Shown here: positions 1 through 64,000 of the stretch, one piece after another
Numbering within the stretch: position 1 is the first letter of the stretch
How the letters are laid out: each line of letters opens with the position of its first letter
Made by a program: the position numbers and the translations under genes
Assembly: GCA_036172245.1 (NCBI GenBank)
Contig: JAYWIR010000054.1
Span: 1 to 64,000 of the forward strand
DNA length: 64,000 bases
Direction of reading: 5' to 3'
DNA from: Raillietiella orientalis
Lineage: Eukaryota
The notes under the pieces: model-generated
What the model was told of the DNA's origin: nothing
The model's database searches: none
Seen by the model: only the letters and a program-made list of their open reading frames with translations

Positions 1-1605
1 CGACTTCCTGGGGGGTGCCTCCGAGGAGGAGGATCCGCTTCCAGCCCCCAGATCGCACTAACCTGCGGGGGCCTTCTTCGTCGGAGCCGACCTGCGTACG
101 CCCTTGCGCGACAGGGTTTCGCGCTCGGCGAGCGTTGCTGCGAGCTCCTCCGCCGCTTTCTCGAAGGCCGCGTCTTCGCCAGCGGCGACCGTTGCCGCGG
201 GCTGCTCCGCGACCTTATCGAGCGCGGAGTCATCGTTGACGGCGAACGTTGCCGCGGGCTCCTCCGCGACTTTATCGAGGGCGGCGTCCTGGCTATCGGC
301 GCGCGTGTCTCGCGTCTCACCCTCTAAACGTAGAATGGGCTCGTCCCCGCGAGTATTTATCGCGTCCGCATCAGCTGTTCCGCGAACATTGCCGCCGGCG
401 GGCTCGGCAGGAACGGCTAAGCGTTCGAGTGCCACCGAGCATTCGCGGAGCTGCTTTTTTTTTGAAAGCGGCGCCGCTTTTTTCTTGTTGCCGGCAGTTT
501 TCTTCTCCGACTTTTCTTCTGGCATTAATTTCTTTTTTTTTTCCTTTTTGGCCTGAACCAGCTGCCAACCCTCCTCCATTTCCGCGTACACGGGAGCTCT
601 TTTCTCCAACGTCTGTACGGGAGGAAGGGAGGCTGGCAGTTATGAACGGCCGTTTTCGCGAGCTGGTCTTTCTACCAGCTTTCCACGTTTTCCCTGCGCC
701 TTTTTTGCGGCAGGGGGCACCGGGGTGGGGCGCTTGGGGCACACGCGCCGAAAGTGACCCTTTTCGCCGCATAGGTGGCACACAATGTTCGGGCACCTTT
801 TTCGTAGATGCCCTACTGCATTGCAGTAGCCACAAAATTGGCGTTTCCCCACGTACCAGAGGTCAACCGCTTCTTGGCAGACCTCCAGCTTGTGAAGAAG
901 CGCACCACACTCTTTTACTGTGATACGCGCCGCAGCTTGACCTTCGAAAAGGCTATTGTAGCCTTGGAAAATCGTGGACTTCGGCCACAACGCGTGCACT
1001 TCTCCGTGCTTTTGTAGCTGTTCTCGAAATGATGACCTAGTCATTCGACTGGAGATCCCAGTGAGATGGACCACCACCGAGCGGTCCATCGTTATCGGCA
1101 AGATCTTCCAACCATCAACGATCAGCGGGTCGGTGATCAGGTGTCGGGCCAAGGTGATATCCTTGCATACCACCTAGACCCGCTGCCCGCCGCTGAGGAC
1201 GCAGAGGCTGTCCAGATCTTTGTCGAAAATATTGGCGTTCTGCAGCGCCTTCGTAAAGGCGCGTGCAGTTCGCCCATCGAAAAGGTTGCCTACCTTGTAG
1301 ACTAGCAAGGGTTTATATTCCGCTCTCTTGTAGGCTTCCATCTCGGCCATGGCTTCCACGCTAGGCGCGGCCACCATGGCGCTCCATGACCTCGACGTCG
1401 CCGGGGACGATTCCGGGGCGGAAGCCCCTGATCCAGTAGGCTGTGGGGACGAAGAAGCCTCCATCACGCCTACTTCCATCGCGGTGTCCTCTGGCAACGC
1501 TGCCATCGAACTCCGACGATGTGGACGCACAAATCACTCAAGAATCAAAAACACTCGCTTTGCCACGCAGGCGGAGCGAAGGAAAAACACGTTTGCTCTC
1601 CACAG
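1..1605 (-). mobile_element. L1-clade LINE family B2, copy 1 (5' UTR plus disrupted ORF1; runs off the window)
   Basis: Minus-strand ORF pieces 1174-1530, 640-1173 and 58-609 encode CCHC knuckles (CGYCNAVGHLRKRC, CHLCGEKGHFRRVC). Closely matches 26089-27700 in inverted orientation. 5' motif at ~1575-1600. Confidence 0.9.
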
Positions 1606-2447
1606 CGGGGATTCGGCCAAGGGGCTCGCTACGAACGCGCGTATTTGCACGCGCGTCGTCACGAGAGGAACCCCAATGTTTGTCGCCTGGCCGAATACCG
1701 CGCCGGAGCCGAGCGACAAGCCTGGCAATCCGGGTCAGCCAGCATGCTGGATGACATGGGCCGGGAACGTTCGACCCCGTCTGCGGTACGGAATCTCGTG
1801 CGGTGTTTTTATTCCTCCCTTTACGCCAAAACAACACCCGAACATGACGCCTCGCGGCGATTGCTCATGAGTGGTTCCGTGGCGATAGGGGAGGAGGAGA
1901 GAGAAAGCCTCGATGAGCCTTTCACGACCGGTGAAATTCTCGCCGGTATCAAAATGCTCAAGAAACGTGAGGCGTTAGGGGAGGACGCCTTGCCCGCGAA
2001 GTTCTTTCAGAGTTTCGCGAAAGAGCTGGCCCCCCTGGTGCTCCAGTTGACAAGGCGAATCTGAGACGAAGGCGATGTTCCCGCCTCGTTTCGGTCAGCC
2101 AGAGTGAGGCTCCTTCCGAAAGGAGGAGACCTCAGGAAACTTTGCAACTGGCGTTTGATCACGATTATGAACACGGACGGCATGTTGATCGCCGGGCTGT
2201 GGGCGTCGCCATTGAGGCGAGTGTCCAATTGCATAATTAGCCCGGAGAAGACTTACGCTGTTCCCGGATGAAGTATGGAGGACAACCTTTTCTTCGCGAG
2301 CACATGGATTCACGCGCAGCGAAGTAAGAAAGAAGAGAAAGCAAAAATTTGCAACCCTACTTTGAGTCCGCCAGTGGGACAGGGTGGAAACCCGCATGCG
2401 GGAAAGGGGGCCTTAGCGATCGCAGTCGACCTAAATAAGGCATTCGA
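1606..2447 (+). pseudogene. LINE ORF2 fragment (linker to RT KAFD), B/B2-type; host of two insertions
   Basis: Runs from GFGQGAR through EPFTTGEI and EDALPA to AIAVDLNKAFD, with stops. Homologous to 34835-35670. Confidence 0.88.
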
Positions 2448-4798
2448 TTTTCACTTGGATTTCCCCGGGGCGTTTATTGTAAAATAAACATTCATAAAGA
2501 CGCGCAGTGACTGGACCAGTGCTCCAGCCACGCATGAAGAAACACGGAGCCTTCCCGGTCACCGGTTCGCAGACCGGTACGGTCCATCTCGGCAGCAGGG
2601 GGATAAAGGACATATAAAAAAACTAAACAAAAAGAAAAGAAGAGGTGGGAGGGTAGGGGAAGGGATCACTTTTGCTGCTGGGGCCGCATCATCCTTCTCA
2701 GGATGCCGGCAAGCTCTCTCTGCATTTGCGGAACCAAGTGGGGCCATCGCGACGCCCTCCTCAGTAATTGGGAGGCGCACTGGATGGCACCCTTATCGCG
2801 GGGTCCTCCCGTAACCGTGCTCCAAGCGACGACGATCCGCGAAGGCAGCACAGGGTTGCTAACGAGGCCGCAGGCCGAAGGGCGTCGGCAACAAAGAGGG
2901 CTTTTAAGGCGTCCCTGGGGTTGCCGCAGGGGATTCCGATGGACGCGGCAAAGCGTAACCAAAGGAGCCGAAGGGCAACACAATACACAAGGAGGTGGGA
3001 TAGGGAGTCCTGTTCCCCACACCTGACGCAATTGGGGTCTACCGCTCCCCAGATCCAGTGGTGTCGGCGGGCGTTGCAGGGGAGTCCTCAGTGCTGCAAC
3101 AAGAGAGCTGACTCCTCCCATTCTAAGGGGAGGGTGATGGTTTTCATTAGTACCGGGGGCCACTTCAAACGTTCCATGGGAACGTCGAGCAGCGCGCCTC
3201 AGCGAACATGTCCATGGGGAGGCGTACACGGGGTGGAAGCGTTAGTTAGTTGACCCGTCTTCCACTCTCCTATCTTCTTCTCCTTCTCGGAGATTGTAAC
3301 TGTAACCTCCCACTTCGCCTCAACATCGCTGTCCAGATCTTCTATAAGGTAAAGCAGCGCAGCAGCGAGGGGGGTTCTTCCTGCCCACGCTCTCTTCTTT
3401 GGATCCTCCAGGATCTCGCGGTGCGTGCAACTTCTGTAATCCTTAAACAGGAACCTTCGTTCCTGTTGGGAGCGTTGCATGCCGAACAGTCCCCTCGTTC
3501 GAACGGTTTCCTGCAACCAGGCACTACCGTTCAAAGGGCGACAGGTGATCAATCCTGGGTTCTTCCGGTACAGCGCAGCCACCCTCCGTAGCTGGAGTCC
3601 GCATCGGTTGATGCGGCGACGGAGTGCAAGAAACGACGTCAGTCTCGTCTTTCCGGTGGCTTGCTGAAAAAGGAGACGTGCAGGGACGCACCAATAGGTG
3701 CACCACAACTCTGCAACAAGTGCCGACATTCGGAACTTGAGCTGAAGCTCCAGCAGCTCCAGCGTCAGGAGGCCCAGACCACCGTCCCGACAAGGAGCGC
3801 ACAAGTCGTTTAAGCAGACATGGGCTCTCTCGTTGCCACAAAGGGCGATACGGAGGAAGTCCTTTGTCCGCTTTTTAATCCTCTCTGTGGGGAGGGGAAA
3901 AACAACCAGGGGGCGGAAAAAAGGAGCCGCGAACGTGTTCCAAACCGCGGCCCGTTCAGGCAGGAAAAACCTGCCGCCTCGGAACGGTCCGATCGCCGTC
4001 TCTACTTTTTGGAGGCAGCAGGACCACGCTTCCGCAGGGGAGTAGTCCCCCAACGGCACACCAAGGTACTTGAAGTACCTTACCGTGGGATCCCCAAACG
4101 GACCTAGTCCTGCTGCCCTGCCCACGCCGCACCAACTGGCATCACGGACGACTTCGCCCTGTTCACCGTAAGTCCGGTTCCCCGATGCAGCAGGTCGAAG
4201 AACTCCTCGACCGCCGCAGCCGGGGTGGACATAGGAAGCAGCAGCAGAAGGTCCTCCGCGTACGCTGAAACGGCCGGCGTACCTGCACAGTCGTGCTGCA
4301 GGTGCGCCAGAGTTCCCCTGTACGCTCTCAGTACTAACTCAAAGTAGATACTGAAGAGCAAGGGGCTCAGGCTGTCTCCCTGCCGCATCCCACGCCGCAA
4401 CGGCACGCCGTGCACGGTCTGCCCCCTAAAAGAAACGTTGATGAGCGCGTCCCGCCAGCTGGACCGCAGATAGGCCACTAATGAGGCCGGAAAACCCAAG
4501 CGTTCCAGAAGCTCTAGAAGGAGATTCTGGTCGCCGCAATCGAATGCTTTCCGCAAGTCGATTGCGACCGCAAGGGCTCTCTCCCCCACCCGACCATCCG
4601 TCCCTATGCCGGCGCACGCACCGGAATTCTGGCCGCGCACCAAGCTCCTTTTTTGTTGGAGCTTTAGCCAGGTGGAAGCGTGGAACAGGTTCGCCTCCAT
4701 GCTTCGACCGGGAACAGCATATGTCTATTCCGGGCTGATGAAGATGTTGGCAACCCGTCCCAGACGCTCTGCCCAAACCTTAGCGAGCAACGTGGCGT
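2448..4798 (-). mobile_element. LINE family A, copy 2 (RT to 3' end, disrupted)
   Basis: DLRKAFD, GMRQGDSLSPLLF, YAED and YLGVP motifs. 3' UTR and terminal hairpin at 2448-2480. Inverted near-copy of 12390-14743. Confidence 0.92.
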
Positions 4799-4960
4799 GC
4801 GGACGTGTTTTTTCCGCGCTCCTCTGCGCCTGTTGTAAAGCGTTCTTTTTCGTTAGTGTTTGTGTGTGGAGCATTTGCGGTGTCCAATGGCAGAAATGCC
4901 TGAGGACACCGCGATGGAAGTCGCGGGGAAGAGGATTGTTTTTCTCCCCAACCTTTTGAG

Positions 4961-6895
4961 GTGAGGGCAACCGCCCATACGGAGGAGAGGGCAACCGCCC
5001 CCTTGAAAAAGGGGGCAACCGCCTCTTCGGAAACGAAGGCTACCGCCACCTTGAAAAAGGGAGCAACCGTGCTCGTGCAAAAGGCCGCAACCGCCCCCTT
5101 GAAAAAGGGGACAACCACCGCCTTGGAAAAGGGCGCAACCGCATCCTTAAAAAAGGAGGCAACCGCGTCTTTGGATCCTTTTTCGGCAACGACGAAGACC
5201 TATAGCTCCGTGGCTGCAGCGCCATCTCCTGCTGCCTTAGCAGAACAACGGGCCTACCTGAAACAAGGATACAAGCCGTCCTTGATTTACAAGGTAGGAA
5301 ACCTGTTTGTGGGGAACACCGCTCGTAAGTTTGAAAGAGAGTTACAGCGGTTGGATGTCAAAAAGGAAGACCTGGAAGGTCTCTCCGTGATGAGTGCGGG
5401 CCAGCGGGTTGAGCTGACTTGCAAAACTGCAAGTCTGGCACAACGCCTGCTGAACACTCCCATCACTCTGGAAGGCCGAAAGGTCTTCCCTGTAACGGAG
5501 GACCGCTCCATTGTTGCCCACCTTACCGGTGTTACTCTTCGCATGACCAAAGCTGGCGTGCAAGAAGAGTTGCAAAAACATGGTACGGTGCACGCGCTCT
5601 GGACCAAGCCCAACGTCTTCCAGACATACGGAAGACTGTTCAGTGGCATGGCTGCAGCGCGTGTGACCGTCCACGAAAACCGTGGGCTGCCCCACAAACT
5701 CGACGTCGGCAACGAGGTCGTCGACGTCTGGTACGTGGGCAAGCCCAAGTACTGTGGACACTGTGATGCAACAGGGCACCTGAAAACACGGTGCCCTCAC
5801 ATCCAGTGTTTTCACTGCGAAGAGAAGGGCCACCTCCGAAAAGTGTGCCCAAAGCGGGAACCTCCAGCGCCCTCTGCCTTGAAAAAAGGTAAGGGGAAAC
5901 GCTCGGAGAAAACAAGCAAGACCACTGAAGCAAAGGAAAGGCCAAGCAAAAAGCCAGAGTCCGAAAGCTCCCAGCAAACGGCGGTCGAGAAAACTCCCGA
6001 CGACGCTGGTGACAACGAGGACTGGCGGACAGCGAAGCCGAAAAGTAAAAAAAGCCGAAAAACCGAAGAATTCACAGCGGAACGCGCGACAACTTCTCTA
6101 AATAGAAGGCAACGCCGCGCTTTGCTCCGCGAATGTTCGGTTGCTTTGGAGCGAGTGCAGATCCCCGAGACCTCCACCGGGGGAGATATCTGCCGCCTCG
6201 TTGACGCCGGAGCCGCGATCGAGGAAGGCAAACCCTCTGTGCAAACAGAGGGGGAGCCGAGCGACGCGCTCGCCGTGAACGAGGACGCCGCCTTCCAGCA
6301 GGCGGCGGAAGAGCTCGCGGCAGAACTCGCGGAGAGCGAAAACGGCGCGCGAAAGGCCTTGCGAAGGCCGGCCTCGAGCAACGCACCTTTGACAGGTGAC
6401 TATGAACAGGATGCCGGAAGTGCGTCCTCCTCCACGGAGGCGCCTCCGAAGAAGACTGGACGGAAGTCCAAAAATCCAAAGAGGCGCATCCCGACAAAGA
6501 AGGAGGGGGACGCACCGGCAACCGAGGGGGAAGCCAGCAGCGTGGGAACGGAGGGAGGGATTTTCCCACCCTCCGCTACCGAGCAGCTGGCGACCCCCAT
6601 GGAGGAGGGGGATGAGGTGAGTGATTGCCGCCCCCTCCCAACGGTGGAGATAGCCATGGAGGAGGGGGAGCAGACAGCTGACCACCGCTCCCCCCTGCCG
6701 TCCAGCGCAGCCGAAGAATCGGCCCCCATGGAAGAGGGGGAGCAGGTGCGTGAAACCCGCCCCCTTCAACCGTTGCGGTCCGCCGAGGAATCGGCCCCCA
6801 TGGAGGAGGGACAACCGGTGCGCGGTGATCCCGTTCCTCCATCCGTCCCGCCCGACCAGGTGGCGGGAGCCCCATTGCCACTTTCCCAGGAGTAA
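4961..6895 (+). CDS. LINE ORF1 gag-like protein with two CCHC zinc knuckles (family B)
   Basis: 644-aa open frame with CGHCDATGHLKTRC and CFHCEEKGHLRKVC. The probable original ATG (MPEDTAME) at 4896 is out of frame with this ORF. Confidence 0.85.
   Translation: MRATAHTEERATAPLKKGATASSETKATATLKKGATVLVQKAATAPLKKGTTTALEKGATASLKKEATASLDPFSATTKTYSSVAAAPSPAALAEQRAYLKQGYKPSLIYKVGNLFVGNTARKFERELQRLDVKKEDLEGLSVMSAGQRVELTCKTASLAQRLLNTPITLEGRKVFPVTEDRSIVAHLTGVTLRMTKAGVQEELQKHGTVHALWTKPNVFQTYGRLFSGMAAARVTVHENRGLPHKLDVGNEVVDVWYVGKPKYCGHCDATGHLKTRCPHIQCFHCEEKGHLRKVCPKREPPAPSALKKGKGKRSEKTSKTTEAKERPSKKPESESSQQTAVEKTPDDAGDNEDWRTAKPKSKKSRKTEEFTAERATTSLNRRQRRALLRECSVALERVQIPETSTGGDICRLVDAGAAIEEGKPSVQTEGEPSDALAVNEDAAFQQAAEELAAELAESENGARKALRRPASSNAPLTGDYEQDAGSASSSTEAPPKKTGRKSKNPKRRIPTKKEGDAPATEGEASSVGTEGGIFPPSATEQLATPMEEGDEVSDCRPLPTVEIAMEEGEQTADHRSPLPSSAAEESAPMEEGEQVRETRPLQPLRSAEESAPMEEGQPVRGDPVPPSVPPDQVAGAPLPLSQE
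4967..5180 (+). repeat. 24-bp coding minisatellite (ATAPLKKG-like, ~9 units)
   Basis: gcaaccgcccccttgaaaaagggg-type units; peptide ATAHTEER ATAPLKKG ATASSETK ATATLKKG... Confidence 0.85.
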
Positions 6896-7083
6896 CACCT
6901 GGGCTCGCCTGTCGCCGTCGATTACGCGTGGCCTGCTGGAACGTGAACGGGCTGCGCGACGACGGCAACAGACGGGACACGGCCGCCACCCTGCGTGACT
7001 TCGACCTGGCACTCCTGCAGGAGATCCACGTGATCACCGCGGAGAACGCCCAGGAGATCGAAAGGATCGCAGGGGGACGATTG

Positions 7084-9175
7084 ATTGTCACCCGGGTGCG
7101 CCGGGGCGTTTATTATAAACTATCCGGGAACAGGGTTCCCGGACAAAGGGGAAAACAAGAGACGAAGGGGGTAGGATCCCCGACACGCAGGTCGGTGTGC
7201 CAAAAGTCCGGAACGGGAGGGAAGGGACCACAAACACACTACTATATAAAAAAATAAAAGAAAAATATGGAGGGCAGGGGACAGGGGTCTTTGGTAAATC
7301 CGTTCCTTCCTTTCAAAACCGGCGATGGATGCCGGCGATCTCTCTCCTTACGCCCTGTGTCAGATGGGCCCACTGGGCAGCCGACGACATGTTTGCGCTG
7401 GCTAATCCGGTGGGCTGACGAAGGATGGCCAGCTTCTCCAACTCTCGGTGGGCCTTGTCGATGGCGCGGGTGCAACACACGGTTGCAACGACAGCACCCA
7501 ATGACAGGCCGCCTGGCGTGAAGAAGCGGCGCATCAACTCCCTCGCGGTGTCCCCCTGATGCAGGAGAGCTGAGGCCAGCCTCCGCCAGAATCCTAGAAG
7601 GGCACCGCAGTCCAGGAGCAGGTGCGGGAGCGTTTCCACTTCCCCGCACCGCTTACAGTTTGGGGAGACGACTCCCCCGGAAACAAGGTTCGTGCGCTGG
7701 CTGGAGTGAAAACCCCAATGCACCAGCATCATCACATCCTGCTTCCACGAAAGGGGGAACACAGAAGTGTTCAGACACAAGGGAGGAACCACAAGTTCTT
7801 CAAGGGGCACACTCAAGTGTTCGCTCCACCGAAGGAGTCCCTTCGGAACGTGGCGAGGTGTGGCGGCGTCCGCCAGCTCGCAAGTCTTCCAGCCGCCAAT
7901 AGGTCGCGTTGTTCCTGCGATGGTGCAGGCGACCTCCCATCTCGCCGGTTCGCAACTGTCATCTCTTGCCCTGAGGGCTGACAGTGCGTCTTCGAGGGGG
8001 GTGACGGCCAGGCGGGTCCACTTCTCCTGGCTGTTGCACTCCTCATCCAACGTGCAGTACGGGGAGAGGTGAGCGCAACGGAGTTCCAGGAGGGAAACAT
8101 CCTGGTGCTTTGCCCAGCCATGCAACGGTTCCTGCCGCCAGGCTTGAAAGTTCGTTGGGCGGCAGGAGATCCATTCCTGGGCGTCCAGGAGCCGATACAG
8201 CGGTTTCAAGGGGAAACCGAAGCTTCTCGTGGCGCGCTCCGTGTGCGGCCGCAGCGACAGAAGTCCATCGCTGCCTGTGCAGCGCCGCAGAAGCAGGCGC
8301 GCGGGAGCGCACCACGGAGTGGACCAAAGGTTGGCGCACAGGGCCAACATCCGAAGCTGCACCTGCAGCTCGATTCTCTCCAGCGTCAGGATGCCTAAGC
8401 CAGCATCCCGACGCGGAGCCGCTAAGTCTTTGAGGCGGATCCTGGACCTCGCAGGTCCCCACAGAGCGTTCCTCAACAGGCTGTGCGCCTGGAGCTTGGC
8501 CGAGTAGGGGGGCGGGCAAACAAAAACCAGGGGGCGCAAGAGAGGGGCAACGAAGGTGTTCCAAATCGTGGCCCGCTCCGGCAGGACGAGCCTGCCATGG
8601 TGGAACGGGCTCAGGGCATTCAAAGCCTTCCGAAGGCAGTCCGACCACACTTCCATTGGGCTGATGTTCCCCAGCGGAACGCCCAGATATTGCACGGAGG
8701 AAGCGGTCGGGATCTCCAGGCGGATCCAGTCGGACTGCCCCTCCCACGCTGCACCAATAGGTAGCACCACGCTCTTGCTCCGGTTTAAGCTCATGCCCGC
8801 TCCCCGGCGAATCAGCTCGAAGAAGACCTCGAGAATGGACGCAGGGGTTGTCGTGGGTAAAAGGAGAAGGAGGTCGTCAGCATAGGCCGCCACGGACGGC
8901 GTTCCTGGACAAGAGCTCGGCAGGTTCGCCGGCGTCAGCCTGAAAGCCCTCAGCACCAACTCAAAGAAGATCCTGAAGAGCAACGGGCTTAAACTGTTGC
9001 CCTGCCTGATGCCCCGCCGCACCGGCACGCCGTACAAGTGGCATCCGCTTAAAGAAATGGGAATGCGCGCGTTGCGCCAGCAAGCGCGCAAATAGGACAC
9101 GAGGTGCATCGGGAGACCGAGGCGTTCCAGTAGCTCCAGCAGGAGATTCTGATTTACGCAGTCGAACGCCATGTG
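7084..9175 (-). mobile_element. LINE family D, 3' part (RT from AFD to 3' end)
   Basis: ORF 7313-9172 (619 aa) with GIRQGNSLSPLLF, YADD and CKRCGEVETLPHLLLDC. Terminal hairpin at 7084-7114. Confidence 0.93.
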
Positions 9176-9269
9176 CGCTCCAGGGCGGACGTGTTTTCTC
9201 GGTGCTCCTCGTGCCAGGAAGTCTCCCCCAGTGCAAGCGTCGTGTGGTTCGGTGGTCGATCAGGTAGCG

Positions 9270-10945
9270 ATGCCTGACGCGACCACCAGGGATAACCAGG
9301 GGGCAGCGGCAACGCCGCCCCCAGAGGCGATGGAGAGCCAGGGGGCGGCGGCAACGTCACCCCCAGAGGCGATGGAGGTGGGGGCGTCCGCCCCCACAGA
9401 ATCCGTCCCCGCTGCAGCGCGGGCGTGGAGCGCCGTTGTGTCGGCGCCATCGCCTGCAGCCGTGGCGGAATTGTCGGCCTATGTGGAAGAGGGGTACAAC
9501 CCCTCATTGTTCTACAAGGTAGGCAATTTATATCCTTTAGAGAGCGCGCGCGCCTTCTCGAAGGGCATGCGCGCTCTCGATGTGAAAGAGGAGGAGCTTA
9601 GTGCTATGACCATCCGCAGCGGGAGTCAGTACGTTGAGGTCATCTGCAAACATGCAGAGCTGGCCCAACGACGGCTTAAAACCCCCGTTGTGATGGGGAC
9701 GCGAAGGCTCCTCCCCACTACGGCGGACCGCAGCATGGTGGTCCACCTGTTAGGCGTGACCGCGCGAATGCGCAAAGAACAGGTTCGCGCCGCTTTGGAA
9801 CAGTTTGGAACGGTCCACGCGCAGTGGGCGAAAGTTAGTTCTTTCGAGGACTACACGGGGCTGCAACACGGCCTCACTGCTGCGCGCGCGACCGTTCGGG
9901 AGGGCTGCATTCTTCCCCACAAACTGGTGGTCGAAGGCGAAACCGTCGACCTCTGGTATGTGGGGAAGCCGAAATACTGTGGCTTCTGCAATACGTCGGG
10001 CCACCTCAAAAAGAGGTGTCCCAATGTGCAGTGCCAAGTATGCGGCACAATGGGCCACACGAGGGAGGTGTGCTCAAAAGCAGCAGTGCGGGTGGTTTCC
10101 AAGAGAAACCTTAAAAAACGCGCCCGGCTTCTGCAGAAAAGGCTGGCGGCGAAAGCTGCCGCGAAGGCTGTGCCACCCGCGCCCAAGAACCAGGCCGCAC
10201 CCGAGGCCCCGGCGACCAACGTCGAAAAAGTTGAGGGAGCCGGCCAGGAGACTGGGTGGCAAGTGGCAACGGCCAAAAAACCAAAGAAGGAGAGGAGGAT
10301 GGAGAAGAAAATCGCCTACCAACAGAAGAAGAAAGAGCAGGGTAGCGCGATAATTAAAGAGTGCAGCGTCGTTGTCGAACGCGTTCTCGATGTTGCCGAA
10401 CGCTGCCGGAAAAACTCGCCGCTACCGACGACCTCCCCTCTGTTGAAACAGTCAACAGCGAGGGGAGCGAGCCGGCGGCGGCGTCCGTCATCGACACCAC
10501 CATCGATGACGTAGCCTTCGCGCGAGCCGCGGAGGAGCTGGCAGCTTCGTTGCAGCCAGAACCCTCCAAGGCTGGCAAGAAGGCCGTAAGGCGTCCGGCC
10601 TCCCCTCAGGAGTCCCCCACTTCCGACACCGGGGTGGAGGCTGGAAGCGCAGCCTCCGTTTCCACGGCACTGCGCAAGAAGGCTGGACGTAAGTCCACAA
10701 AGCCAAGGAAGCTCGTCTCCCCCGTTGAAGGGGAAGAGATGGCTTCCGCAAGCGAGGGTGCCATCAGCGTGGGAAACTCTCGGGACCCGTCGCCCGAGAG
10801 ACTCCCACGCGCGGACACGGAGGGGATGGAGGGGGTGGAGGCCGAACAGGTGCCTTAGGTGCCTGAGAAGGCCGAAACCCCCATGGACATCCCGCCCGCC
10901 TTGCAAGAGGAGGGCTTTCCCACACCTTAATCTTCCCAGCAGTAA
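9270..10945 (+). pseudogene. ORF1 of A-1 (frameshift near 10400, premature stop)
   Basis: CGFCNTSGHLKKRC and CQVCGTMGHTREVC. Continues in ORF 10361-10858 and ends in a TAATG overlap with ORF2. Confidence 0.85.
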
Positions 10946-13900
10946 TGCCGGGAATCCCCTCCCGCCGTCGTCTGCGCATCGCCGTTTGGAACGTGAACGG
11001 CATGACAGACGCCGGCAGGAGACGAGACATGGCCGCCCTTCTGGAGTCCTACGACCTTGCGCTGCTGCAGGAGATCCACGTGATCTCTGCAGAACAAGCG
11101 CAAGAGATCGAACGGATCTCCGGAGGGCGGCTATGGTACAGGTGTGGTAGAGCAAAAAATTGCGGTGTCGCCTACTTGCTTCGGCCAGCCATCGAGGCCG
11201 CGGCACGGGGCGTCCGGTTCGACGATCACGGTCGTGTCGGCCAGCTGACTCTTAGGTGGTCCGACTTGATCGATCTGATCGTCACGAACGTGTACGCACC
11301 GAGCGGCAAGGACCTGATGAACAGGAGGGCGATGAAAGAGTTTTTCCTTGCCCTCCGGCGAGACTGGCTGACCGAAGCAGGCGTGCGGAATGCCCATCTA
11401 ATTGCAGGAGATTTCAACGTCCGCATGAAACCAGATGATCAGAATCGCGAGCGTGACCTGGTCAACGAGGTGTGCATGGCGGTGCACACCTGTAATCTGC
11501 TGGCCAGTGCACCGGGGATGGAAGACAGCATTGACCACGTGTTTCTTGACGAGCACCTGTGCCCTCGCGTGGGCAGGCGCGGCAAGTTACCGTGCGAGCT
11601 GTCCGACCATCGCCCGCTAGTCCTCGAGATCCATCCGCGCGACAGGCGCCCCTTCTCGTCAGCGTGGCGTCTCCCAGGGGACTGGCTGAAGCTCCTTGAC
11701 GCGGCGGAACATCTCCGCACGTTCATAGGGAGTTTCAGGCTGCGGACACTCCAGGATTGGGACCGCTTCAAGCGGTCGGTCCAGGAGTTCTGCGACCAGT
11801 TCCCTTTGCACCGCCTACCTACGGGTTTTGGGACCGGGGTCCGTAACGAACGAGCCTACCTGCTGGCCCGTCGTTACGCCAGGACCCCCGACATCCGCAG
11901 GCTGGCAGAATACAAAGCGGGAGCCGAGAGGCAAGTCTGGCAGTCCGGATCGTCCAGCTTACTGTACGATCAGGGCCAGGAGCACTCGGCACCTCCCCAA
12001 ATCCACGGCCTGCTGCGAAGTTACTACTCCTCCCTGTATGCCAGGGCACCTCCGGAGAGGAACGTCTCACGACTCCTGCTTCCGGAAGGCGCTCCAGCGA
12101 TCGAGGAGGAGCAGAGAAAGACCCTCGACGAGCCTTTCACGACGGACGAGATCCTTTCGGCCATCGGAAAGCTCAAGAGGCGAAAGGCTCCAGGGGAGGA
12201 TGGCCTGTTTGCGGAGTTTTATCAAACTTTCGCGGCTAAGCTTACACCCCTGGTACAGCAACTTACCTTGCTGATACGCGAAACAGGTGACGTTCCCGCC
12301 TCGTTTCGTTCGGCAAAGGTGCGGCTCCTCGCTAAGGGAGGAAATCTGAGAAGCATAAACAACTAGCGTCCCGTCACAATAGTGAATGCGGACGCCAAGT
12401 TGCTGGCTAAGGTTTGGGCAGAGCGTCTGGGACGGGTTGCCAACATCTTTATCAGCCCGGAACAGACATATGCTGTTACCGGGCGAAGCATGGAGGCGAA
12501 TCTGTTCCACGCTTCCACCTGGCTAGAGCTCCAACATGAAAGGAGCTTGGTGCGCAGCCGGAATTTCGGGGCGTGCGCCGGCAAGGGGCTGGATGGTCAG
12601 GTGGGTCAGGGAGCCCTTGCGGTCGCAATCGACTCGCGGAAAGCATTCGATTGCGTCGACCAGAATCTCCTTCTGGAGCTTCTGGAACGCTTGGGCTTCC
12701 CGGCCTCATTAGTGGCCTATCTGCGCTCCTGCTGGCGCGACGCGCTCATCAATGTTACTTTCAGCGGGCAGACCGTGCACAAAGTGCCGGTGCGGCGTGG
12801 GATCCGGCAGGGAGACAGCCTGAGCCCCTTGCACTTCAGTACCTATTTTGAGTTGGTACTGAGAGCGTACAGGGGAACTCTGGCGCACCTGCCGCACGAC
12901 TGTGCCGGTACGCCGGCCGTTCAAGCATACGCGGACGACCTTCTGCTGCTGCTCCCTATGTCCACCCCGGCTGCGGCGGTCGAGGAGTTCTTCAACCTGC
13001 TGCATCGGGGAACCGGACTTACGGTGAACAGGGCGAAGTCGTCCGTGATGCCAGTTGGTGCGGCGTGGGCAGGGCAGCAGGACTGGGTGCGTTTGCGGAT
13101 CCCCACGGTGAGGTACTTCAAGTACCTTGGTGTGCCGTTGGGGGACTACTCCCCTGCGAAAGCGTGGTCCGGCTGCCTTCAAAAAGTAGAGACGGCGATC
13201 GGCCCGTTCCGAGGCGGCAGGTTTTTCCTGCCTGAACGGGCCGCGGTTTGGAACACGTTCGCAGCTCCTCTCTTCCGCCCCCGGCTTTTTGTTTGCCCCC
13301 CCACAGAGAGGATTAAAAAGCGGACAAAGGACCTCCTCCGTATCGCCCTTTGGGGCAACGGGAGGGCCCGAGTCCGCTTAAAGGACTTGTGCGCTCCTCG
13401 TCGGGATGGTGGTCTGGGCCTCCTGACACTGGAGCGGCTGGAGCTTCAGCTCCAGTTCCGCTTGTCGGCACTCGTTCCAGAGTTGTGGTGCACCTGTTGC
13501 TGCGTCCCTGCACGTCTCCTTCTCCAGCAAGCCACCGGCAAGACGGTACTGACGTCGTTTCTTGCACTCCGTCGCCGCGTCAACTGATGCGGACTCCAGC
13601 TACGGATGGTGACTGCGCTTTATCGGAAAAACCCAGGATTGCTCACCTTTCGCCCGTTTAACGGTAGTGCCTGGTTGCAGGAAACCGTTCGAACGTGGGG
13701 ACAGTTCGGCATGCAACGCTCCCAACAGGAACGAAGGTTCCTGTTTGGGGGTTACAGAAGTTGCACGCTCCGCGAGATCCTGGAGGATCCAAAGAAGAGA
13801 GCGTGGGCAGGAAGAACCCCCCTCGCTGCTGCGCTGCCCTCCCTGATGGAAGATCTGGACAGCGATGTTGCGGCGAAGTGGGTGGTTAAAGTAACAATCT

Positions 13901-14526
13901 CAGGAAAGGAGAAGAAGATAGGAGATCGGAAGACGGGCCAGTTAACAGACGCTGCGACCCCGAGTACGCCTCCTAATGGACTTCTGCGCTGGGGCGCGCT
14001 GCTCGATGTTCCCATTGAACATCTGAAGTGGCCCCCGGTGCTCATGAACACTTCCGCCCTCCCCTTAAAATGGCAGGAGTCGGCTCTCCTGTTGCAGCAC
14101 TGGGGACTCCCCTGCAACGCCCGCCGACACCACTGGACCTGGGGAGCGGTGGACCCCAATTGCGTCAGGTGTGGGGAACGGGAGATCCTCCCCCACCTGC
14201 TAGTGGATTGTGTTGCCCTTCGGCCCCTTTGGTTTCGCTTTGCCGCGGCCATCGGAATCCCCTGCGGCAACCCCAGTGGCGCACTGAAAGCCCTCTTCGT
14301 TGCCGACGCCCTTCGGCCAGCGGCCTCGTTAGCAGCTTTGTGCTGCCTACGCGGGATCGTCACCGCTTGGAGCAAGGCTACGGGAGGACAACGCGACCAG
14401 AGTGCCATCCAGCCAGCCTCCCAGTTCCTGAGGAGGGCGTCCCGATGGCCCCACCTGGATCCAGGAATACAGAAGGAGCTTGCCGGCATCCTGCAAAGGA
14501 TGCAACAGCCCCACCAGCGACTGTGA
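10945..14526 (+). pseudogene. ORF2 (APE endonuclease-RT-CCHC) of A-1 with two in-frame stops
   Basis: ORFs 10945-12366, 12382-13587 and 13606-14526 share one frame. Motifs WNVNG, NVYAP, GDFN, SDH, PGEDG, KAFD, YADD and CVRCGEREILPHLLVDC. Confidence 0.93.
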
Positions 14527-14743
14527 TCCCTTCCCTTACCCTCCCAACTTTTCTTTTCTTTTTTGTTTTGTTTTTTTGTTTTTCCCCCTTCCCCCTGCTG
14601 CCGTGGTGGACCGCACCGGTCTGCGAACCGGTGACCCGGCAGGCTCTGTTTCTTCGTGCGTGGCTGGAGCAATGGTCCAGCCACCGCACGTCTTTGTAAA
14701 AGTTTATTTTACAATAAACGCCCCGGCGAAATCCGGGTGAAAA

Positions 14744-15655
14744 TCGAACGCCCTGCGGGGATCGACCGCGACCGCCAAGGCACCCGGCGCTTCCTCAGGC
14801 CGAATACAGCGACGCCTAGCCCTGGCAGCCGCAGATGCGGTTGCCTGGCTGTTGTGCGTCACGCGACGTTGCAGCTCGAGCCACGTGCACGCGAAGAACA
14901 GGTTCGCCTCCATGGACAGCCCGGGAACAGCGTAAGTCTGCTCCGGACTTACCACGGATCCAGCGTTCCTGCCTAGGCGCGCGACCCACAGCCTGGAGAA
15001 CAACTTGACGTCCGCCTTCACCAAGGTGATGGGACGCCAGTTGCTTAAATGGCGCATGCCTCCGCCTTTCGACATGATACGCACCCTTGCTGAGCGAAAC
15101 GAGGCCGGGACATTGCCCGTCTCTCGCATCAGCGCATTAAGCCTCAGCACCAGGGGGATGAGTTCCGCCGTGGAGCACTGGAAGAACTCCGCAGGCAGAC
15201 CATCCTTAACTGGCGCCTTGCGCTTCTTGAGGCTCGCTATGGCGGAAGACACTTCTTCCGCCGTGAAGGGCAAGTCAAGAGTGGCGCGTTCCTCCTCGTC
15301 GACCGCAGGGGAATCCGCCGGCAGAAGCAGCTCCGAGAGACTGCGTTCTGTCGGCTCCCTAGCATACAACGAGGAGTAGTAGCGCTTTAGGAGGCGGCGA
15401 ACTTCGGCCGCGCCCGAGCACTCCAGGCCCTGGTCGTCGAGCAGACAAGCCGCTCCTGACTGCCAGACCTTGCCCTCGGCCTTGGCCTTGTACTCCGCAA
15501 GGTACCGGACGTTCGGGCATCGGGAGAATTGGCGGGCCTGCAGAAACTCTCTGCTGTTCGCCACGCTTTCCCCGAAGCCACGGGGAAGCTGCCGCAAAAG
15601 GAACCGGCTGCAGAACTCGCAGACCGATCTTTTCAGATCGTCCCAGTCCACGAGC
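14744..15655 (-). mobile_element. LINE family D, middle part (linker to RT AFD)
   Basis: DWDDLKRSV...WRPITLV...AVAVDPRRAFD. Joins 9175 across the A-1 TSD. Confidence 0.9.
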
Positions 15656-18600
15656 GAGAGCGGACGTGTTTTTGTTTCGCTCTTGAGCGTTTGTTGTTTT
15701 CTTTTTTTTCTTTTTTTTCTTGTTGTGCCAGTGGATTCGGTGGTGGCTAGGCAGCAATGCCTGGGACCACCATTAATGTTAAGGAGGGGGCGACGTCTAT
15801 GTCGCCTCCTGAATCAATGGATGTGGGGGCAACCGCCCCCACAGAAGCGACTTACTTGCTAGGGAGAAGCTGGAGTTCCGTGGCTGCGGCGCCAACGCAA
15901 GCGGCTGCGGCTGAGTTAAAAGCCTACATGGAGGAGGGGTACAATCCCCCTCTACTCTACAAGGTAGGCAACCTTTACTCCTTTGAGAGTGCACGCGCTT
16001 TCTCGAAAGCGATGCACTCCCTCAAAGTACCCCAGGAGGAGCTCTTGGCGATGACCATCAGGAGTGGTGGACAGTACGTTGAGGTGATTTGCAAAGAAGC
16101 ATGTCTTGCCCAGCGTCTGCTCCGCACACCTGTTCCTTTAGGGAATCGCGGCTCCTCCCCATCACGGAGGATAGATCTATTGTGATCCATCTCCTCGGAA
16201 TCACCTTCCGGATGGCCGAAGAGGCTGTTCGAAAGGAACTAGTTAAATTTAGGACTGTCCACGCGTTGTGGAAAAGGCCGACTCCGTTTTGGGAGTACGA
16301 TCTCCTGAATTGCGGTATGGCTTCCGCGCGCATGACGGTCGGCGAGGGTTGCTTCCTACCAAACAAGCTGGAGGTCAACGGCGAACCCGTTGACATCTGG
16401 TATGATGGTAAGCTGCATTTCTGCGGGCATTGCAGCACTTCAGGTTACCTGAAAAAAAGGTGCCCCCACTTTCCGTGCAAGCAATGCAAGCAACCCGGGC
16501 ACACTCTTCCAGTGTGCCCGCAAAATGAAGTCCGCGTTGCGTCCGCACGGAATGCGAAGAAGCGCGCGGCGAGAAAAAGACGTGTTCAGGCAGCCCGAAA
16601 GAGAGCCGCCGCTGGAAAAACAACTGTCGTTCCCCAGGTGAAGGTCAGCTCTGAGATCTTATGAAACTCGGACAAGGTCGAGGAAAACGGCCAGGAATCT
16701 GGATGGCAGGTAGTAAAATCCAAGAGGCAGAAAAGCCTCAAGTAACCAAAAAAAAATGTCGCGAAACGCAGCGAGAATTTGCCGCTTCGCGAAAATATCA
16801 AACGCTTCTCTGTCGTCATCAAGCGCATTCCTGCGGTCGAACAGAGCGGCAAAATTGCACTTGTCGCTGCCGACTTTCAGCCCTTTAGCAAATTAATGCC
16901 GGAGGCTATCGACCCGGCGGTGGCATCCGTCGTCGAACGCATGATCGACGACATCGCCTTTGAGCGAGCGGCGGAGGATATCGCTGCGTCCTTGCAGCGT
17001 CCCCTTAAATCCGCGAAAAAGGCCTTGAGGCGTCCGAACTCGATCAAGAAGTCCGAGATTCCGAACTCTTACGCAGAGGCGGAAAACAGCCTGTCGCATC
17101 GCGGCCTCCCACGCGAAGGCCAATCGCACGAAGAAGGCTACCCGCAAAATTATCCCGTCCGTGGAAAAGGGAGAGATAATTGAGGGAAGCGTGCGTGCGA
17201 ATAAAGTGGGGAACTCCGGGGACTCTCTACGAGAGGTAACCCTAAGCTGCGACGCCGGAGGGAGGGAAAGGGTAGAGTCTGTGCCCAAGGTGCTTCAAGT
17301 GCCTGAGATGGCCGCGGTCCCCTTACTCGTCCCTCCCACCTGTCCGTTGACAGGTGCTGAAACGCCACGTTCCTAGCCTTAATGCCTGGAATCGCCTCTT
17401 GCCGCCGTCTGCGAATTGTCTGTTGGAACGTCAACGGGCTAAGCGACGACGGCAAGAGACGAAACGTGGCCTCCGCTCTGGCATCGTTGTACCTGGTGCT
17501 CCTGCAAGAGATCCACGTTATCTCCGCAGATCAAGCAACGGAGATCGAGCGTACCTCGGGTGGACGGCTGCTGTGGCGTTGCGGCACCGTTAAATCTTGC
17601 GGTGTCGCGTTCCTGCTTCGTCCAGCTATCGAGGCTGCGGCAAAGGGCGTACGGTTCGATAGTGCCGGTCGCGTCGGGCAGTTGACCATCAGGTGGTCCG
17701 ACTCCATCGATCTGGTCATTACCAACGTGTACGCCCCAAGCGGCAGCGACGCGCTAAGGGCAAAGGCAAGGAGAGATTTCTTCCTTACCCTGAGGCGCGA
17801 ATATCTGGACGAAGCGGGAGTGCGCAAAGCGCACCTAATCGCTGGTGACTTTAACCTGCGCCTGCTGTCAGGTGCGTCCGACACACTTCGGGAGCGCGTG
17901 AACGAGCTGTGCGCAGAGATGCACACGCGCAACTTGTTCGCGGGAGATCCAGAAATGGCCGACAGCATAGATCACGTGTTTCTTGACCAACATCTATGCT
18001 CACGCGTGGGCAGGCGCGGCAAGTTACCGTCGGAACTGTCGGACCATGACCGGATCGTACTCGGGGCGCGTCCACGCGATAGGGGTCCGCCGTCATCTGC
18101 GTGGCGCTTACGGGGGAACTGACTGAAACTTCCGGAAGCCGCGGAGCATCTCCGAGGATCCATACGAGCTTTCAGCTTGCAGACGCTTCAGGACTGGGAC
18201 CGCTTCAAGCGCTCGGTCCGGAATTTTTGCGACGAGTTCCCTATGAACCTCCTGCCTGCCGGGCTTGGTAAAAGCGTACGTAACGAGAGATGGTATTTAC
18301 AATCTCGTTGTTACGCGCGAACACCAGACGTACGCAGGATAGCCGAATATCATGCGGGAGCCGAGAGGCAGGCGTGGCAATCCGGGTCGGCCAGCTTACT
18401 GGACGACTAGGGTTTGGAGAACTCGGCCCCCGCCCAGGTAAAAGGCTTATTAAAAAAATTCTTCTCCTCCCTGTACGCGCGCGCTTTACCGAAACGGGAT
18501 GTCTCGCGACTTCTTCTTCCGGAAGGCGCTCCGGCGATCAAGGAGGAAGATAGAAAGACCCTCGACGAGCCTTTCACGATGGGCGAGATCATCTCGGCCA

Positions 18601-21191
18601 TCGGAAAGCTCAAGAAACGGAAGGCTCCAGGGGAGGACCGCCTGCCAGCGGAATTTTTTCAATGTTTCGCGGCAGAGCTCACTCCTCTGGTGAAGAAACT
18701 CACCTTGTTGATCCGCGAAACGGGCGACGTCCTCGCCTGGTTTCGTTCGGCAAAGGTGCGTCTCCTCCCTAAGGGAGGAGACCTTCGGAGCATGAGCAAC
18801 TGGCGGCCGATTACCGTGATAAACGCGGACGCTAAGTTGCTGGCGAAATTGTGGGCTGAGCGCCTGGGGCGGTTAGGAGAAAGCTTCATTAGCCCGGAGC
18901 AGACATATGCTGTTCCCGGGCGGAGCATGGATGCCAACCTGTTCCTCGCCAGCACCTTTTTCGCGCTTTAACAGGAAAGGGTCATTATAAGCAACCGGAC
19001 TTCCGGGATGTCCGCCGCTAGGAAACAGGATGGTTGGGGGGGAAGGAAGCCCTCGGAGTTGCAGTCGATTTGCATAAAGCATTCGACTGTGTCGACCAGA
19101 GGCTCCTCCTGGAGCTCCTGGAACGCTTGGGCTTTTCGGTCTCTTTGCTGACCTATCTGCGATCCTGCTATCGCGACGCGCTCATCCAGATCTTTTTCAG
19201 TGGACACACCGTGCACGGCGTACCGGTGCGACGCGGCATACGGCAGGGAGACAGCCTGAGTCCCCTGCTCTTTAGTACTACTTCGAGTTGGTACTGAGAA
19301 CGTACAGGGAAACTCTAGCGCACCTGCCGCGCGAATGTACCGGTACTCCTGCGGTGTCAGCATATGCAAACGACCTTCTGCTGCAGCTCCCTATATCCAT
19401 CCCGGCATCAGCGCTCGACGAGTTCTTCGACCTGCTAAGTCGGGGAAGCTGGCTTGAGGTGAACAGGGCGAAGTCGTCCTTCATGCCAATCGGTGCGGCG
19501 TGGGCAGGGCAGCCGGACTGGTCCGTTTGGGGATCCCAACGGTACGGTACTTCAAGTACCTCGGTGTACCGATGGGTGATTATGTTTCTTCGGATGCGTG
19601 GTCCAGCTGCCTTCAAAAGGTAGAGACGGCGACCGGCCCGTTCCAAGGCCGCAGGTTTTTCCTGCCGGAACGGACCGCGGTGTGGAACGCATTCGCGGCG
19701 CCCCTATTCCGTTTCCTGCTTTTTGTTTGTCCCCCCACCACAGAGACTAAAAAGTGGACGAAGCACCTCCTAAGGATTGCCCTGTGGGATAATGGGAGGG
19801 TCCGAGTCCGGCTTGAGGACTTGAGCGCTCAGCGTCGGGACGGCGGTCTCGGCCTCCTGACGCTAGAGCGGCTGGAGCTCCAGCTCCAGTTTCGGTTATT
19901 TGCCCTAGTGGCGAAATATTGGAATAGCAGTTGGTGAGAGCCCGCACGTCTCCTCGTCCAGCAGGCTACAGGCAAGGTGGGACTGTCATCCTTCCATGCG
20001 CTCCGTCGGCGCCGCCTTGTCGGTCACTGCGGGTTGCAGCTACGGAGAGTGGCTGACCTGATGAGGAAGAACGCAGAATGGCTCTGCTGTCGCCCCGTTA
20101 ACGGACCTGCATGGCTGCAGGAAACGGTTCAAACGTGGGCAAGGAGCAACCAGAAACGCACCCAAGAAGGGCAGAGAGAATTCTTCGCCCGTTATGACCG
20201 CCTGACGCTCCAAGAGGTCCTGGAGAACCCCCAAAAACGAGCGTGGGCAAGAAAAACTCCCCTCGCTGCAATGCTGTTTTCGCTCGCGGAACATTTAAAC
20301 AGCAACACTGCTGCGAAATGGGATGTTTACGTCACAATCTCCGGTACGGAGAAAAAGATCGGGGAATGGAAAACGGGAATTCTCTGCGATACCGCGGCCC
20401 AGACTACCACCCCTATTGGACTTTTGCGCTAGGGCGAGCTGCTTAATGTTCCGCGGGAACAATTAAAGTGGCCCCCGGTGCTGATGAACACCTCCATCCT
20501 CCCCTTAAAATGGCAGGATTCGGTGCTATTGTAGCTGCATTGGGGACTCACCTGCAACGTTTGCCGACATTATTGGACCTGGCGAGCGGTGAGCCCTAAT
20601 TGTGCGAGTGGTCGAGAACGGGAGTCAGTCACTCACCTCCTTTTGGATTGTGTGGCTCTTCGGCCTCTTTGGAACCGTTTTGCCGCGGCAATCGGTAACC
20701 GCTGTGGCAACCCCAGAGACGCAATTAGATCTTCCATCGTTTGCGACGCCCTTCGGCCCTCGGCCTCGTTAGCAGGTCTGTGCTGCTTTCGCGGATCGTC
20801 GCTGCATAGAGCAAAGCAACGGGAGGACCTCGCGATAAGGGTGTCGTCCAGTACGCAGCCGAAGTTATGCGGACGGCGACAGGATGGTCCCATCTGGATT
20901 CAAACATCCAAAAACAGCTTGCCAGCATCCTGGAAAGGATGTAACGGCCCCACAGCAGACTGTGATCCCTTCCCGTGGCCCCCAGATCTTGATTTTATAT
21001 ATTTCTTTTTTTTTGTTTTATTTTTTGTTTTGTCCTTGGCCCCTCTGCTGTCGTAGTCGACCGTGACCGAATACGAACCGGTGACCCGGCAGGCTTAATT
21101 TTGTATGCCAGTGCGTAGCCGGACAACCTCGTCAGCCACCAACGTTTGTTTTATTCCAAAGAATAAACGCCCCGGCGCAACCGGATGAATA
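15656..21191 (+). mobile_element. Full-length degenerate LINE family E
   Basis: 5' motif at 15660. ORF1 ~15757-17376 (CGHCSTSGYLKKRC). ORF2 ~17382-20965 with several stops and frameshifts. 3' hairpin at 21162-21191. Confidence 0.92.
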
Positions 21192-23148
21192 ACGATCTCT
21201 CGAACGGCCAAGGTCCGGAGATGCTAACGGAGGTGCTCCGCACCCAATGGATTTCTCAACCAATCGGCCGGCAGCTTCCAGACGTGCGTCGTAGGGCCCA
21301 TGCCATGCGGGAGTAGCTCAAACTCCATCCTGTAGTGGTCGGAAAGCTCGGAAGGCACGGGACCTTTTCGACCCACCTGAGAATGCAGGTGATCGTCGAG
21401 GAACACATGGTCCAACAAAGCACGCTTTTCGGGATTGTCGGCCAGCAAATTCAAGGCGTGCACCGACGCGCACACGTCGTTCACGAACCGTTTCTCCCGG
21501 CGACGGTGAGACTTCTCCGATAGCGCGTGGACGTTGAATTCCCCGGCTACGAGGTGAGCCACGTCTGGACTGGAGTTATTGAGCTTGCGGTAGCGCAGTC
21601 TCTTGAGAAACTCCAGTTTCTAGGTGCGACGCGCGGAGCCCCTCGGCGCGTACGCGTTCGTGACGACAAGGTTGATCGATTCGGACCACTTGAGAACAAG
21701 TTGGCCCACACGACCTTCCTCGTCGAAACAGACGTTCCAACAGGCCACTCGGACGCGGCAAGAAGAAGCGAGACCGCGCATTGCTGCTACCGACATGGAG
21801 GTGCGTTCCTCGCCTCGTCCGGCAAGCCATGAGCCGGGTGCACGGCGGATGAGGTAGCGCAAGCGCTTCCTATCCCCACCGCGCCGCTCGCGGCTTGCTC
21901 GGTGGAGTCGAGTATCATTGCCTCGGGCTCCGAGAAGCATCGGGAACCGTTATCGGCTTCAGGCTCTTGCCTGGGAAGTTTTCGCTTGCGCGGAACCCTG
22001 GCTTTGACCGGGGCTTGGCTAGGCTTAGCGCCGACCTCGGACTCCACCTCGGCGTCCGAATTCCGCACGCACAACGGGCGTTTCGCCTGCTTTTTTTTTT
22101 GCTGGCATCCCGGAGCTGGTCCAGCACACTTGGAGGGTGCCTTCGTCGCCAATCCACCTTTCGGGGTCACGGCTTCGGCGGCTCCCCTCTCGCCGCGGGT
22201 GTTTGCGGCAGCGCGCGCGGCGGCAGCAGAGGCTTTTTCTTGCGCTTTCCTTGCCTCGCGGGGCTGCCTCTTCACCCCGCCTACCTTTTCGATCGGGAAG
22301 TGGGAAGGATCGCGCGGTTTGCGCTCCTTCTTTCTTCCCACAACAAAGGTCCTGCCATCCTCGCCGCCTTCCGGTTTGCCTTGGTCTGGCGCGAGGGCTT
22401 CCAGGGTCCTTCGCATCCTTTCCAAGGCCTCAGTTTCGGCGATAGAGGCCAGTGTCTCCTTCGCCACGTCTGCCTTTTGCACGTCCTTACCGGAAGGTGT
22501 GGGCAGAGTGGCGGCATTCTCGGGGGTGGTGCGGGGCTTTTTAGCGTTTGCTGGCGTTCGGCCCGCCGTGTCCGGCTTGCCTGTCGCGGGCAAAGGGGCG
22601 CGCGACCCCTTTTTCGACGCTCCGGTGGACTTCCCGGGTGTGCCACCGCTATTTCTCTCCGGAGCGAGAGCGGACGGAAGCGGTGGTCTTGCAGCCTGCC
22701 CGATGTTATCGGCAGGCTAGGTCGTTCGAAGCTTTACGGAAGCAGCTTTCTGAAGCTTCTTGTCCTTTCGCGCGGAGTTTTGTGGAGCATTGCTCCGAGA
22801 TTCGCCCGCGCAAGCGGACCTTTTACTTCTCCGTTGCGAATCCTCGTTCGCGCCGGATTTCTTCCTCGACGACGGTGCGGATGGAGTCGGCGCGTACGAC
22901 GCTGTTGCGAGGAGGTTTCTCGCCCTCATCTTTCGTTTTAGCTCGGCGCACTCGCTAATCGAGTGGCCGAGCAGCTTACAGTATCGGCAACTGCGTGTTG
23001 GGCACTTCCGCGGACGGTGACCCTCCTTGACGCAGTTGCCGCAAGCGGGCGTTTGCCCGGCAAACCGGAGATAGACGACGACGTCACCGAGGAGGATCTG
23101 CGAAGGCATCAGCCTCTGGTCGTCCATGGTGACGCACGCCGTCGCGAT
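21192..23148 (-). mobile_element. LINE family D: ORF1 3' part and endonuclease (internal deletion)
   Basis: CGNCVKEGHRPRKC and CRYCKLLGHSISEC. ORF2 start MRGLASSCRVRVACWNV at 21781. HLVAGEFN and SDH present. Reading frame continues into 15655. Confidence 0.88.
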
Positions 23149-26088
23149 TCACACCCGGATGTGCCGGGGCATTTATTTCTTTGAAATAAAAATACATGAA
23201 ATGTCGCGTGGCGAACTCGAAGGTTCACCACTCCAAAACAGCTTGCTGGTTACCGGCTCCATGCCGAAGAGGTCCTTCCGATGCGCAGGTATGGGAAATA
23301 AAAAAAAACGAAAAGAAAGAAACAAAAAGCTCAAATGTGGGGGGGGAACAGATGTTGTAGGGGTGGGAGGGCGGGGAAGGGATCACGGTGCGCGTGGACA
23401 GGTCCTCTAGATCCTGTTCAGGATCCGCACAAGCTGAGTCCTTTCAGCGCCTAAGTGGCGCCACTTGCAGACACTGCGCGCGAAAAGGCGAGTCCAGTGT
23501 AAGGCGTTGACGGTTGGCTGACGCCTTCTTCTGGTGGCGTTCAAACCCGCCACTATTCCTCCGATGCAGCAGAGGACTGCTACACTAGCGGGCGGGGACA
23601 AGGCGTCACTACAGAAGAGGCGTCTTAAAAAGTCCTTTGGGCCGCATCCGCGCAAGTCCAGGATCGCCGCAAGGCGATCACATAAAGGGCGGATGGCAAC
23701 TGCACTCAAGGAGAAGGTGGGGGAATGTTTCTTTTGCGTCACACGGGTCACAATCAGGATCCACAGCCCCCCGGGTAATGTGATGCAGGCGTGCTTTGAA
23801 TGGTAATCCCCAGAGTACCACAAGCAACGCCACATTTTGCCAATTCAGGGGGAGAGATGCACTGTTCCAGGACGTCTGCTCTGGTCTGCTCCAGAGATAG
23901 TCCGAGTAGCTCACCCCAGCGTCGAATACCGTTGCGCGGGACACTCGGCGTCGCAGCGTCCGCTAGCTGCCGAGATGTCCACGCCTTTATCGAATGTGTC
24001 CTCCCGCCTTTAGTGCAGGACACGGTCCATTTCCCCTGCTCGCTACTGTCCCTGGCATTCACAAGGAAGGACAGCACTGGGGCGAGGGGGGTTATCAAGG
24101 CCCACAGAAGCTTGTCGTGGGACTGCACGATCTCCTGCAGCGTCCAACGGGCGTGCCTTTTCAGGCAAGTGTTCCCTGTGCCCGCCGGAACGTGGATCTT
24201 TTCCCAGGTGGAGACTGACTCGTGCAACCAGGCAGAGTAGTTCCCTGGGAGGCAGGAGATCCAGGCGTTCTCCGGAACCGCAACAAAGATGCGTCGCAGC
24301 ATAGAGCAACACTGTGCTCTTCTACAGACGCGCGCAGACGAAAACGACAAAAGTCCGCCGGATCCGCAGGCTCGTTGGGCCAGGAGGCGTGCTAGAACGC
24401 ACCAAGGCGTGTCCCACAATTCGGTTGCGAGGGCGAGAGTCATGAATTGGAGTTGCAGTCCCATGCGCTCCAGCGTAAGTACGCCAAGTCCACCGTCCTC
24501 ACGTGGAGCGCACAAGTCTTTGAGCCTCACACGGGACCTCCCTTTGCCCCAAAAAACTGTCCTCAGGAGGCCCGCTGCTCGTTTTCGCATGAAATAAGGG
24601 GCGAAGCAAACAAAAAGTAGAAGGCGAAGGAGGGAACCTCAAACGCGTTCCACCATGCGGCCCGTTCCTGCAAGTGGAACTTGCTTTCTTGGAACGGACC
24701 GTCGCCAACGCTGACTTTTGGAGACGGTCGGACCAGGCTTCTGCTGCGCAGAAGTCCCCTAATGGAACGCCAAGGTACTTCAAGCACATGCCCGTGGGGA
24801 TCCCCAAGCGCATCCAGTCCGACCGTCCAGCCCACGCCGAACCGACGAAGACCATGGACGACTTCGCCCTGTTTACCTCCAGGCCCGTCCCGCGGCGCAG
24901 AAACCCGAAGAAATCCTCGAGCGCAATCGCCTGGGTGGACCCGGGAAGCAGCAGCAGAAGATCGTCTGCATAGGCCGACACGGCAGGCGAGCCGGCACAC
25001 GAGCTCGGCAGGGTTGCCAGAGTTACCCTGTATGCCCTCAGCACCAACTCGAAGTAGATGCTGAAGAGCAGGGGGCTCAGGCTGTCACCCTGCCGGATGC
25101 AGCGGCGTACGGGCACGCCGTACACGTGCAGGCCGCTGAAACCAATATTGATTGACGCGATGCGCCAGCAGGAGCGCAGGTAGGACTGGAGCACGGCCGG
25201 GAAACCCATGCGTTCCAAGAGCTCCAAAGGGAGATCCGGGTCGACGCAGTCGAATGCTTTGTGCAAATCGACCGCGACGGCAAAGGCTCCCGCCGAGTCC
25301 ATCCCAACCTCTATCCGATCTTCTTGGTCAGAGGGGAGCGCGAGGCTTCCTTGACCATCCTGAGCAACGCGTTGTTGCAACTGCCACCATGAGCTGGCGA
25401 GGAGCACGTTGGCCTCCATCGTTCGTCCGGGAACAGCGTAGGTCTGCTCGCAAATAACCACGGAAGCGGCCACCAGCCCAAAACGCTCAGCCCACAACTT
25501 GGCTTACAACTTTGGGTCCGCATTCACTACTGTGATGGGACGCCAGTTGCCAATGTTACGTAAGTCTCCTGACTTCGGCAGGAGACGTACTTTTGCTGAC
25601 CGGAACGAGGAGGGAACTTCGCCGTGTTCGCGGATCAGCGCACTTAACCTAAGCACCAGGGGGGCCAGCTCTGGCGCGAAGCGATGGTAAAACTCCGCGG
25701 GCAGGCCGTCCTCCCCTGGTGCCTTCCTTTTCTTAAGCCTGTTGATGGCGGAGATGATCACCGCCATCGTGAACGGTTCCGCCAATCTGGAACGGTCCTC
25801 CTCCTTGAGCGCGAGAGCACCATCCGGCAGCAGGCGCTGCGCGAAATGAAGCTCAGTTGTTAGTGGCTCGTATAAGGAGGAATAAAACTCTTGCACTATG
25901 CGGCTTACCTGGGCTGGGCAGGAGCGTTCTTGGCCCTGATTGTCCAGCAAGCAGGCCGAGCCTGACTGCCAGGCCTGCCTCTCCGCCTCAGCCTTGAATT
26001 CAGCCAGGCGACGGACGTCGGGACGCCTGGAATAACGGCGGGCCTGAAGGTACGCCCGCTCGTTCCTGACACCCTCGCCGAATCCCCG
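23149..26088 (-). mobile_element. LINE family C, copy 2 (linker to 3' end, frameshifted)
   Basis: PGEDG, WRPITVVN, DLHKAFD and YADD. Inverted homolog of 37750-40690. Hairpin at 23149-23177. Confidence 0.92.
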
Positions 26089-28515
26089 TTGTGGAGAGCG
26101 GACGTGCTTTTCCTGCGCTCCGCCTGCGTGGCAAAGCGAGTGTTTTTTCTTCTTAATGATTTGTGCGTGCACATCGTCGGTGTCCGATGGCAGCCTTGCC
26201 AGAGTACACCGCGATGGAAGTAGGCGTGATGGAGGCTTGTTCGTCCCCACAGCCTACTGGATCAGGGGCATCCGCCCCGGAATCGTCCCCGGCGACGCCA
26301 AGGTCCTGGAGCGCCATGGTGGCCGCGCCTAGCGTGGAAGCCATGGCCGAGATGGAAGCCTACAAGAAAGCGTGGTATAAACCCTCGCTAGTCTACAAGG
26401 TAGGCAACCTTTTCGATGGGTGAACTGCACGCGCCTTTACGAAGGCGCTGCAGGACGCCAATATTTTTGAAAAAGATCTCGACGGCCTCTGCGTCCTCAG
26501 CGGCGGGCAGCGGGTCGAGGTGGTATGCAAGGATATCACCTTGGCCCGACACCTGATCACCGACCCGGTGATCGTTGATGGTCGGAAGTTCTTGCCGATA
26601 ACGATGGACCGCTCGGTGGTGGTCCATCTCACTGGGATCTCAAGTCGCATGACGAGGTCAGCGGTTCGAGAACAGCTTCAAAAGCACGGAGAAGTGCACG
26701 CGTTGTGGCCGAAGTCCACGATTTTCCAAGGCTACAATAGCCTTTTCGGAGGTCAAGCAGCGGCGCGTATCACGGTAAAAGAGAGTGGTGCGCTTCCCCA
26801 TAAGCTGGAGGTCTGCCAAGAAGCGGTGGACCTCTGGTACGTGGGAAAACGCCAATTTTGTGGCTAATGCAATGCAGTAGGGCATCTACGAAAGAGGTGC
26901 CCGAACATTGTGTGCCACCTATGCGGCCAAAAGGGTCACGTTCGGCGCGTGTGCCCCAGGCGCCCCACCCCGGTGCCCCCTGCCGCCAAAAAGGCGCAGG
27001 GAAAACGTGGAAAGCTGGTAGAAAGACCAGCTCGCGAAAATGGCCGTTCCCAATAGCCAGCCTCTCTTCCTCCCGTACAGACGTCGGAGCAAATAGCTCC
27101 CGTGGACGCGGGAATGGAGAAGGGTTGGCAGCTCGTTCAGGCCAGAAAAGAGAAAAAAAAGAAAGTGATGATAGAAGAAAATTCGGAGAAGAAAACTGCC
27201 GGCAACAAGAAAAAAGCCGCGCCGCTTTCGAAAAAAAAACTCCGCGAATGCTCGGTGGCACTGGAACGCTTAGCCGTTCCTGCCGAGTCCGCCCGCGGCA
27301 ATGTTCGCGGAACAGCTGAAGCGGACGCGATGAATACTCGCGCGGACGAGCCCATTCTACGTGTAGAGGGTGAGACGCGAGACTCGCGCGCCGACAGCCA
27401 GGACGCCGCCCTCGATAAAATCGCGGAGGAGCCCGCGGCAACGTTCGCCGTCAACGATGACGCCGCGCTCGATGAGGTCGCGGAGCAGCCCGCGGCAACG
27501 GTCGCCGCTGGCGAAGACGCGGCCTTCGAGAAAGCGGCGGAGGAGCTCGCAGCAACGCTCGCCGAGCGCGAAACCCCGTCGCGCAAGGGCGTACGCAGGT
27601 CGGCTCCGACGAAGAAGGCCTCCACAGGTGAGTGCGACCTAAGGGCCGGAAGCGGATCCTCCTCCTCGGAGGCACCCCCCAGGAAGTCGGGACGCAAGTC
27701 CCAGAAACCCAGGAGGCGCCTCCCCTCCACCAGCGAGGAGTAGAAACCGGAAGGAAGCGGCAGCGTGGGAATACCCACGCCCGGAAGCCGACGAGTCGGC
27801 CACCCCCATGGAGGAGGGAGAGCAGGGGGGTGAAGTCCTCCCTGCAGTCGCGAAACCTGAGCAGCCCGAACCCATGGAGCAAGGCGAACAGGTAGGCGCG
27901 ACTCCACCTGCGGGTGATCCGGCCGACGCGCCGGCAACGATGGAGGAGGAGGAAAAGGTGTCTTCAGTACCTGTCCCCCCTCCCCCTCCACCTAGCGTCC
28001 CGCCCCAGCAGGTGGCGGACGCCGCATCGCCGTTTTCCCTGGACTAACACCTGGGCTCGCCAGTCGCCGTCGGATTCGCGCGGCCTGTTGGAACGTGAAC
28101 GGGCTGCGCGTCGACGGCAACAGGCGAGATACAGCCGACACCCTGCGTGAGCTCGACCTGGCGCTGCTGCAAGAGATCCACGTGATCACCGCGACAGACG
28201 CCCAGGAAATCGAGACGATCGCGGGGGGTCGGCTGTATTGGCGATGCGGCCTCCGCAACACTTGCGGGGTCGCGTTCTTCGTGAAGCCGGCCATCGACGC
28301 TGCCGTAAAGGGCGTGCGGTTTGATGACGACGGTCGGATCGGTCAGCTGATTCTCAGCTGGTCCGACTCGATCGACCTATTCGTCACAAACGTGTATGGC
28401 CCCAGCGGCAAACAGGGGAACCGCGACCGCACCAGGCTGCTGGAAACCCTGAAGCGCGACTGGCTGGCGGAGACCAATGTGTGAAAGGCTCACCTGATAG
28501 CGGGAGATTTCAATC
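26089..28515 (+). mobile_element. LINE family B2, copy 2 (5' end, ORF1, endonuclease up to GDFN)
   Basis: 5' motif at 26098. ORF1 pieces 26163-28047. WNVNGL..NVYGP..HLIAGDFN. Resumes at 34422 after the H-1 insertion. Confidence 0.92.
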
Positions 28516-28689
28516 GAGTGCGGACGTGTTTTTCTTCGCTCTCGTCTCCGTGCTTTCATCCGCTTCATCTTGGCGTCGTACATTTTGACGACGATGTCGA
28601 CCCAACTTGAAGCTACTGAAGTTTGAGGAACAGCATCCGGATCTGCAATCGCGGAACCGACGGCCGCCTCCACTTCGTCTTTCTCGCCA

Positions 28690-30516
28690 ATGGAGAGGAG
28701 TTTTGCTGACGTTGCTGCCACAGCAGCCGTCAAAGGGAAACCACTCGACGAGTCGGAGTTGCGGGCATACGTAGCCCAAGGCTATAGACCTGCTCTCCGA
28801 TATGAGGTGAGTGGTTTTCTTTCTGCGCGCGACGGGAATCAGTTCAACGATGAACTGACCCGTGTTGGCGTGCGGGAGGAGGACCTTCTCGCCATTATGC
28901 CCGTAAAAGACATGGGCTATTTCAAGGTGCGTTGCAAAGACGCTGCACTTGTGCAACGCTTGCTGCGCACCCCGTTGTCGATCCGTGGCCAGAAGGTCTT
29001 CCCGGCCGCCATGGACGACTCATTTGTGGTGAAGATTTTCGACATCGAGTCGGAAATCTCCGATACTGATATTCGGAACGCGTTGGCGGAATTCGCCACG
29101 GTCCATGCGCTGTGGAGGGTGCGTAGCAACCTCAAGGACTTCCCGTCCATACACAGCGGAGTCGCTGGAGTCCGGCTTACAATGCCGGACCGCCGTCTGC
29201 TGCCCACCAAACTACAGGTAAAAGACACGGTCGTTCACCTGTGGTTCGTGAGCAAAGTAAAAACGTGCGAGCAATGCGGGAAGGAGGGGCATTGTTTGGA
29301 TAAATGCCCCTCTGGAAAATGCCGTTATTGCAAACTATCCGGGCACCAATTGAAAAATTGCCCGGATCTTTTGCGAAAAAAGGCAGCCGCGGAGCTCCAT
29401 CCTAGAAAACAGAGCGCGGATAAAAAGAAAAAATCTGCGAAAAACCTGGAGACCCCACGGCAGAAATTCGGTAAAAACGCGAGGCGGAATGTCGCCCCAA
29501 AGCAGCAGGAAACCTCGCACGCGAAGCCCTGCGCGCCCCCTCTCGCGGCAGGGGAGCTGCAAAAGAAAGGGTGCGGGGAATCCGGGGCAATGGTGAATCC
29601 CCCTAGGCGCAATACCTGTCCTAACCTAGCACGCCCGGCTCTCTCGGAGTTCGAGCAGCCGGCGGGGACGCCAATGGACAACGGCGGTAAGGACACTTCC
29701 AGTACCGTCAAATCCATTCCTTCACCTCCTGCAGTGGCTGAGAAGCCCAAATCGGGTAAGAAGGGTTGTGCCGTGTCGACTTCGAAAGTCGGCAAAAAAA
29801 AATCCACGTCGCGATCCAACACCGCGAAAGCGGAGAAAAATCTCACGCCGTCGCAGTCGGAGAGCAAGCTCTCGACTGGCGCGGATGCCATGCCAACGAA
29901 GGGATTAAAAGCCCTTCCGAAAGCAGCGTCCATGACGAGCGTGTCGGAGCCATCGAAAGTGGTCCCGTCCAAAGACGCGGATGGCTTCAAAGATGGCAAT
30001 GGAGCACAATCTCTATTTACGGCGCCACGCGAAGTGAGGAACCGTAATGAAGTAAAGAAGACTTCAGCAAAGGTCCCTCGTGCAGCTGCGCGTGAGCACG
30101 CTGAAAACGCGCGCGCCGGGAAAGCAGCCGTCACCAAAAGCGATGCTCTGGTGACGGAAAACGAAAACAGGACAGCTGTGAATCCAGCAGAACCTGTCAC
30201 TGCTTTGCGGAAGGCCGAAACCCGATCGAACATGCGCCGGTCGGACTCCGAAATGGATGCCGTTCCGATCACCGAGACGAGGACAACTCGTTCGAAAGCG
30301 TGGGCGCGCCGATCAAAAGTAGGCAGCCAGGCAACGCTCGCCGCGAAGCAACGCGAAGTCTCCACGAAACCCGACGGGGTTCAGCCTGGCGTGGAGGCAT
30401 TACATGCATGCAGCACGACAGAGGACGGTGGCGACCGTCCCCTCCAGCCAGTCGTGCTGCTCGCCGTCTGCTCGCCGGATAAAGCGAGCAAAAAGCTGCC
30501 ACCTTCCCAGCAGTAA
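28690..30516 (+). CDS. LINE ORF1 gag-like protein (family H)
   Basis: 608-aa ORF with CEQCGKEGHCLDKC and CRYCKLSGHQLKNC. Ends in a TAATG overlap with ORF2. The true start may lie slightly upstream. Confidence 0.87.
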   Translation: MERSFADVAATAAVKGKPLDESELRAYVAQGYRPALRYEVSGFLSARDGNQFNDELTRVGVREEDLLAIMPVKDMGYFKVRCKDAALVQRLLRTPLSIRGQKVFPAAMDDSFVVKIFDIESEISDTDIRNALAEFATVHALWRVRSNLKDFPSIHSGVAGVRLTMPDRRLLPTKLQVKDTVVHLWFVSKVKTCEQCGKEGHCLDKCPSGKCRYCKLSGHQLKNCPDLLRKKAAAELHPRKQSADKKKKSAKNLETPRQKFGKNARRNVAPKQQETSHAKPCAPPLAAGELQKKGCGESGAMVNPPRRNTCPNLARPALSEFEQPAGTPMDNGGKDTSSTVKSIPSPPAVAEKPKSGKKGCAVSTSKVGKKKSTSRSNTAKAEKNLTPSQSESKLSTGADAMPTKGLKALPKAASMTSVSEPSKVVPSKDADGFKDGNGAQSLFTAPREVRNRNEVKKTSAKVPRAAAREHAENARAGKAAVTKSDALVTENENRTAVNPAEPVTALRKAETRSNMRRSDSEMDAVPITETRTTRSKAWARRSKVGSQATLAAKQREVSTKPDGVQPGVEALHACSTTEDGGDRPLQPVVLLAVCSPDKASKKLPPSQQ

Positions 30517-33500
30517 TGCGGGGAATCGCGTCTTCTCGTCGTCTGTCCGTAACGTGTTGGAACGTGAACGGACTGCAGAACGATGAGAAGAGGCGATTAG
30601 TAGCCAACGCCCTGCGCCCCTTCGACCTCGCGCTGCTGCAGGAGATTCACGTAATCTCCGACGAGCAGGCAGCCGAAATCGAGGATCGCGCAGGCGGAAC
30701 GCTACATTGGCGGTGCAGCGGCGCACACACGTGCGGCGTCGCGTTCCTCGTAAGAGGAAAAATGGCGGAAGCGGTGCGTAGTGTTCGTTTCGATGACAAC
30801 GGACGGATAGGCCAGCTTGTCATCAAGTGGTCCGAGTCCATCGATCTCGTCGTTACGAACGTCTACGCGCCGAGTGGCTCTCGCTACCTCGAAGAAAGAG
30901 TAGCTTTCTTTGGTGAGGTGCAGAGCCAGTGGCTCAACAACTCCGGCTTCCAAGTGGCGCACCTCGTCGCTGGGGACTTCAACGTCCGCCTGCTCTCCGA
31001 CGATTGGAGCCGCCCGAGGTTGCGCGCGCTGCCCATCGAGATGTGCGCGTCCGTGCACGCCGCCAACTTGATGGTCAGCGAACCTGGAATGGAAAGATCG
31101 CTCGATCACGTTTTCCTCGATGAAAACCTGCATTCGCGAGTGGGTAGGAGAGGAAGATTGTTGACTGAGCTTTCTGACCACCACAGGTTAGAGTTTGAGA
31201 TCCTTCCGCCAGGCAGGGGGCCTCCGTTGCAAAGCTGGAGGATGCAGGCGGATTGGCTTAGCCAACCGGAGGCTGCGGAGCATCTACGTGGATACCTCCG
31301 GGGCTTTGCCATTCAAGAACTTGCGGACTGGGACGATCTCAAAAGATCTGTCCGCGAGTTCTGCTGCCAATTCCCCTTGCACCGGCTTCCACGCGGTTTC
31401 GGAGAGGGCGTGGCCAACAGTAGAGACTTTCTGCAGGCCCGCACGTTTTCGAGACGCGCGGATGTCTAGCGTCTCGGAGAGTACAAGGCGAGGGCCGAGC
31501 GCCAGGTCTGGCAGTCCGGAGCAGCATGCCTGTTGGACGACAAGGGCCAGGAATGTTCGGCCCCAGCCGAAGTACGCCGCATTGTGAGACGCTACTACTC
31601 CTCGCTGTACTCGGAATCCCCGACGGAGGATATTCATTCTGAGATACTCCTGTCTCAGGATGCTCGTGTTGTCGGCGAGGAGGAACGCGAACGTCTCGAC
31701 GAGCCCTTCACGGCGGATGAATTTTCGTCCGCCATCGCTGGGCTGAAGAGACGAAAGGCGCCAGGCGAGGATGGGCTGCCTGCAGAGTTTTATCAGTGCT
31801 TTGCAGTGGAGCTCATTCCCTTGATGCTTAAACTCGCGACGCTGATGAGTGAATCCGGGAATGTCCCTGATTCCTTCCGCTCAGCGAAGGTGCGTCTCCT
31901 GCCGAAAGGCGGAGACTTGCGACAACTTAACAACTGGCGTCCGATCACCTTGGTGAACTCGGACGTCAAGTTGTTTTCCAAGCTGTGGGTCGCGCGGTTA
32001 GGAAGAATCGCGGAATCTGTGGTGAGCCCGCAACAAACCTACGCGGTTCCGGGACGATCCATGGAGGCGAACACCCTTTTCGCGCGTACATGGATGCAGC
32101 TGCAGGAAGTTGTGGCGCAGCAAAGCCAGGCTGCTGCGAAAGTCACTGCCGCAGGCAAAAAGAACAGGCGCCGACGGCAGGAGGGAACGCCAGGTGCCTT
32201 GGCGGTCGCGGTCGATCTCCACAAGGCGTTCGACTGCGTAAACCAGAAGCTCCTTTTGGAGCTTATGGAACGCCTTGGGTTCCCGGCGCAACTCCTGCTG
32301 TATTTGCGCGCGTGCTGGCGCCACGCGCTAACCTGCATCACTTTTAGCGGCTGCCGCGTGTATGGTATTCCCGTTCGTAGGGGCATCCGACAGGGCGACA
32401 GCTTAAGCCCGTTGCTCTTCAGCATCTTCTTTGAGTTGGTGCTAAGAGCATACAGGCTGACGCTGTCTCACTTGCCAAGCTCCTGCCCGGGAACGCCTGC
32501 CGTGGCCGCCTACGCTGATGACCTGCTTCTTCTGCTCCTCATGTCCACCCCGGCGTCCAGTGTCGAGGATTTCTTCGACCTGATTCGTCGGGGAGCGGGC
32601 GTGAGCGTGAACAGAGAGAAGAGCGTGGTCGTTCCTGTGGGTATGTCGTGGGAGGGGCAGTCCGACTGGATCCGCCTGGGGATCCCCACGGGCGGGTACT
32701 TTAAGTACCTTGGCGTTCCGTTGGGCGCTTTCGGCGCAGCCGAAGCGTGGGCGGACTGTCTTCAGAAAGCAGAGTTGGCCATCAGCCCGTTCTTTAACGG
32801 CAAGTTTACCTTGCAGGAACGGGCGACTATTTGGAACACCTTTGTGGCCCCCTCCTCCGTCCCCTGTTTTTTGTTTTGGACCCCCCCTATGCGGCAAAAC
32901 AGCGGGCTAAGCGCCTGCTCAGGAACGCTCTCTGGGGTCCGGCGAGATCCAGGATCCGCCTTAAAGATTTGTCAGCTCCGCGTCGGGATGCTGGTTTGGG
33001 TATCCTGACAATGGAGCGAATCGGACTGCAGGTGCAGTTCCGACTGCTGGCACTGTGTGCCCAGCTATGGACATCCCCCCTGTGTGTGCCAGCTCGCATT
33101 ATCCTGCGGAGATGCGCCGGCAGCGGAGGATTTCTCTCGCTTTTGCCGGGCACTCAATACAGGAAGCGGGGTTTCGGGTTTCCATTGCGGCAGTTGACCG
33201 CACTTCTGGAAGCACACTCTGGGATCTCCTGCCGCCCAATGAACTTTGAAGCTTGGCGGCAGGAGTCTGTTGAATCCTGGGCGGCGTTCCAAGGAATACG
33301 CCCTGAAGATCTTCGCCCCCTGCGCCAATTTTTTCCACGATCCTTGGAAGAAGTACTGCAGGACGAGGTGAAGTTTTCTACCATGGTTGCCACGCCTCTT
33401 GCCGCAGCGCTGTCTGCCCTCAGGGCAAGAAAGGACAGTTACCAACCGGCGAGGTGGGAGGTTTCCTGCACGATAGCGGGAAGAACCAAACTCCTTGGCA

Positions 33501-34108
33501 CCTGGAAGACTAGTGAGTTGGCGGACGCCGCCACTCCTCGTGTTACTGCAAAGGGACTCCTCCGGTGGGCAGAAGAACTTGCTGTCATCCCCGAAGAACT
33601 TGTAGTCCCTCCACAGTGTATGGACAGTTCGCTGCTCCCCCTTGCTTGGAAACAAGCCGTGCTGCTTTTCGTTCACTGGGGTTTTCAGTGCAACGAGCGT
33701 TGGCATCGTGACTCCGGGGGACTTGCGTCTGCGAACTGCGTTCGGTGCGGATCGACGGAGTCGATTCCGCACCTACTTCTGGACTGCGGTGTCCTACAAG
33801 GACTGTGGCGTAGGCTGGCAACAGCACTAATGCTTCCCGTGGACACCGCAAGAGACTTGCTGCGGCGATTCTTCGCGCCAAGCGGGCTATCTACAAGCGC
33901 AAGGATTGCAACCATCGGTTGCATACGCGCGATAGCTTCCGTCCGCCAGGCGTTGGTAATCAACAAACAGCACCAAGAGGTAATCAGCAAAGCATCCTTC
34001 TACATGGGAGCATCCGCTAGATGGCCTCATTTGACAGAGGAGACAAAGAGGAATCTCGCCGCAATACACCGCCGGTTTACACACCCTCATCAGCGGCCAA
34101 CCCGGTGA
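30516..34108 (+). pseudogene. ORF2 of H-1 (stop at 31467-31469, frameshift near 32855)
   Basis: WNVNG, GDFN, SDH, PGEDG, DLHKAFD, YADD and CVRCGSTESIPHLLLDC. Confidence 0.92.
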
Positions 34109-34421
34109 TCATTGCCCTACCCTCCATAAACTAAAATTGTATTTTCTTTTTACACCCGCGTCCCCATAGGCTCCGGAACATTTTAGGTGCTCATCGTATA
34201 AATCCCCGTGAGTACGGAGCCTAACCAAAAACCCGTTACCCTTCCCTCCAGTTTTTGATTTTTGTTTGTTTCCCCTCATTCCCCCCACGCTGCGAGCGGT
34301 TTGTTTACCAGGCCTGCGTGCCGGTAATTTTTCTGTGTTCTCTGTCGTTCTATTGGTTGGGGACATTGTCCCTGACCAGTTTATTATTATTAATAAACGC
34401 CCCGGCGTGACCGGGTGATAA

Positions 34422-36480
34422 ATTTCAATCTCCGCCTGCTAACAGGTGAGCCGGAAACACAAGTGAACGCGATGAACGAGTTGTGCGCCGCCATGCGTGC
34501 GCGAAACTTGTTCGCGGGTGAGAAAGGAATGGTCCGCAGCATCGACCACGTCTTCCTGGACGCTGACCTGTGTTCACGCATCTGCAAACGGGGGAGGGTT
34601 GTGTCGACGTTGTGGGACCATTCCCCGCTAATTATCGAGATGCGGCCTCGCGACAAAGGACCGCCATCCAGGGATTGGCGTCTGCCGGGGGACTGGACGC
34701 GACTCTCAAGTGCGAAGGAACACCTACGCGAATACCTGAGAGGCGTCACGCTCCCGAATCTCCAGGACTGGGACCTTTTTAAAGAATCGGTCCGCGAGTT
34801 CTGTGAGCAGTTCCCCCTGGATCGCCTGCCCCCCGGATTCGGCGAGGGTGCTCGCAACCATCGGGCCTATTTACAGGCTCGTAGGTACGAGAGAACCCCT
34901 AATGTCCGTCGCCTGGCCAAGTACCGCGCCGGGGCCGAACGCTTAGCCTGGCAATCCGGGTCGGCCAGCTTGCTGGACGACCAGGGCCGGGAATGTTCGT
35001 CCCCGGCGTCGGTACGGCATCTCGTGCGGAGTTTTTATTCCTCCCTTTACGCCAGGGAGCCCCCGGATCGAAACGCCTCTCGACGCTTGCTTCCGGATGG
35101 CACCCCGGCAATAGGGGAGGAGGAGATGGAAACCCTCGACGAGCCTTTTACCACCGGCGAAATTCTCGCCGGTATCAAAAGGCTCAAGAGGCGTAAAGCT
35201 CCAGGGGAAGACGGCTTGCCTGCGGAGTTCTTTCAGAGCTTCGCGGAAGAGCTGGCACCCCTGCTGCTTAAGTTGATCTGGCTGATCCGAGACGAAGGCG
35301 ATGTTCCCGCCTCGTTTCGGTCAGCCAGAGTGAGGCTCCTTCCGAAAGGGGGAGACCTCAGGAATTTAAAGAACTGGTGTCCGATCACAATCGTGAATAC
35401 GGACGCCAAGTCGATAGCAGGGCTATGGGCTTCGCGTCTGGGGCAGGTGGCAGAATCCGTAATTAGCCCGGAGGAGACGTATGCTGTTCCCGGGCGAAGT
35501 ATGGATGCCAACCTCTTCTTCGCAAGCACATGGGTGCACCTGCAGAGAAGAGAGAAGAAAGGGATAGGGAAAGTCGGCAACCCCACATTGGGGCCGCCAG
35601 CCAGGCTGAGAAGGGACCCCGGGCAGGAAAGGGGGCCCTAGCGCTCGCAGTCGATCTCCACAAGGCGTTCGACTGTGTAGACCAGGAACTCCTCTTGGAG
35701 CTCCTGGGTCGCATGGGCTTCCCACCCTCCCTGATTTCCTACCTGCGCTCTTGCTGGCGGAATGCGATGATTACCGTCTGTTTCAGTGGACAGAAGGTGT
35801 ATGGCGTGCCGGTGCGGCGGGGCAAAAGGCAGGGCGATAGCCTCAGCCCCCTGCTCTTTAGCACCTACTTTGAGTTGGTGCTGAGAGCGTACAGGGTTAC
35901 TTTGGCCCCATTGCAGAGCTCGTGCCCCGGCACGCCCGCCGTAGCAGCGTACGCCGACGATCTTCTGCTCTTGTTGCCAATGTCCACCCCGGCAAAGGCG
36001 GTCGCAGACTTCTTCGATCTGCTCAGCCGCGGGACCGGACTGCAGGTTAACAGGGCGAAGTCGTCGGTTGTGCCAAGAGGTGCGGCGTGGGCAGGGCAGC
36101 AGGACTGGGTCCGTCTGGGGATCCCCACGGCGAGGTGCTCCAAGTACCTTGGTGTGCCGTTGGGGGACTACTCCCCTGCGGAAGCGTGGTCCAGCTGCCT
36201 CCAAAAGTCGAGACGGCGATCGGCCCGTTCCTGGAAGGCAAGTTTCACTTGCCGGAACGGGCCGCGGTTTGGAACGCCTTCGCGGCCCCCATCCTCCGCC
36301 CTTTGCTTTTTGTTTGCCCTCCCACTGTGGAATCCAAGAAGAGGACGAAGGACCTCCTCCGTATCGCCCTTTGGGGCAAGGGGAGGCCCCGAGTCCCACT
36401 GAAGGACTTGTGCGCTCCGCGTCGGGACAGCGGTCTTGGCCTCCTGACGCTGGAGCGCGTGGAGAAGCAGCTGCGGTGGC
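34422..36480 (+). mobile_element. Continuation of B2-2 ORF2 (from FN to post-RT)
   Basis: Resumes at FNLRLL immediately after the TSD. RT motifs in ORFs 34415-35641 and 35530-36402. Confidence 0.88.
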
Positions 36481-36484
36481 GAAC

Positions 36485-39400
36485 CCACGCCATGTTACGG
36501 CAGCCTGCCAAGGCCGAGAAGAAGGCCTTGAGACGACCGGCAACGGTGAAGGGCCCGGAAAATTCCGAGTCCGAAACCGAAGCCGGTTGTTCTACTTCCG
36601 CAGCCGTGCCGAAGAGGAAGGCTGGCAAGAAGACCTGTTGCCCGAGACGGGTCGCCCCTCCGCAGGTGGAGGAGGCCATGTCCTCGGGCACGGAGGAGGA
36701 GGCAATGTGCGTCGCGCCACGCGACCCCTCTCCGATCCGTGTCTCGGAAGCCGGCCCCATGGAAGTCGCTGTGGACGACGTGCTCCCGTGTGAGCAGCCG
36801 ACCGTCGTCACGGCCGCCAACAAGCCGCCTCCCGAAAGGGAGGAGGCCGCCTCCACCCCAGCATAAGTACACCAATGCGTGGGCTCGCCTCCTGCCGCCG
36901 CTTGCGCATCACCTGTTGGAATGTCAACGGGTTGCGCGACGACGGAAAGAGGCGAGATGTAGCCGCCATACTGCGAGACTTCGACCTGGTGCTCCTGCAA
37001 GAGACGCACGTTCTCCGACCGGGAGATGTACAGGAAATCGAAAGAATCGCGGGAGGGCGGCTACTGTGGAGGAACGGAACGGACAACTCCTGCGGAGTGG
37101 CCTTTCTGCTAAAGCCAACCGTCGACAACTCACTGCGCAGTGCACGGGTCGACGGGGATGGTCGAGTTGGGCAGCTTGTGTTCAAGTGGTCCGACTCGAT
37201 CGTCCTCGTAGTCACGAACCTGTACGCTCCGGTGAGCAGCCACAGGGCCGAGGAACGCACTGCGTTCTTCGAAACCTTGCGGCGAGACTGGTTGGCCGAA
37301 GCAGGCGTGCGAAGGGCGCACCTCATTGCGGGCGATTTCAATCTCCGCCTGCTGGCAGGTGCGCCCAGCGGACGAGCACAGCTGGTCAACGAGTTGTGCG
37401 CAGCCATGCATGCGCGCAACTTGTTGGCCGGCGATGCCGGGAGAGATCGGAACATCGACCACATTTTCCTCGACAACCACCTGTGCACGCGGGTGGGAAC
37501 TCGAGGAACGCTCCCGGCAGAGCTGTCCGACCATCCACGGCTCGTGCTCGAGTTACATCCTCGCAATAAGGGCCCTCCCCTGAAAACATGGCGCCTGCCA
37601 GGGGATTGGTTGCGCCTCGCAGGAGCGGCGGAACATCTACGCTGTTTCCTGCGAGGATTCCAGCTTCACACGCTTGCGGACTGGGACGAAATGAAGTGCT
37701 CAGTCCGTGAGTTTTGCGACCAGTTTCCCCTGGAACGTTTTCCGCCGGGCTTCGGTGAGGGTGTCCGGAACGAGCGGGCGTACCTACAGGCGCGCCGTTA
37801 TTCCCGGCGTCCCGACGTCCGTCGCCTGGCTGAATTCAAGGCTGAGGCGGAGAGGCAGGCCTGGCAGTCAGGCTCGGCCTGCCTGCTGGATCATCAGGGC
37901 CAAGAACGCTCCAGCCCAGCCCAGGTAAGCCGCATCGTGCGGGAGTTTTATTCCTCCTTGTACGCGCCACTGACACCTGAGCGCCCTTTCGCGCAGCGCC
38001 TGCTGCCGGATGGCGCTCCCGCGCTCAAGGAGGAGGACCGTTCCAGATTGGCGGAACCGTTCACGATGGCGGAGATCATCTCCGCCATCAACAGGCTCAA
38101 GAGAAGGAAGGCACCAGGGGAGGACGGCCTGCCCGCGGAGTTTTACCATCGCTTCGCGCCAGAGCTGGCCCCCCTGGTGCTCAGGTTAAGTACTCTGATC
38201 CGCGAACACGGCGAAGTTCCCGCCTCGTTCTGGTCAGCAAAAGTACGTCTCCTGCCGAAATCAGGAGACTTACGCAACATCGGCAACTGGCGTCCCATCA
38301 CAGTAGTGAATGCGGACGCAAAGTTGTATGCCAAGTTGTGGGCTGAGCGTTTGGGGCGGGTGGCCGCTTCCGTGGTGAGTCCCGAGCAGACCTATGCTGT
38401 TCCCGGACGAACCATGGAGGCCAACCTGCTCCTCGGCAGCTCATGGTGGCAGTTGCGACAACGCGTTGCACAGGACGGTCAAGGGAGCCTCGCGCCCCCC
38501 TCTGACCAAGAAGATCGGGCAGAGGGTGGGATGGACTCGGCGGGAGCCTTTGCCGTCGCGGTCGATTTGCACAAAGCATTCGACTGCGTCGACCAGGATC
38601 TGCTTCTGGAGCTCCTGGAACGCATGGGTTTCCCTGCCGTGCTTCAATCTTACCTTGGCTCCTGCTGGCGCAACGCGTCAATCAATATTCGTTTCAGCGG
38701 TCGGCACGTGTACGGCGTGCCCATACGCCGCGGCATCCGGCAGGGTGACAGCCTGAGCCCCTTGCTCTTCAGCATCTACTTCGAGTTGGTGCTGAGGGCA
38801 TACAGGGTAACTCTGGCAACCCTGCCGAGCTCGTATGCCGGCACGCCTGCCGTGTCGGCCTATGCAGACGATCTTCTGCTGCTGCTTCCCGGGTCCACCC
38901 CGGCGAGTGCGCTCGAGGATTTCTTCGAGTTGCTGCGCCGCGGGACGGGCCTCGAGGTGAACAGGGCGAAGTCGTCCATGGTCTTCGTCGGTTCGGCGTG
39001 GGCTGGACGATCGGATTGGATACGCTTGGGGATCCCCACGGACAGGTGCTTGAAGTACCTAGGCGTTCCGATGGGGGACTTCTGCGCAGCAGAAGCCTGG
39101 TCCGACCGTCTCCAAAAGGCAACGTTGGCGACCGGTCCGTTCCAAGAAAGCAAGCTCTACTTGCAGGAACGGGCCGCGGTGTGGAACGCGTTTGCGGCCC
39201 CCCTTCTTCGCCCCCTACTTTTTGTGTGCTCCGCCCCTTACTTCATTTGTAAACGAGCAGCGGGCCTCCTGAGGACAGTCCTTTGGGGCAAAGGGAGGTC
39301 CCGTGTGAGGCTCAAAGGCTTGTGCGCTCCACGTAAGGACGGAGGACTTGGCGTTCTTACGCTGGAGCGCATTGAACTACAACTCAGGTTCAGGACTCTC

Positions 39401-40693
39401 GCCCTTGCGGCGGAATTGTGGGACACGCCTTGGTGCGTTCCAGCACGCCTCCTGGCCCAACGAGCCTGCGGATTCGACGGACTTTTGTCGTTTCTGCTGG
39501 CACGCGACCGCAGAGAAGCACACGGCTGCTTAATCCTGCGTCGCATGGAAGTTGCGGTACGGGAGAACGCCTGGATCTCCTGCAGCCCAGGGAACTACTC
39601 TGCATGGCTGCACGAGTCAGTGTCCACCTGGGTAAAGATCCACGTTTCGGCGGGCACAAGAAACACTTGCCTGCAAAGGCACGCCCGCTGGAAACTGCAG
39701 GAGATCGTGCAGTCCCACGAAAAGCGCATGTGGGCTTTGATAACCCCCCTTGCCCCAGTCCTGCCCCTCCTCATCGACGCCAGGGACAGTAGGGAGCTTG
39801 GGAAATGGAACGTGTCCTGCACTATTGGAGGCAGGACACAAACGATTATGGCGTGGACATCTCGGCAGCTTGCGGACGCTGCGACGCCGAGAGTCCCGCC
39901 CAACGGAATTCGACGCTGGGGCGAGCTAGTCGGACTATCTCCGGAGGAGATGAAGTGGCCCCCGGCTTCCTGGAACAGTGGATCCCTCCCCCTGAAATGG
40001 CAGGATGTGGCGTTGCTTGTGGTCCTCTGGGGACTTCCATTCAAAGCACGCCTTCATCACACAACCCGGGGGGCTGTGGATCCTTATTGTGACCGGTGCG
40101 GGGAAAAAGAGACCTTCCCCCACCTTCTCATCGAGTGCAGTGCCATCCGCCCTTTATGGGATCGCCTTACGGCGATCCTGGACATGCGCGGATGCGGCCC
40201 AAAGGACGTTTTTAGGCTCCTCTTCCGTAGTGACGCCTTGTCCCCCCCCTCTTCTGTAGCAGTCCTCTGCTGCATTCGAGGGATCGTGGCGGCTTGGAAC
40301 GCCACCAGAAGAAGACGTCAGCCAACCGGCAACGCCTTACGGTTCACTCGCCTATTCGTCCGAGACGTCTGCAAGTGGCGCCACTTGGGCGCAGAGAGGA
40401 CTCAGCTTGTACGGATCCTAAATAGGATCTAGAGGACCTATCCGCGCGCACGGTGATCCCCTCCCTGCCCTCCCATTCCCGAAACGTTTGCTCCCTCCCA
40501 TACTTCAACTATTTGTTTGTTTTTTGTTTTTTTTGTTTTTTCTTTCCCAACCCCCGCGGATCGGATGGACCTCTCCGGCATAGCGCCGGTAAATACCAAG
40601 CTGTTTTGTAGTGGTGGACCTTTGGGTTCACCACGCGACAATCCATTGTAATTTTATTCTTTTGAATAAATGCCCCGGCATATCTGGGTGAAA
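36485..40693 (+). mobile_element. LINE family C, copy 1 (ORF1 tail, intact ORF2, 3' UTR)
   Basis: ORF1 C-terminus (KKALRRPA...) to 36866, then ORF2. 3' hairpin at 40665-40693. Confidence 0.93.
36875..40432 (+). CDS. Intact LINE ORF2 polyprotein: APE endonuclease + reverse transcriptase + CCHC finger
   Basis: 1185 aa with WNVNG, LLQET, NLYAP, GDFN, IDH, SDH, PGEDG, WRPI, DLHKAFD, GIRQGDSLSPLLF, YADD, YLG and CDRCGEKETFPHLLIEC. Confidence 0.96.
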   Translation: MRGLASCRRLRITCWNVNGLRDDGKRRDVAAILRDFDLVLLQETHVLRPGDVQEIERIAGGRLLWRNGTDNSCGVAFLLKPTVDNSLRSARVDGDGRVGQLVFKWSDSIVLVVTNLYAPVSSHRAEERTAFFETLRRDWLAEAGVRRAHLIAGDFNLRLLAGAPSGRAQLVNELCAAMHARNLLAGDAGRDRNIDHIFLDNHLCTRVGTRGTLPAELSDHPRLVLELHPRNKGPPLKTWRLPGDWLRLAGAAEHLRCFLRGFQLHTLADWDEMKCSVREFCDQFPLERFPPGFGEGVRNERAYLQARRYSRRPDVRRLAEFKAEAERQAWQSGSACLLDHQGQERSSPAQVSRIVREFYSSLYAPLTPERPFAQRLLPDGAPALKEEDRSRLAEPFTMAEIISAINRLKRRKAPGEDGLPAEFYHRFAPELAPLVLRLSTLIREHGEVPASFWSAKVRLLPKSGDLRNIGNWRPITVVNADAKLYAKLWAERLGRVAASVVSPEQTYAVPGRTMEANLLLGSSWWQLRQRVAQDGQGSLAPPSDQEDRAEGGMDSAGAFAVAVDLHKAFDCVDQDLLLELLERMGFPAVLQSYLGSCWRNASINIRFSGRHVYGVPIRRGIRQGDSLSPLLFSIYFELVLRAYRVTLATLPSSYAGTPAVSAYADDLLLLLPGSTPASALEDFFELLRRGTGLEVNRAKSSMVFVGSAWAGRSDWIRLGIPTDRCLKYLGVPMGDFCAAEAWSDRLQKATLATGPFQESKLYLQERAAVWNAFAAPLLRPLLFVCSAPYFICKRAAGLLRTVLWGKGRSRVRLKGLCAPRKDGGLGVLTLERIELQLRFRTLALAAELWDTPWCVPARLLAQRACGFDGLLSFLLARDRREAHGCLILRRMEVAVRENAWISCSPGNYSAWLHESVSTWVKIHVSAGTRNTCLQRHARWKLQEIVQSHEKRMWALITPLAPVLPLLIDARDSRELGKWNVSCTIGGRTQTIMAWTSRQLADAATPRVPPNGIRRWGELVGLSPEEMKWPPASWNSGSLPLKWQDVALLVVLWGLPFKARLHHTTRGAVDPYCDRCGEKETFPHLLIECSAIRPLWDRLTAILDMRGCGPKDVFRLLFRSDALSPPSSVAVLCCIRGIVAAWNATRRRRQPTGNALRFTRLFVRDVCKWRHLGAERTQLVRILNRI

Positions 40694-40699
40694 ACGTGG

Positions 40700-41177
40700 C
40701 CGTAGTGACGCCTTGTCCCCCCCCTCTTCTGTAGCAGTCCTCTGCTGCATTCGAGGGATCGTGGCGGCTTGGAACGCCACCAGAAGAAGACGTCAGCCAA
40801 CCGGCAACGCCTTACGGTTCACTCGCCTATTCGTCCGAGACATCTGCAAGTGGCGCCACTTGGGCGCAGAGAGGACTCAGCTTGTACGGATCCTGAATAG
40901 GATCTAGAAAACCTATCCGCGCGCACGGTGATCCCCTCCCTGCCCTCCCATTCCCGAAATATTTGTTCCCTCCCATACTTCAACTATTTGTTTGTTTTTT
41001 GTTTTTTGTTTTTTGTTTTTTTTCTCTTTCCCATCCCCCGCGCATCGGATGGACCTCTCCGGCATACCGCCGGTAAATAACAAGCTGTTTTGTAGTGGTG
41101 GACCTTTGGGTTCAACACGCGACAATCAATTGTAATTTTATTCTTTTGAATAAATGCCCTGGCATATCCGGGTGAAA
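40700..41177 (+). mobile_element. Tandem 5'-truncated family C copy (~480 bp 3' end)
   Basis: Near-identical repeat of 40225-40693, including the terminal hairpin. Confidence 0.9.
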
Positions 41178-41179
41178 AC

Positions 41180-42897
41180 GTGGCCGCTTCCGTGGTGAGT
41201 CCCGACCAGACCTACGCTGTTCCCGGACGAACCATGGAGGCCAACCTGCTCCACGCCAGCTCATGGTGGCAGTTGGGACAACGCGTTGCTCAGGACGGTC
41301 AAGGGAGCCTTGCGCCCCCCTCTGACCAAACAGATCGGGCAGAGGGTGGGATGGACTCGGCGGGAGCCTTTGCCGTCGCGGTCGATTTGCACAAAGCATT
41401 CGACTGCGTCGACCAGGATCCCCTTCTGGAGCTCCTGGAACGCATGGGTTCCCCTGCCGTGCTTCAATCTTACCTGCGCTCCTGCTGGCGCATCGCGTCA
41501 ATCAATATTGGTTTCAGCGGCCGGCACGTGTACGGCGTGCCAGTGCGTCGCGGCATACGGCAGGGTGACAGCCTGAGCCCCTTGCTCTTCATCATCTACT
41601 TCGAGTTGGTGCTGAAGGCATACAGGGTAACTCTGGCAACCCTGCCGAGCTCGCGTGCCGGCACGTCTGCCGTGTCGGCCTATGCAGACGATCTTCTGCT
41701 GCTGCTTCCCGGGTCCACCTCGGCGAGTGAGCTCGAGGATTTCTTCGGGTTGCTGCACCGCGGGACGGGCCTGGAGGTGAACAGGGCGAAGTCGTCGATG
41801 GCTTGTGTTGGCTCGGCGTGGGCTGGACCGTCGGACTGGATCCGCTTGGGGATCCCCACGGGCAGGTGCTTCAAGTACCTTGGCTTTCCGTTGGGGGACT
41901 TCTGTGCAGCAGAATCTTGGTCCGAACGTCTCCAAAAGGCAGCGTTGGCGATCAGTCCGTTCCAAGAAAGCAAGTTCTACTTTCAGGAACGGGCCGCGAT
42001 GTGGAACGCCTTTGCGGCCCCCCATCTTCGCCCCCTACTTTTTGTGTGCCCCGCCCCTTATTTTGTCCGAAAAAGAGCAGCGGGCCTCCTGAGGACAGTC
42101 CTTTGGGGCAAAGGGAGGTCCCGTGTGAGGCTCAAAGACTTGTGCGCCCCACGTAAGGACGGAGGACTTGCGTGAACTACAACTCAGATTCAGAACGCTC
42201 GCCCTTGCAGCGGAACTGTGGGACACGCCCTGGTGCGTTCCAGCACGCCTTCTGGCCCAACGTGCCTCTGGACATGGCGGACTCTCTTCGTTTCTCTGGG
42301 CTCGCGACCGCAGACAGGCGCATTGCGGCTTTCACCTGCGTCGCATGGCCGTTGTGGCTCGGAAGAACGCACGGATCTCCTGCCTTCCTGGGAACCACTC
42401 GGCATGGCTGCACGAGTCAGTCTCCTCTTGGGAAAAGATCCACGTACCGGCGGGTACAAAGAACACTTGCCTGAAAAGGCACGCCCGCTGGACGCTGCCG
42501 GAAATCGTGCAATCCCACTATCAGTTTCTGTGGGTCTTTATAACCCCCCTTGCTCCAGTGCTGCCCTTTTTAGTAAACGCCAGGAAGAGCAGAGAGCAGG
42601 GAAAATGGACAGTGTCCTGCACCATAGATGGTAGGACACGAAAGATCGAGGCATGGACATCTCGGCAGCTAGCGGACGCTGCGACGCCGAGTGTCCCGCC
42701 TAACGGAATTCGACGCTGGGGCGAGCTACTCGAACTATCTCCGGAGGAGATGAAGTGGCCCCCGGCGTCCTGGAACAGTGTATCCCTTTCCTTGAAATGG
42801 CAGGAGGTGGCGTTGCTGGTTTTACGCTGGGGTCTACCCTACAAAGCATGCCTCTCTCACTGCACACGGGGGGCTGTGGATCCTTATTGTGACCGGT
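41180..42897 (+). mobile_element. Third tandem family C copy (RT fragment, truncated at both ends)
   Basis: Homologous to 38360-40097 but more diverged. KAFD and YADD present. Ends at DPYCDR. Confidence 0.9.
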
Positions 42898-43551
42898 CCG
42901 CAGGAGAGGCGCGCGACTTTATCGATCGGATTCGCGCGCCTCCACATCGCGTGCACTGTGGCGAGCACCTCGAGCGCAACAATGATGTCGCGGTCCGTTA
43001 TTCTCGGCCGAATGCCCGAGAGCTGGACTACGAACGATTGGTCCAGGGACGTGGGGACGACCTCCTTACCCCTGATTTTAAGGGGCGTTCGCAGTAGGCG
43101 TTGTACGAGGGCTGCATCTTTGCAGTGCACCTCCCAATGGCCTACCGCGCTTACTGGCATAATTGCCAGGAGATCGTCCTTTCGGACGCATACGCTTTCC
43201 AGCTCGCTCCAGAGCTAATTGCCCGTCCCATCCCGGTACGCGGCACTGACCTTGTAGGCCAGAGGGGGGTTGTAGCCGCTCGCGGCGTACGCCCGCAGCT
43301 CTGCCTCGTCGGTTGAGGCTCCGTGGGCCGCCTCTGCCTTAGCAGCAACGGCGAAACTTCTCGCTGGAGACGAGGTACGATCGGTGGAGGCTTCCACTCG
43401 TCACGAAGGTCCTGCGACGCAGGGGGATTCCTCCACCTCCCTTTTGGGAGCACTGGCTTCATTTTTAAATGAAAAATCACACCACACCCAAAAGGAACAG
43501 CCGCAAAAAGAACACCAAAGACGGAGCGTAAGAATGCACGTCCGAACAATA
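42898..43551 (-). mobile_element. LINE family D 5' end and ORF1 N-terminus
   Basis: 5' motif ttcggacgtgcattcttacgctc at ~43545-43523. Encodes ELRAYAASGYNP, WEVHCKDAALVQRLLRTPL...RLSCG. Confidence 0.85.
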
Positions 43552-43810
43552 GGGAGGCCGGCTATGGTACAGGTGTGGGAGACCGAAAACTTTGCGGTGT
43601 GGCCTACCTGCTTCGGCCAGCGGTCGAGGCCGCTGCTCGGGGCGTGCGGTTCGAGATGACGGTCGTGTCGGCCAGCTGACTCTCAGGTGGTCCGACTCGA
43701 TCGATCTGATCGTCACGAACGTGTATGCACCGAGCGGCGCGGACCTGATGGGCAGGAGGGCGAGGAAAAAGTTTCTTCTTGCCCTCCGGCGCGACTGGCT
43801 GACCGAAGCA
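43552..43810 (+). pseudogene. A-type endonuclease fragment starting at GGRL
   Basis: GGRLWYRCG...CGVAYLLRP...NVYAPSG...RRDWLTEA. Confidence 0.85.
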
Positions 43811-43814
43811 TGGG

Positions 43815-45321
43815 AGGCTCCTCCTGCCGGAGCAGGCCGCGATATGTAACACCTTCGTTGCCCTCCTCTAGCGCCCCCTGTTTTTTGATTGCCCGCCCCC
43901 CTACTCGGCGAATCTCTAGGCGCACATCCTGTGCAGGAACACTCTATGGGGTCCTGCGAGCTCCAGGATACCCCTCAAAGACTTGGCGGCTCCGCGTCGG
44001 GATGCTGGCTTAGGCATCCTAACGCTGGAGAGAATCGAGCTGCAGGTGCAGTTTCGGATGTTGGCCCTGTGTGCCAACCTTTGGTCAACTCCGTGGTGCG
44101 CTCCTGCGCGCCTGCTTTTGCGGCGTTGCACCGGCAACGACGGACTTCTGTCGCTGCGTCCGCACACGGAGAACTAAACAACAAGTTTGGGTTTCCCTTT
44201 GAAACCTCTCTACCGGCTACTGGCAGCCCAAGAATGCATCTCCTGCCGCCCAACTAACTTTCAAGCCTAGCGGCAGGAAACGTTGCATGACTGGGCAAAG
44301 CACCAGGATGTTTCACTCCTGGAACTCCGTTGCGCTCACCTCTCCCCGTATTGCACTGTGGATGACGCCTGCAACAGCCAGGAGAACTGGACCGGCCTGG
44401 CCCTCACCCCCCTCGCCGACGCACTGTCAGCCCTCAGGGCAAGAGATGACAGCTGCGAACCGGCGAGATGGGAGGTCTCCGGCACCATTCCAGGAACAAC
44501 ACGACCTATTGGCGGCTGGAGGACTTGCGAGCTGCAGACGCCGCCACGCCTCGCCACATCTCGAAGGGACTCCTTCGGTGGAGTGAACACTTGAGTGTGC
44601 CTCCCGAAGAACTCGTGGTCCCTCCCTCCTGTTTGAACACTTCTGTGTTCCCCCTTTCGTAGAAGCAGGACGTCATCATGCTGGTGCATCGGGGTTTTCA
44701 CTCCAACCTGCGGACGAACCGTGTTTCCGGGGGAGTTGACACCCCAAACTGTATGCGGTGCGGGGAAGTTGAAACGCTTCCGCACCTGCTTTTGGACTGC
44801 GGTGCCCTCCAAGGACTTTGGCGGAGGCTGGCCTCAGCTCTCCTGCACCAGGGGGACACCGCAAGAGACTTGATGCGCCGCTTTTTTACGCCAGGCGGCC
44901 TGTCTTTGGGTGCTCTCGTTGCAACCGTGTGTTGCACCCGCGCCATCGACAAAGCCCACCGAGAGTTGGAGATGCTGGCCATCGTTCGTCAGCCCATCGG
45001 ATTAGCCAGCGCAAGCATGTCGTCGGCAGCCGAGTGGGCCCATCTGCCACAGGACGCAAGGAGAGAGATCGCGGGAATCCATCGCCGGTTTTCAAAGGAA
45101 GGAACGGACTCACCAAATACCCCTGTCCCCTGCCCTCCATGTTTTTATTTTGATTTTTTATAGTAGTGTATTTGTGGTCCCCTCCCTCCCGTTCCGGACT
45201 TTCGCCATACCGACCTGCGTGTGGGGGATCCCACCCCCTTCGTCTGTTGTTTTCCAATTTGTCCGGAAACTCTGTTCCTGGATAGTTCTTAATAAACGTC
45301 CCGGCGCACCCGGGTGACAAA
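43815..45321 (+). mobile_element. LINE family D 3' part (second copy), followed by target remnant and a D 5' stub (45336-45363)
   Basis: Inverted homolog of 7084-8590. CMRCGEVETLPHLLLDC. Hairpin at 45292-45321. Confidence 0.9.
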
Positions 45322-45363
45322 AAGCCGCCCTCCTCCATTGTTCGGACGTGCATACTTACGCTC

Positions 45364-47400
45364 AAAAGAGGGGAAGGCGGCCAGGCCCATGCGCCTCTCG
45401 CGTGGATCAACGTTTATTTCTGGCGCTCACCAAAGTAGCGTTCTGTCATGGAATTCTGTGGAGGCGCTGAAAGAGCGTGGCCGCCAACATGAACGATGTC
45501 CTGCGTTCTCTCCATGCTTTTATTGACTGCGCGTATTCACCTGGAGCTCCTTGTTTCCCGCCTTTTTGCATTTCCGTGGTTTTCAATGCTTTCTGAAGCA
45601 ATATTATCTTCCGAAAGACGGTGACCGGAAAACCGTCAAGCGCCAAAGCCGTGTTTGCGTGGAAGAAGAGGATTCACGAGTTGGGGAAGGAAGGGAGTTG
45701 ATTTCTCTTCCTGTGTTGGTGCACGGGATCGGAAACAGCTGAGATTACCTTCTCTTTGTCATGGAATGGGCAGCTCCTCTTTGTTCCATGTACACCCAGG
45801 AGAAAACGGCGGCATTTATGACGCTCTGTCTTCTAATTTTGGGGTTCTTTCGACATGGAATTATAAGTAGGCGCTGCAAGGGCGTAGGCAATCGAGAGCC
45901 TTCTTTCGTGAACGCTCTTCTGGCGCCTCCCACATAGTGCAAGAGCTCACTATGGCGCTGGCGTTGTCTGCAGAATGGCGCATTCCGTAATGACTTTTTT
46001 GTCTCCCGCTGTCGTTGTGCAGATTCTTTCCGTGCAACGACGCTCTGCATTGCACGCAGGAAGGCGCCGGCATTTGTGGCGCGTGCCGATGGTACGAAGC
46101 AGAGGTGTTTTCATTTGGATTCTATTGCGGCTGCGTAATTTAGGTCTGTCGCCCGGGTGTCTTCTATTCTTTGTGATGCGTAATCGTAAGATTGGTTTCC
46201 TTGACCCAGGCTTCGACCCGCAGTGATGATCTCGTCTCCTCGCGCCTCTTAACTCTATAGGGAAGGAGAACGCTTCTACTTCTTGTCGCCTGCGGTTTTC
46301 TTTCGCCCTTGCTCTATGGTGTTACCACCGTTCCGGTGAGGTGGCATGGTTTGGAAGTGCTTTTGTGGTGACGCTGCTCTTAGGCAGTCGGTGCTTCCGA
46401 ACACACGGTCGTGGTTGATGCACCTTTTCAGAGTGCAGCTGAAGTTCTTGCTGCAATGCAAAGTCATCTTGGATGGTACGGAGCAAAAAACTGTCCCGAG
46501 TTTCGCGGCATAAATCCCTTCTTTTGTGAACTCAGAAGAAACGTTTACCACTACAGTCATCAGTGTGCAGTATTTCTAAAGAATTTCCTAATTTGTGGTT
46601 CTCCATTTGAGTGGTCACCTTACTCAACATGCGGTTGCTGCCTCCACGGTAGTAGATGGGTGGAAAGCGACGAAAGGTTCGTTCCTTTTGGCTGCACACC
46701 AACACGTACAACTCGTTTCCACGTCTTCTAGAACAGGTAGTGAACTGCCTGTGGTCTGCAGTGCTTCATGGGTCACGTTGACGTTCTGGAAGACGTCGAT
46801 CAGCAGACGGTGAAGCGCGAGAGACTCCTTTTCGTGTGATTGGAAGATTCACGCGTTGACGATGAAAAGTAAGCCGTTTTTGCTGCTTTTTGGCGTGTCA
46901 AATCGCATGCAGCTGAGGACACTCACTTTTCGTCGCATCGAGAGCTGCCTTTCGTTCGTTGCAGAATCGGCATTAACCGGCGCCATGTCCTTTGATTTAG
47001 GTCCATCCAATCGCTGATTCGACGTCTGCACGCAAGAGATGGTACACCCTCAAAATGCAATTAATTTGAAGGAAGTTTCTTGACTGCGTTGGCTGGTGGT
47101 CACCGCATTGCTGCGCGCGTTGGCCCGTACTTGAGCTATCATTGTGAACGCGAGTTACTCGTCATCGCCTCCGTACTGCTGAAAGCTGAGTGCGCGTTTT
47201 GCCAACTAGGAGAGCTAAATTCCATGCATACATCAGTCGCATGTCTCTTTGTACATGTGACGTCACTCGATTGGGCGACTTTGAGCTTCTAGTATCCCTT
47301 ATATGATGCGGAAAACCGCCTGGGGGTACAGTGTGGCTCCGAAGAGAGTGGTGCCTCTGTAAAGAGAGGAACTGTCCCCTCTTCCGCCGACGCCGCAAAT
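45364..47400 (-). other. Lower-GC degenerate segment, possibly an old unrelated L1 ORF2 remnant
   Basis: Minus-strand peptides ALDGFPVTVFRK (cf. PGxDGxPxEF), TVVVNVSS and HDRVF occur in EN-to-RT order. No long ORF. Confidence 0.35.
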
Positions 47401-47439
47401 GCTAATGGACGGAGGCAGCTGTATGAGTGACATCACCAA

Positions 47440-48000
47440 ATCGTAGAGCACCACTTGGTGCGTTCACGCCCGCTTTCTTGCCAGGCGTGTCTCCAGGACG
47501 CAAGGACAAGCATCTTATCTTCTGTGCTCCGTCCAAAAGATGGGAAGATGCGGTCTGCTCCTTCGACGCATCTCCACCTTGGCTAAGGAGATTGGCTGGA
47601 TGGTATGCAGCCCCGCCAACTCCTCCACATGGCTGGCGGAGACTGCTGGCACGTGGGCGAAGATACATGAGAGGAGCCACGAAAGGTAGAACCGTTTGCG
47701 AATCGGGTTCTACGCCCGCCGCACTCTGCGTGAAATTCTTGAACTTCCACCGAGTTGCACGTGGACGGAACGGACACCTCTTGCAACGGCGATGCCCTTT
47801 CTCCAAAGGGCGCTTCACGAAAGCCGGCAGCCAAGGTGGCAAGTCTGCTGCCCTATCGCAGGCAGAGAGAAGATATTGAGCGGCTGGACCATGGGAGAAC
47901 TGACAGATGATACGAAGCCTAGTGTCCAGCCGCGTGGTTCAATAAGATGGGACGAGCTGCTCGGCATTCGATTGGATGACCTGAAGTGACCCCCGGCAAA
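47440..48000 (+). pseudogene. Degenerate post-RT ORF2 fragment
   Basis: YARRTLREILE...RTPLA...GWTMGELTD...RWDELL...LK*PP resembles the C-termini of the other ORF2s. Confidence 0.7.
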
Positions 48001-48004
48001 CTTG

Positions 48005-50630
48005 CGGCAAACCTGCGCCGGTGCCGCACGCGTTTTTGGTTAGCGCCCGTGAGCGAATCCAAGAACAGTTGTTGGAAGTGTGGAAGTGCGGCCGTTGGAA
48101 GGCAGAAATGCCTGAAGACGCCGCAGTACCTGCGACGGGAGACGTGAGGCCCACGTCTCCCCAACCTATGGAGGTGGGGTCATGCCCCACCACAAAATCA
48201 GCCCCCGCCACCCCGGCGAGGGCGTGGAACAAGGTGGCCGCGGCGGCTCCGCCGGACGTGGCTGCTGAATTGCAAGCCTACATAAAGGAGGGCTGCAACC
48301 CAGCCCTCCTTTATAAGGTGGGAAACTTATATTCTCCGCTTACAACGCGGAAATTTGGTGATGCCATCCGTAAGATGGGAATTTCTGACGAGGAGATTCT
48401 ATGCTTCTCGATTCGAAGCGGCGAGCAGTTCGCGGAGCTGATCTGCAGAGATGCAGCGCTCACGCACAAACTGCTCTGCACGCCCGTTCCGTTCGATGGG
48501 CGGAATCTCCTCCCACACACGGTGGATCACTCCATGGTGATCCACCTAACCGGTACAACGATGCGGATGAGCGACGAAGCCATCCGCACTGAAATCAACA
48601 AGTTCGCGGAGATATACGCGATGTGGTCGAAGCCCAACGCCTTTACTTATCGAGGCGCATTCAGTGGGCGAGTTGCCGCACGCGTAACTCTCCGCGAAAA
48701 CAAAAACTTCCCCACAAGCTGGAGGTCAACGACGAGCTCGTCGACCTCTGGTACGTGGGGAAAAAAAAATACTGTGGGCTGTGCAACACATTCGAGCATC
48801 TTAAAAAGAGATGCCCGGATGCCATATGCCCAACCTGCGGCGCGAAGGGCCACACTAGTGCTGTGTGCCCGAAAAACGCCGCGACAACGCCTTCAGCCCC
48901 TTCGACAAATGAGGAGAAGAAGGCATAAAACCAAAAAACAAGCAACCAACAGCCGACCTCAGAAGAAGTCGTGCACAAGGAGCAGGAGACTTCTGAGCCA
49001 ACTGCCGACGAGGAAAACTAGAAAGTCGTTTTAAACAAAAAAGCAAAAGAAACACAAAAAAAAAAAAAAAAATATCTACAAAAAATAACAAAAATCAGAA
49101 CGCGAGCGTTCCCAAAAAACCCGCGGTCGGCAAACCAAAAATTTCGCCGCGCGAGTCCATAAAGGAATGCCGCGTTACAATCGAGCGCGTTCCGTCGATC
49201 GAGTGTCGATCGGCGAACGCGACTCCCGCAACCGTCGCGAACGCCGCGGAACCGCCGCAGGAATCCTGCGACAAACACGCGCGCAGCAGCGACGAGAAAA
49301 ACTTCGCGAAGCCGGCGGAGGAACTCGCGGCCACCTTAATGCAGCCGCCTAAGGCTGCAAAGAAGGCCGTCAGACGTCCGGCGGAGATAAGGGCCCGGAA
49401 GTTTCCGGGTCCGAGGCGGAAGCCGGAAACCCTCCCACCGTCGCACTTCCGAAGAGGAAGGCGGGCCGGAAGTCGCGCAACCCTATGCGCGTCGCTCCCC
49501 CTCAGGCTGAGGAGGAGGAGATGCGCTCGGATAGCGCAGAGGCGATGTCCGCGAGGTAGCGGGATCCCTTCATGGATAGCATCCGGTCGGACCTTCCTAT
49601 CGACCTCAGTCCGACTGCCGACGTTCCGGTCGTTGGGGGAACGCCACCAGCGCAGATGAACAACGACCAGCCGCCTCCCGAACAGGAGGCGGCAATACAC
49701 ACGCCACCACCATCACTAGTATGATGCGTGGAATCGCCTCTTGCCGGCAGCTGCGTATAGCCTGTTGGAATGTCAACGGGCTGCGTAGCGAAAGCAAGAG
49801 GCGTAGCGTGGCCGACACCCTGCGACCTTTCGATCTGGCACTTCTTCAAGAGGTGCATGCCCTCAGAGCAGAGGACGTCCAGGAAATCGAGAGGCTCACA
49901 GGGGGGAGGCTACTTTGGCGTGGTGGAGGAGACCACTGCCGCGGAGTGGCTTTCCTGCTGAAGCCGGCCGTCGCCAATGCGGTGCGCAGTTCACAGTTCG
50001 ACGAGGAAGGTCGAGTCGGACAACTTGTCCTTAAGTGGTCCGAATCGATCGACCTCGTAGTCACGAACCTGTACGCGCCCTGCACCAGCCACAGGCGCAC
50101 AGAACGCACTGCGTTCTTCGAAGCCCTGCGGCGAGACTGGCTGGCCGAAGCAGGCGTGCGGCGGGCGCATCTGATAGCGGGAGACTTCAACGTCCGCCTG
50201 CTGTCGGAAGCCCCCGACATACGAGCACAATTGGTCAACGAGTTGTGTGCGGCTATGCACACAACTCGTTGACCGATGGCCACCGATGCAACTTGTTTGC
50301 CGATGAAGCCGGGGCGAGAAGCAGAATCGACCACGTGTTCCTCGATAACCACATGTGTACGCGGGTGGGGACTCGAGGAGCAATTGCGTCGGAGCTGTCC
50401 GATCACCCTCGGCTAGTGATCAACATTCATTCGCGCGACAGAGCTTCACCCTCCGAAGCGTGGCGCCTGCCGGGGGACTGGTTGCGACTCGCAGGAGCGC
50501 GCAAACATCTGCGCGCATTCCTGCGTAGTTGCGAACTGCAGACTCTCGCTGAATGGGACAAAATAAAACGCTCAGTCCGAGAGTTCTGTGACCAGTTTCC
50601 CCTCCATCAACTTCCTCCAGGTTTCGGCGA
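48005..50630 (+). mobile_element. LINE family G, copy 1 (ORF1 and endonuclease, disrupted)
   Basis: ORF1 from ATG 48108 (CGLCNTFEHLKKRC, CPTCGAKGHTSAVC). ORF2 from 49721 with WNVNG, GDFN and SDH. Ends at LPPGFG. Confidence 0.9.
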
Positions 50631-51095
50631 TGCCACCCGGATACGCCGGGACGTTTATTAAAAAACATTTCAACGGTCAATACAGAACGTGGTACAAGGC
50701 TCCACTGACGGCCACGGAATGCCGGAACTGCCGGGACACCGGGACGCAGCCCGGTGTGGCTCTCCTCGGCAGTGGAGGGGAATGGGGGAAAGAACAAAAA
50801 TAAAATAAAAGAGAAAAACAAACCACAAAAAAAAAAAGTTTGGAGGGCCGGGAAGGGATCACAGAAAACTGCTAGGAGCGCCCATCCTTTGCAGGATGCC
50901 TTCTAGTTCCATTTTCAGTATTCCTAGATGGGGCCATCGGGTAGCTCTCTGCAGGAAGCGAGAAGCATACTCGATGACATCCCTCACGATGCAGTCTTCA
51001 TTTTCGGCATCACTCCAGGCCGCCACGATACCACGAATGCAGCAAAGTGCTGCCAGGGCTGCGGCTGGACTGAGGGCGTCCCGCACGACCAGCAC
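50631..51095 (-). mobile_element. LINE 3' end (probably family B2)
   Basis: DALSPAAALAALCCIRGIV...RWPHL, a T-rich UTR and hairpin at 50631-50659. Family assignment is inferred from the target site. Confidence 0.8.
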
Positions 51096-51359
51096 GTGCA
51101 GCCATAACGACGGCCAAGCAATCACTGACGTCACAGATCCCCTTCCCCCGTATACTCCAACTCTGGCGGGTGCGCCCGCACCCATCCGACTTACTAAGCC
51201 TTCCACGACGTCGGATCATGCCACAACCTGCACACGTGGACAAGTGCACCTTGTTCCGCATTCCTAAGTCTTCCACGACTGCGGACAAAAACCAGACTCT
51301 ATAATAAAAAAAAACTTCCAACATCGACACAATTTCCAAGGTTTTGCCGAATAAGGTAT

Positions 51360-51394
51360 ATGCAATCTGGGTAATACTGATAACCAGATTGCAT
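51360..51394 (-). promoter_or_regulatory. CRESS-DNA virus rolling-circle origin stem-loop with nonanucleotide CAGTATTAC
   Basis: 11-bp perfect stem atgcaatctgg/ccagattgcat. The loop gtaatactgataa reads CAGTATTAC on the minus strand. Lies ~90 bp upstream of Rep. Confidence 0.9.
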
Positions 51395-51481
51395 CTACTG
51401 CGCAGTTACGAAGTATTTATACCACTACACCGTGAGGCACAAATCAGTCTCACCTCGACTGAATTACCTTGACTAAGCAAC

Positions 51482-52288
51482 ATGCCATACGGACATTTTT
51501 TATACTGATGCTTCACCCTCTGCAACTACTTGGAAAACGAACTACAACTGATAAAAGACTGGTGCAGACGACACTGCACATTCGCAGTAATCGGAAAAGA
51601 GACGGCAAGCACCGGAACACCACACCTCCAGGGATATTTCCAACTCCGCAATCCGCGGACCTTACCAAGCTTAAAAAGACCACCGTTTGAAAAAGCACAC
51701 CTCGAACGCGCAAAATGTACACCACAGAGCAGCTTACGGTACTGCACGAAAGAGGACCGCGAAGCTTGGACATACGGACTCATTCAACAACAAAAAGAAA
51801 CCAACGATTATCAAGACATGGTAAATATGCTTTTCAAACTTAACCAAACTAATACAGATGACTTTCAGATACTACAACTTATAAAAAATGGAGCAACAGA
51901 ACTGGACATACTAGAGCAACACACAAAATTTTACTCCAAGAACTTCAACTTTGTTAAAGAGTGCTTCAGATTAACAAGAAGCAGACTTCACCCTAACCCA
52001 ATGGCTAACCTACAACTGAGAAACTGGCAGATGGACATCCTTAAAATAATAAGGAGCACACCAGACCCCAGAAAAACACACTGGTTCTACGATCCCGTCG
52101 GAGGAATAGGAAAAACCACCTTCACAAAATTCTTGTACCTCAAAAAATCTGCGATATACATGCACAGCTGCAAGAAGGCCGATGCAGCCCACATTTACCA
52201 TGGAGAGAGGATAATAGTGGTTGATCTCACCTGAGACAACCAAGAAATAGTTCAATACGGATTCATCGAGACTTTGAAAAACGGAAGC
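51482..52288 (+). pseudogene. rep: Endogenous CRESS-DNA virus Rep (HUH endonuclease + SF3 helicase), copy 1
   Basis: Motif I CFTLCNY, motif II TPHLQGY, motif III YCTKE, Walker A GGIGKT, Walker B IVVDL, then ETLKNG. In-frame TGA at 51506 and 52232. 3'-truncated and AT-rich. Confidence 0.92.
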
Positions 52289-52852
52289 CTGAGGAGAACG
52301 AAACCCTAATGGTCATCTCACCCGCCTCGGAAGAGGCGGCTTCCCCCACACCGTCATCTTCCCGGCAGTAATGCCGGGAATCTCCTCCCGTCGTCGTCTG
52401 CGCATCGCCGTATGGAACGTAAACGGCATGACAGACGCCGGCAAGAGAGGAGACATGGCCGCCATTCTAGGATCGTTCGACCTTGCGCTGCTGCAGGAGA
52501 TCCATGTGATTTCTGCAGAACAAGCGCGGGAGATCGAACGCATCTTCGGAGGGCGGCTGTGGTATCAGAGTGGAAAATCGAGAAGTTGTGGTGTCGACTA
52601 CCTGCTTCAGCCCGCACTCGAGGTTGCGGCCCGTGGCGAGCGGTTCGACGATCACGGTCGTGTCGGCCAGCTGACTCTCAGTTGTTCCGACTCGATCGAC
52701 CTGATCGTCACGAACGTTTACGCCCCGAGCGGAGCGGACCTGACGAAGAGGAGGGCCAGGAAAGTATTTTTCCTTGCCGTCCGTCACGACTGGTTGACCG
52801 AGGCAGGCGTGCGGAATGCCCATCTGGTTGCAGGGGATTTCAACGTTCGCCT
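52289..52852 (+). mobile_element. LINE family A, copy 3 (ORF1 tail and endonuclease up to GDFN)
   Basis: TAATG junction at 52369-52373. MPGISSRRRLRIAVWNVNG...HLVAGDFNVRL. Resumes at 58577. Confidence 0.9.
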
Positions 52853-55800
52853 TCATACGAGTCGGACGTGATTTCGTGTCGCTCCGTGGTTCCGCTGTTT
52901 GGTTGTGTTTGTGCATCCCACTGCATATCCGTAAGGATGAGCAGTGAACAACGCAAAGTGGAAGACCTCGGGCCTTTGGTTCAGGAACTTCACGCAGCTG
53001 GAGTGATGGCGACAACGTGTGCGAGCCTCGCGCCACCGGACAGGAGCTTTGCGGACGTGGCTGCTTCTGCAGCCGTACAAGGATGCCTCCCCGACCAGGC
53101 GGAGATGCAAGCCTATGTAGCCCAGGGATACAAGCCTGATCTCCGCTATAACGTAAGTGGGGTAGGTAAGGCTGGGGAGGAGTTCGCGGACGAACTCTAC
53201 CGTGTGGGAGTGCGAGAAGAGGACCTCATAGCACTCATGCCTGTTCCAGCATTGGGCTATGTAAAGGTGCGATGCAAGCAGGCTGCGCTTGTGCAGCGGC
53301 TCCTCCGCACTCCTTTGCCCATCCGCGGAAAGAAAGTTTTTCCTTCCGCGATGGACGAGTCTTTTGTCGTTGTTCTCTCGGACGTAGAGCCGGAGATCAA
53401 CGACAAACAGTTGATGGACGCGTTGGCGAAATTCGCAACCGTTCATGCGGTGTGGAGGAAGGAGAGTTCCTACAGAAAATTTCCTTCCGTACACACAGGA
53501 TTTGCTGCGGTTAGGGTAACCGTTGCTAACCACCGCACGCTGCCTGCCACGCTACAGGTCAACGGCACGGTCGTTCACCTGTGGTTCGTTGGCAAATCTC
53601 GCGCGTGCGAGCAATGCGGCAAAGAAGGGCATCGGGGTAAAGAATGCCCTTCCCCGAAGTGCCGCTACTGTAAGGAGTCCGGGCACCAAATTAGAAAGTG
53701 CCCGGACATAAAGAAAAAAAAGGAGGCTGCTAACCTCCGACGTGCCAAAGAGTGCGCAGAGGAGAAAACAGCATCCTCAAAGAAAAAAAAACAGGCTCGC
53801 GAAAGGCCTAAGATAAAGAAGGCCCGAGCGCGGTCTCAAAGTTGGCTCCCTCAGCATCCAAGCCCCAAAAGGGCAATAGCGCGGCAGGGAAGCCATTTAA
53901 AAAAGGGCGAGAGGGCTCCGCGCGTACCGTTACTGTCCCAATAGCTGATCGCGGAAACGCTACTCGCGAAATGGGATCAGTAAAACCAGTGGCTCCGTGC
54001 GACAAGGCAAAAGGAGGACACGCGAAAGAAAATTGCGTGGTAACCGTCTCCTTGAGCGCTCTGTCCATTTCGGAGGCTTCAGTCGGAAACCTCACGAATG
54101 CGTCCGCAGGTGCGTCGGAAAAAGCCAACGAAAGCAGCGTTGCGTTGCCTCAAAACGCGCAGCAACCAGCTGCATCCTCCCCAACAAGACAGTCGCGGAG
54201 CAATCTCCCGACTGCCGCGGAGGCCGCGCTTTCGCCGCCTTTTGAGGGTGCAGCGAAAGCTGAGCCCCAGGCGGTTGCGGAGGTACGTTCGGAGGCGTCC
54301 CTCACGAAAGTCGAGGAGCGCTCCGCACGAACGGACGGTGGGTGGACGGTTGCAGTGAAAGGGAGAAAAATAAAATCTCCCAAACATTCTCCGCAACCTA
54401 GTTCTAAGAGCCTCTCCAAGGCAAAGAACAGTCGCTCGATGCAGAAGACTCGGGCGAAGGTTCCCTCTGCCGCTGCAAAGGCTACCGCCGCGGTCGCGAA
54501 TGGCGCGACAGTTGCGATCACCAGGGACGATGTCCCGGTGATCGCGAAAAAGGAAGTGTCCGCGGTCCCATTCGCGAGCACCTCCAAACCGACAGAGCAG
54601 GTGAGTCGCGAAGCGCCTGCGCTTCAATCAGACTCCCAAACGGAGTCTAAGATCACCGACGCACTTCGGATCACACGCGCGGAAGCCGTAGCGCGACGGG
54701 CTAAGGCCCTGAGGCGCGCAGCGCAGGCCGCGAAGGAGCGACAGCTCACCCCGGACCGTCAAACGACCCTACCCGGAGACGAGCACTCGAATTCGTGCAG
54801 CACCAGGGAAGACGGTGGCGACCGTGATCTCTAGCCAGCAGTGCTGCTTACCGTCCGCTCGCCGGTGAAAGCGGGCAAAAAGCCGCCAACTTCCCAGCAT
54901 TCATGCGGGGAATCGCTTCTTCTCGTCGCCTGTCCGTCGCGTGTTGTAACGTGAACGGACTGCAGAACGACGAAAAGAGGCCATTGGTAGTTAACGCCCT
55001 GCACTCCTTTGACCTCGCGCTCCTGCAGGAGATTCACGTAATCTCCGACGAGCAGGCTGCGAAATCGAAGAGCGCGCAGGCGGAACGCTACTTTGGCGGT
55101 GCGGCGACCCACACACGTGCAACTTCGCGATCCTCGTAGGAGGAAAAATGGCGGAAGCGGTACGTGGCGTTCGCTTTGATGACTGCGGACGGGTGGGCCA
55201 GCTTGTTGTCAAGCGGTCCGAGTCCTTCGATCTCGTCGTTAAGAACATCTACGCGCCTACTGGCTCACATCTTCCTCGATGAAAACCTGCACCCTCGTGT
55301 GGGAAGAAGAGGAAGATTGTCGTCCGCTCTCTCTGACCATCACAGGTTGGAGTTCGAGCTCCTTTCGTCAGGCAAGGGGCCTCCGTTAAAGAACTGGAGA
55401 ATGCCAGCGGATTGGCTTAGCCATCCGGAGGCGGTGGATCATCTCCGTTAGCACCTCCGGACCTTTGTCATCCGCGAACTCGCGGACTGGGATCATTTAA
55501 AGAGTTCAGTCCGCAAGTTCTGTGAACGGTTTCCCTTGCACCGGCTTCCGCGAGGCTTTGGACAAGGGGTCGCCAACAGCAGGACTTTCCTGCAGGCGCG
55601 CACCTTTTCGAGACGCGCGGATGTCAGCCGGCTTGCGGAATACAGAGCGAGAGCCGAGCGCCAGGTCTGGCAGGCAGAAGCATCTTCCCTGCTCGATGAA
55701 AAAGGCCTGGAATGCTCGGCACCAGCCGGTATTCGCCGCATAATAAAAAGTTATTACTCCTCGCTATACGCGGAAGCACCAACGGAAATTATCCTTTTGG

Positions 55801-58576
55801 AGATACTGCTTTCCCAGGTTGCTGCCGTAGTTAGCGAAGAGGAACGCTCACGTCTCGACGAGTCCTTCACGGAGGAGGAAATTTCCTCCGCAACAGCGAA
55901 GCTCCAGAGACGAAAAGCGCCAGGCGAGGATGGGCTGCCTGCGGAGTTTTATCAGTGCTTCGCGGGGGAGCTCGTCCCCCTGGTGCATCGCCTCTAGTCG
56001 CTGATGAGGGTTTCGAGGGATGTCCCCAACTCCTTCCGCTCAGCGAGGGTGCGTCTCCTTCCGAAAGGTGGAGACGCACGCCATTTAAACAACTGTCGTC
56101 CGGTCACTTTGGTGAACTCGGACGTCAAGTTGTCCTCCAAGATGTGGGTTGCGCGCCTAGGGAGAATCGCGCCATCCTTGGTGAGCCCGGAGCAGACTCG
56201 CTGTTCCCGGGTGATCCATGGACGCGAACCTCCTGTTTGCACGCATCCGGATGCAGCTGCAGGAGCGCGTAGCGCAGCAAAGTCGATCCGTGACAAATGC
56301 CACTGCTAAACGCACACGGTATCGACAGAAGCGGCAAGAGAGTACGCCGGGTGCCTTGGCGGTTGCAGTCGACCTCCACAAGGCGTTCGATTGCGTAAAC
56401 CAAGCACTCCTATTGGAGCTCTTGGAACGCCTAGGTCTCGCTGCTCAACTCCTCAAGTACTTGCGCGCATGCTGGCGCCACGCACTAACTTCCATTTGTT
56501 TAAGCGGCTGCCACGTGTACGGTATTCCCGTGCGCAGGGGCATCAGGCAGGGTGACAGTTTAAGCCCGTTGCTCTTCCGCATCTTCTTCTAGTTGGTGCT
56601 AAGGGCGTACAGGCTGACGCTGGAGTACCTGCCTTGCTCTTGCCCGGGAACGCCTGCCGTGGCTGCCCATGCAGATGACCTGCTTCTTCTGCTCCCCATG
56701 TCCATCTGGGCGTCCAGTGTGGAAGACGTCTTAGACCTGGTTCGTCCTGAGCGGGCGTGAGCGTGAACAGAGAGAAGAGCGTGGTCGTTCATGTGGGTGC
56801 GTCGTGGGAGGGGCAGTCCGACTGGATCCGCCTGGGAATCCCCACAGCGGGGTACTTCAAGTACCTTGGCGTTCCGTTGGGCGACCTCGGCGCTGCCGAG
56901 GCGTGGTCGGACTGCCTTCATAAGGCCGAATTGGCCGCCAGCCCGTTCATTAACGGCAAGTTCACCTTGCCGGAACAAGCGGCTATTTGGAACACCTTCG
57001 TGGCCCCCCTCCTCCGACCCCTCTTTTTTGTCTTGGACCCCCCCTATGCGGCCAAAGAGCGGGCAAAACGCCTGCTAAGGAACGCTCTCTGGGGTCCGGC
57101 GCGATCCAGGATCCGCCTAAAAGACCTCACTGCTCCACGTCGGGATGCTGGGCTTGGCATCCTTACGATGGAGAGAATCGGACTGCAAGTGCAGTTCCGG
57201 ATGCTCGCACTTTGTGCCGCGCTATGGACTTCCCCCTGTGTGCGCCTGCGCGCATCCTCCTGAGGAGGTGTGCAGGCAGTGAAGGATTACTTTCTTTGGT
57301 GCCTGGCTTGCGCCACAGGAAACAGGGATTTGGCTATCCTTTGAGGAAAATCGCCACCCTATTGGAAGCCAGTACGTGGATTACCTGCCGCCCAATGAAC
57401 TATAATGCTTGGAAGCAGGAAACCATTGATTCGTGGGCTGCATTCTTAGGGATGAGCCGTGAAGATCTTCGCCCCCTGCGTCAATTCCAGCCTTGGTCAC
57501 TCCAACATGTCATGCAGGACGAGGTGAAGCTTTCCTCCTTGGCCGCCACCCCCCTTGCCGAAGCACTGTCTGCCCTCGAGGCTCGAGATGACAGTAGCCA
57601 GCCGGCAAGGTGGGAGTTCTCCTGCACCATTGCAGGAAGAACAAAACCAGTTGGCAAATGGACCACGAGCGAGCTTGCGGATGCCGACACTCCTCGTGCT
57701 ACACCAAAGGGATTTCTTCGGTGGGGAGAAGCTCTTGGTGTTGCCCCCGAAGAACTTATAGTCCCTCCCTGGTGTTTGGACGGTTCGGTGTTTCCCCTTG
57801 CATAGAAGCAAGACGTTTTGCTTTTCTTGCACTGGGGATTGCGCTACAACGAACGGCGCCACCGAGTTTCCGGTGGGGTGGCTTCTAACCTACTGTGCCC
57901 GGTGCGGAGCTACAGAGTCGTTCCCGCACCTTGTTATGGACTGCGGTGCCCTCCAGGAACTCTGGAGGAGGCTAGGAGCAGCTCTCCCGTCACCAGGAGA
58001 CACCGCTCGAGAAGTGCTGCGACGGTTCTTCCAGACACAAGGACTTTCGATGGCTGCGACGATTTCCACTGTTGGTTGCATCCGGGCCATCGTCACGGTC
58101 CGAGACGTGCTGGAGAATACTGGACAGCAATGTTGTGTCACCAGGAAGGCAGCTGACTTCATCAGGTCGGCAGCTGGGTGGCGACACATATATGAAGACA
58201 CAACGGAGGAGTTGACCGGTATCCATCGCTGGATCAGCAACGGCTTAGAACGACGAAATCGGTGATCCGCCCTCATTTTATTTTTGATTGGTTTTTTTGT
58301 TCTCGCGTCCTTTTCCCTTTACGTTCCGCAGTCCTTTTGGTGGTAGAACTTTTGAGTTTCCCGGTGAGTGCGGAGCAATACTAAAGTTCCCTGCCCACTC
58401 CTCCCATTTACAATTTTTTTTTTTTTTGGACTCCCCTCAGTCGTCCATGTTCTTCCGTTTTCCTGGCCTGCGTGCCAGGGGTGAATCTCCGCTGCATGTT
58501 TTCAGAGTCGAGAGCTAGAAACAATTGTTTCCAGCTCGTTTATGTCAATAAACGTCCCGGCGTGACCGGGTGAAAA
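52853..58576 (+). mobile_element. Full-length degenerate LINE family H, copy 2, with 16-bp TSD
   Basis: atttcaacgttcgcct at 52837-52852 and 58577-58592. ORF1 from ATG 52937 (CEQCGKEGHRGKEC). ORF2 ~54903-58265. Hairpin at 58547-58576. Confidence 0.94.
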
Positions 58577-60700
58577 ATTTCAACGTTCGCCTGAAACCGA
58601 TTGGGCCGAATCACGAGCGGCACCTGGTCAACGAGGTGTGCATGGCGATGCAAACCTGTAATTTGTTGGCCAGTGCACCGGGGATGGAAGACAGCATCGA
58701 CCACGTGTTTCTAGAAGAGCACCTGTGCCCTCTCGTGGGCAGCAGCAGCAAGTTACCGTGCGAGCTGACCGACCATCGCCTGATAGTTCTCGAGATCCAT
58801 CCGCCCGACAGGGGCCCCCCCTCGTCAACGTGTCGTCTCCCAGGGGACTGGCTGAAGCTCCCAGACGCGGCGGAACATCTCCGCACGTTCATACGGAGCT
58901 TCAGGACGCAGACACTCCAGGATTGGGACCGCTTCAAACGGTCGGTCCAGTAGTTCTGCGACCAGTTCCCTCTGCACCACCTACCTACGGGTTTTGGGAC
59001 CGGGGTCCGTAACGAACGAGCCTACCTGCTGGCTCGCCGTTACGCCAGGAGCCCCGACATCTGCAGGCCGGCGGATTACATAGCGGGAGACGAGAGGCAA
59101 GCCTGACAGTCATGATCGGCCAGCTTGTTGGACGATCAGGGCCAGCAGCATTCGTCACCCGCTCAGATCCGCGGTCTGCTGCGGCGTTTTTACTTCTCCC
59201 TGTAAGCAAGAATGCCTCTTGAGCGGGATTTTTCACGACTCCTGCTTCCCGAAGGCGCTCCTGCGATCGGGGAGGAGAGAAAGACTCTCGACGAGCCTTA
59301 AACGATGGGCGAGATCATCTCGGCCATCGGAAAGCTCAAGAGGCGCAAGGCTCCAGGGGAGGACGGCCTGTCCGCAGAGTTTTATCAAACTTTCGATGCT
59401 GAGCTTATCCCCCTGGTACATCAACTCACCTTGCTGACACGCGACACAGGTGACGTTCCCGTTCCCGAAGAGTTCTCCCAATGCGTTAAGGTCCTTGTGC
59501 TCAGCAACGTCGTTAGAACAGAAACGTTGAGTTCATTAGTTCATAGTACCCCAGCTTGGCTTTTTCGGGCTCCAAGGTCTATGAAAAAGACAATCCACGC
59601 AAATGTTGATACCCGTTCCATAACCGTAGTATTCCCACCCTGACTTTGCATCAATAGACGCATTTCTTTGCGCTATGATGGTAAATCAACATCCTGGGAC
59701 TCTGTTTAGCAGCAGGATTTAATGCGAATCCAATACGCTAATTGAAATGATTAGTATGTGCACTCGGTTTGTAATAAATGCTTGATCAGACCAAAACAAA
59801 GTGAATGAAATAGTGATTCCAGACGGCATGTTGCCAGCAAAGTTATGGACAGCGCGGCTGGGACCGGTTTGCTAACGCCTTCATCAGCTTGGAGCAAACA
59901 TATGCTGTTTCCGGGAAAAGCATGGAGGCCAACCCATGCCACGCTTCCAGCTGGCTAGAGCTCCAACAAGGAATTTGATGCGCAGCCAGGATTCCGGTAC
60001 TTCCGTAGTAACGGGTCGTATGGTCGGGTGGGGGGGACCCCTTGTAGTCGCAGTCGACTTGCACAAAGCATTCGACTGTGTCGACCTGAATCTACTGCTG
60101 AAACTTCTGGAACGCTTGGGATTCCTGTCCACATTAGTGCCCTATCTGCGCTCCAGCTGGCGCGAAGCGCTCATCAACATTTCTTTCAGCGGGCAGACCG
60201 TGCACGGCGTGCCGGTGCGGCGTGGGATACGGCAGGGAGACGGCCTGAGCCCCTTGCTCTTCAGCGCCTATTTCGAACTGGTGCTGAGAGCGTACAGTGA
60301 GACTCGGCCGCACCTTCCGCGCGATTGTCCAGGTTCTCCTATGGTGTCAGCATACGCGGACGACTTTCTGCTGCTCCCCATGTCCACCTCGGTTTCGCCG
60401 CTCGAGTTCTTCGACCTGCTTAGTCGGGGAACCGGGCTTACGGTTAACATGGCGAAGTCGTCCGTGATGCCAGTCAGAGCGGCGTGAGCCGGGCAGCAAG
60501 ACTGGGTCTGTTTGGGGATCCCTTCGGTGAGGTACTTCAAGTACCTTGGTGTGCCGTTGGGGGATTATCTTCCTGCGGAAGCGTGGTTCGGCTGCCTCCA
60601 GAAGTCACAGACGGCGACCAACCCGTTCCAAGACGACAGGTTTTTCCGGCAGGAACGTGCCACGGTGTGGAACGCGTATTAGGCCCCCTCCTTCGCCCCT
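58577..60700 (+). mobile_element. Continuation of A-3 ORF2, interrupted by a foreign insert at ~59461-59830
   Basis: FNVRLKP...IDHVFL, PGEDG, DLHKAFD, YADD. Ends at APLLRPL. Confidence 0.88.
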
Positions 60701-60704
60701 TGTA

Positions 60705-61915
60705 GTGCTCGCCGCGCGGTGCACGCCGGACGCAACTGCATAGGGAGTTTTTTCTGGTGTTTCCTGTGTGGTTCGCGGCCGTTTACGGGCAGGAATGCCT
60801 GTGAACGCCGCAGTTTCAGGTGAGGGAGGCGGGAAGACCGCGTCTCCCAAGCCAAAGGAGTTGGGATCACGCCCTTCTCAACCTTCCCCCGCCACTACGG
60901 CGAGGGCCTGGAGCGCGGTGGCAGCGGCGGAAACGCCCGATGTCGCCGCCGAAATCAAGTCCTACATCCAGGAGGGCCACAACCCTGCCCTACAGGAGGG
61001 CAGGGTTGTGGCCCTCCTGTACAAGGTAGGGAACTTATACTCCCCATTACGGGCGCGAAAGTCCGACAATGCCTTAAAAAAAAATGGGCATTGCCGACAA
61101 CAAAATTCTGTGCCTCTCAATACGGAGCGGAGGGTAGTTGGCGGACCTCATCTGCAAGGATGCAGCTCTTACCCACCAGATGCTCTGTACGCCCGTAAAA
61201 TTTGAGGGCAGGAATTTACTCCCCCACACAGTAGACCACTCTATTGTGGTTCACCTTACCGGGACAACAGTGCGGATGGATGAAAATGCCATCCGCACTG
61301 AGCTTGAAAAATTCGAGAGCGTTTTCGCGATGTGGCGAAAGCCCAACGCCTTCGATGTAAATGGGGCGTTTAGTGGGCGAGTAGGCGCTCGTGTGACGCT
61401 GCGAGAAAGCGTGCAGCTTCCCCACAAGCTGCAAATCGGCGACGAGTTCGTCGACATTTGATTCGTGGGGAAACCTAAATTTTGTGGCAATTGTAATACG
61501 TTCGGGCACCTGAAAAAGCGGTGCCCGGACGCAGTTTGCCCAACGTGCGGCGCGAAAGGCCACACCAAAGTGATGTGCCCGATGAACGTCCCTCCAACGC
61601 CGTAAATTCCGGAAAAAAAGGAAGGGAAGGTGAAAATTATAAATAATCCCCAAAAGGGTGAACAGCCGTCGGCTTCGAAAAAAGTCAAGCAGCAAGAAAG
61701 GGACTCGGTACAGGAGCTTCCGGAAAAGACTGCCGACGAGGAAGGCTGGCAGCTGGTCACCAGAAAAATAAAAATAATTAAAAAAACCGCGCCCGCACAG
61801 GCGAAAGTGGTGAACGGCAAGGCAAAGGCAGCGCCACGCCCGAAAACGAAAACGTGCAGCGTGTCCATAAAACGCGTCCCGTCGATCGATACTCGAATGG
61901 CTACTGGATCGATAT
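60705..61915 (+). mobile_element. LINE family G-like copy 2 (5' end and ORF1 part)
   Basis: ORF1 from ATG 60795, homologous to 48108 onward. CGNCNTFGHLKKRC and CPTCGAKGHTKVMC. Confidence 0.85.
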
Positions 61916-61939
61916 GTGATGACGTCACGGGTTTGAAGC

Positions 61940-62515
61940 GATGTCACCGCAGTGAGTGGACATGTTTTTGTGGAGCTCCCAAAAACCGTCGTTTTCACGG
62001 GTGTTTGCGGTGTTTTTTGAGCGGTTGTTCCTGGGCAGAAATGCCCGAGGACGCCGCCAAGACGGCGGAGGGGGGCGAGCGAGCCTCGTCCCCCCAACCC
62101 ATGGATGTGGGGGCCATCTCCCCCACAGATTCGTCCCCCGCCCCGGCGAGGGCTTGGAGCGCGGTGGTGGCGGCGCCTGCGCCGCCCCCCGCAGAGGAAC
62201 AGCGGGCGTACATGGCCGACGGGTACAACCCGGCCCTGCTCTACAAGGTAGGTGGCCTCTACTCCCCCGCGGTCTTGTGGTCTTTCGCCGCAGAATTTAA
62301 GAAGTTAAAAGTCCCGGAGGACGAAGTCCTCGGGCTTTTGGTGCGAAGTGGCGGGCAGCTGGTTGAGCTGAATTGCAAGTCTGCAGGGATGGCTCAACAG
62401 CTGCTGCGCCTGCCGGTGAGCGTGAACGGGAGAAGAATCTTCCCGTTCACGGCGGACAATTCGATCGTTGTCCACCTCTCCGGAATAACAATGGCAAAGA
62501 ACGCTGTCCGAGAAA
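61940..62515 (+). mobile_element. LINE family I 5' end and ORF1 N-terminus
   Basis: Motif gtggacatgtttttgtggagctc at 61957. ATG 62041 MPEDAAK...RAWSAVVAAP...GYNPALLYKVG. Confidence 0.82.
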
Positions 62516-62662
62516 GTTGGGAGGTGAATTGGGAGGTGCACTGCAAGGATACAGGCCTAGTCCAGAACCTGCTCCGAACACCCCTGAAAATCAGGGTAAG
62601 GAGTTCGTACCCTCGGCCCTGGACCATGGTCTTACTCCAGTGAATTACCAAAAGCAAACAAG

Positions 62663-63497
62663 ATGCCATATGCACTTTTCTTTGCCTCACTCTGCAATTA
62701 CAGCTAAGAATTCAAAGCTATCAAACAATGGTGTCGCTGTAACTGCTTCTTTGCCTGCATTGGCAAAGAATCAGCTGAAACAGGAACACCTCACCTTGAA
62801 GGACATCTTCAACTAAAAGAACCTCGCACACTACCAGGACTACATAGAAAACCTTTTCACAAATGTCAACTGGAAAAAGCCAAACGTTCCGCACAGAACA
62901 TACGGAACCGCAACAAGCAGGACCAAGATGCCTGGGTATACGGAGCCCTCCGAGAAAGCAGAAGCCAAAAGTTACAAAGAACAAGTAAGTTTGCTAGGCA
63001 ATTCCAATAACCTCAAGATGACCACCTTTCAGATACTTATCGAAAACCGGGCAGATGAACTATATATTCTCAAAAACCATACCCTTTTTACGCCAAAACC
63101 ATCAACTTCATCAAAGAATGCTTCCGCATCTCCCGAGCAAGAACCCATCCCAACCCTTTGGGCAACCTACAACCACGCGGATGGCAACTTCGCATTATGC
63201 ACCTCATCCGCCACCAACCAAATCAGCGAAAAATACATTGGTTCTACGACACCGTTGCCAACACCGGAAAAACAACCATGGCAAAATTCCTATTCCGCAA
63301 AAAATCAGCCATTTACATGCACAGCTCCAAAAAAGCCGACGCAGCCCACATATACAACGGAAAGAATCATCGTTCTAGACTTCAACAAAGACAACCAAGA
63401 ACACGTCCAATACGGCTTTACGGAAAGCTTGAAAAACGGAGTTATCTTCGACAATAAATATCATGGGAGCATTAAATACTTCGGTCCAACTTTCAGC
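62663..63497 (+). pseudogene. rep: Endogenous CRESS-DNA virus Rep, copy 2 (more degenerate, frameshifted)
   Basis: MPYALF..LCNY..WCR..IGKESAETGTPHLEGH, IHWFYDTVANTGKTT, IIVLDF and ESLKNGVIFDNKY. Colinear with copy 1. Confidence 0.88.
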
Positions 63498-63499
63498 CT

Positions 63500-64000
63500 T
63501 TGGCCGGAAATAGCCGACCCCGACTAAATTGTTGCATTGGAGGCGTTCGCCATCATGCACGCATTGTGGAGGCGCGTGAACCCCTTAAGAAGGTTCCGCG
63601 CCTCTTGCGGACTCGCCACCGCGCGCGTCACCATGGACAACAGGAGTCTGCTGCCTTCGCAGATCCTCCTTGGTGACGACGTCGTGTTTCTCCGGTTTGC
63701 CCGACAAACCCCGGTTTGCGCCAACTGCGTCAAGGAGGGCCACCGTCCGCGGAAGTGCCCCACACGCAGTTGCCGATACTGCAAACTGCTCCGCCACTCG
63801 ATCAACGAGTGCGTCGAGCTGAAGCGTAAAAGGCGGGCGAGAAACCTCCAGGCAACATCGCCGTCCGCGCCGACTCCATCCGCCCCATCCTCGGGCAAGA
63901 AATCCGGCGCGAACGGGGATCTGCAGCGCAGACGCAAAAAGTCCGATTGCACGAGCGTATCTGGGAGCAATGCTCCACAAAAGCCGGCGCAAAAGCACAA
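63500..64000 (+). mobile_element. Family D ORF1 (upstream part at ~62517-62630), split by Rep copy 2
   Basis: WEVHCKD...PSALDHG before Rep. PEIAD...SCGLATARVTMD...CANCVKEGHRPRKC after it. Confidence 0.85.

Follow-up and report, generated by a model that had tools for sequence, protein, structure and literature searches.

LINEs that insert at specific targets have been described for rDNA, snRNA genes, telomeres, microsatellites and a DNA transposon. Sequence-specific endonucleases of the APE type are established for Tx1L and R1Bm, according to the account given in PMC1950540. Tx1L of Xenopus laevis, a member of the Tx1 group of L1-like LINEs with an APE-type endonuclease, inserts into a different transposable element, Tx1D, where this endonuclease makes a nick at a single specific sequence (PMC1950540). 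Because this target is itself a transposable element, insertion harms the host little. Transposons also appear among the listed targets of specific LINEs (PMC4640811). A second group of systems is known for its nested architecture. Zepp and ZeppL of green algae form nested LINE-only clusters, in which insertion is described as one that "targets existing copies" (PMC8226300, PMC3446292), and CNL1 of Cryptococcus neoformans is reported to prefer insertion into its own copies, in arrays (PMC12810828).

The window studied here, i.e., the whole stretch of DNA analysed (64,000 nucleotides), has a GC content of 51–63%. In it, 15 or more L1-like fragments are interleaved, and at least 11 3' ends are present. 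Two elements of one family, H, lie in it, each inserted in sense into the GDFN codons of the endonuclease gene of another LINE. The most probable explanation is that H integrates by sequence-specific TPRT at G^ATTTCAAY within these codons.

Anatomy of the H elements

28516..34421, + strand: H-1, full-length L1-like element
28516-28689: H-1 5' UTR, starting gagtgCGGACGTG
28690-30516: H-1 ORF1, 608 aa, with two CCHC knuckles in the translation
30516-31469 (EN, PF03372), 31533-33008 (RT, PF00078) and 32831-34108: H-1 ORF2, broken
34401-34415: hairpin of the H-1 3' UTR, which comprises AATAAACG and this hairpin, with the tail TGATAA
52853..58576, + strand: H-2, full-length but decayed L1-like element, whose 5' end reads tcatacgagtCGGACGTG
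53039-53806 and 54424-54900 (zf-CCHC): H-2 ORF1 remnants
54903-58229: H-2 ORF2 remnants, with about 70 codons lost, H-2's own GDFN among them
58556-58570: H-2 3' hairpin, tail TGAAAA
36875..40432, + strand: ORF2 of element J, intact (1185 aa, with EN, RT and a zinc-binding region at the C-terminus), which serves as the reference for residue coordinates

Both copies start with the 5' motif (..GAGTG/GAGT)CGGACGTG and finish with AATAAACGYCCCGGCGTGACCGGGTGA(T/A)AA, and this 5' motif and 3' terminus are common to every family in the window. Like L1, they are flanked by target-site duplications (TSDs) and have no terminal repeats. The endonuclease domain is recognized with E=1.8e-13 in H-1 (PF03372, 30516-31469) and 1.4e-16 in J, and the RT downstream of it with E=1e-21 in H-1 (PF00078, 31533-33008) and 1.3e-22 in J. 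The C-terminal zf-RVT domain (PF13966) scores 23.8 bits in J and 17.5 bits in H-1, below the cut-off of 27.5, and is present in most public homologues. The ORF1 knuckles score 23 bits (PF00098, cut-off 20.8) in an ORF that includes H-2 ORF1, and two CX2CX4HX4C motifs are found in the translation of H-1 ORF1. The EN, the RT, the ORF1 knuckles and the TSDs mark H-1 and H-2 as L1-like non-LTR retrotransposons of the APE type.

An alignment of seven EN sequences shows the motifs N, E, Y, GDFN, DH and SDH. The EN of H-1 is an open ORF of 317 aa with the complete set of APE catalytic motifs, and lineage-specific residues flank its GDFN on both sides. The EN of J can be aligned with structures of human L1-EN (E=1.8e-6 to 1.5e-4), which places its GDFN on D145/N147; the GDFN of the window's ENs aligns with G144-D145-F146-N147 of human L1-EN. 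The D145A and D145A/N147A substitutions are reported to abolish L1-EN activity (PMC1950540).

All 11 3' ends in the window consist of a conserved hairpin, TG(A) and then only 1–5 bases; the 3' poly(A) tail typical of L1 was found at none of these 11 ends. These structured ends presumably resemble those of "stringent" LINEs. The hairpin has 5 pairs and no covariation, so that its structure is not proven. The search of the window against Rfam at the gathering threshold returned 0 families, hence no ribozyme is recognized at the conserved 5' ends.

Insertion sites and target-site duplications

26094..28515, + strand: left part of host B2, with 5' end gagagCGGACGTG, ORF1 and EN as far as GDFN
28507..28515, + strand: upstream TSD of H-1 (atttcaatc), within the GAT-TTC-AAT codons of B2
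34422..34430, + strand: downstream TSD of H-1, where B2 restarts
34431..36494, + strand: right part of B2, ORF2 residues ~157-844, ending at the 5'-truncated element J
52287..52852, + strand: left part of host A, an A/X-family copy truncated at its 5' end, EN residues 1-159
52837..52852, + strand: upstream TSD of H-2 (atttcaacgttcgcct)
58577..58592, + strand: downstream TSD of H-2, where A restarts
58593..60709, + strand: right part of A, ORF2 residues ~160-787, 81-87% identical to element X1
9171..14743, + strand: X-1 (element X1, A/X family), lying antisense within G-1, in its RT "KAFD" codons; TSD TCGAACGCC

The first-pass annotation had placed the two pairs of duplications at these positions, which prove exact. 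The repeats are perfect over 9 bp (H-1) and 16 bp (H-2), and both start with the A in GAT, the Asp codon of GGN-GAT-TTC-AAY; this start carries a 1-nt ambiguity, since the A might come from the A-rich tail of the element. Exact repeats at independently fixed boundaries are expected by chance with a probability of ~4e-6 for the 9-mer and ~2e-10 for the 16-mer. The same starting base and the unequal lengths, also claimed in that annotation, are borne out.

GDFN corresponds to residues 153-156 of the reference ORF2, and both H 3' flanks map in sense to residue 155. In a tblastn search with the J ORF2, the alignment to B2 reaches residue 156 at 28514 and restarts at 34403; that to A reaches residue 159 at 52853 and restarts at 58576. 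Excision of H together with one TSD copy gives, in both hosts, an open in-frame EN through AGDFN (...AHLIAGDFNLRLL, ...AHLVAGDFNVRLK). These breaks and restored frames confirm the sense insertion of H into the GDFN codons. Element X1, which is uninterrupted and 85–87% identical to A (85% over the left part of A), aligns across the H-2 junction of A with a 14-nt overlap. Both H copies (2/2) lie at the same base, as expected of an element with one specific site in a multicopy target; two copies are a small sample.

In the sequencing runs, the stretch is present in run X1 (0.58 of words) and next to absent from runs X2 and X3; at 80% likeness, 232 contigs from run X1, 1 from X2 and 7 from X3 could be placed. 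One run-X1 contig joins 28506 to 34422, with 9 letters that fit both sides and only 21 letters on the shorter side, and is an empty-site form of a B-like host. The run-X1 contigs over the H-1 junctions include only 30 and 19 host letters and are therefore not counted as bridging. Run X1 is possibly the window's own source, so it does not provide independent support. A single contig matches H-1 ORF1 and 3' UTR at 80% likeness or more among the matches listed, and the H-1 subfamily thus looks single-copy in run X1; no second H-1-like 3' UTR was found among the contig matches listed (80% likeness). Loose ends at 34392 and 34423 (two contigs each, with a different flank) belong to another family, which has only the last ~32 nt in common with H-1.

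A metagenome scan with the shared 3' terminus (AATAAACGYCCCGGCG-N3-4-CCGGGTG) gave 0 matches. The same kind of scan with an RT alignment gave 591 pattern matches, which reduce to 22 loci, all distant (23–45% identity over short stretches). The protein search with the intact J ORF2 returned 168 matches among 8000 scored candidates, essentially unnamed proteins of which the best is 28% identical, and no close relative with usable flanks was found among these candidates.

Proposed mode of integration and target sequence

Two diverged H copies occupy the same GDFN base in hosts of different families, so this small lineage most likely homes there. The H endonuclease would nick the bottom strand opposite G^ATTTCAAY, in the Asp codon of GDFN of families A and B. 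The 3'-OH so freed would prime cDNA synthesis from the fixed 3' end of H (AATAAACG, a 5-bp GC hairpin, TGA and 2–3 A, without long poly(A)). The top-strand cut would follow 9 or 16 nt downstream; this varying distance would give the unequal TSDs, and the outcome would be a full-length sense H insertion and a destroyed host endonuclease. A precise first nick and a variable second one, as suggested in the first-pass annotation, fit the identical 3' junction and the 9 and 16 bp when these are interpreted with the TPRT model. We infer that the site is read by the H endonuclease rather than by another domain or by RNA pairing, and we infer in the same way the order of the nicks and the length of the recognition site. 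The EN of H-1 (30516-31469) is predicted to favour GGNGATTTCAAY duplexes over scrambled or GAC-TTC variants.

The distribution of sites in the window bears on how much sequence is read.

11407: GDFN site of X-1, GGAGATTTCAAC, unoccupied
37331: GDFN site of J, GGCGATTTCAAT, unoccupied

The GATTTCAA octamer occurs four times in the window, always in a GDFN site, and two of the four are occupied; the good sites of element X1 and J are empty. None of the three GDFN sites spelled GAC-TT(C/T), among which is H-1's own, is occupied.

An alternative is that the H endonuclease merely prefers 6–8 nt (e.g., G/ATTTCAA), and that the island, to which insertion is regionally biased, offers this motif mainly in GDFN; elsewhere, H would then enter non-LINE DNA. 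L1 prefers TTTT/AA. Nine pre-insertion sites in the window read ATTTCAA, four of them in GDFN, so that with this motif alone both H copies would fall in GDFN with p ~0.2, and the identity between the A and B2 targets beyond codon conservation is limited to the 7–8 bases around the nick. On the other hand, TTTCAA has 32 pre-insertion sites (four in GDFN) and gives ~0.016, so that recognition must extend over at least 7 nt. The five ATTTCAA sites outside GDFN are all empty, and sister families reuse other sites equally exactly. The window is nearly all LINE sequence and is therefore uninformative on whether H avoids non-LINE DNA, and a short motif of 7–8 nt and a longer recognition site are indistinguishable. 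Overall, we consider the short-motif explanation unlikely in comparison with homing to the GDFN codons.

Independence of the two insertions and age of the specificity

The shared junction base and orientation might also reflect a single ancestral H insertion that spread along with its host through segmental duplication, gene conversion or composite retrotransposition; a 13-nt deletion at the 5' junction of H-1 might then have converted a 16-bp TSD to a 9-bp one. This is very improbable. Host A is sister to element X1 in the trees (100/99) and host B2 to P1 (100/100), while H-1 and H-2 are sisters (99/97), and a clade made of A and B2 is rejected by the AU test (p=3e-5). The path between the hosts (0.78) is far above that between the H copies (0.32). 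B2 is 93.6% identical to B1 (1-1600, minus strand) and A is close to element X1, whereas A and B2 are only 61–65% identical; H-1 and H-2 are 77–86% identical. Both copies of each TSD carry the sequence type of their own host. The outer contexts differ too: B2 is full-length and sits antisense within element K, at about residue 288, while A is 5'-truncated and its 5' junction adjoins a CRESS-Rep-like ORF. The different host families, the AU rejection, the distinct TSD lengths and the host-type TSD sequences therefore indicate independent events, in agreement with the first-pass annotation.

That annotation had also regarded the specificity as old, and the pattern of divergence between H-1 and H-2 supports this. 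In RT, their differences at first, second and third codon positions amount to 0.176/0.119/0.354, and in ORF1 to 0.30/0.18/0.52. From the third-position excess it follows that the H lineages were active and under purifying selection during much of their divergence. Judged from these coding sequences, they split while still active, and yet retained one site.

Other families of the nest

Site reuse is not limited to H. The A/X family enters the RT "KAFD" codons antisense twice (elements X1 and X2), B1 and B2 have an identical 5' junction in hosts which are merely 63% identical, and the insertion sites of G and J also recur in the window. H and G are sister families with different insertion sites. 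Reuse is not uniformly strict: the 5' junction of host A, an X-family copy, is in the Rep-like gene and not in KAFD, and K, a J-like element, lies in an ORF1 and not at J's site.

For two random insertions in an element of ~5.7 kb, the chance of agreement in both base and orientation is ~1/11,400. The 11 3' ends make 55 pairs. Chance coincidence of random nested insertions, or Zepp-like regional targeting without sequence specificity, might draw on the many junction pairs of so dense a nest, but it is effectively refuted by three exact coincidences (H-H, X1-X2 and J-J2), all within families, against ~0.005 expected, and by the identical B-family 5' junctions.

Some junctions are unexplained by simple nesting: K2/B2 at ~42190, the truncation of G-2 at ~42870, and the joins of G-3 with M (residue 143) and of R with Rep-like DNA.

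Tentatively, at least five related LINE families may form a guild whose members home into each other, each at its own base-precise site in a conserved coding motif. Targets would switch as families split, and such mutual hyperparasitism would both assemble a LINE-only island and keep renewing it, sparing host genes. The site of H would be the catalytic Asp codon of EN (GDFN), in sense, and that of A/X the Asp codon of RT motif A (KAFD, TCGAAYGCC), antisense. B would use the "GFGEG" linker (antisense), G the EN "AGGRL" region (antisense) and J the RT "RVAAS" site (sense).

Comparison with known systems

If H does home to GDFN, a LINE would be using the catalytic-motif codons of its competitors as a safe harbour, a clear case of transposon hyperparasitism. 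Since it codes for the essential Asp, such a target has little freedom to change by mutation, and each H insertion would inactivate a rival LINE. If the guild exists, it would supply a sequence-level mechanism for the assembly and persistence of Zepp-like, possibly centromeric, LINE-only islands, and a natural panel of related APE endonucleases with differing long sites, useful both for understanding and for re-engineering LINE targeting. No LINE targeting a catalytic-motif codon of other LINEs was found in the open-access journal literature searched.

The nested arrays of Zepp and CNL1 are the nearest analogues. The window is like Zepp in its architecture of nested clusters and in its richness in GC (61% for Zepp). 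The descriptions of Zepp in PMC8226300 and PMC3446292 mention neither a base-precise site in a coding motif nor mutual targeting between several families, and Zepp clusters consist largely of 3' fragments, in contrast to the two full-length copies of H. Unlike CNL1 as it is described, H is of the APE type and enters other families at a defined base.

H resembles R1Bm and R2, from what the sources report of them, in that its 3' junction falls precisely within a conserved sequence of many copies, in its sense orientation, in TSDs of varying length (variable or absent in R1Bm and R2) and in a specificity that has long persisted across diverged lineages. Their target is the host rRNA genes and that of H a parasite gene, and R2 uses a restriction-like endonuclease in contrast to the APE-type enzyme of H.

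In target behaviour, the basis on which the two are compared, H is close to Tx1L, which is also of the APE type and also enters another transposable element. However, the DNA transposon is entered by Tx1L at a site that is non-coding, whereas H inserts into the codons of a catalytic motif in LINEs related to itself, and thereby disables a competitor of its own kind.

Insertion of family H in the GDFN motif

The two copies of the L1-like LINE family H are flanked by target-site duplications, whose strings were recovered exactly where the first-pass annotation had put them:

H-1, 28516-34421, 5906 bp between its repeats; duplication atttcaatc, 28507-28515 and 34422-34430; in the LINE B2
H-2, 52853-58576, 5724 bp between its repeats; duplication atttcaacgttcgcct, 52837-52852 and 58577-58592; in the LINE A

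Both copies begin with (gagtg/gagt)CGGACGTG, and their last bases are AATAAACGYCCCGGCGTGACCGGGTGA(T/A)AA. Both are now dead: the ORF2 of H-1 is split into three pieces, and H-2 carries frameshifts and has lost about 70 codons to a deletion, its own GDFN among them. In H-1, according to the ORF coordinates, the stop codon of ORF1 and the ATG of ORF2 share one base (30514-30518), which suggests coupled termination and reinitiation; the spacing is 8 nt in the LINE J.

The annotation had also proposed that H is inserted in sense in the GDFN motif of the host endonuclease (EN), which is residues 153-156 in the intact ORF2 of J. Flank mapping and restored reading frames bear this out. In tblastn searches, the match to ORF2 spans residues 3-156 in B2, stops at 28514 and picks up again at 34403; in A it spans residues 1-159, stops at 52853 and picks up again at 58576. 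The 3' flanks of both H copies map to residue 155, in sense. Open frames are regained once H and one copy of the repeat are deleted (...AHLIAGDFNLRLL... and ...AHLVAGDFNVRLK...). In both hosts (2/2) the repeat starts at the same base, the A of the Asp codon GAT, although this A could just as well be the final one of the tail, which places the nick within 1 nt. The uninterrupted element X-1 aligns across the junction of host A. In a contig from a sequencing run called X1 (distinct from the element), 28506 is directly followed by 34422; 9 letters fit both sides, the shorter of which has only 21. The contig is an empty-site form of a B-like host, and this run may be the window's own source.

The EN of the window aligns to human L1-EN structures, and GDFN falls on G144-D145-F146-N147. 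The motif was correctly called catalytic, because the mutants D145A and D145A/N147A of L1-EN are null, according to a section of PMC1950540.

Independence and age of the insertions

A single H insertion copied together with its host would show equal divergences of host and insert, but A and B2 are 61-65% identical and H-1 and H-2 77-86%. Nor would such copying yield duplications that each bear the sequence type of their own host, as do those of H-1 in B2 and H-2 in A. In a reverse transcriptase (RT) tree of 10 copies (876 columns), H-1 and H-2 are sisters (99/97), followed by the family G copy G-1 (100/100), while A is sister to X-1 (100/99) and B2 to another LINE, P1 (100/100). With A and B2 forced into one clade, the log-likelihood drops by 134.7 units (AU p=3e-5). 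Identity is 85-87% between A and X-1, and 93.6% between B2 and B1. The outer contexts are a full-length B2, antisense inside element K, and a 5'-truncated A that adjoins a Rep-like ORF. The different host families, the AU test, the unequal divergences and the host-type duplications confirm that the two insertions are independent events (INDEPENDENCE).

The two H copies differ at codon positions 1/2/3 by 0.176/0.119/0.354 in the RT and 0.30/0.18/0.52 in ORF1. This third-position excess means that a large part of the divergence accumulated while the lineages were under selection, i.e., active, and therefore that two diverged H sublineages used the same site. The specificity is thus old, as first claimed.

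Chance and length of the recognized sequence

Two random insertions in an element of ~5.7 kb match in base and orientation with p ~1/11,400. The 11 3' ends make 55 pairs, for which ~0.005 coincident 3' junctions are expected; three exact ones are observed, all within families (H-1/H-2, X-1/X-2, J/J2). The window has 7 occurrences of GGNGAYTTYAAY, against 0.29 expected. All four GATTTCAA octamers of the window are GDFN sites; two are occupied, and those of X-1 and J are empty. The probability of two GDFN hits by chance is ~0.016 with TTTCAA alone and ~0.2 with ATTTCAA, which implies a recognized sequence of at least 7 nt; two events cannot demonstrate a site longer than 7 nt.

None of the three GDFN sites spelled GAC-TT(C/T), H-1's own among them, is occupied. 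The motif of H-1 (30972-30983) reads GGG-GAC-TTC-AAC, and differs from the occupied GAT-TTC targets at the base beside the nick. The GAC spelling may confer immunity against self-insertion, the counts (0/3 for GAC vs 2/4 for GAT) being too few for a test.

Site reuse by other families

X-1, 9171-14743, +; 9-bp duplication, host G-1
X-2, 2448-4801, -; same KAFD site as X-1, host P1
B1, 1-1600, -; host P1
B2 (left part), 26094-28515, +; host K
J and J2, 36490-41178, tandem; J 5'-truncated in ORF1, with an intact ORF2 of 1185 aa; J2 ~480 bp

X-1 and X-2 (89.6% identical) belong to the family of host A. Each is flanked by TCGAAYGCC and lies antisense within the Asp codon of the RT motif A "KAFD" (ORF2 residue 569); their hosts are from different families (57% identical). 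The X nick is in the catalytic Asp codon of the RT and mirrors that of H at the EN Asp codon. At the 5' end, B1 and B2 have base for base the same junction (...gccgaatccccgYtgtg|gagagC(G/A)(G/A)ACGTG), located antisense near ORF2 residue 288, in hosts that are 63% identical. The 3' flank of element R (50631, -) begins with TCGCCGAAACC, at residue 294 of its host N, and would fit the B site with a ~19-bp duplication.

Family G has four junctions at one antisense EN site ("AGGRL", residues ~58-63; 7086(-), 43544/43545 and 45319-45343): the 3' end of G-1 (in E3), the 5' end of G-2 (beside M), the 3' end of G-3 and the 5' end of G-4. After G-3 come 13-19 nt of target, then the G-type 5' end of G-4, in tandem; on the left, G-3 joins M at residue 143 in a way inconsistent with a simple insertion. 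The sister lineages H and G are unlike in site and orientation.

The 3' ends of J and J2 both adjoin CGTGGCCG, in sense in a J-like host (RT residue ~494-496), one site having been reused in tandem. Upstream, J adjoins B2 residue 844, and near 42190 the J-like host yields to B2-like sequence, an arrangement that implies a deletion or recombination. Several junctions imply deletions or rearrangements. The exceptions to site reuse are K (J-like), inserted in an ORF1, E5 and E3, single events elsewhere, and host A, whose 5' junction is in Rep-like DNA. Reuse in several families makes family-specific site reuse a property of the group, and the specificity of H more credible.

Composition of the nest

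Related non-LTR retrotransposons are densely nested in the window (G+C 51-63%). Its sole intact ORF2 (36875-40432, 1185 aa; PF03372 endonuclease, PF00078 RT, weak PF13966) matches >40 segments on both strands in tblastn, and ORF1 queries add about a dozen pieces. The 5' motif CGGACGTG is common to every family, as is a 3' terminus that runs from AATAAA(C/T)G through an invariant 5-bp GC hairpin and TG(A) to a few A at most; long poly(A) is absent from the 11 3' ends. The window contains no Rfam family. The nearest public proteins are L1-like and only 28% identical, and metagenome contigs lack the shared 3' motif and gave distant relatives only. Among the run X1 contigs listed, a single one matches the ORF1 and 3' UTR of H-1, so additional copies of the H-1 type seem to be lacking there.

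Rep-like ORF, copy 1, 51530-52234, +; 234 aa, PF02407 Viral_Rep (E=2.7e-10, 40.8 bits, cut-off 26)
Rep-like ORF, copy 2, 62708-63364, +; 48% identical to copy 1, with stop codons, near the right end of the window

The 234-aa ORF, in which HLQG, YCTKE and GGIGKT motifs are visible, looks like a CRESS-DNA-virus-like Rep; the 5'-truncated host A cuts into copy 1 at 52285/52287. Save for a weak ORF2-like match at 47447-48001, 45344-48000 (~2.6 kb) does not resemble a LINE, and it is the sole sizeable stretch of this kind. It matches nothing else in the window at the nucleotide level, and its seven ORFs (99-178 aa) have no Pfam hit.

Proposed mechanism

The APE-type endonuclease of H, in which lineage-specific residues flank GDFN on both sides, would nick the bottom strand opposite G^A. 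Reverse transcription would begin at the structured 3' end of H, and the top strand would then be cut 9 or 16 nt downstream. Since the terminal A alone can pair with the primer, RNA-DNA pairing is probably not what directs targeting, unless read-through transcripts take part. Being in sense, H might be co-transcribed from the host element.

Comparison with known systems

Sequence-specific APE LINEs are established: Tx1L targets the DNA transposon Tx1D, and R1Bm the 28S rDNA (PMC1950540), and "transposons" are a recorded target class of specific LINEs (PMC4640811). A literature search found no description of a LINE that homes to a catalytic-motif codon of other LINEs. The evidence for H is solid but thin (n=2); a guild of families that home into one another, each at its own site, is a plausible, more interesting reading than H alone, and is only partly documented. 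Zepp and ZeppL form nested LINE clusters by targeting existing copies (PMC8226300, PMC3446292), and self-insertion is reported for CNL1 (PMC12810828). The passages compared describe no defined base-precise site in a coding motif for Zepp/ZeppL or CNL1.
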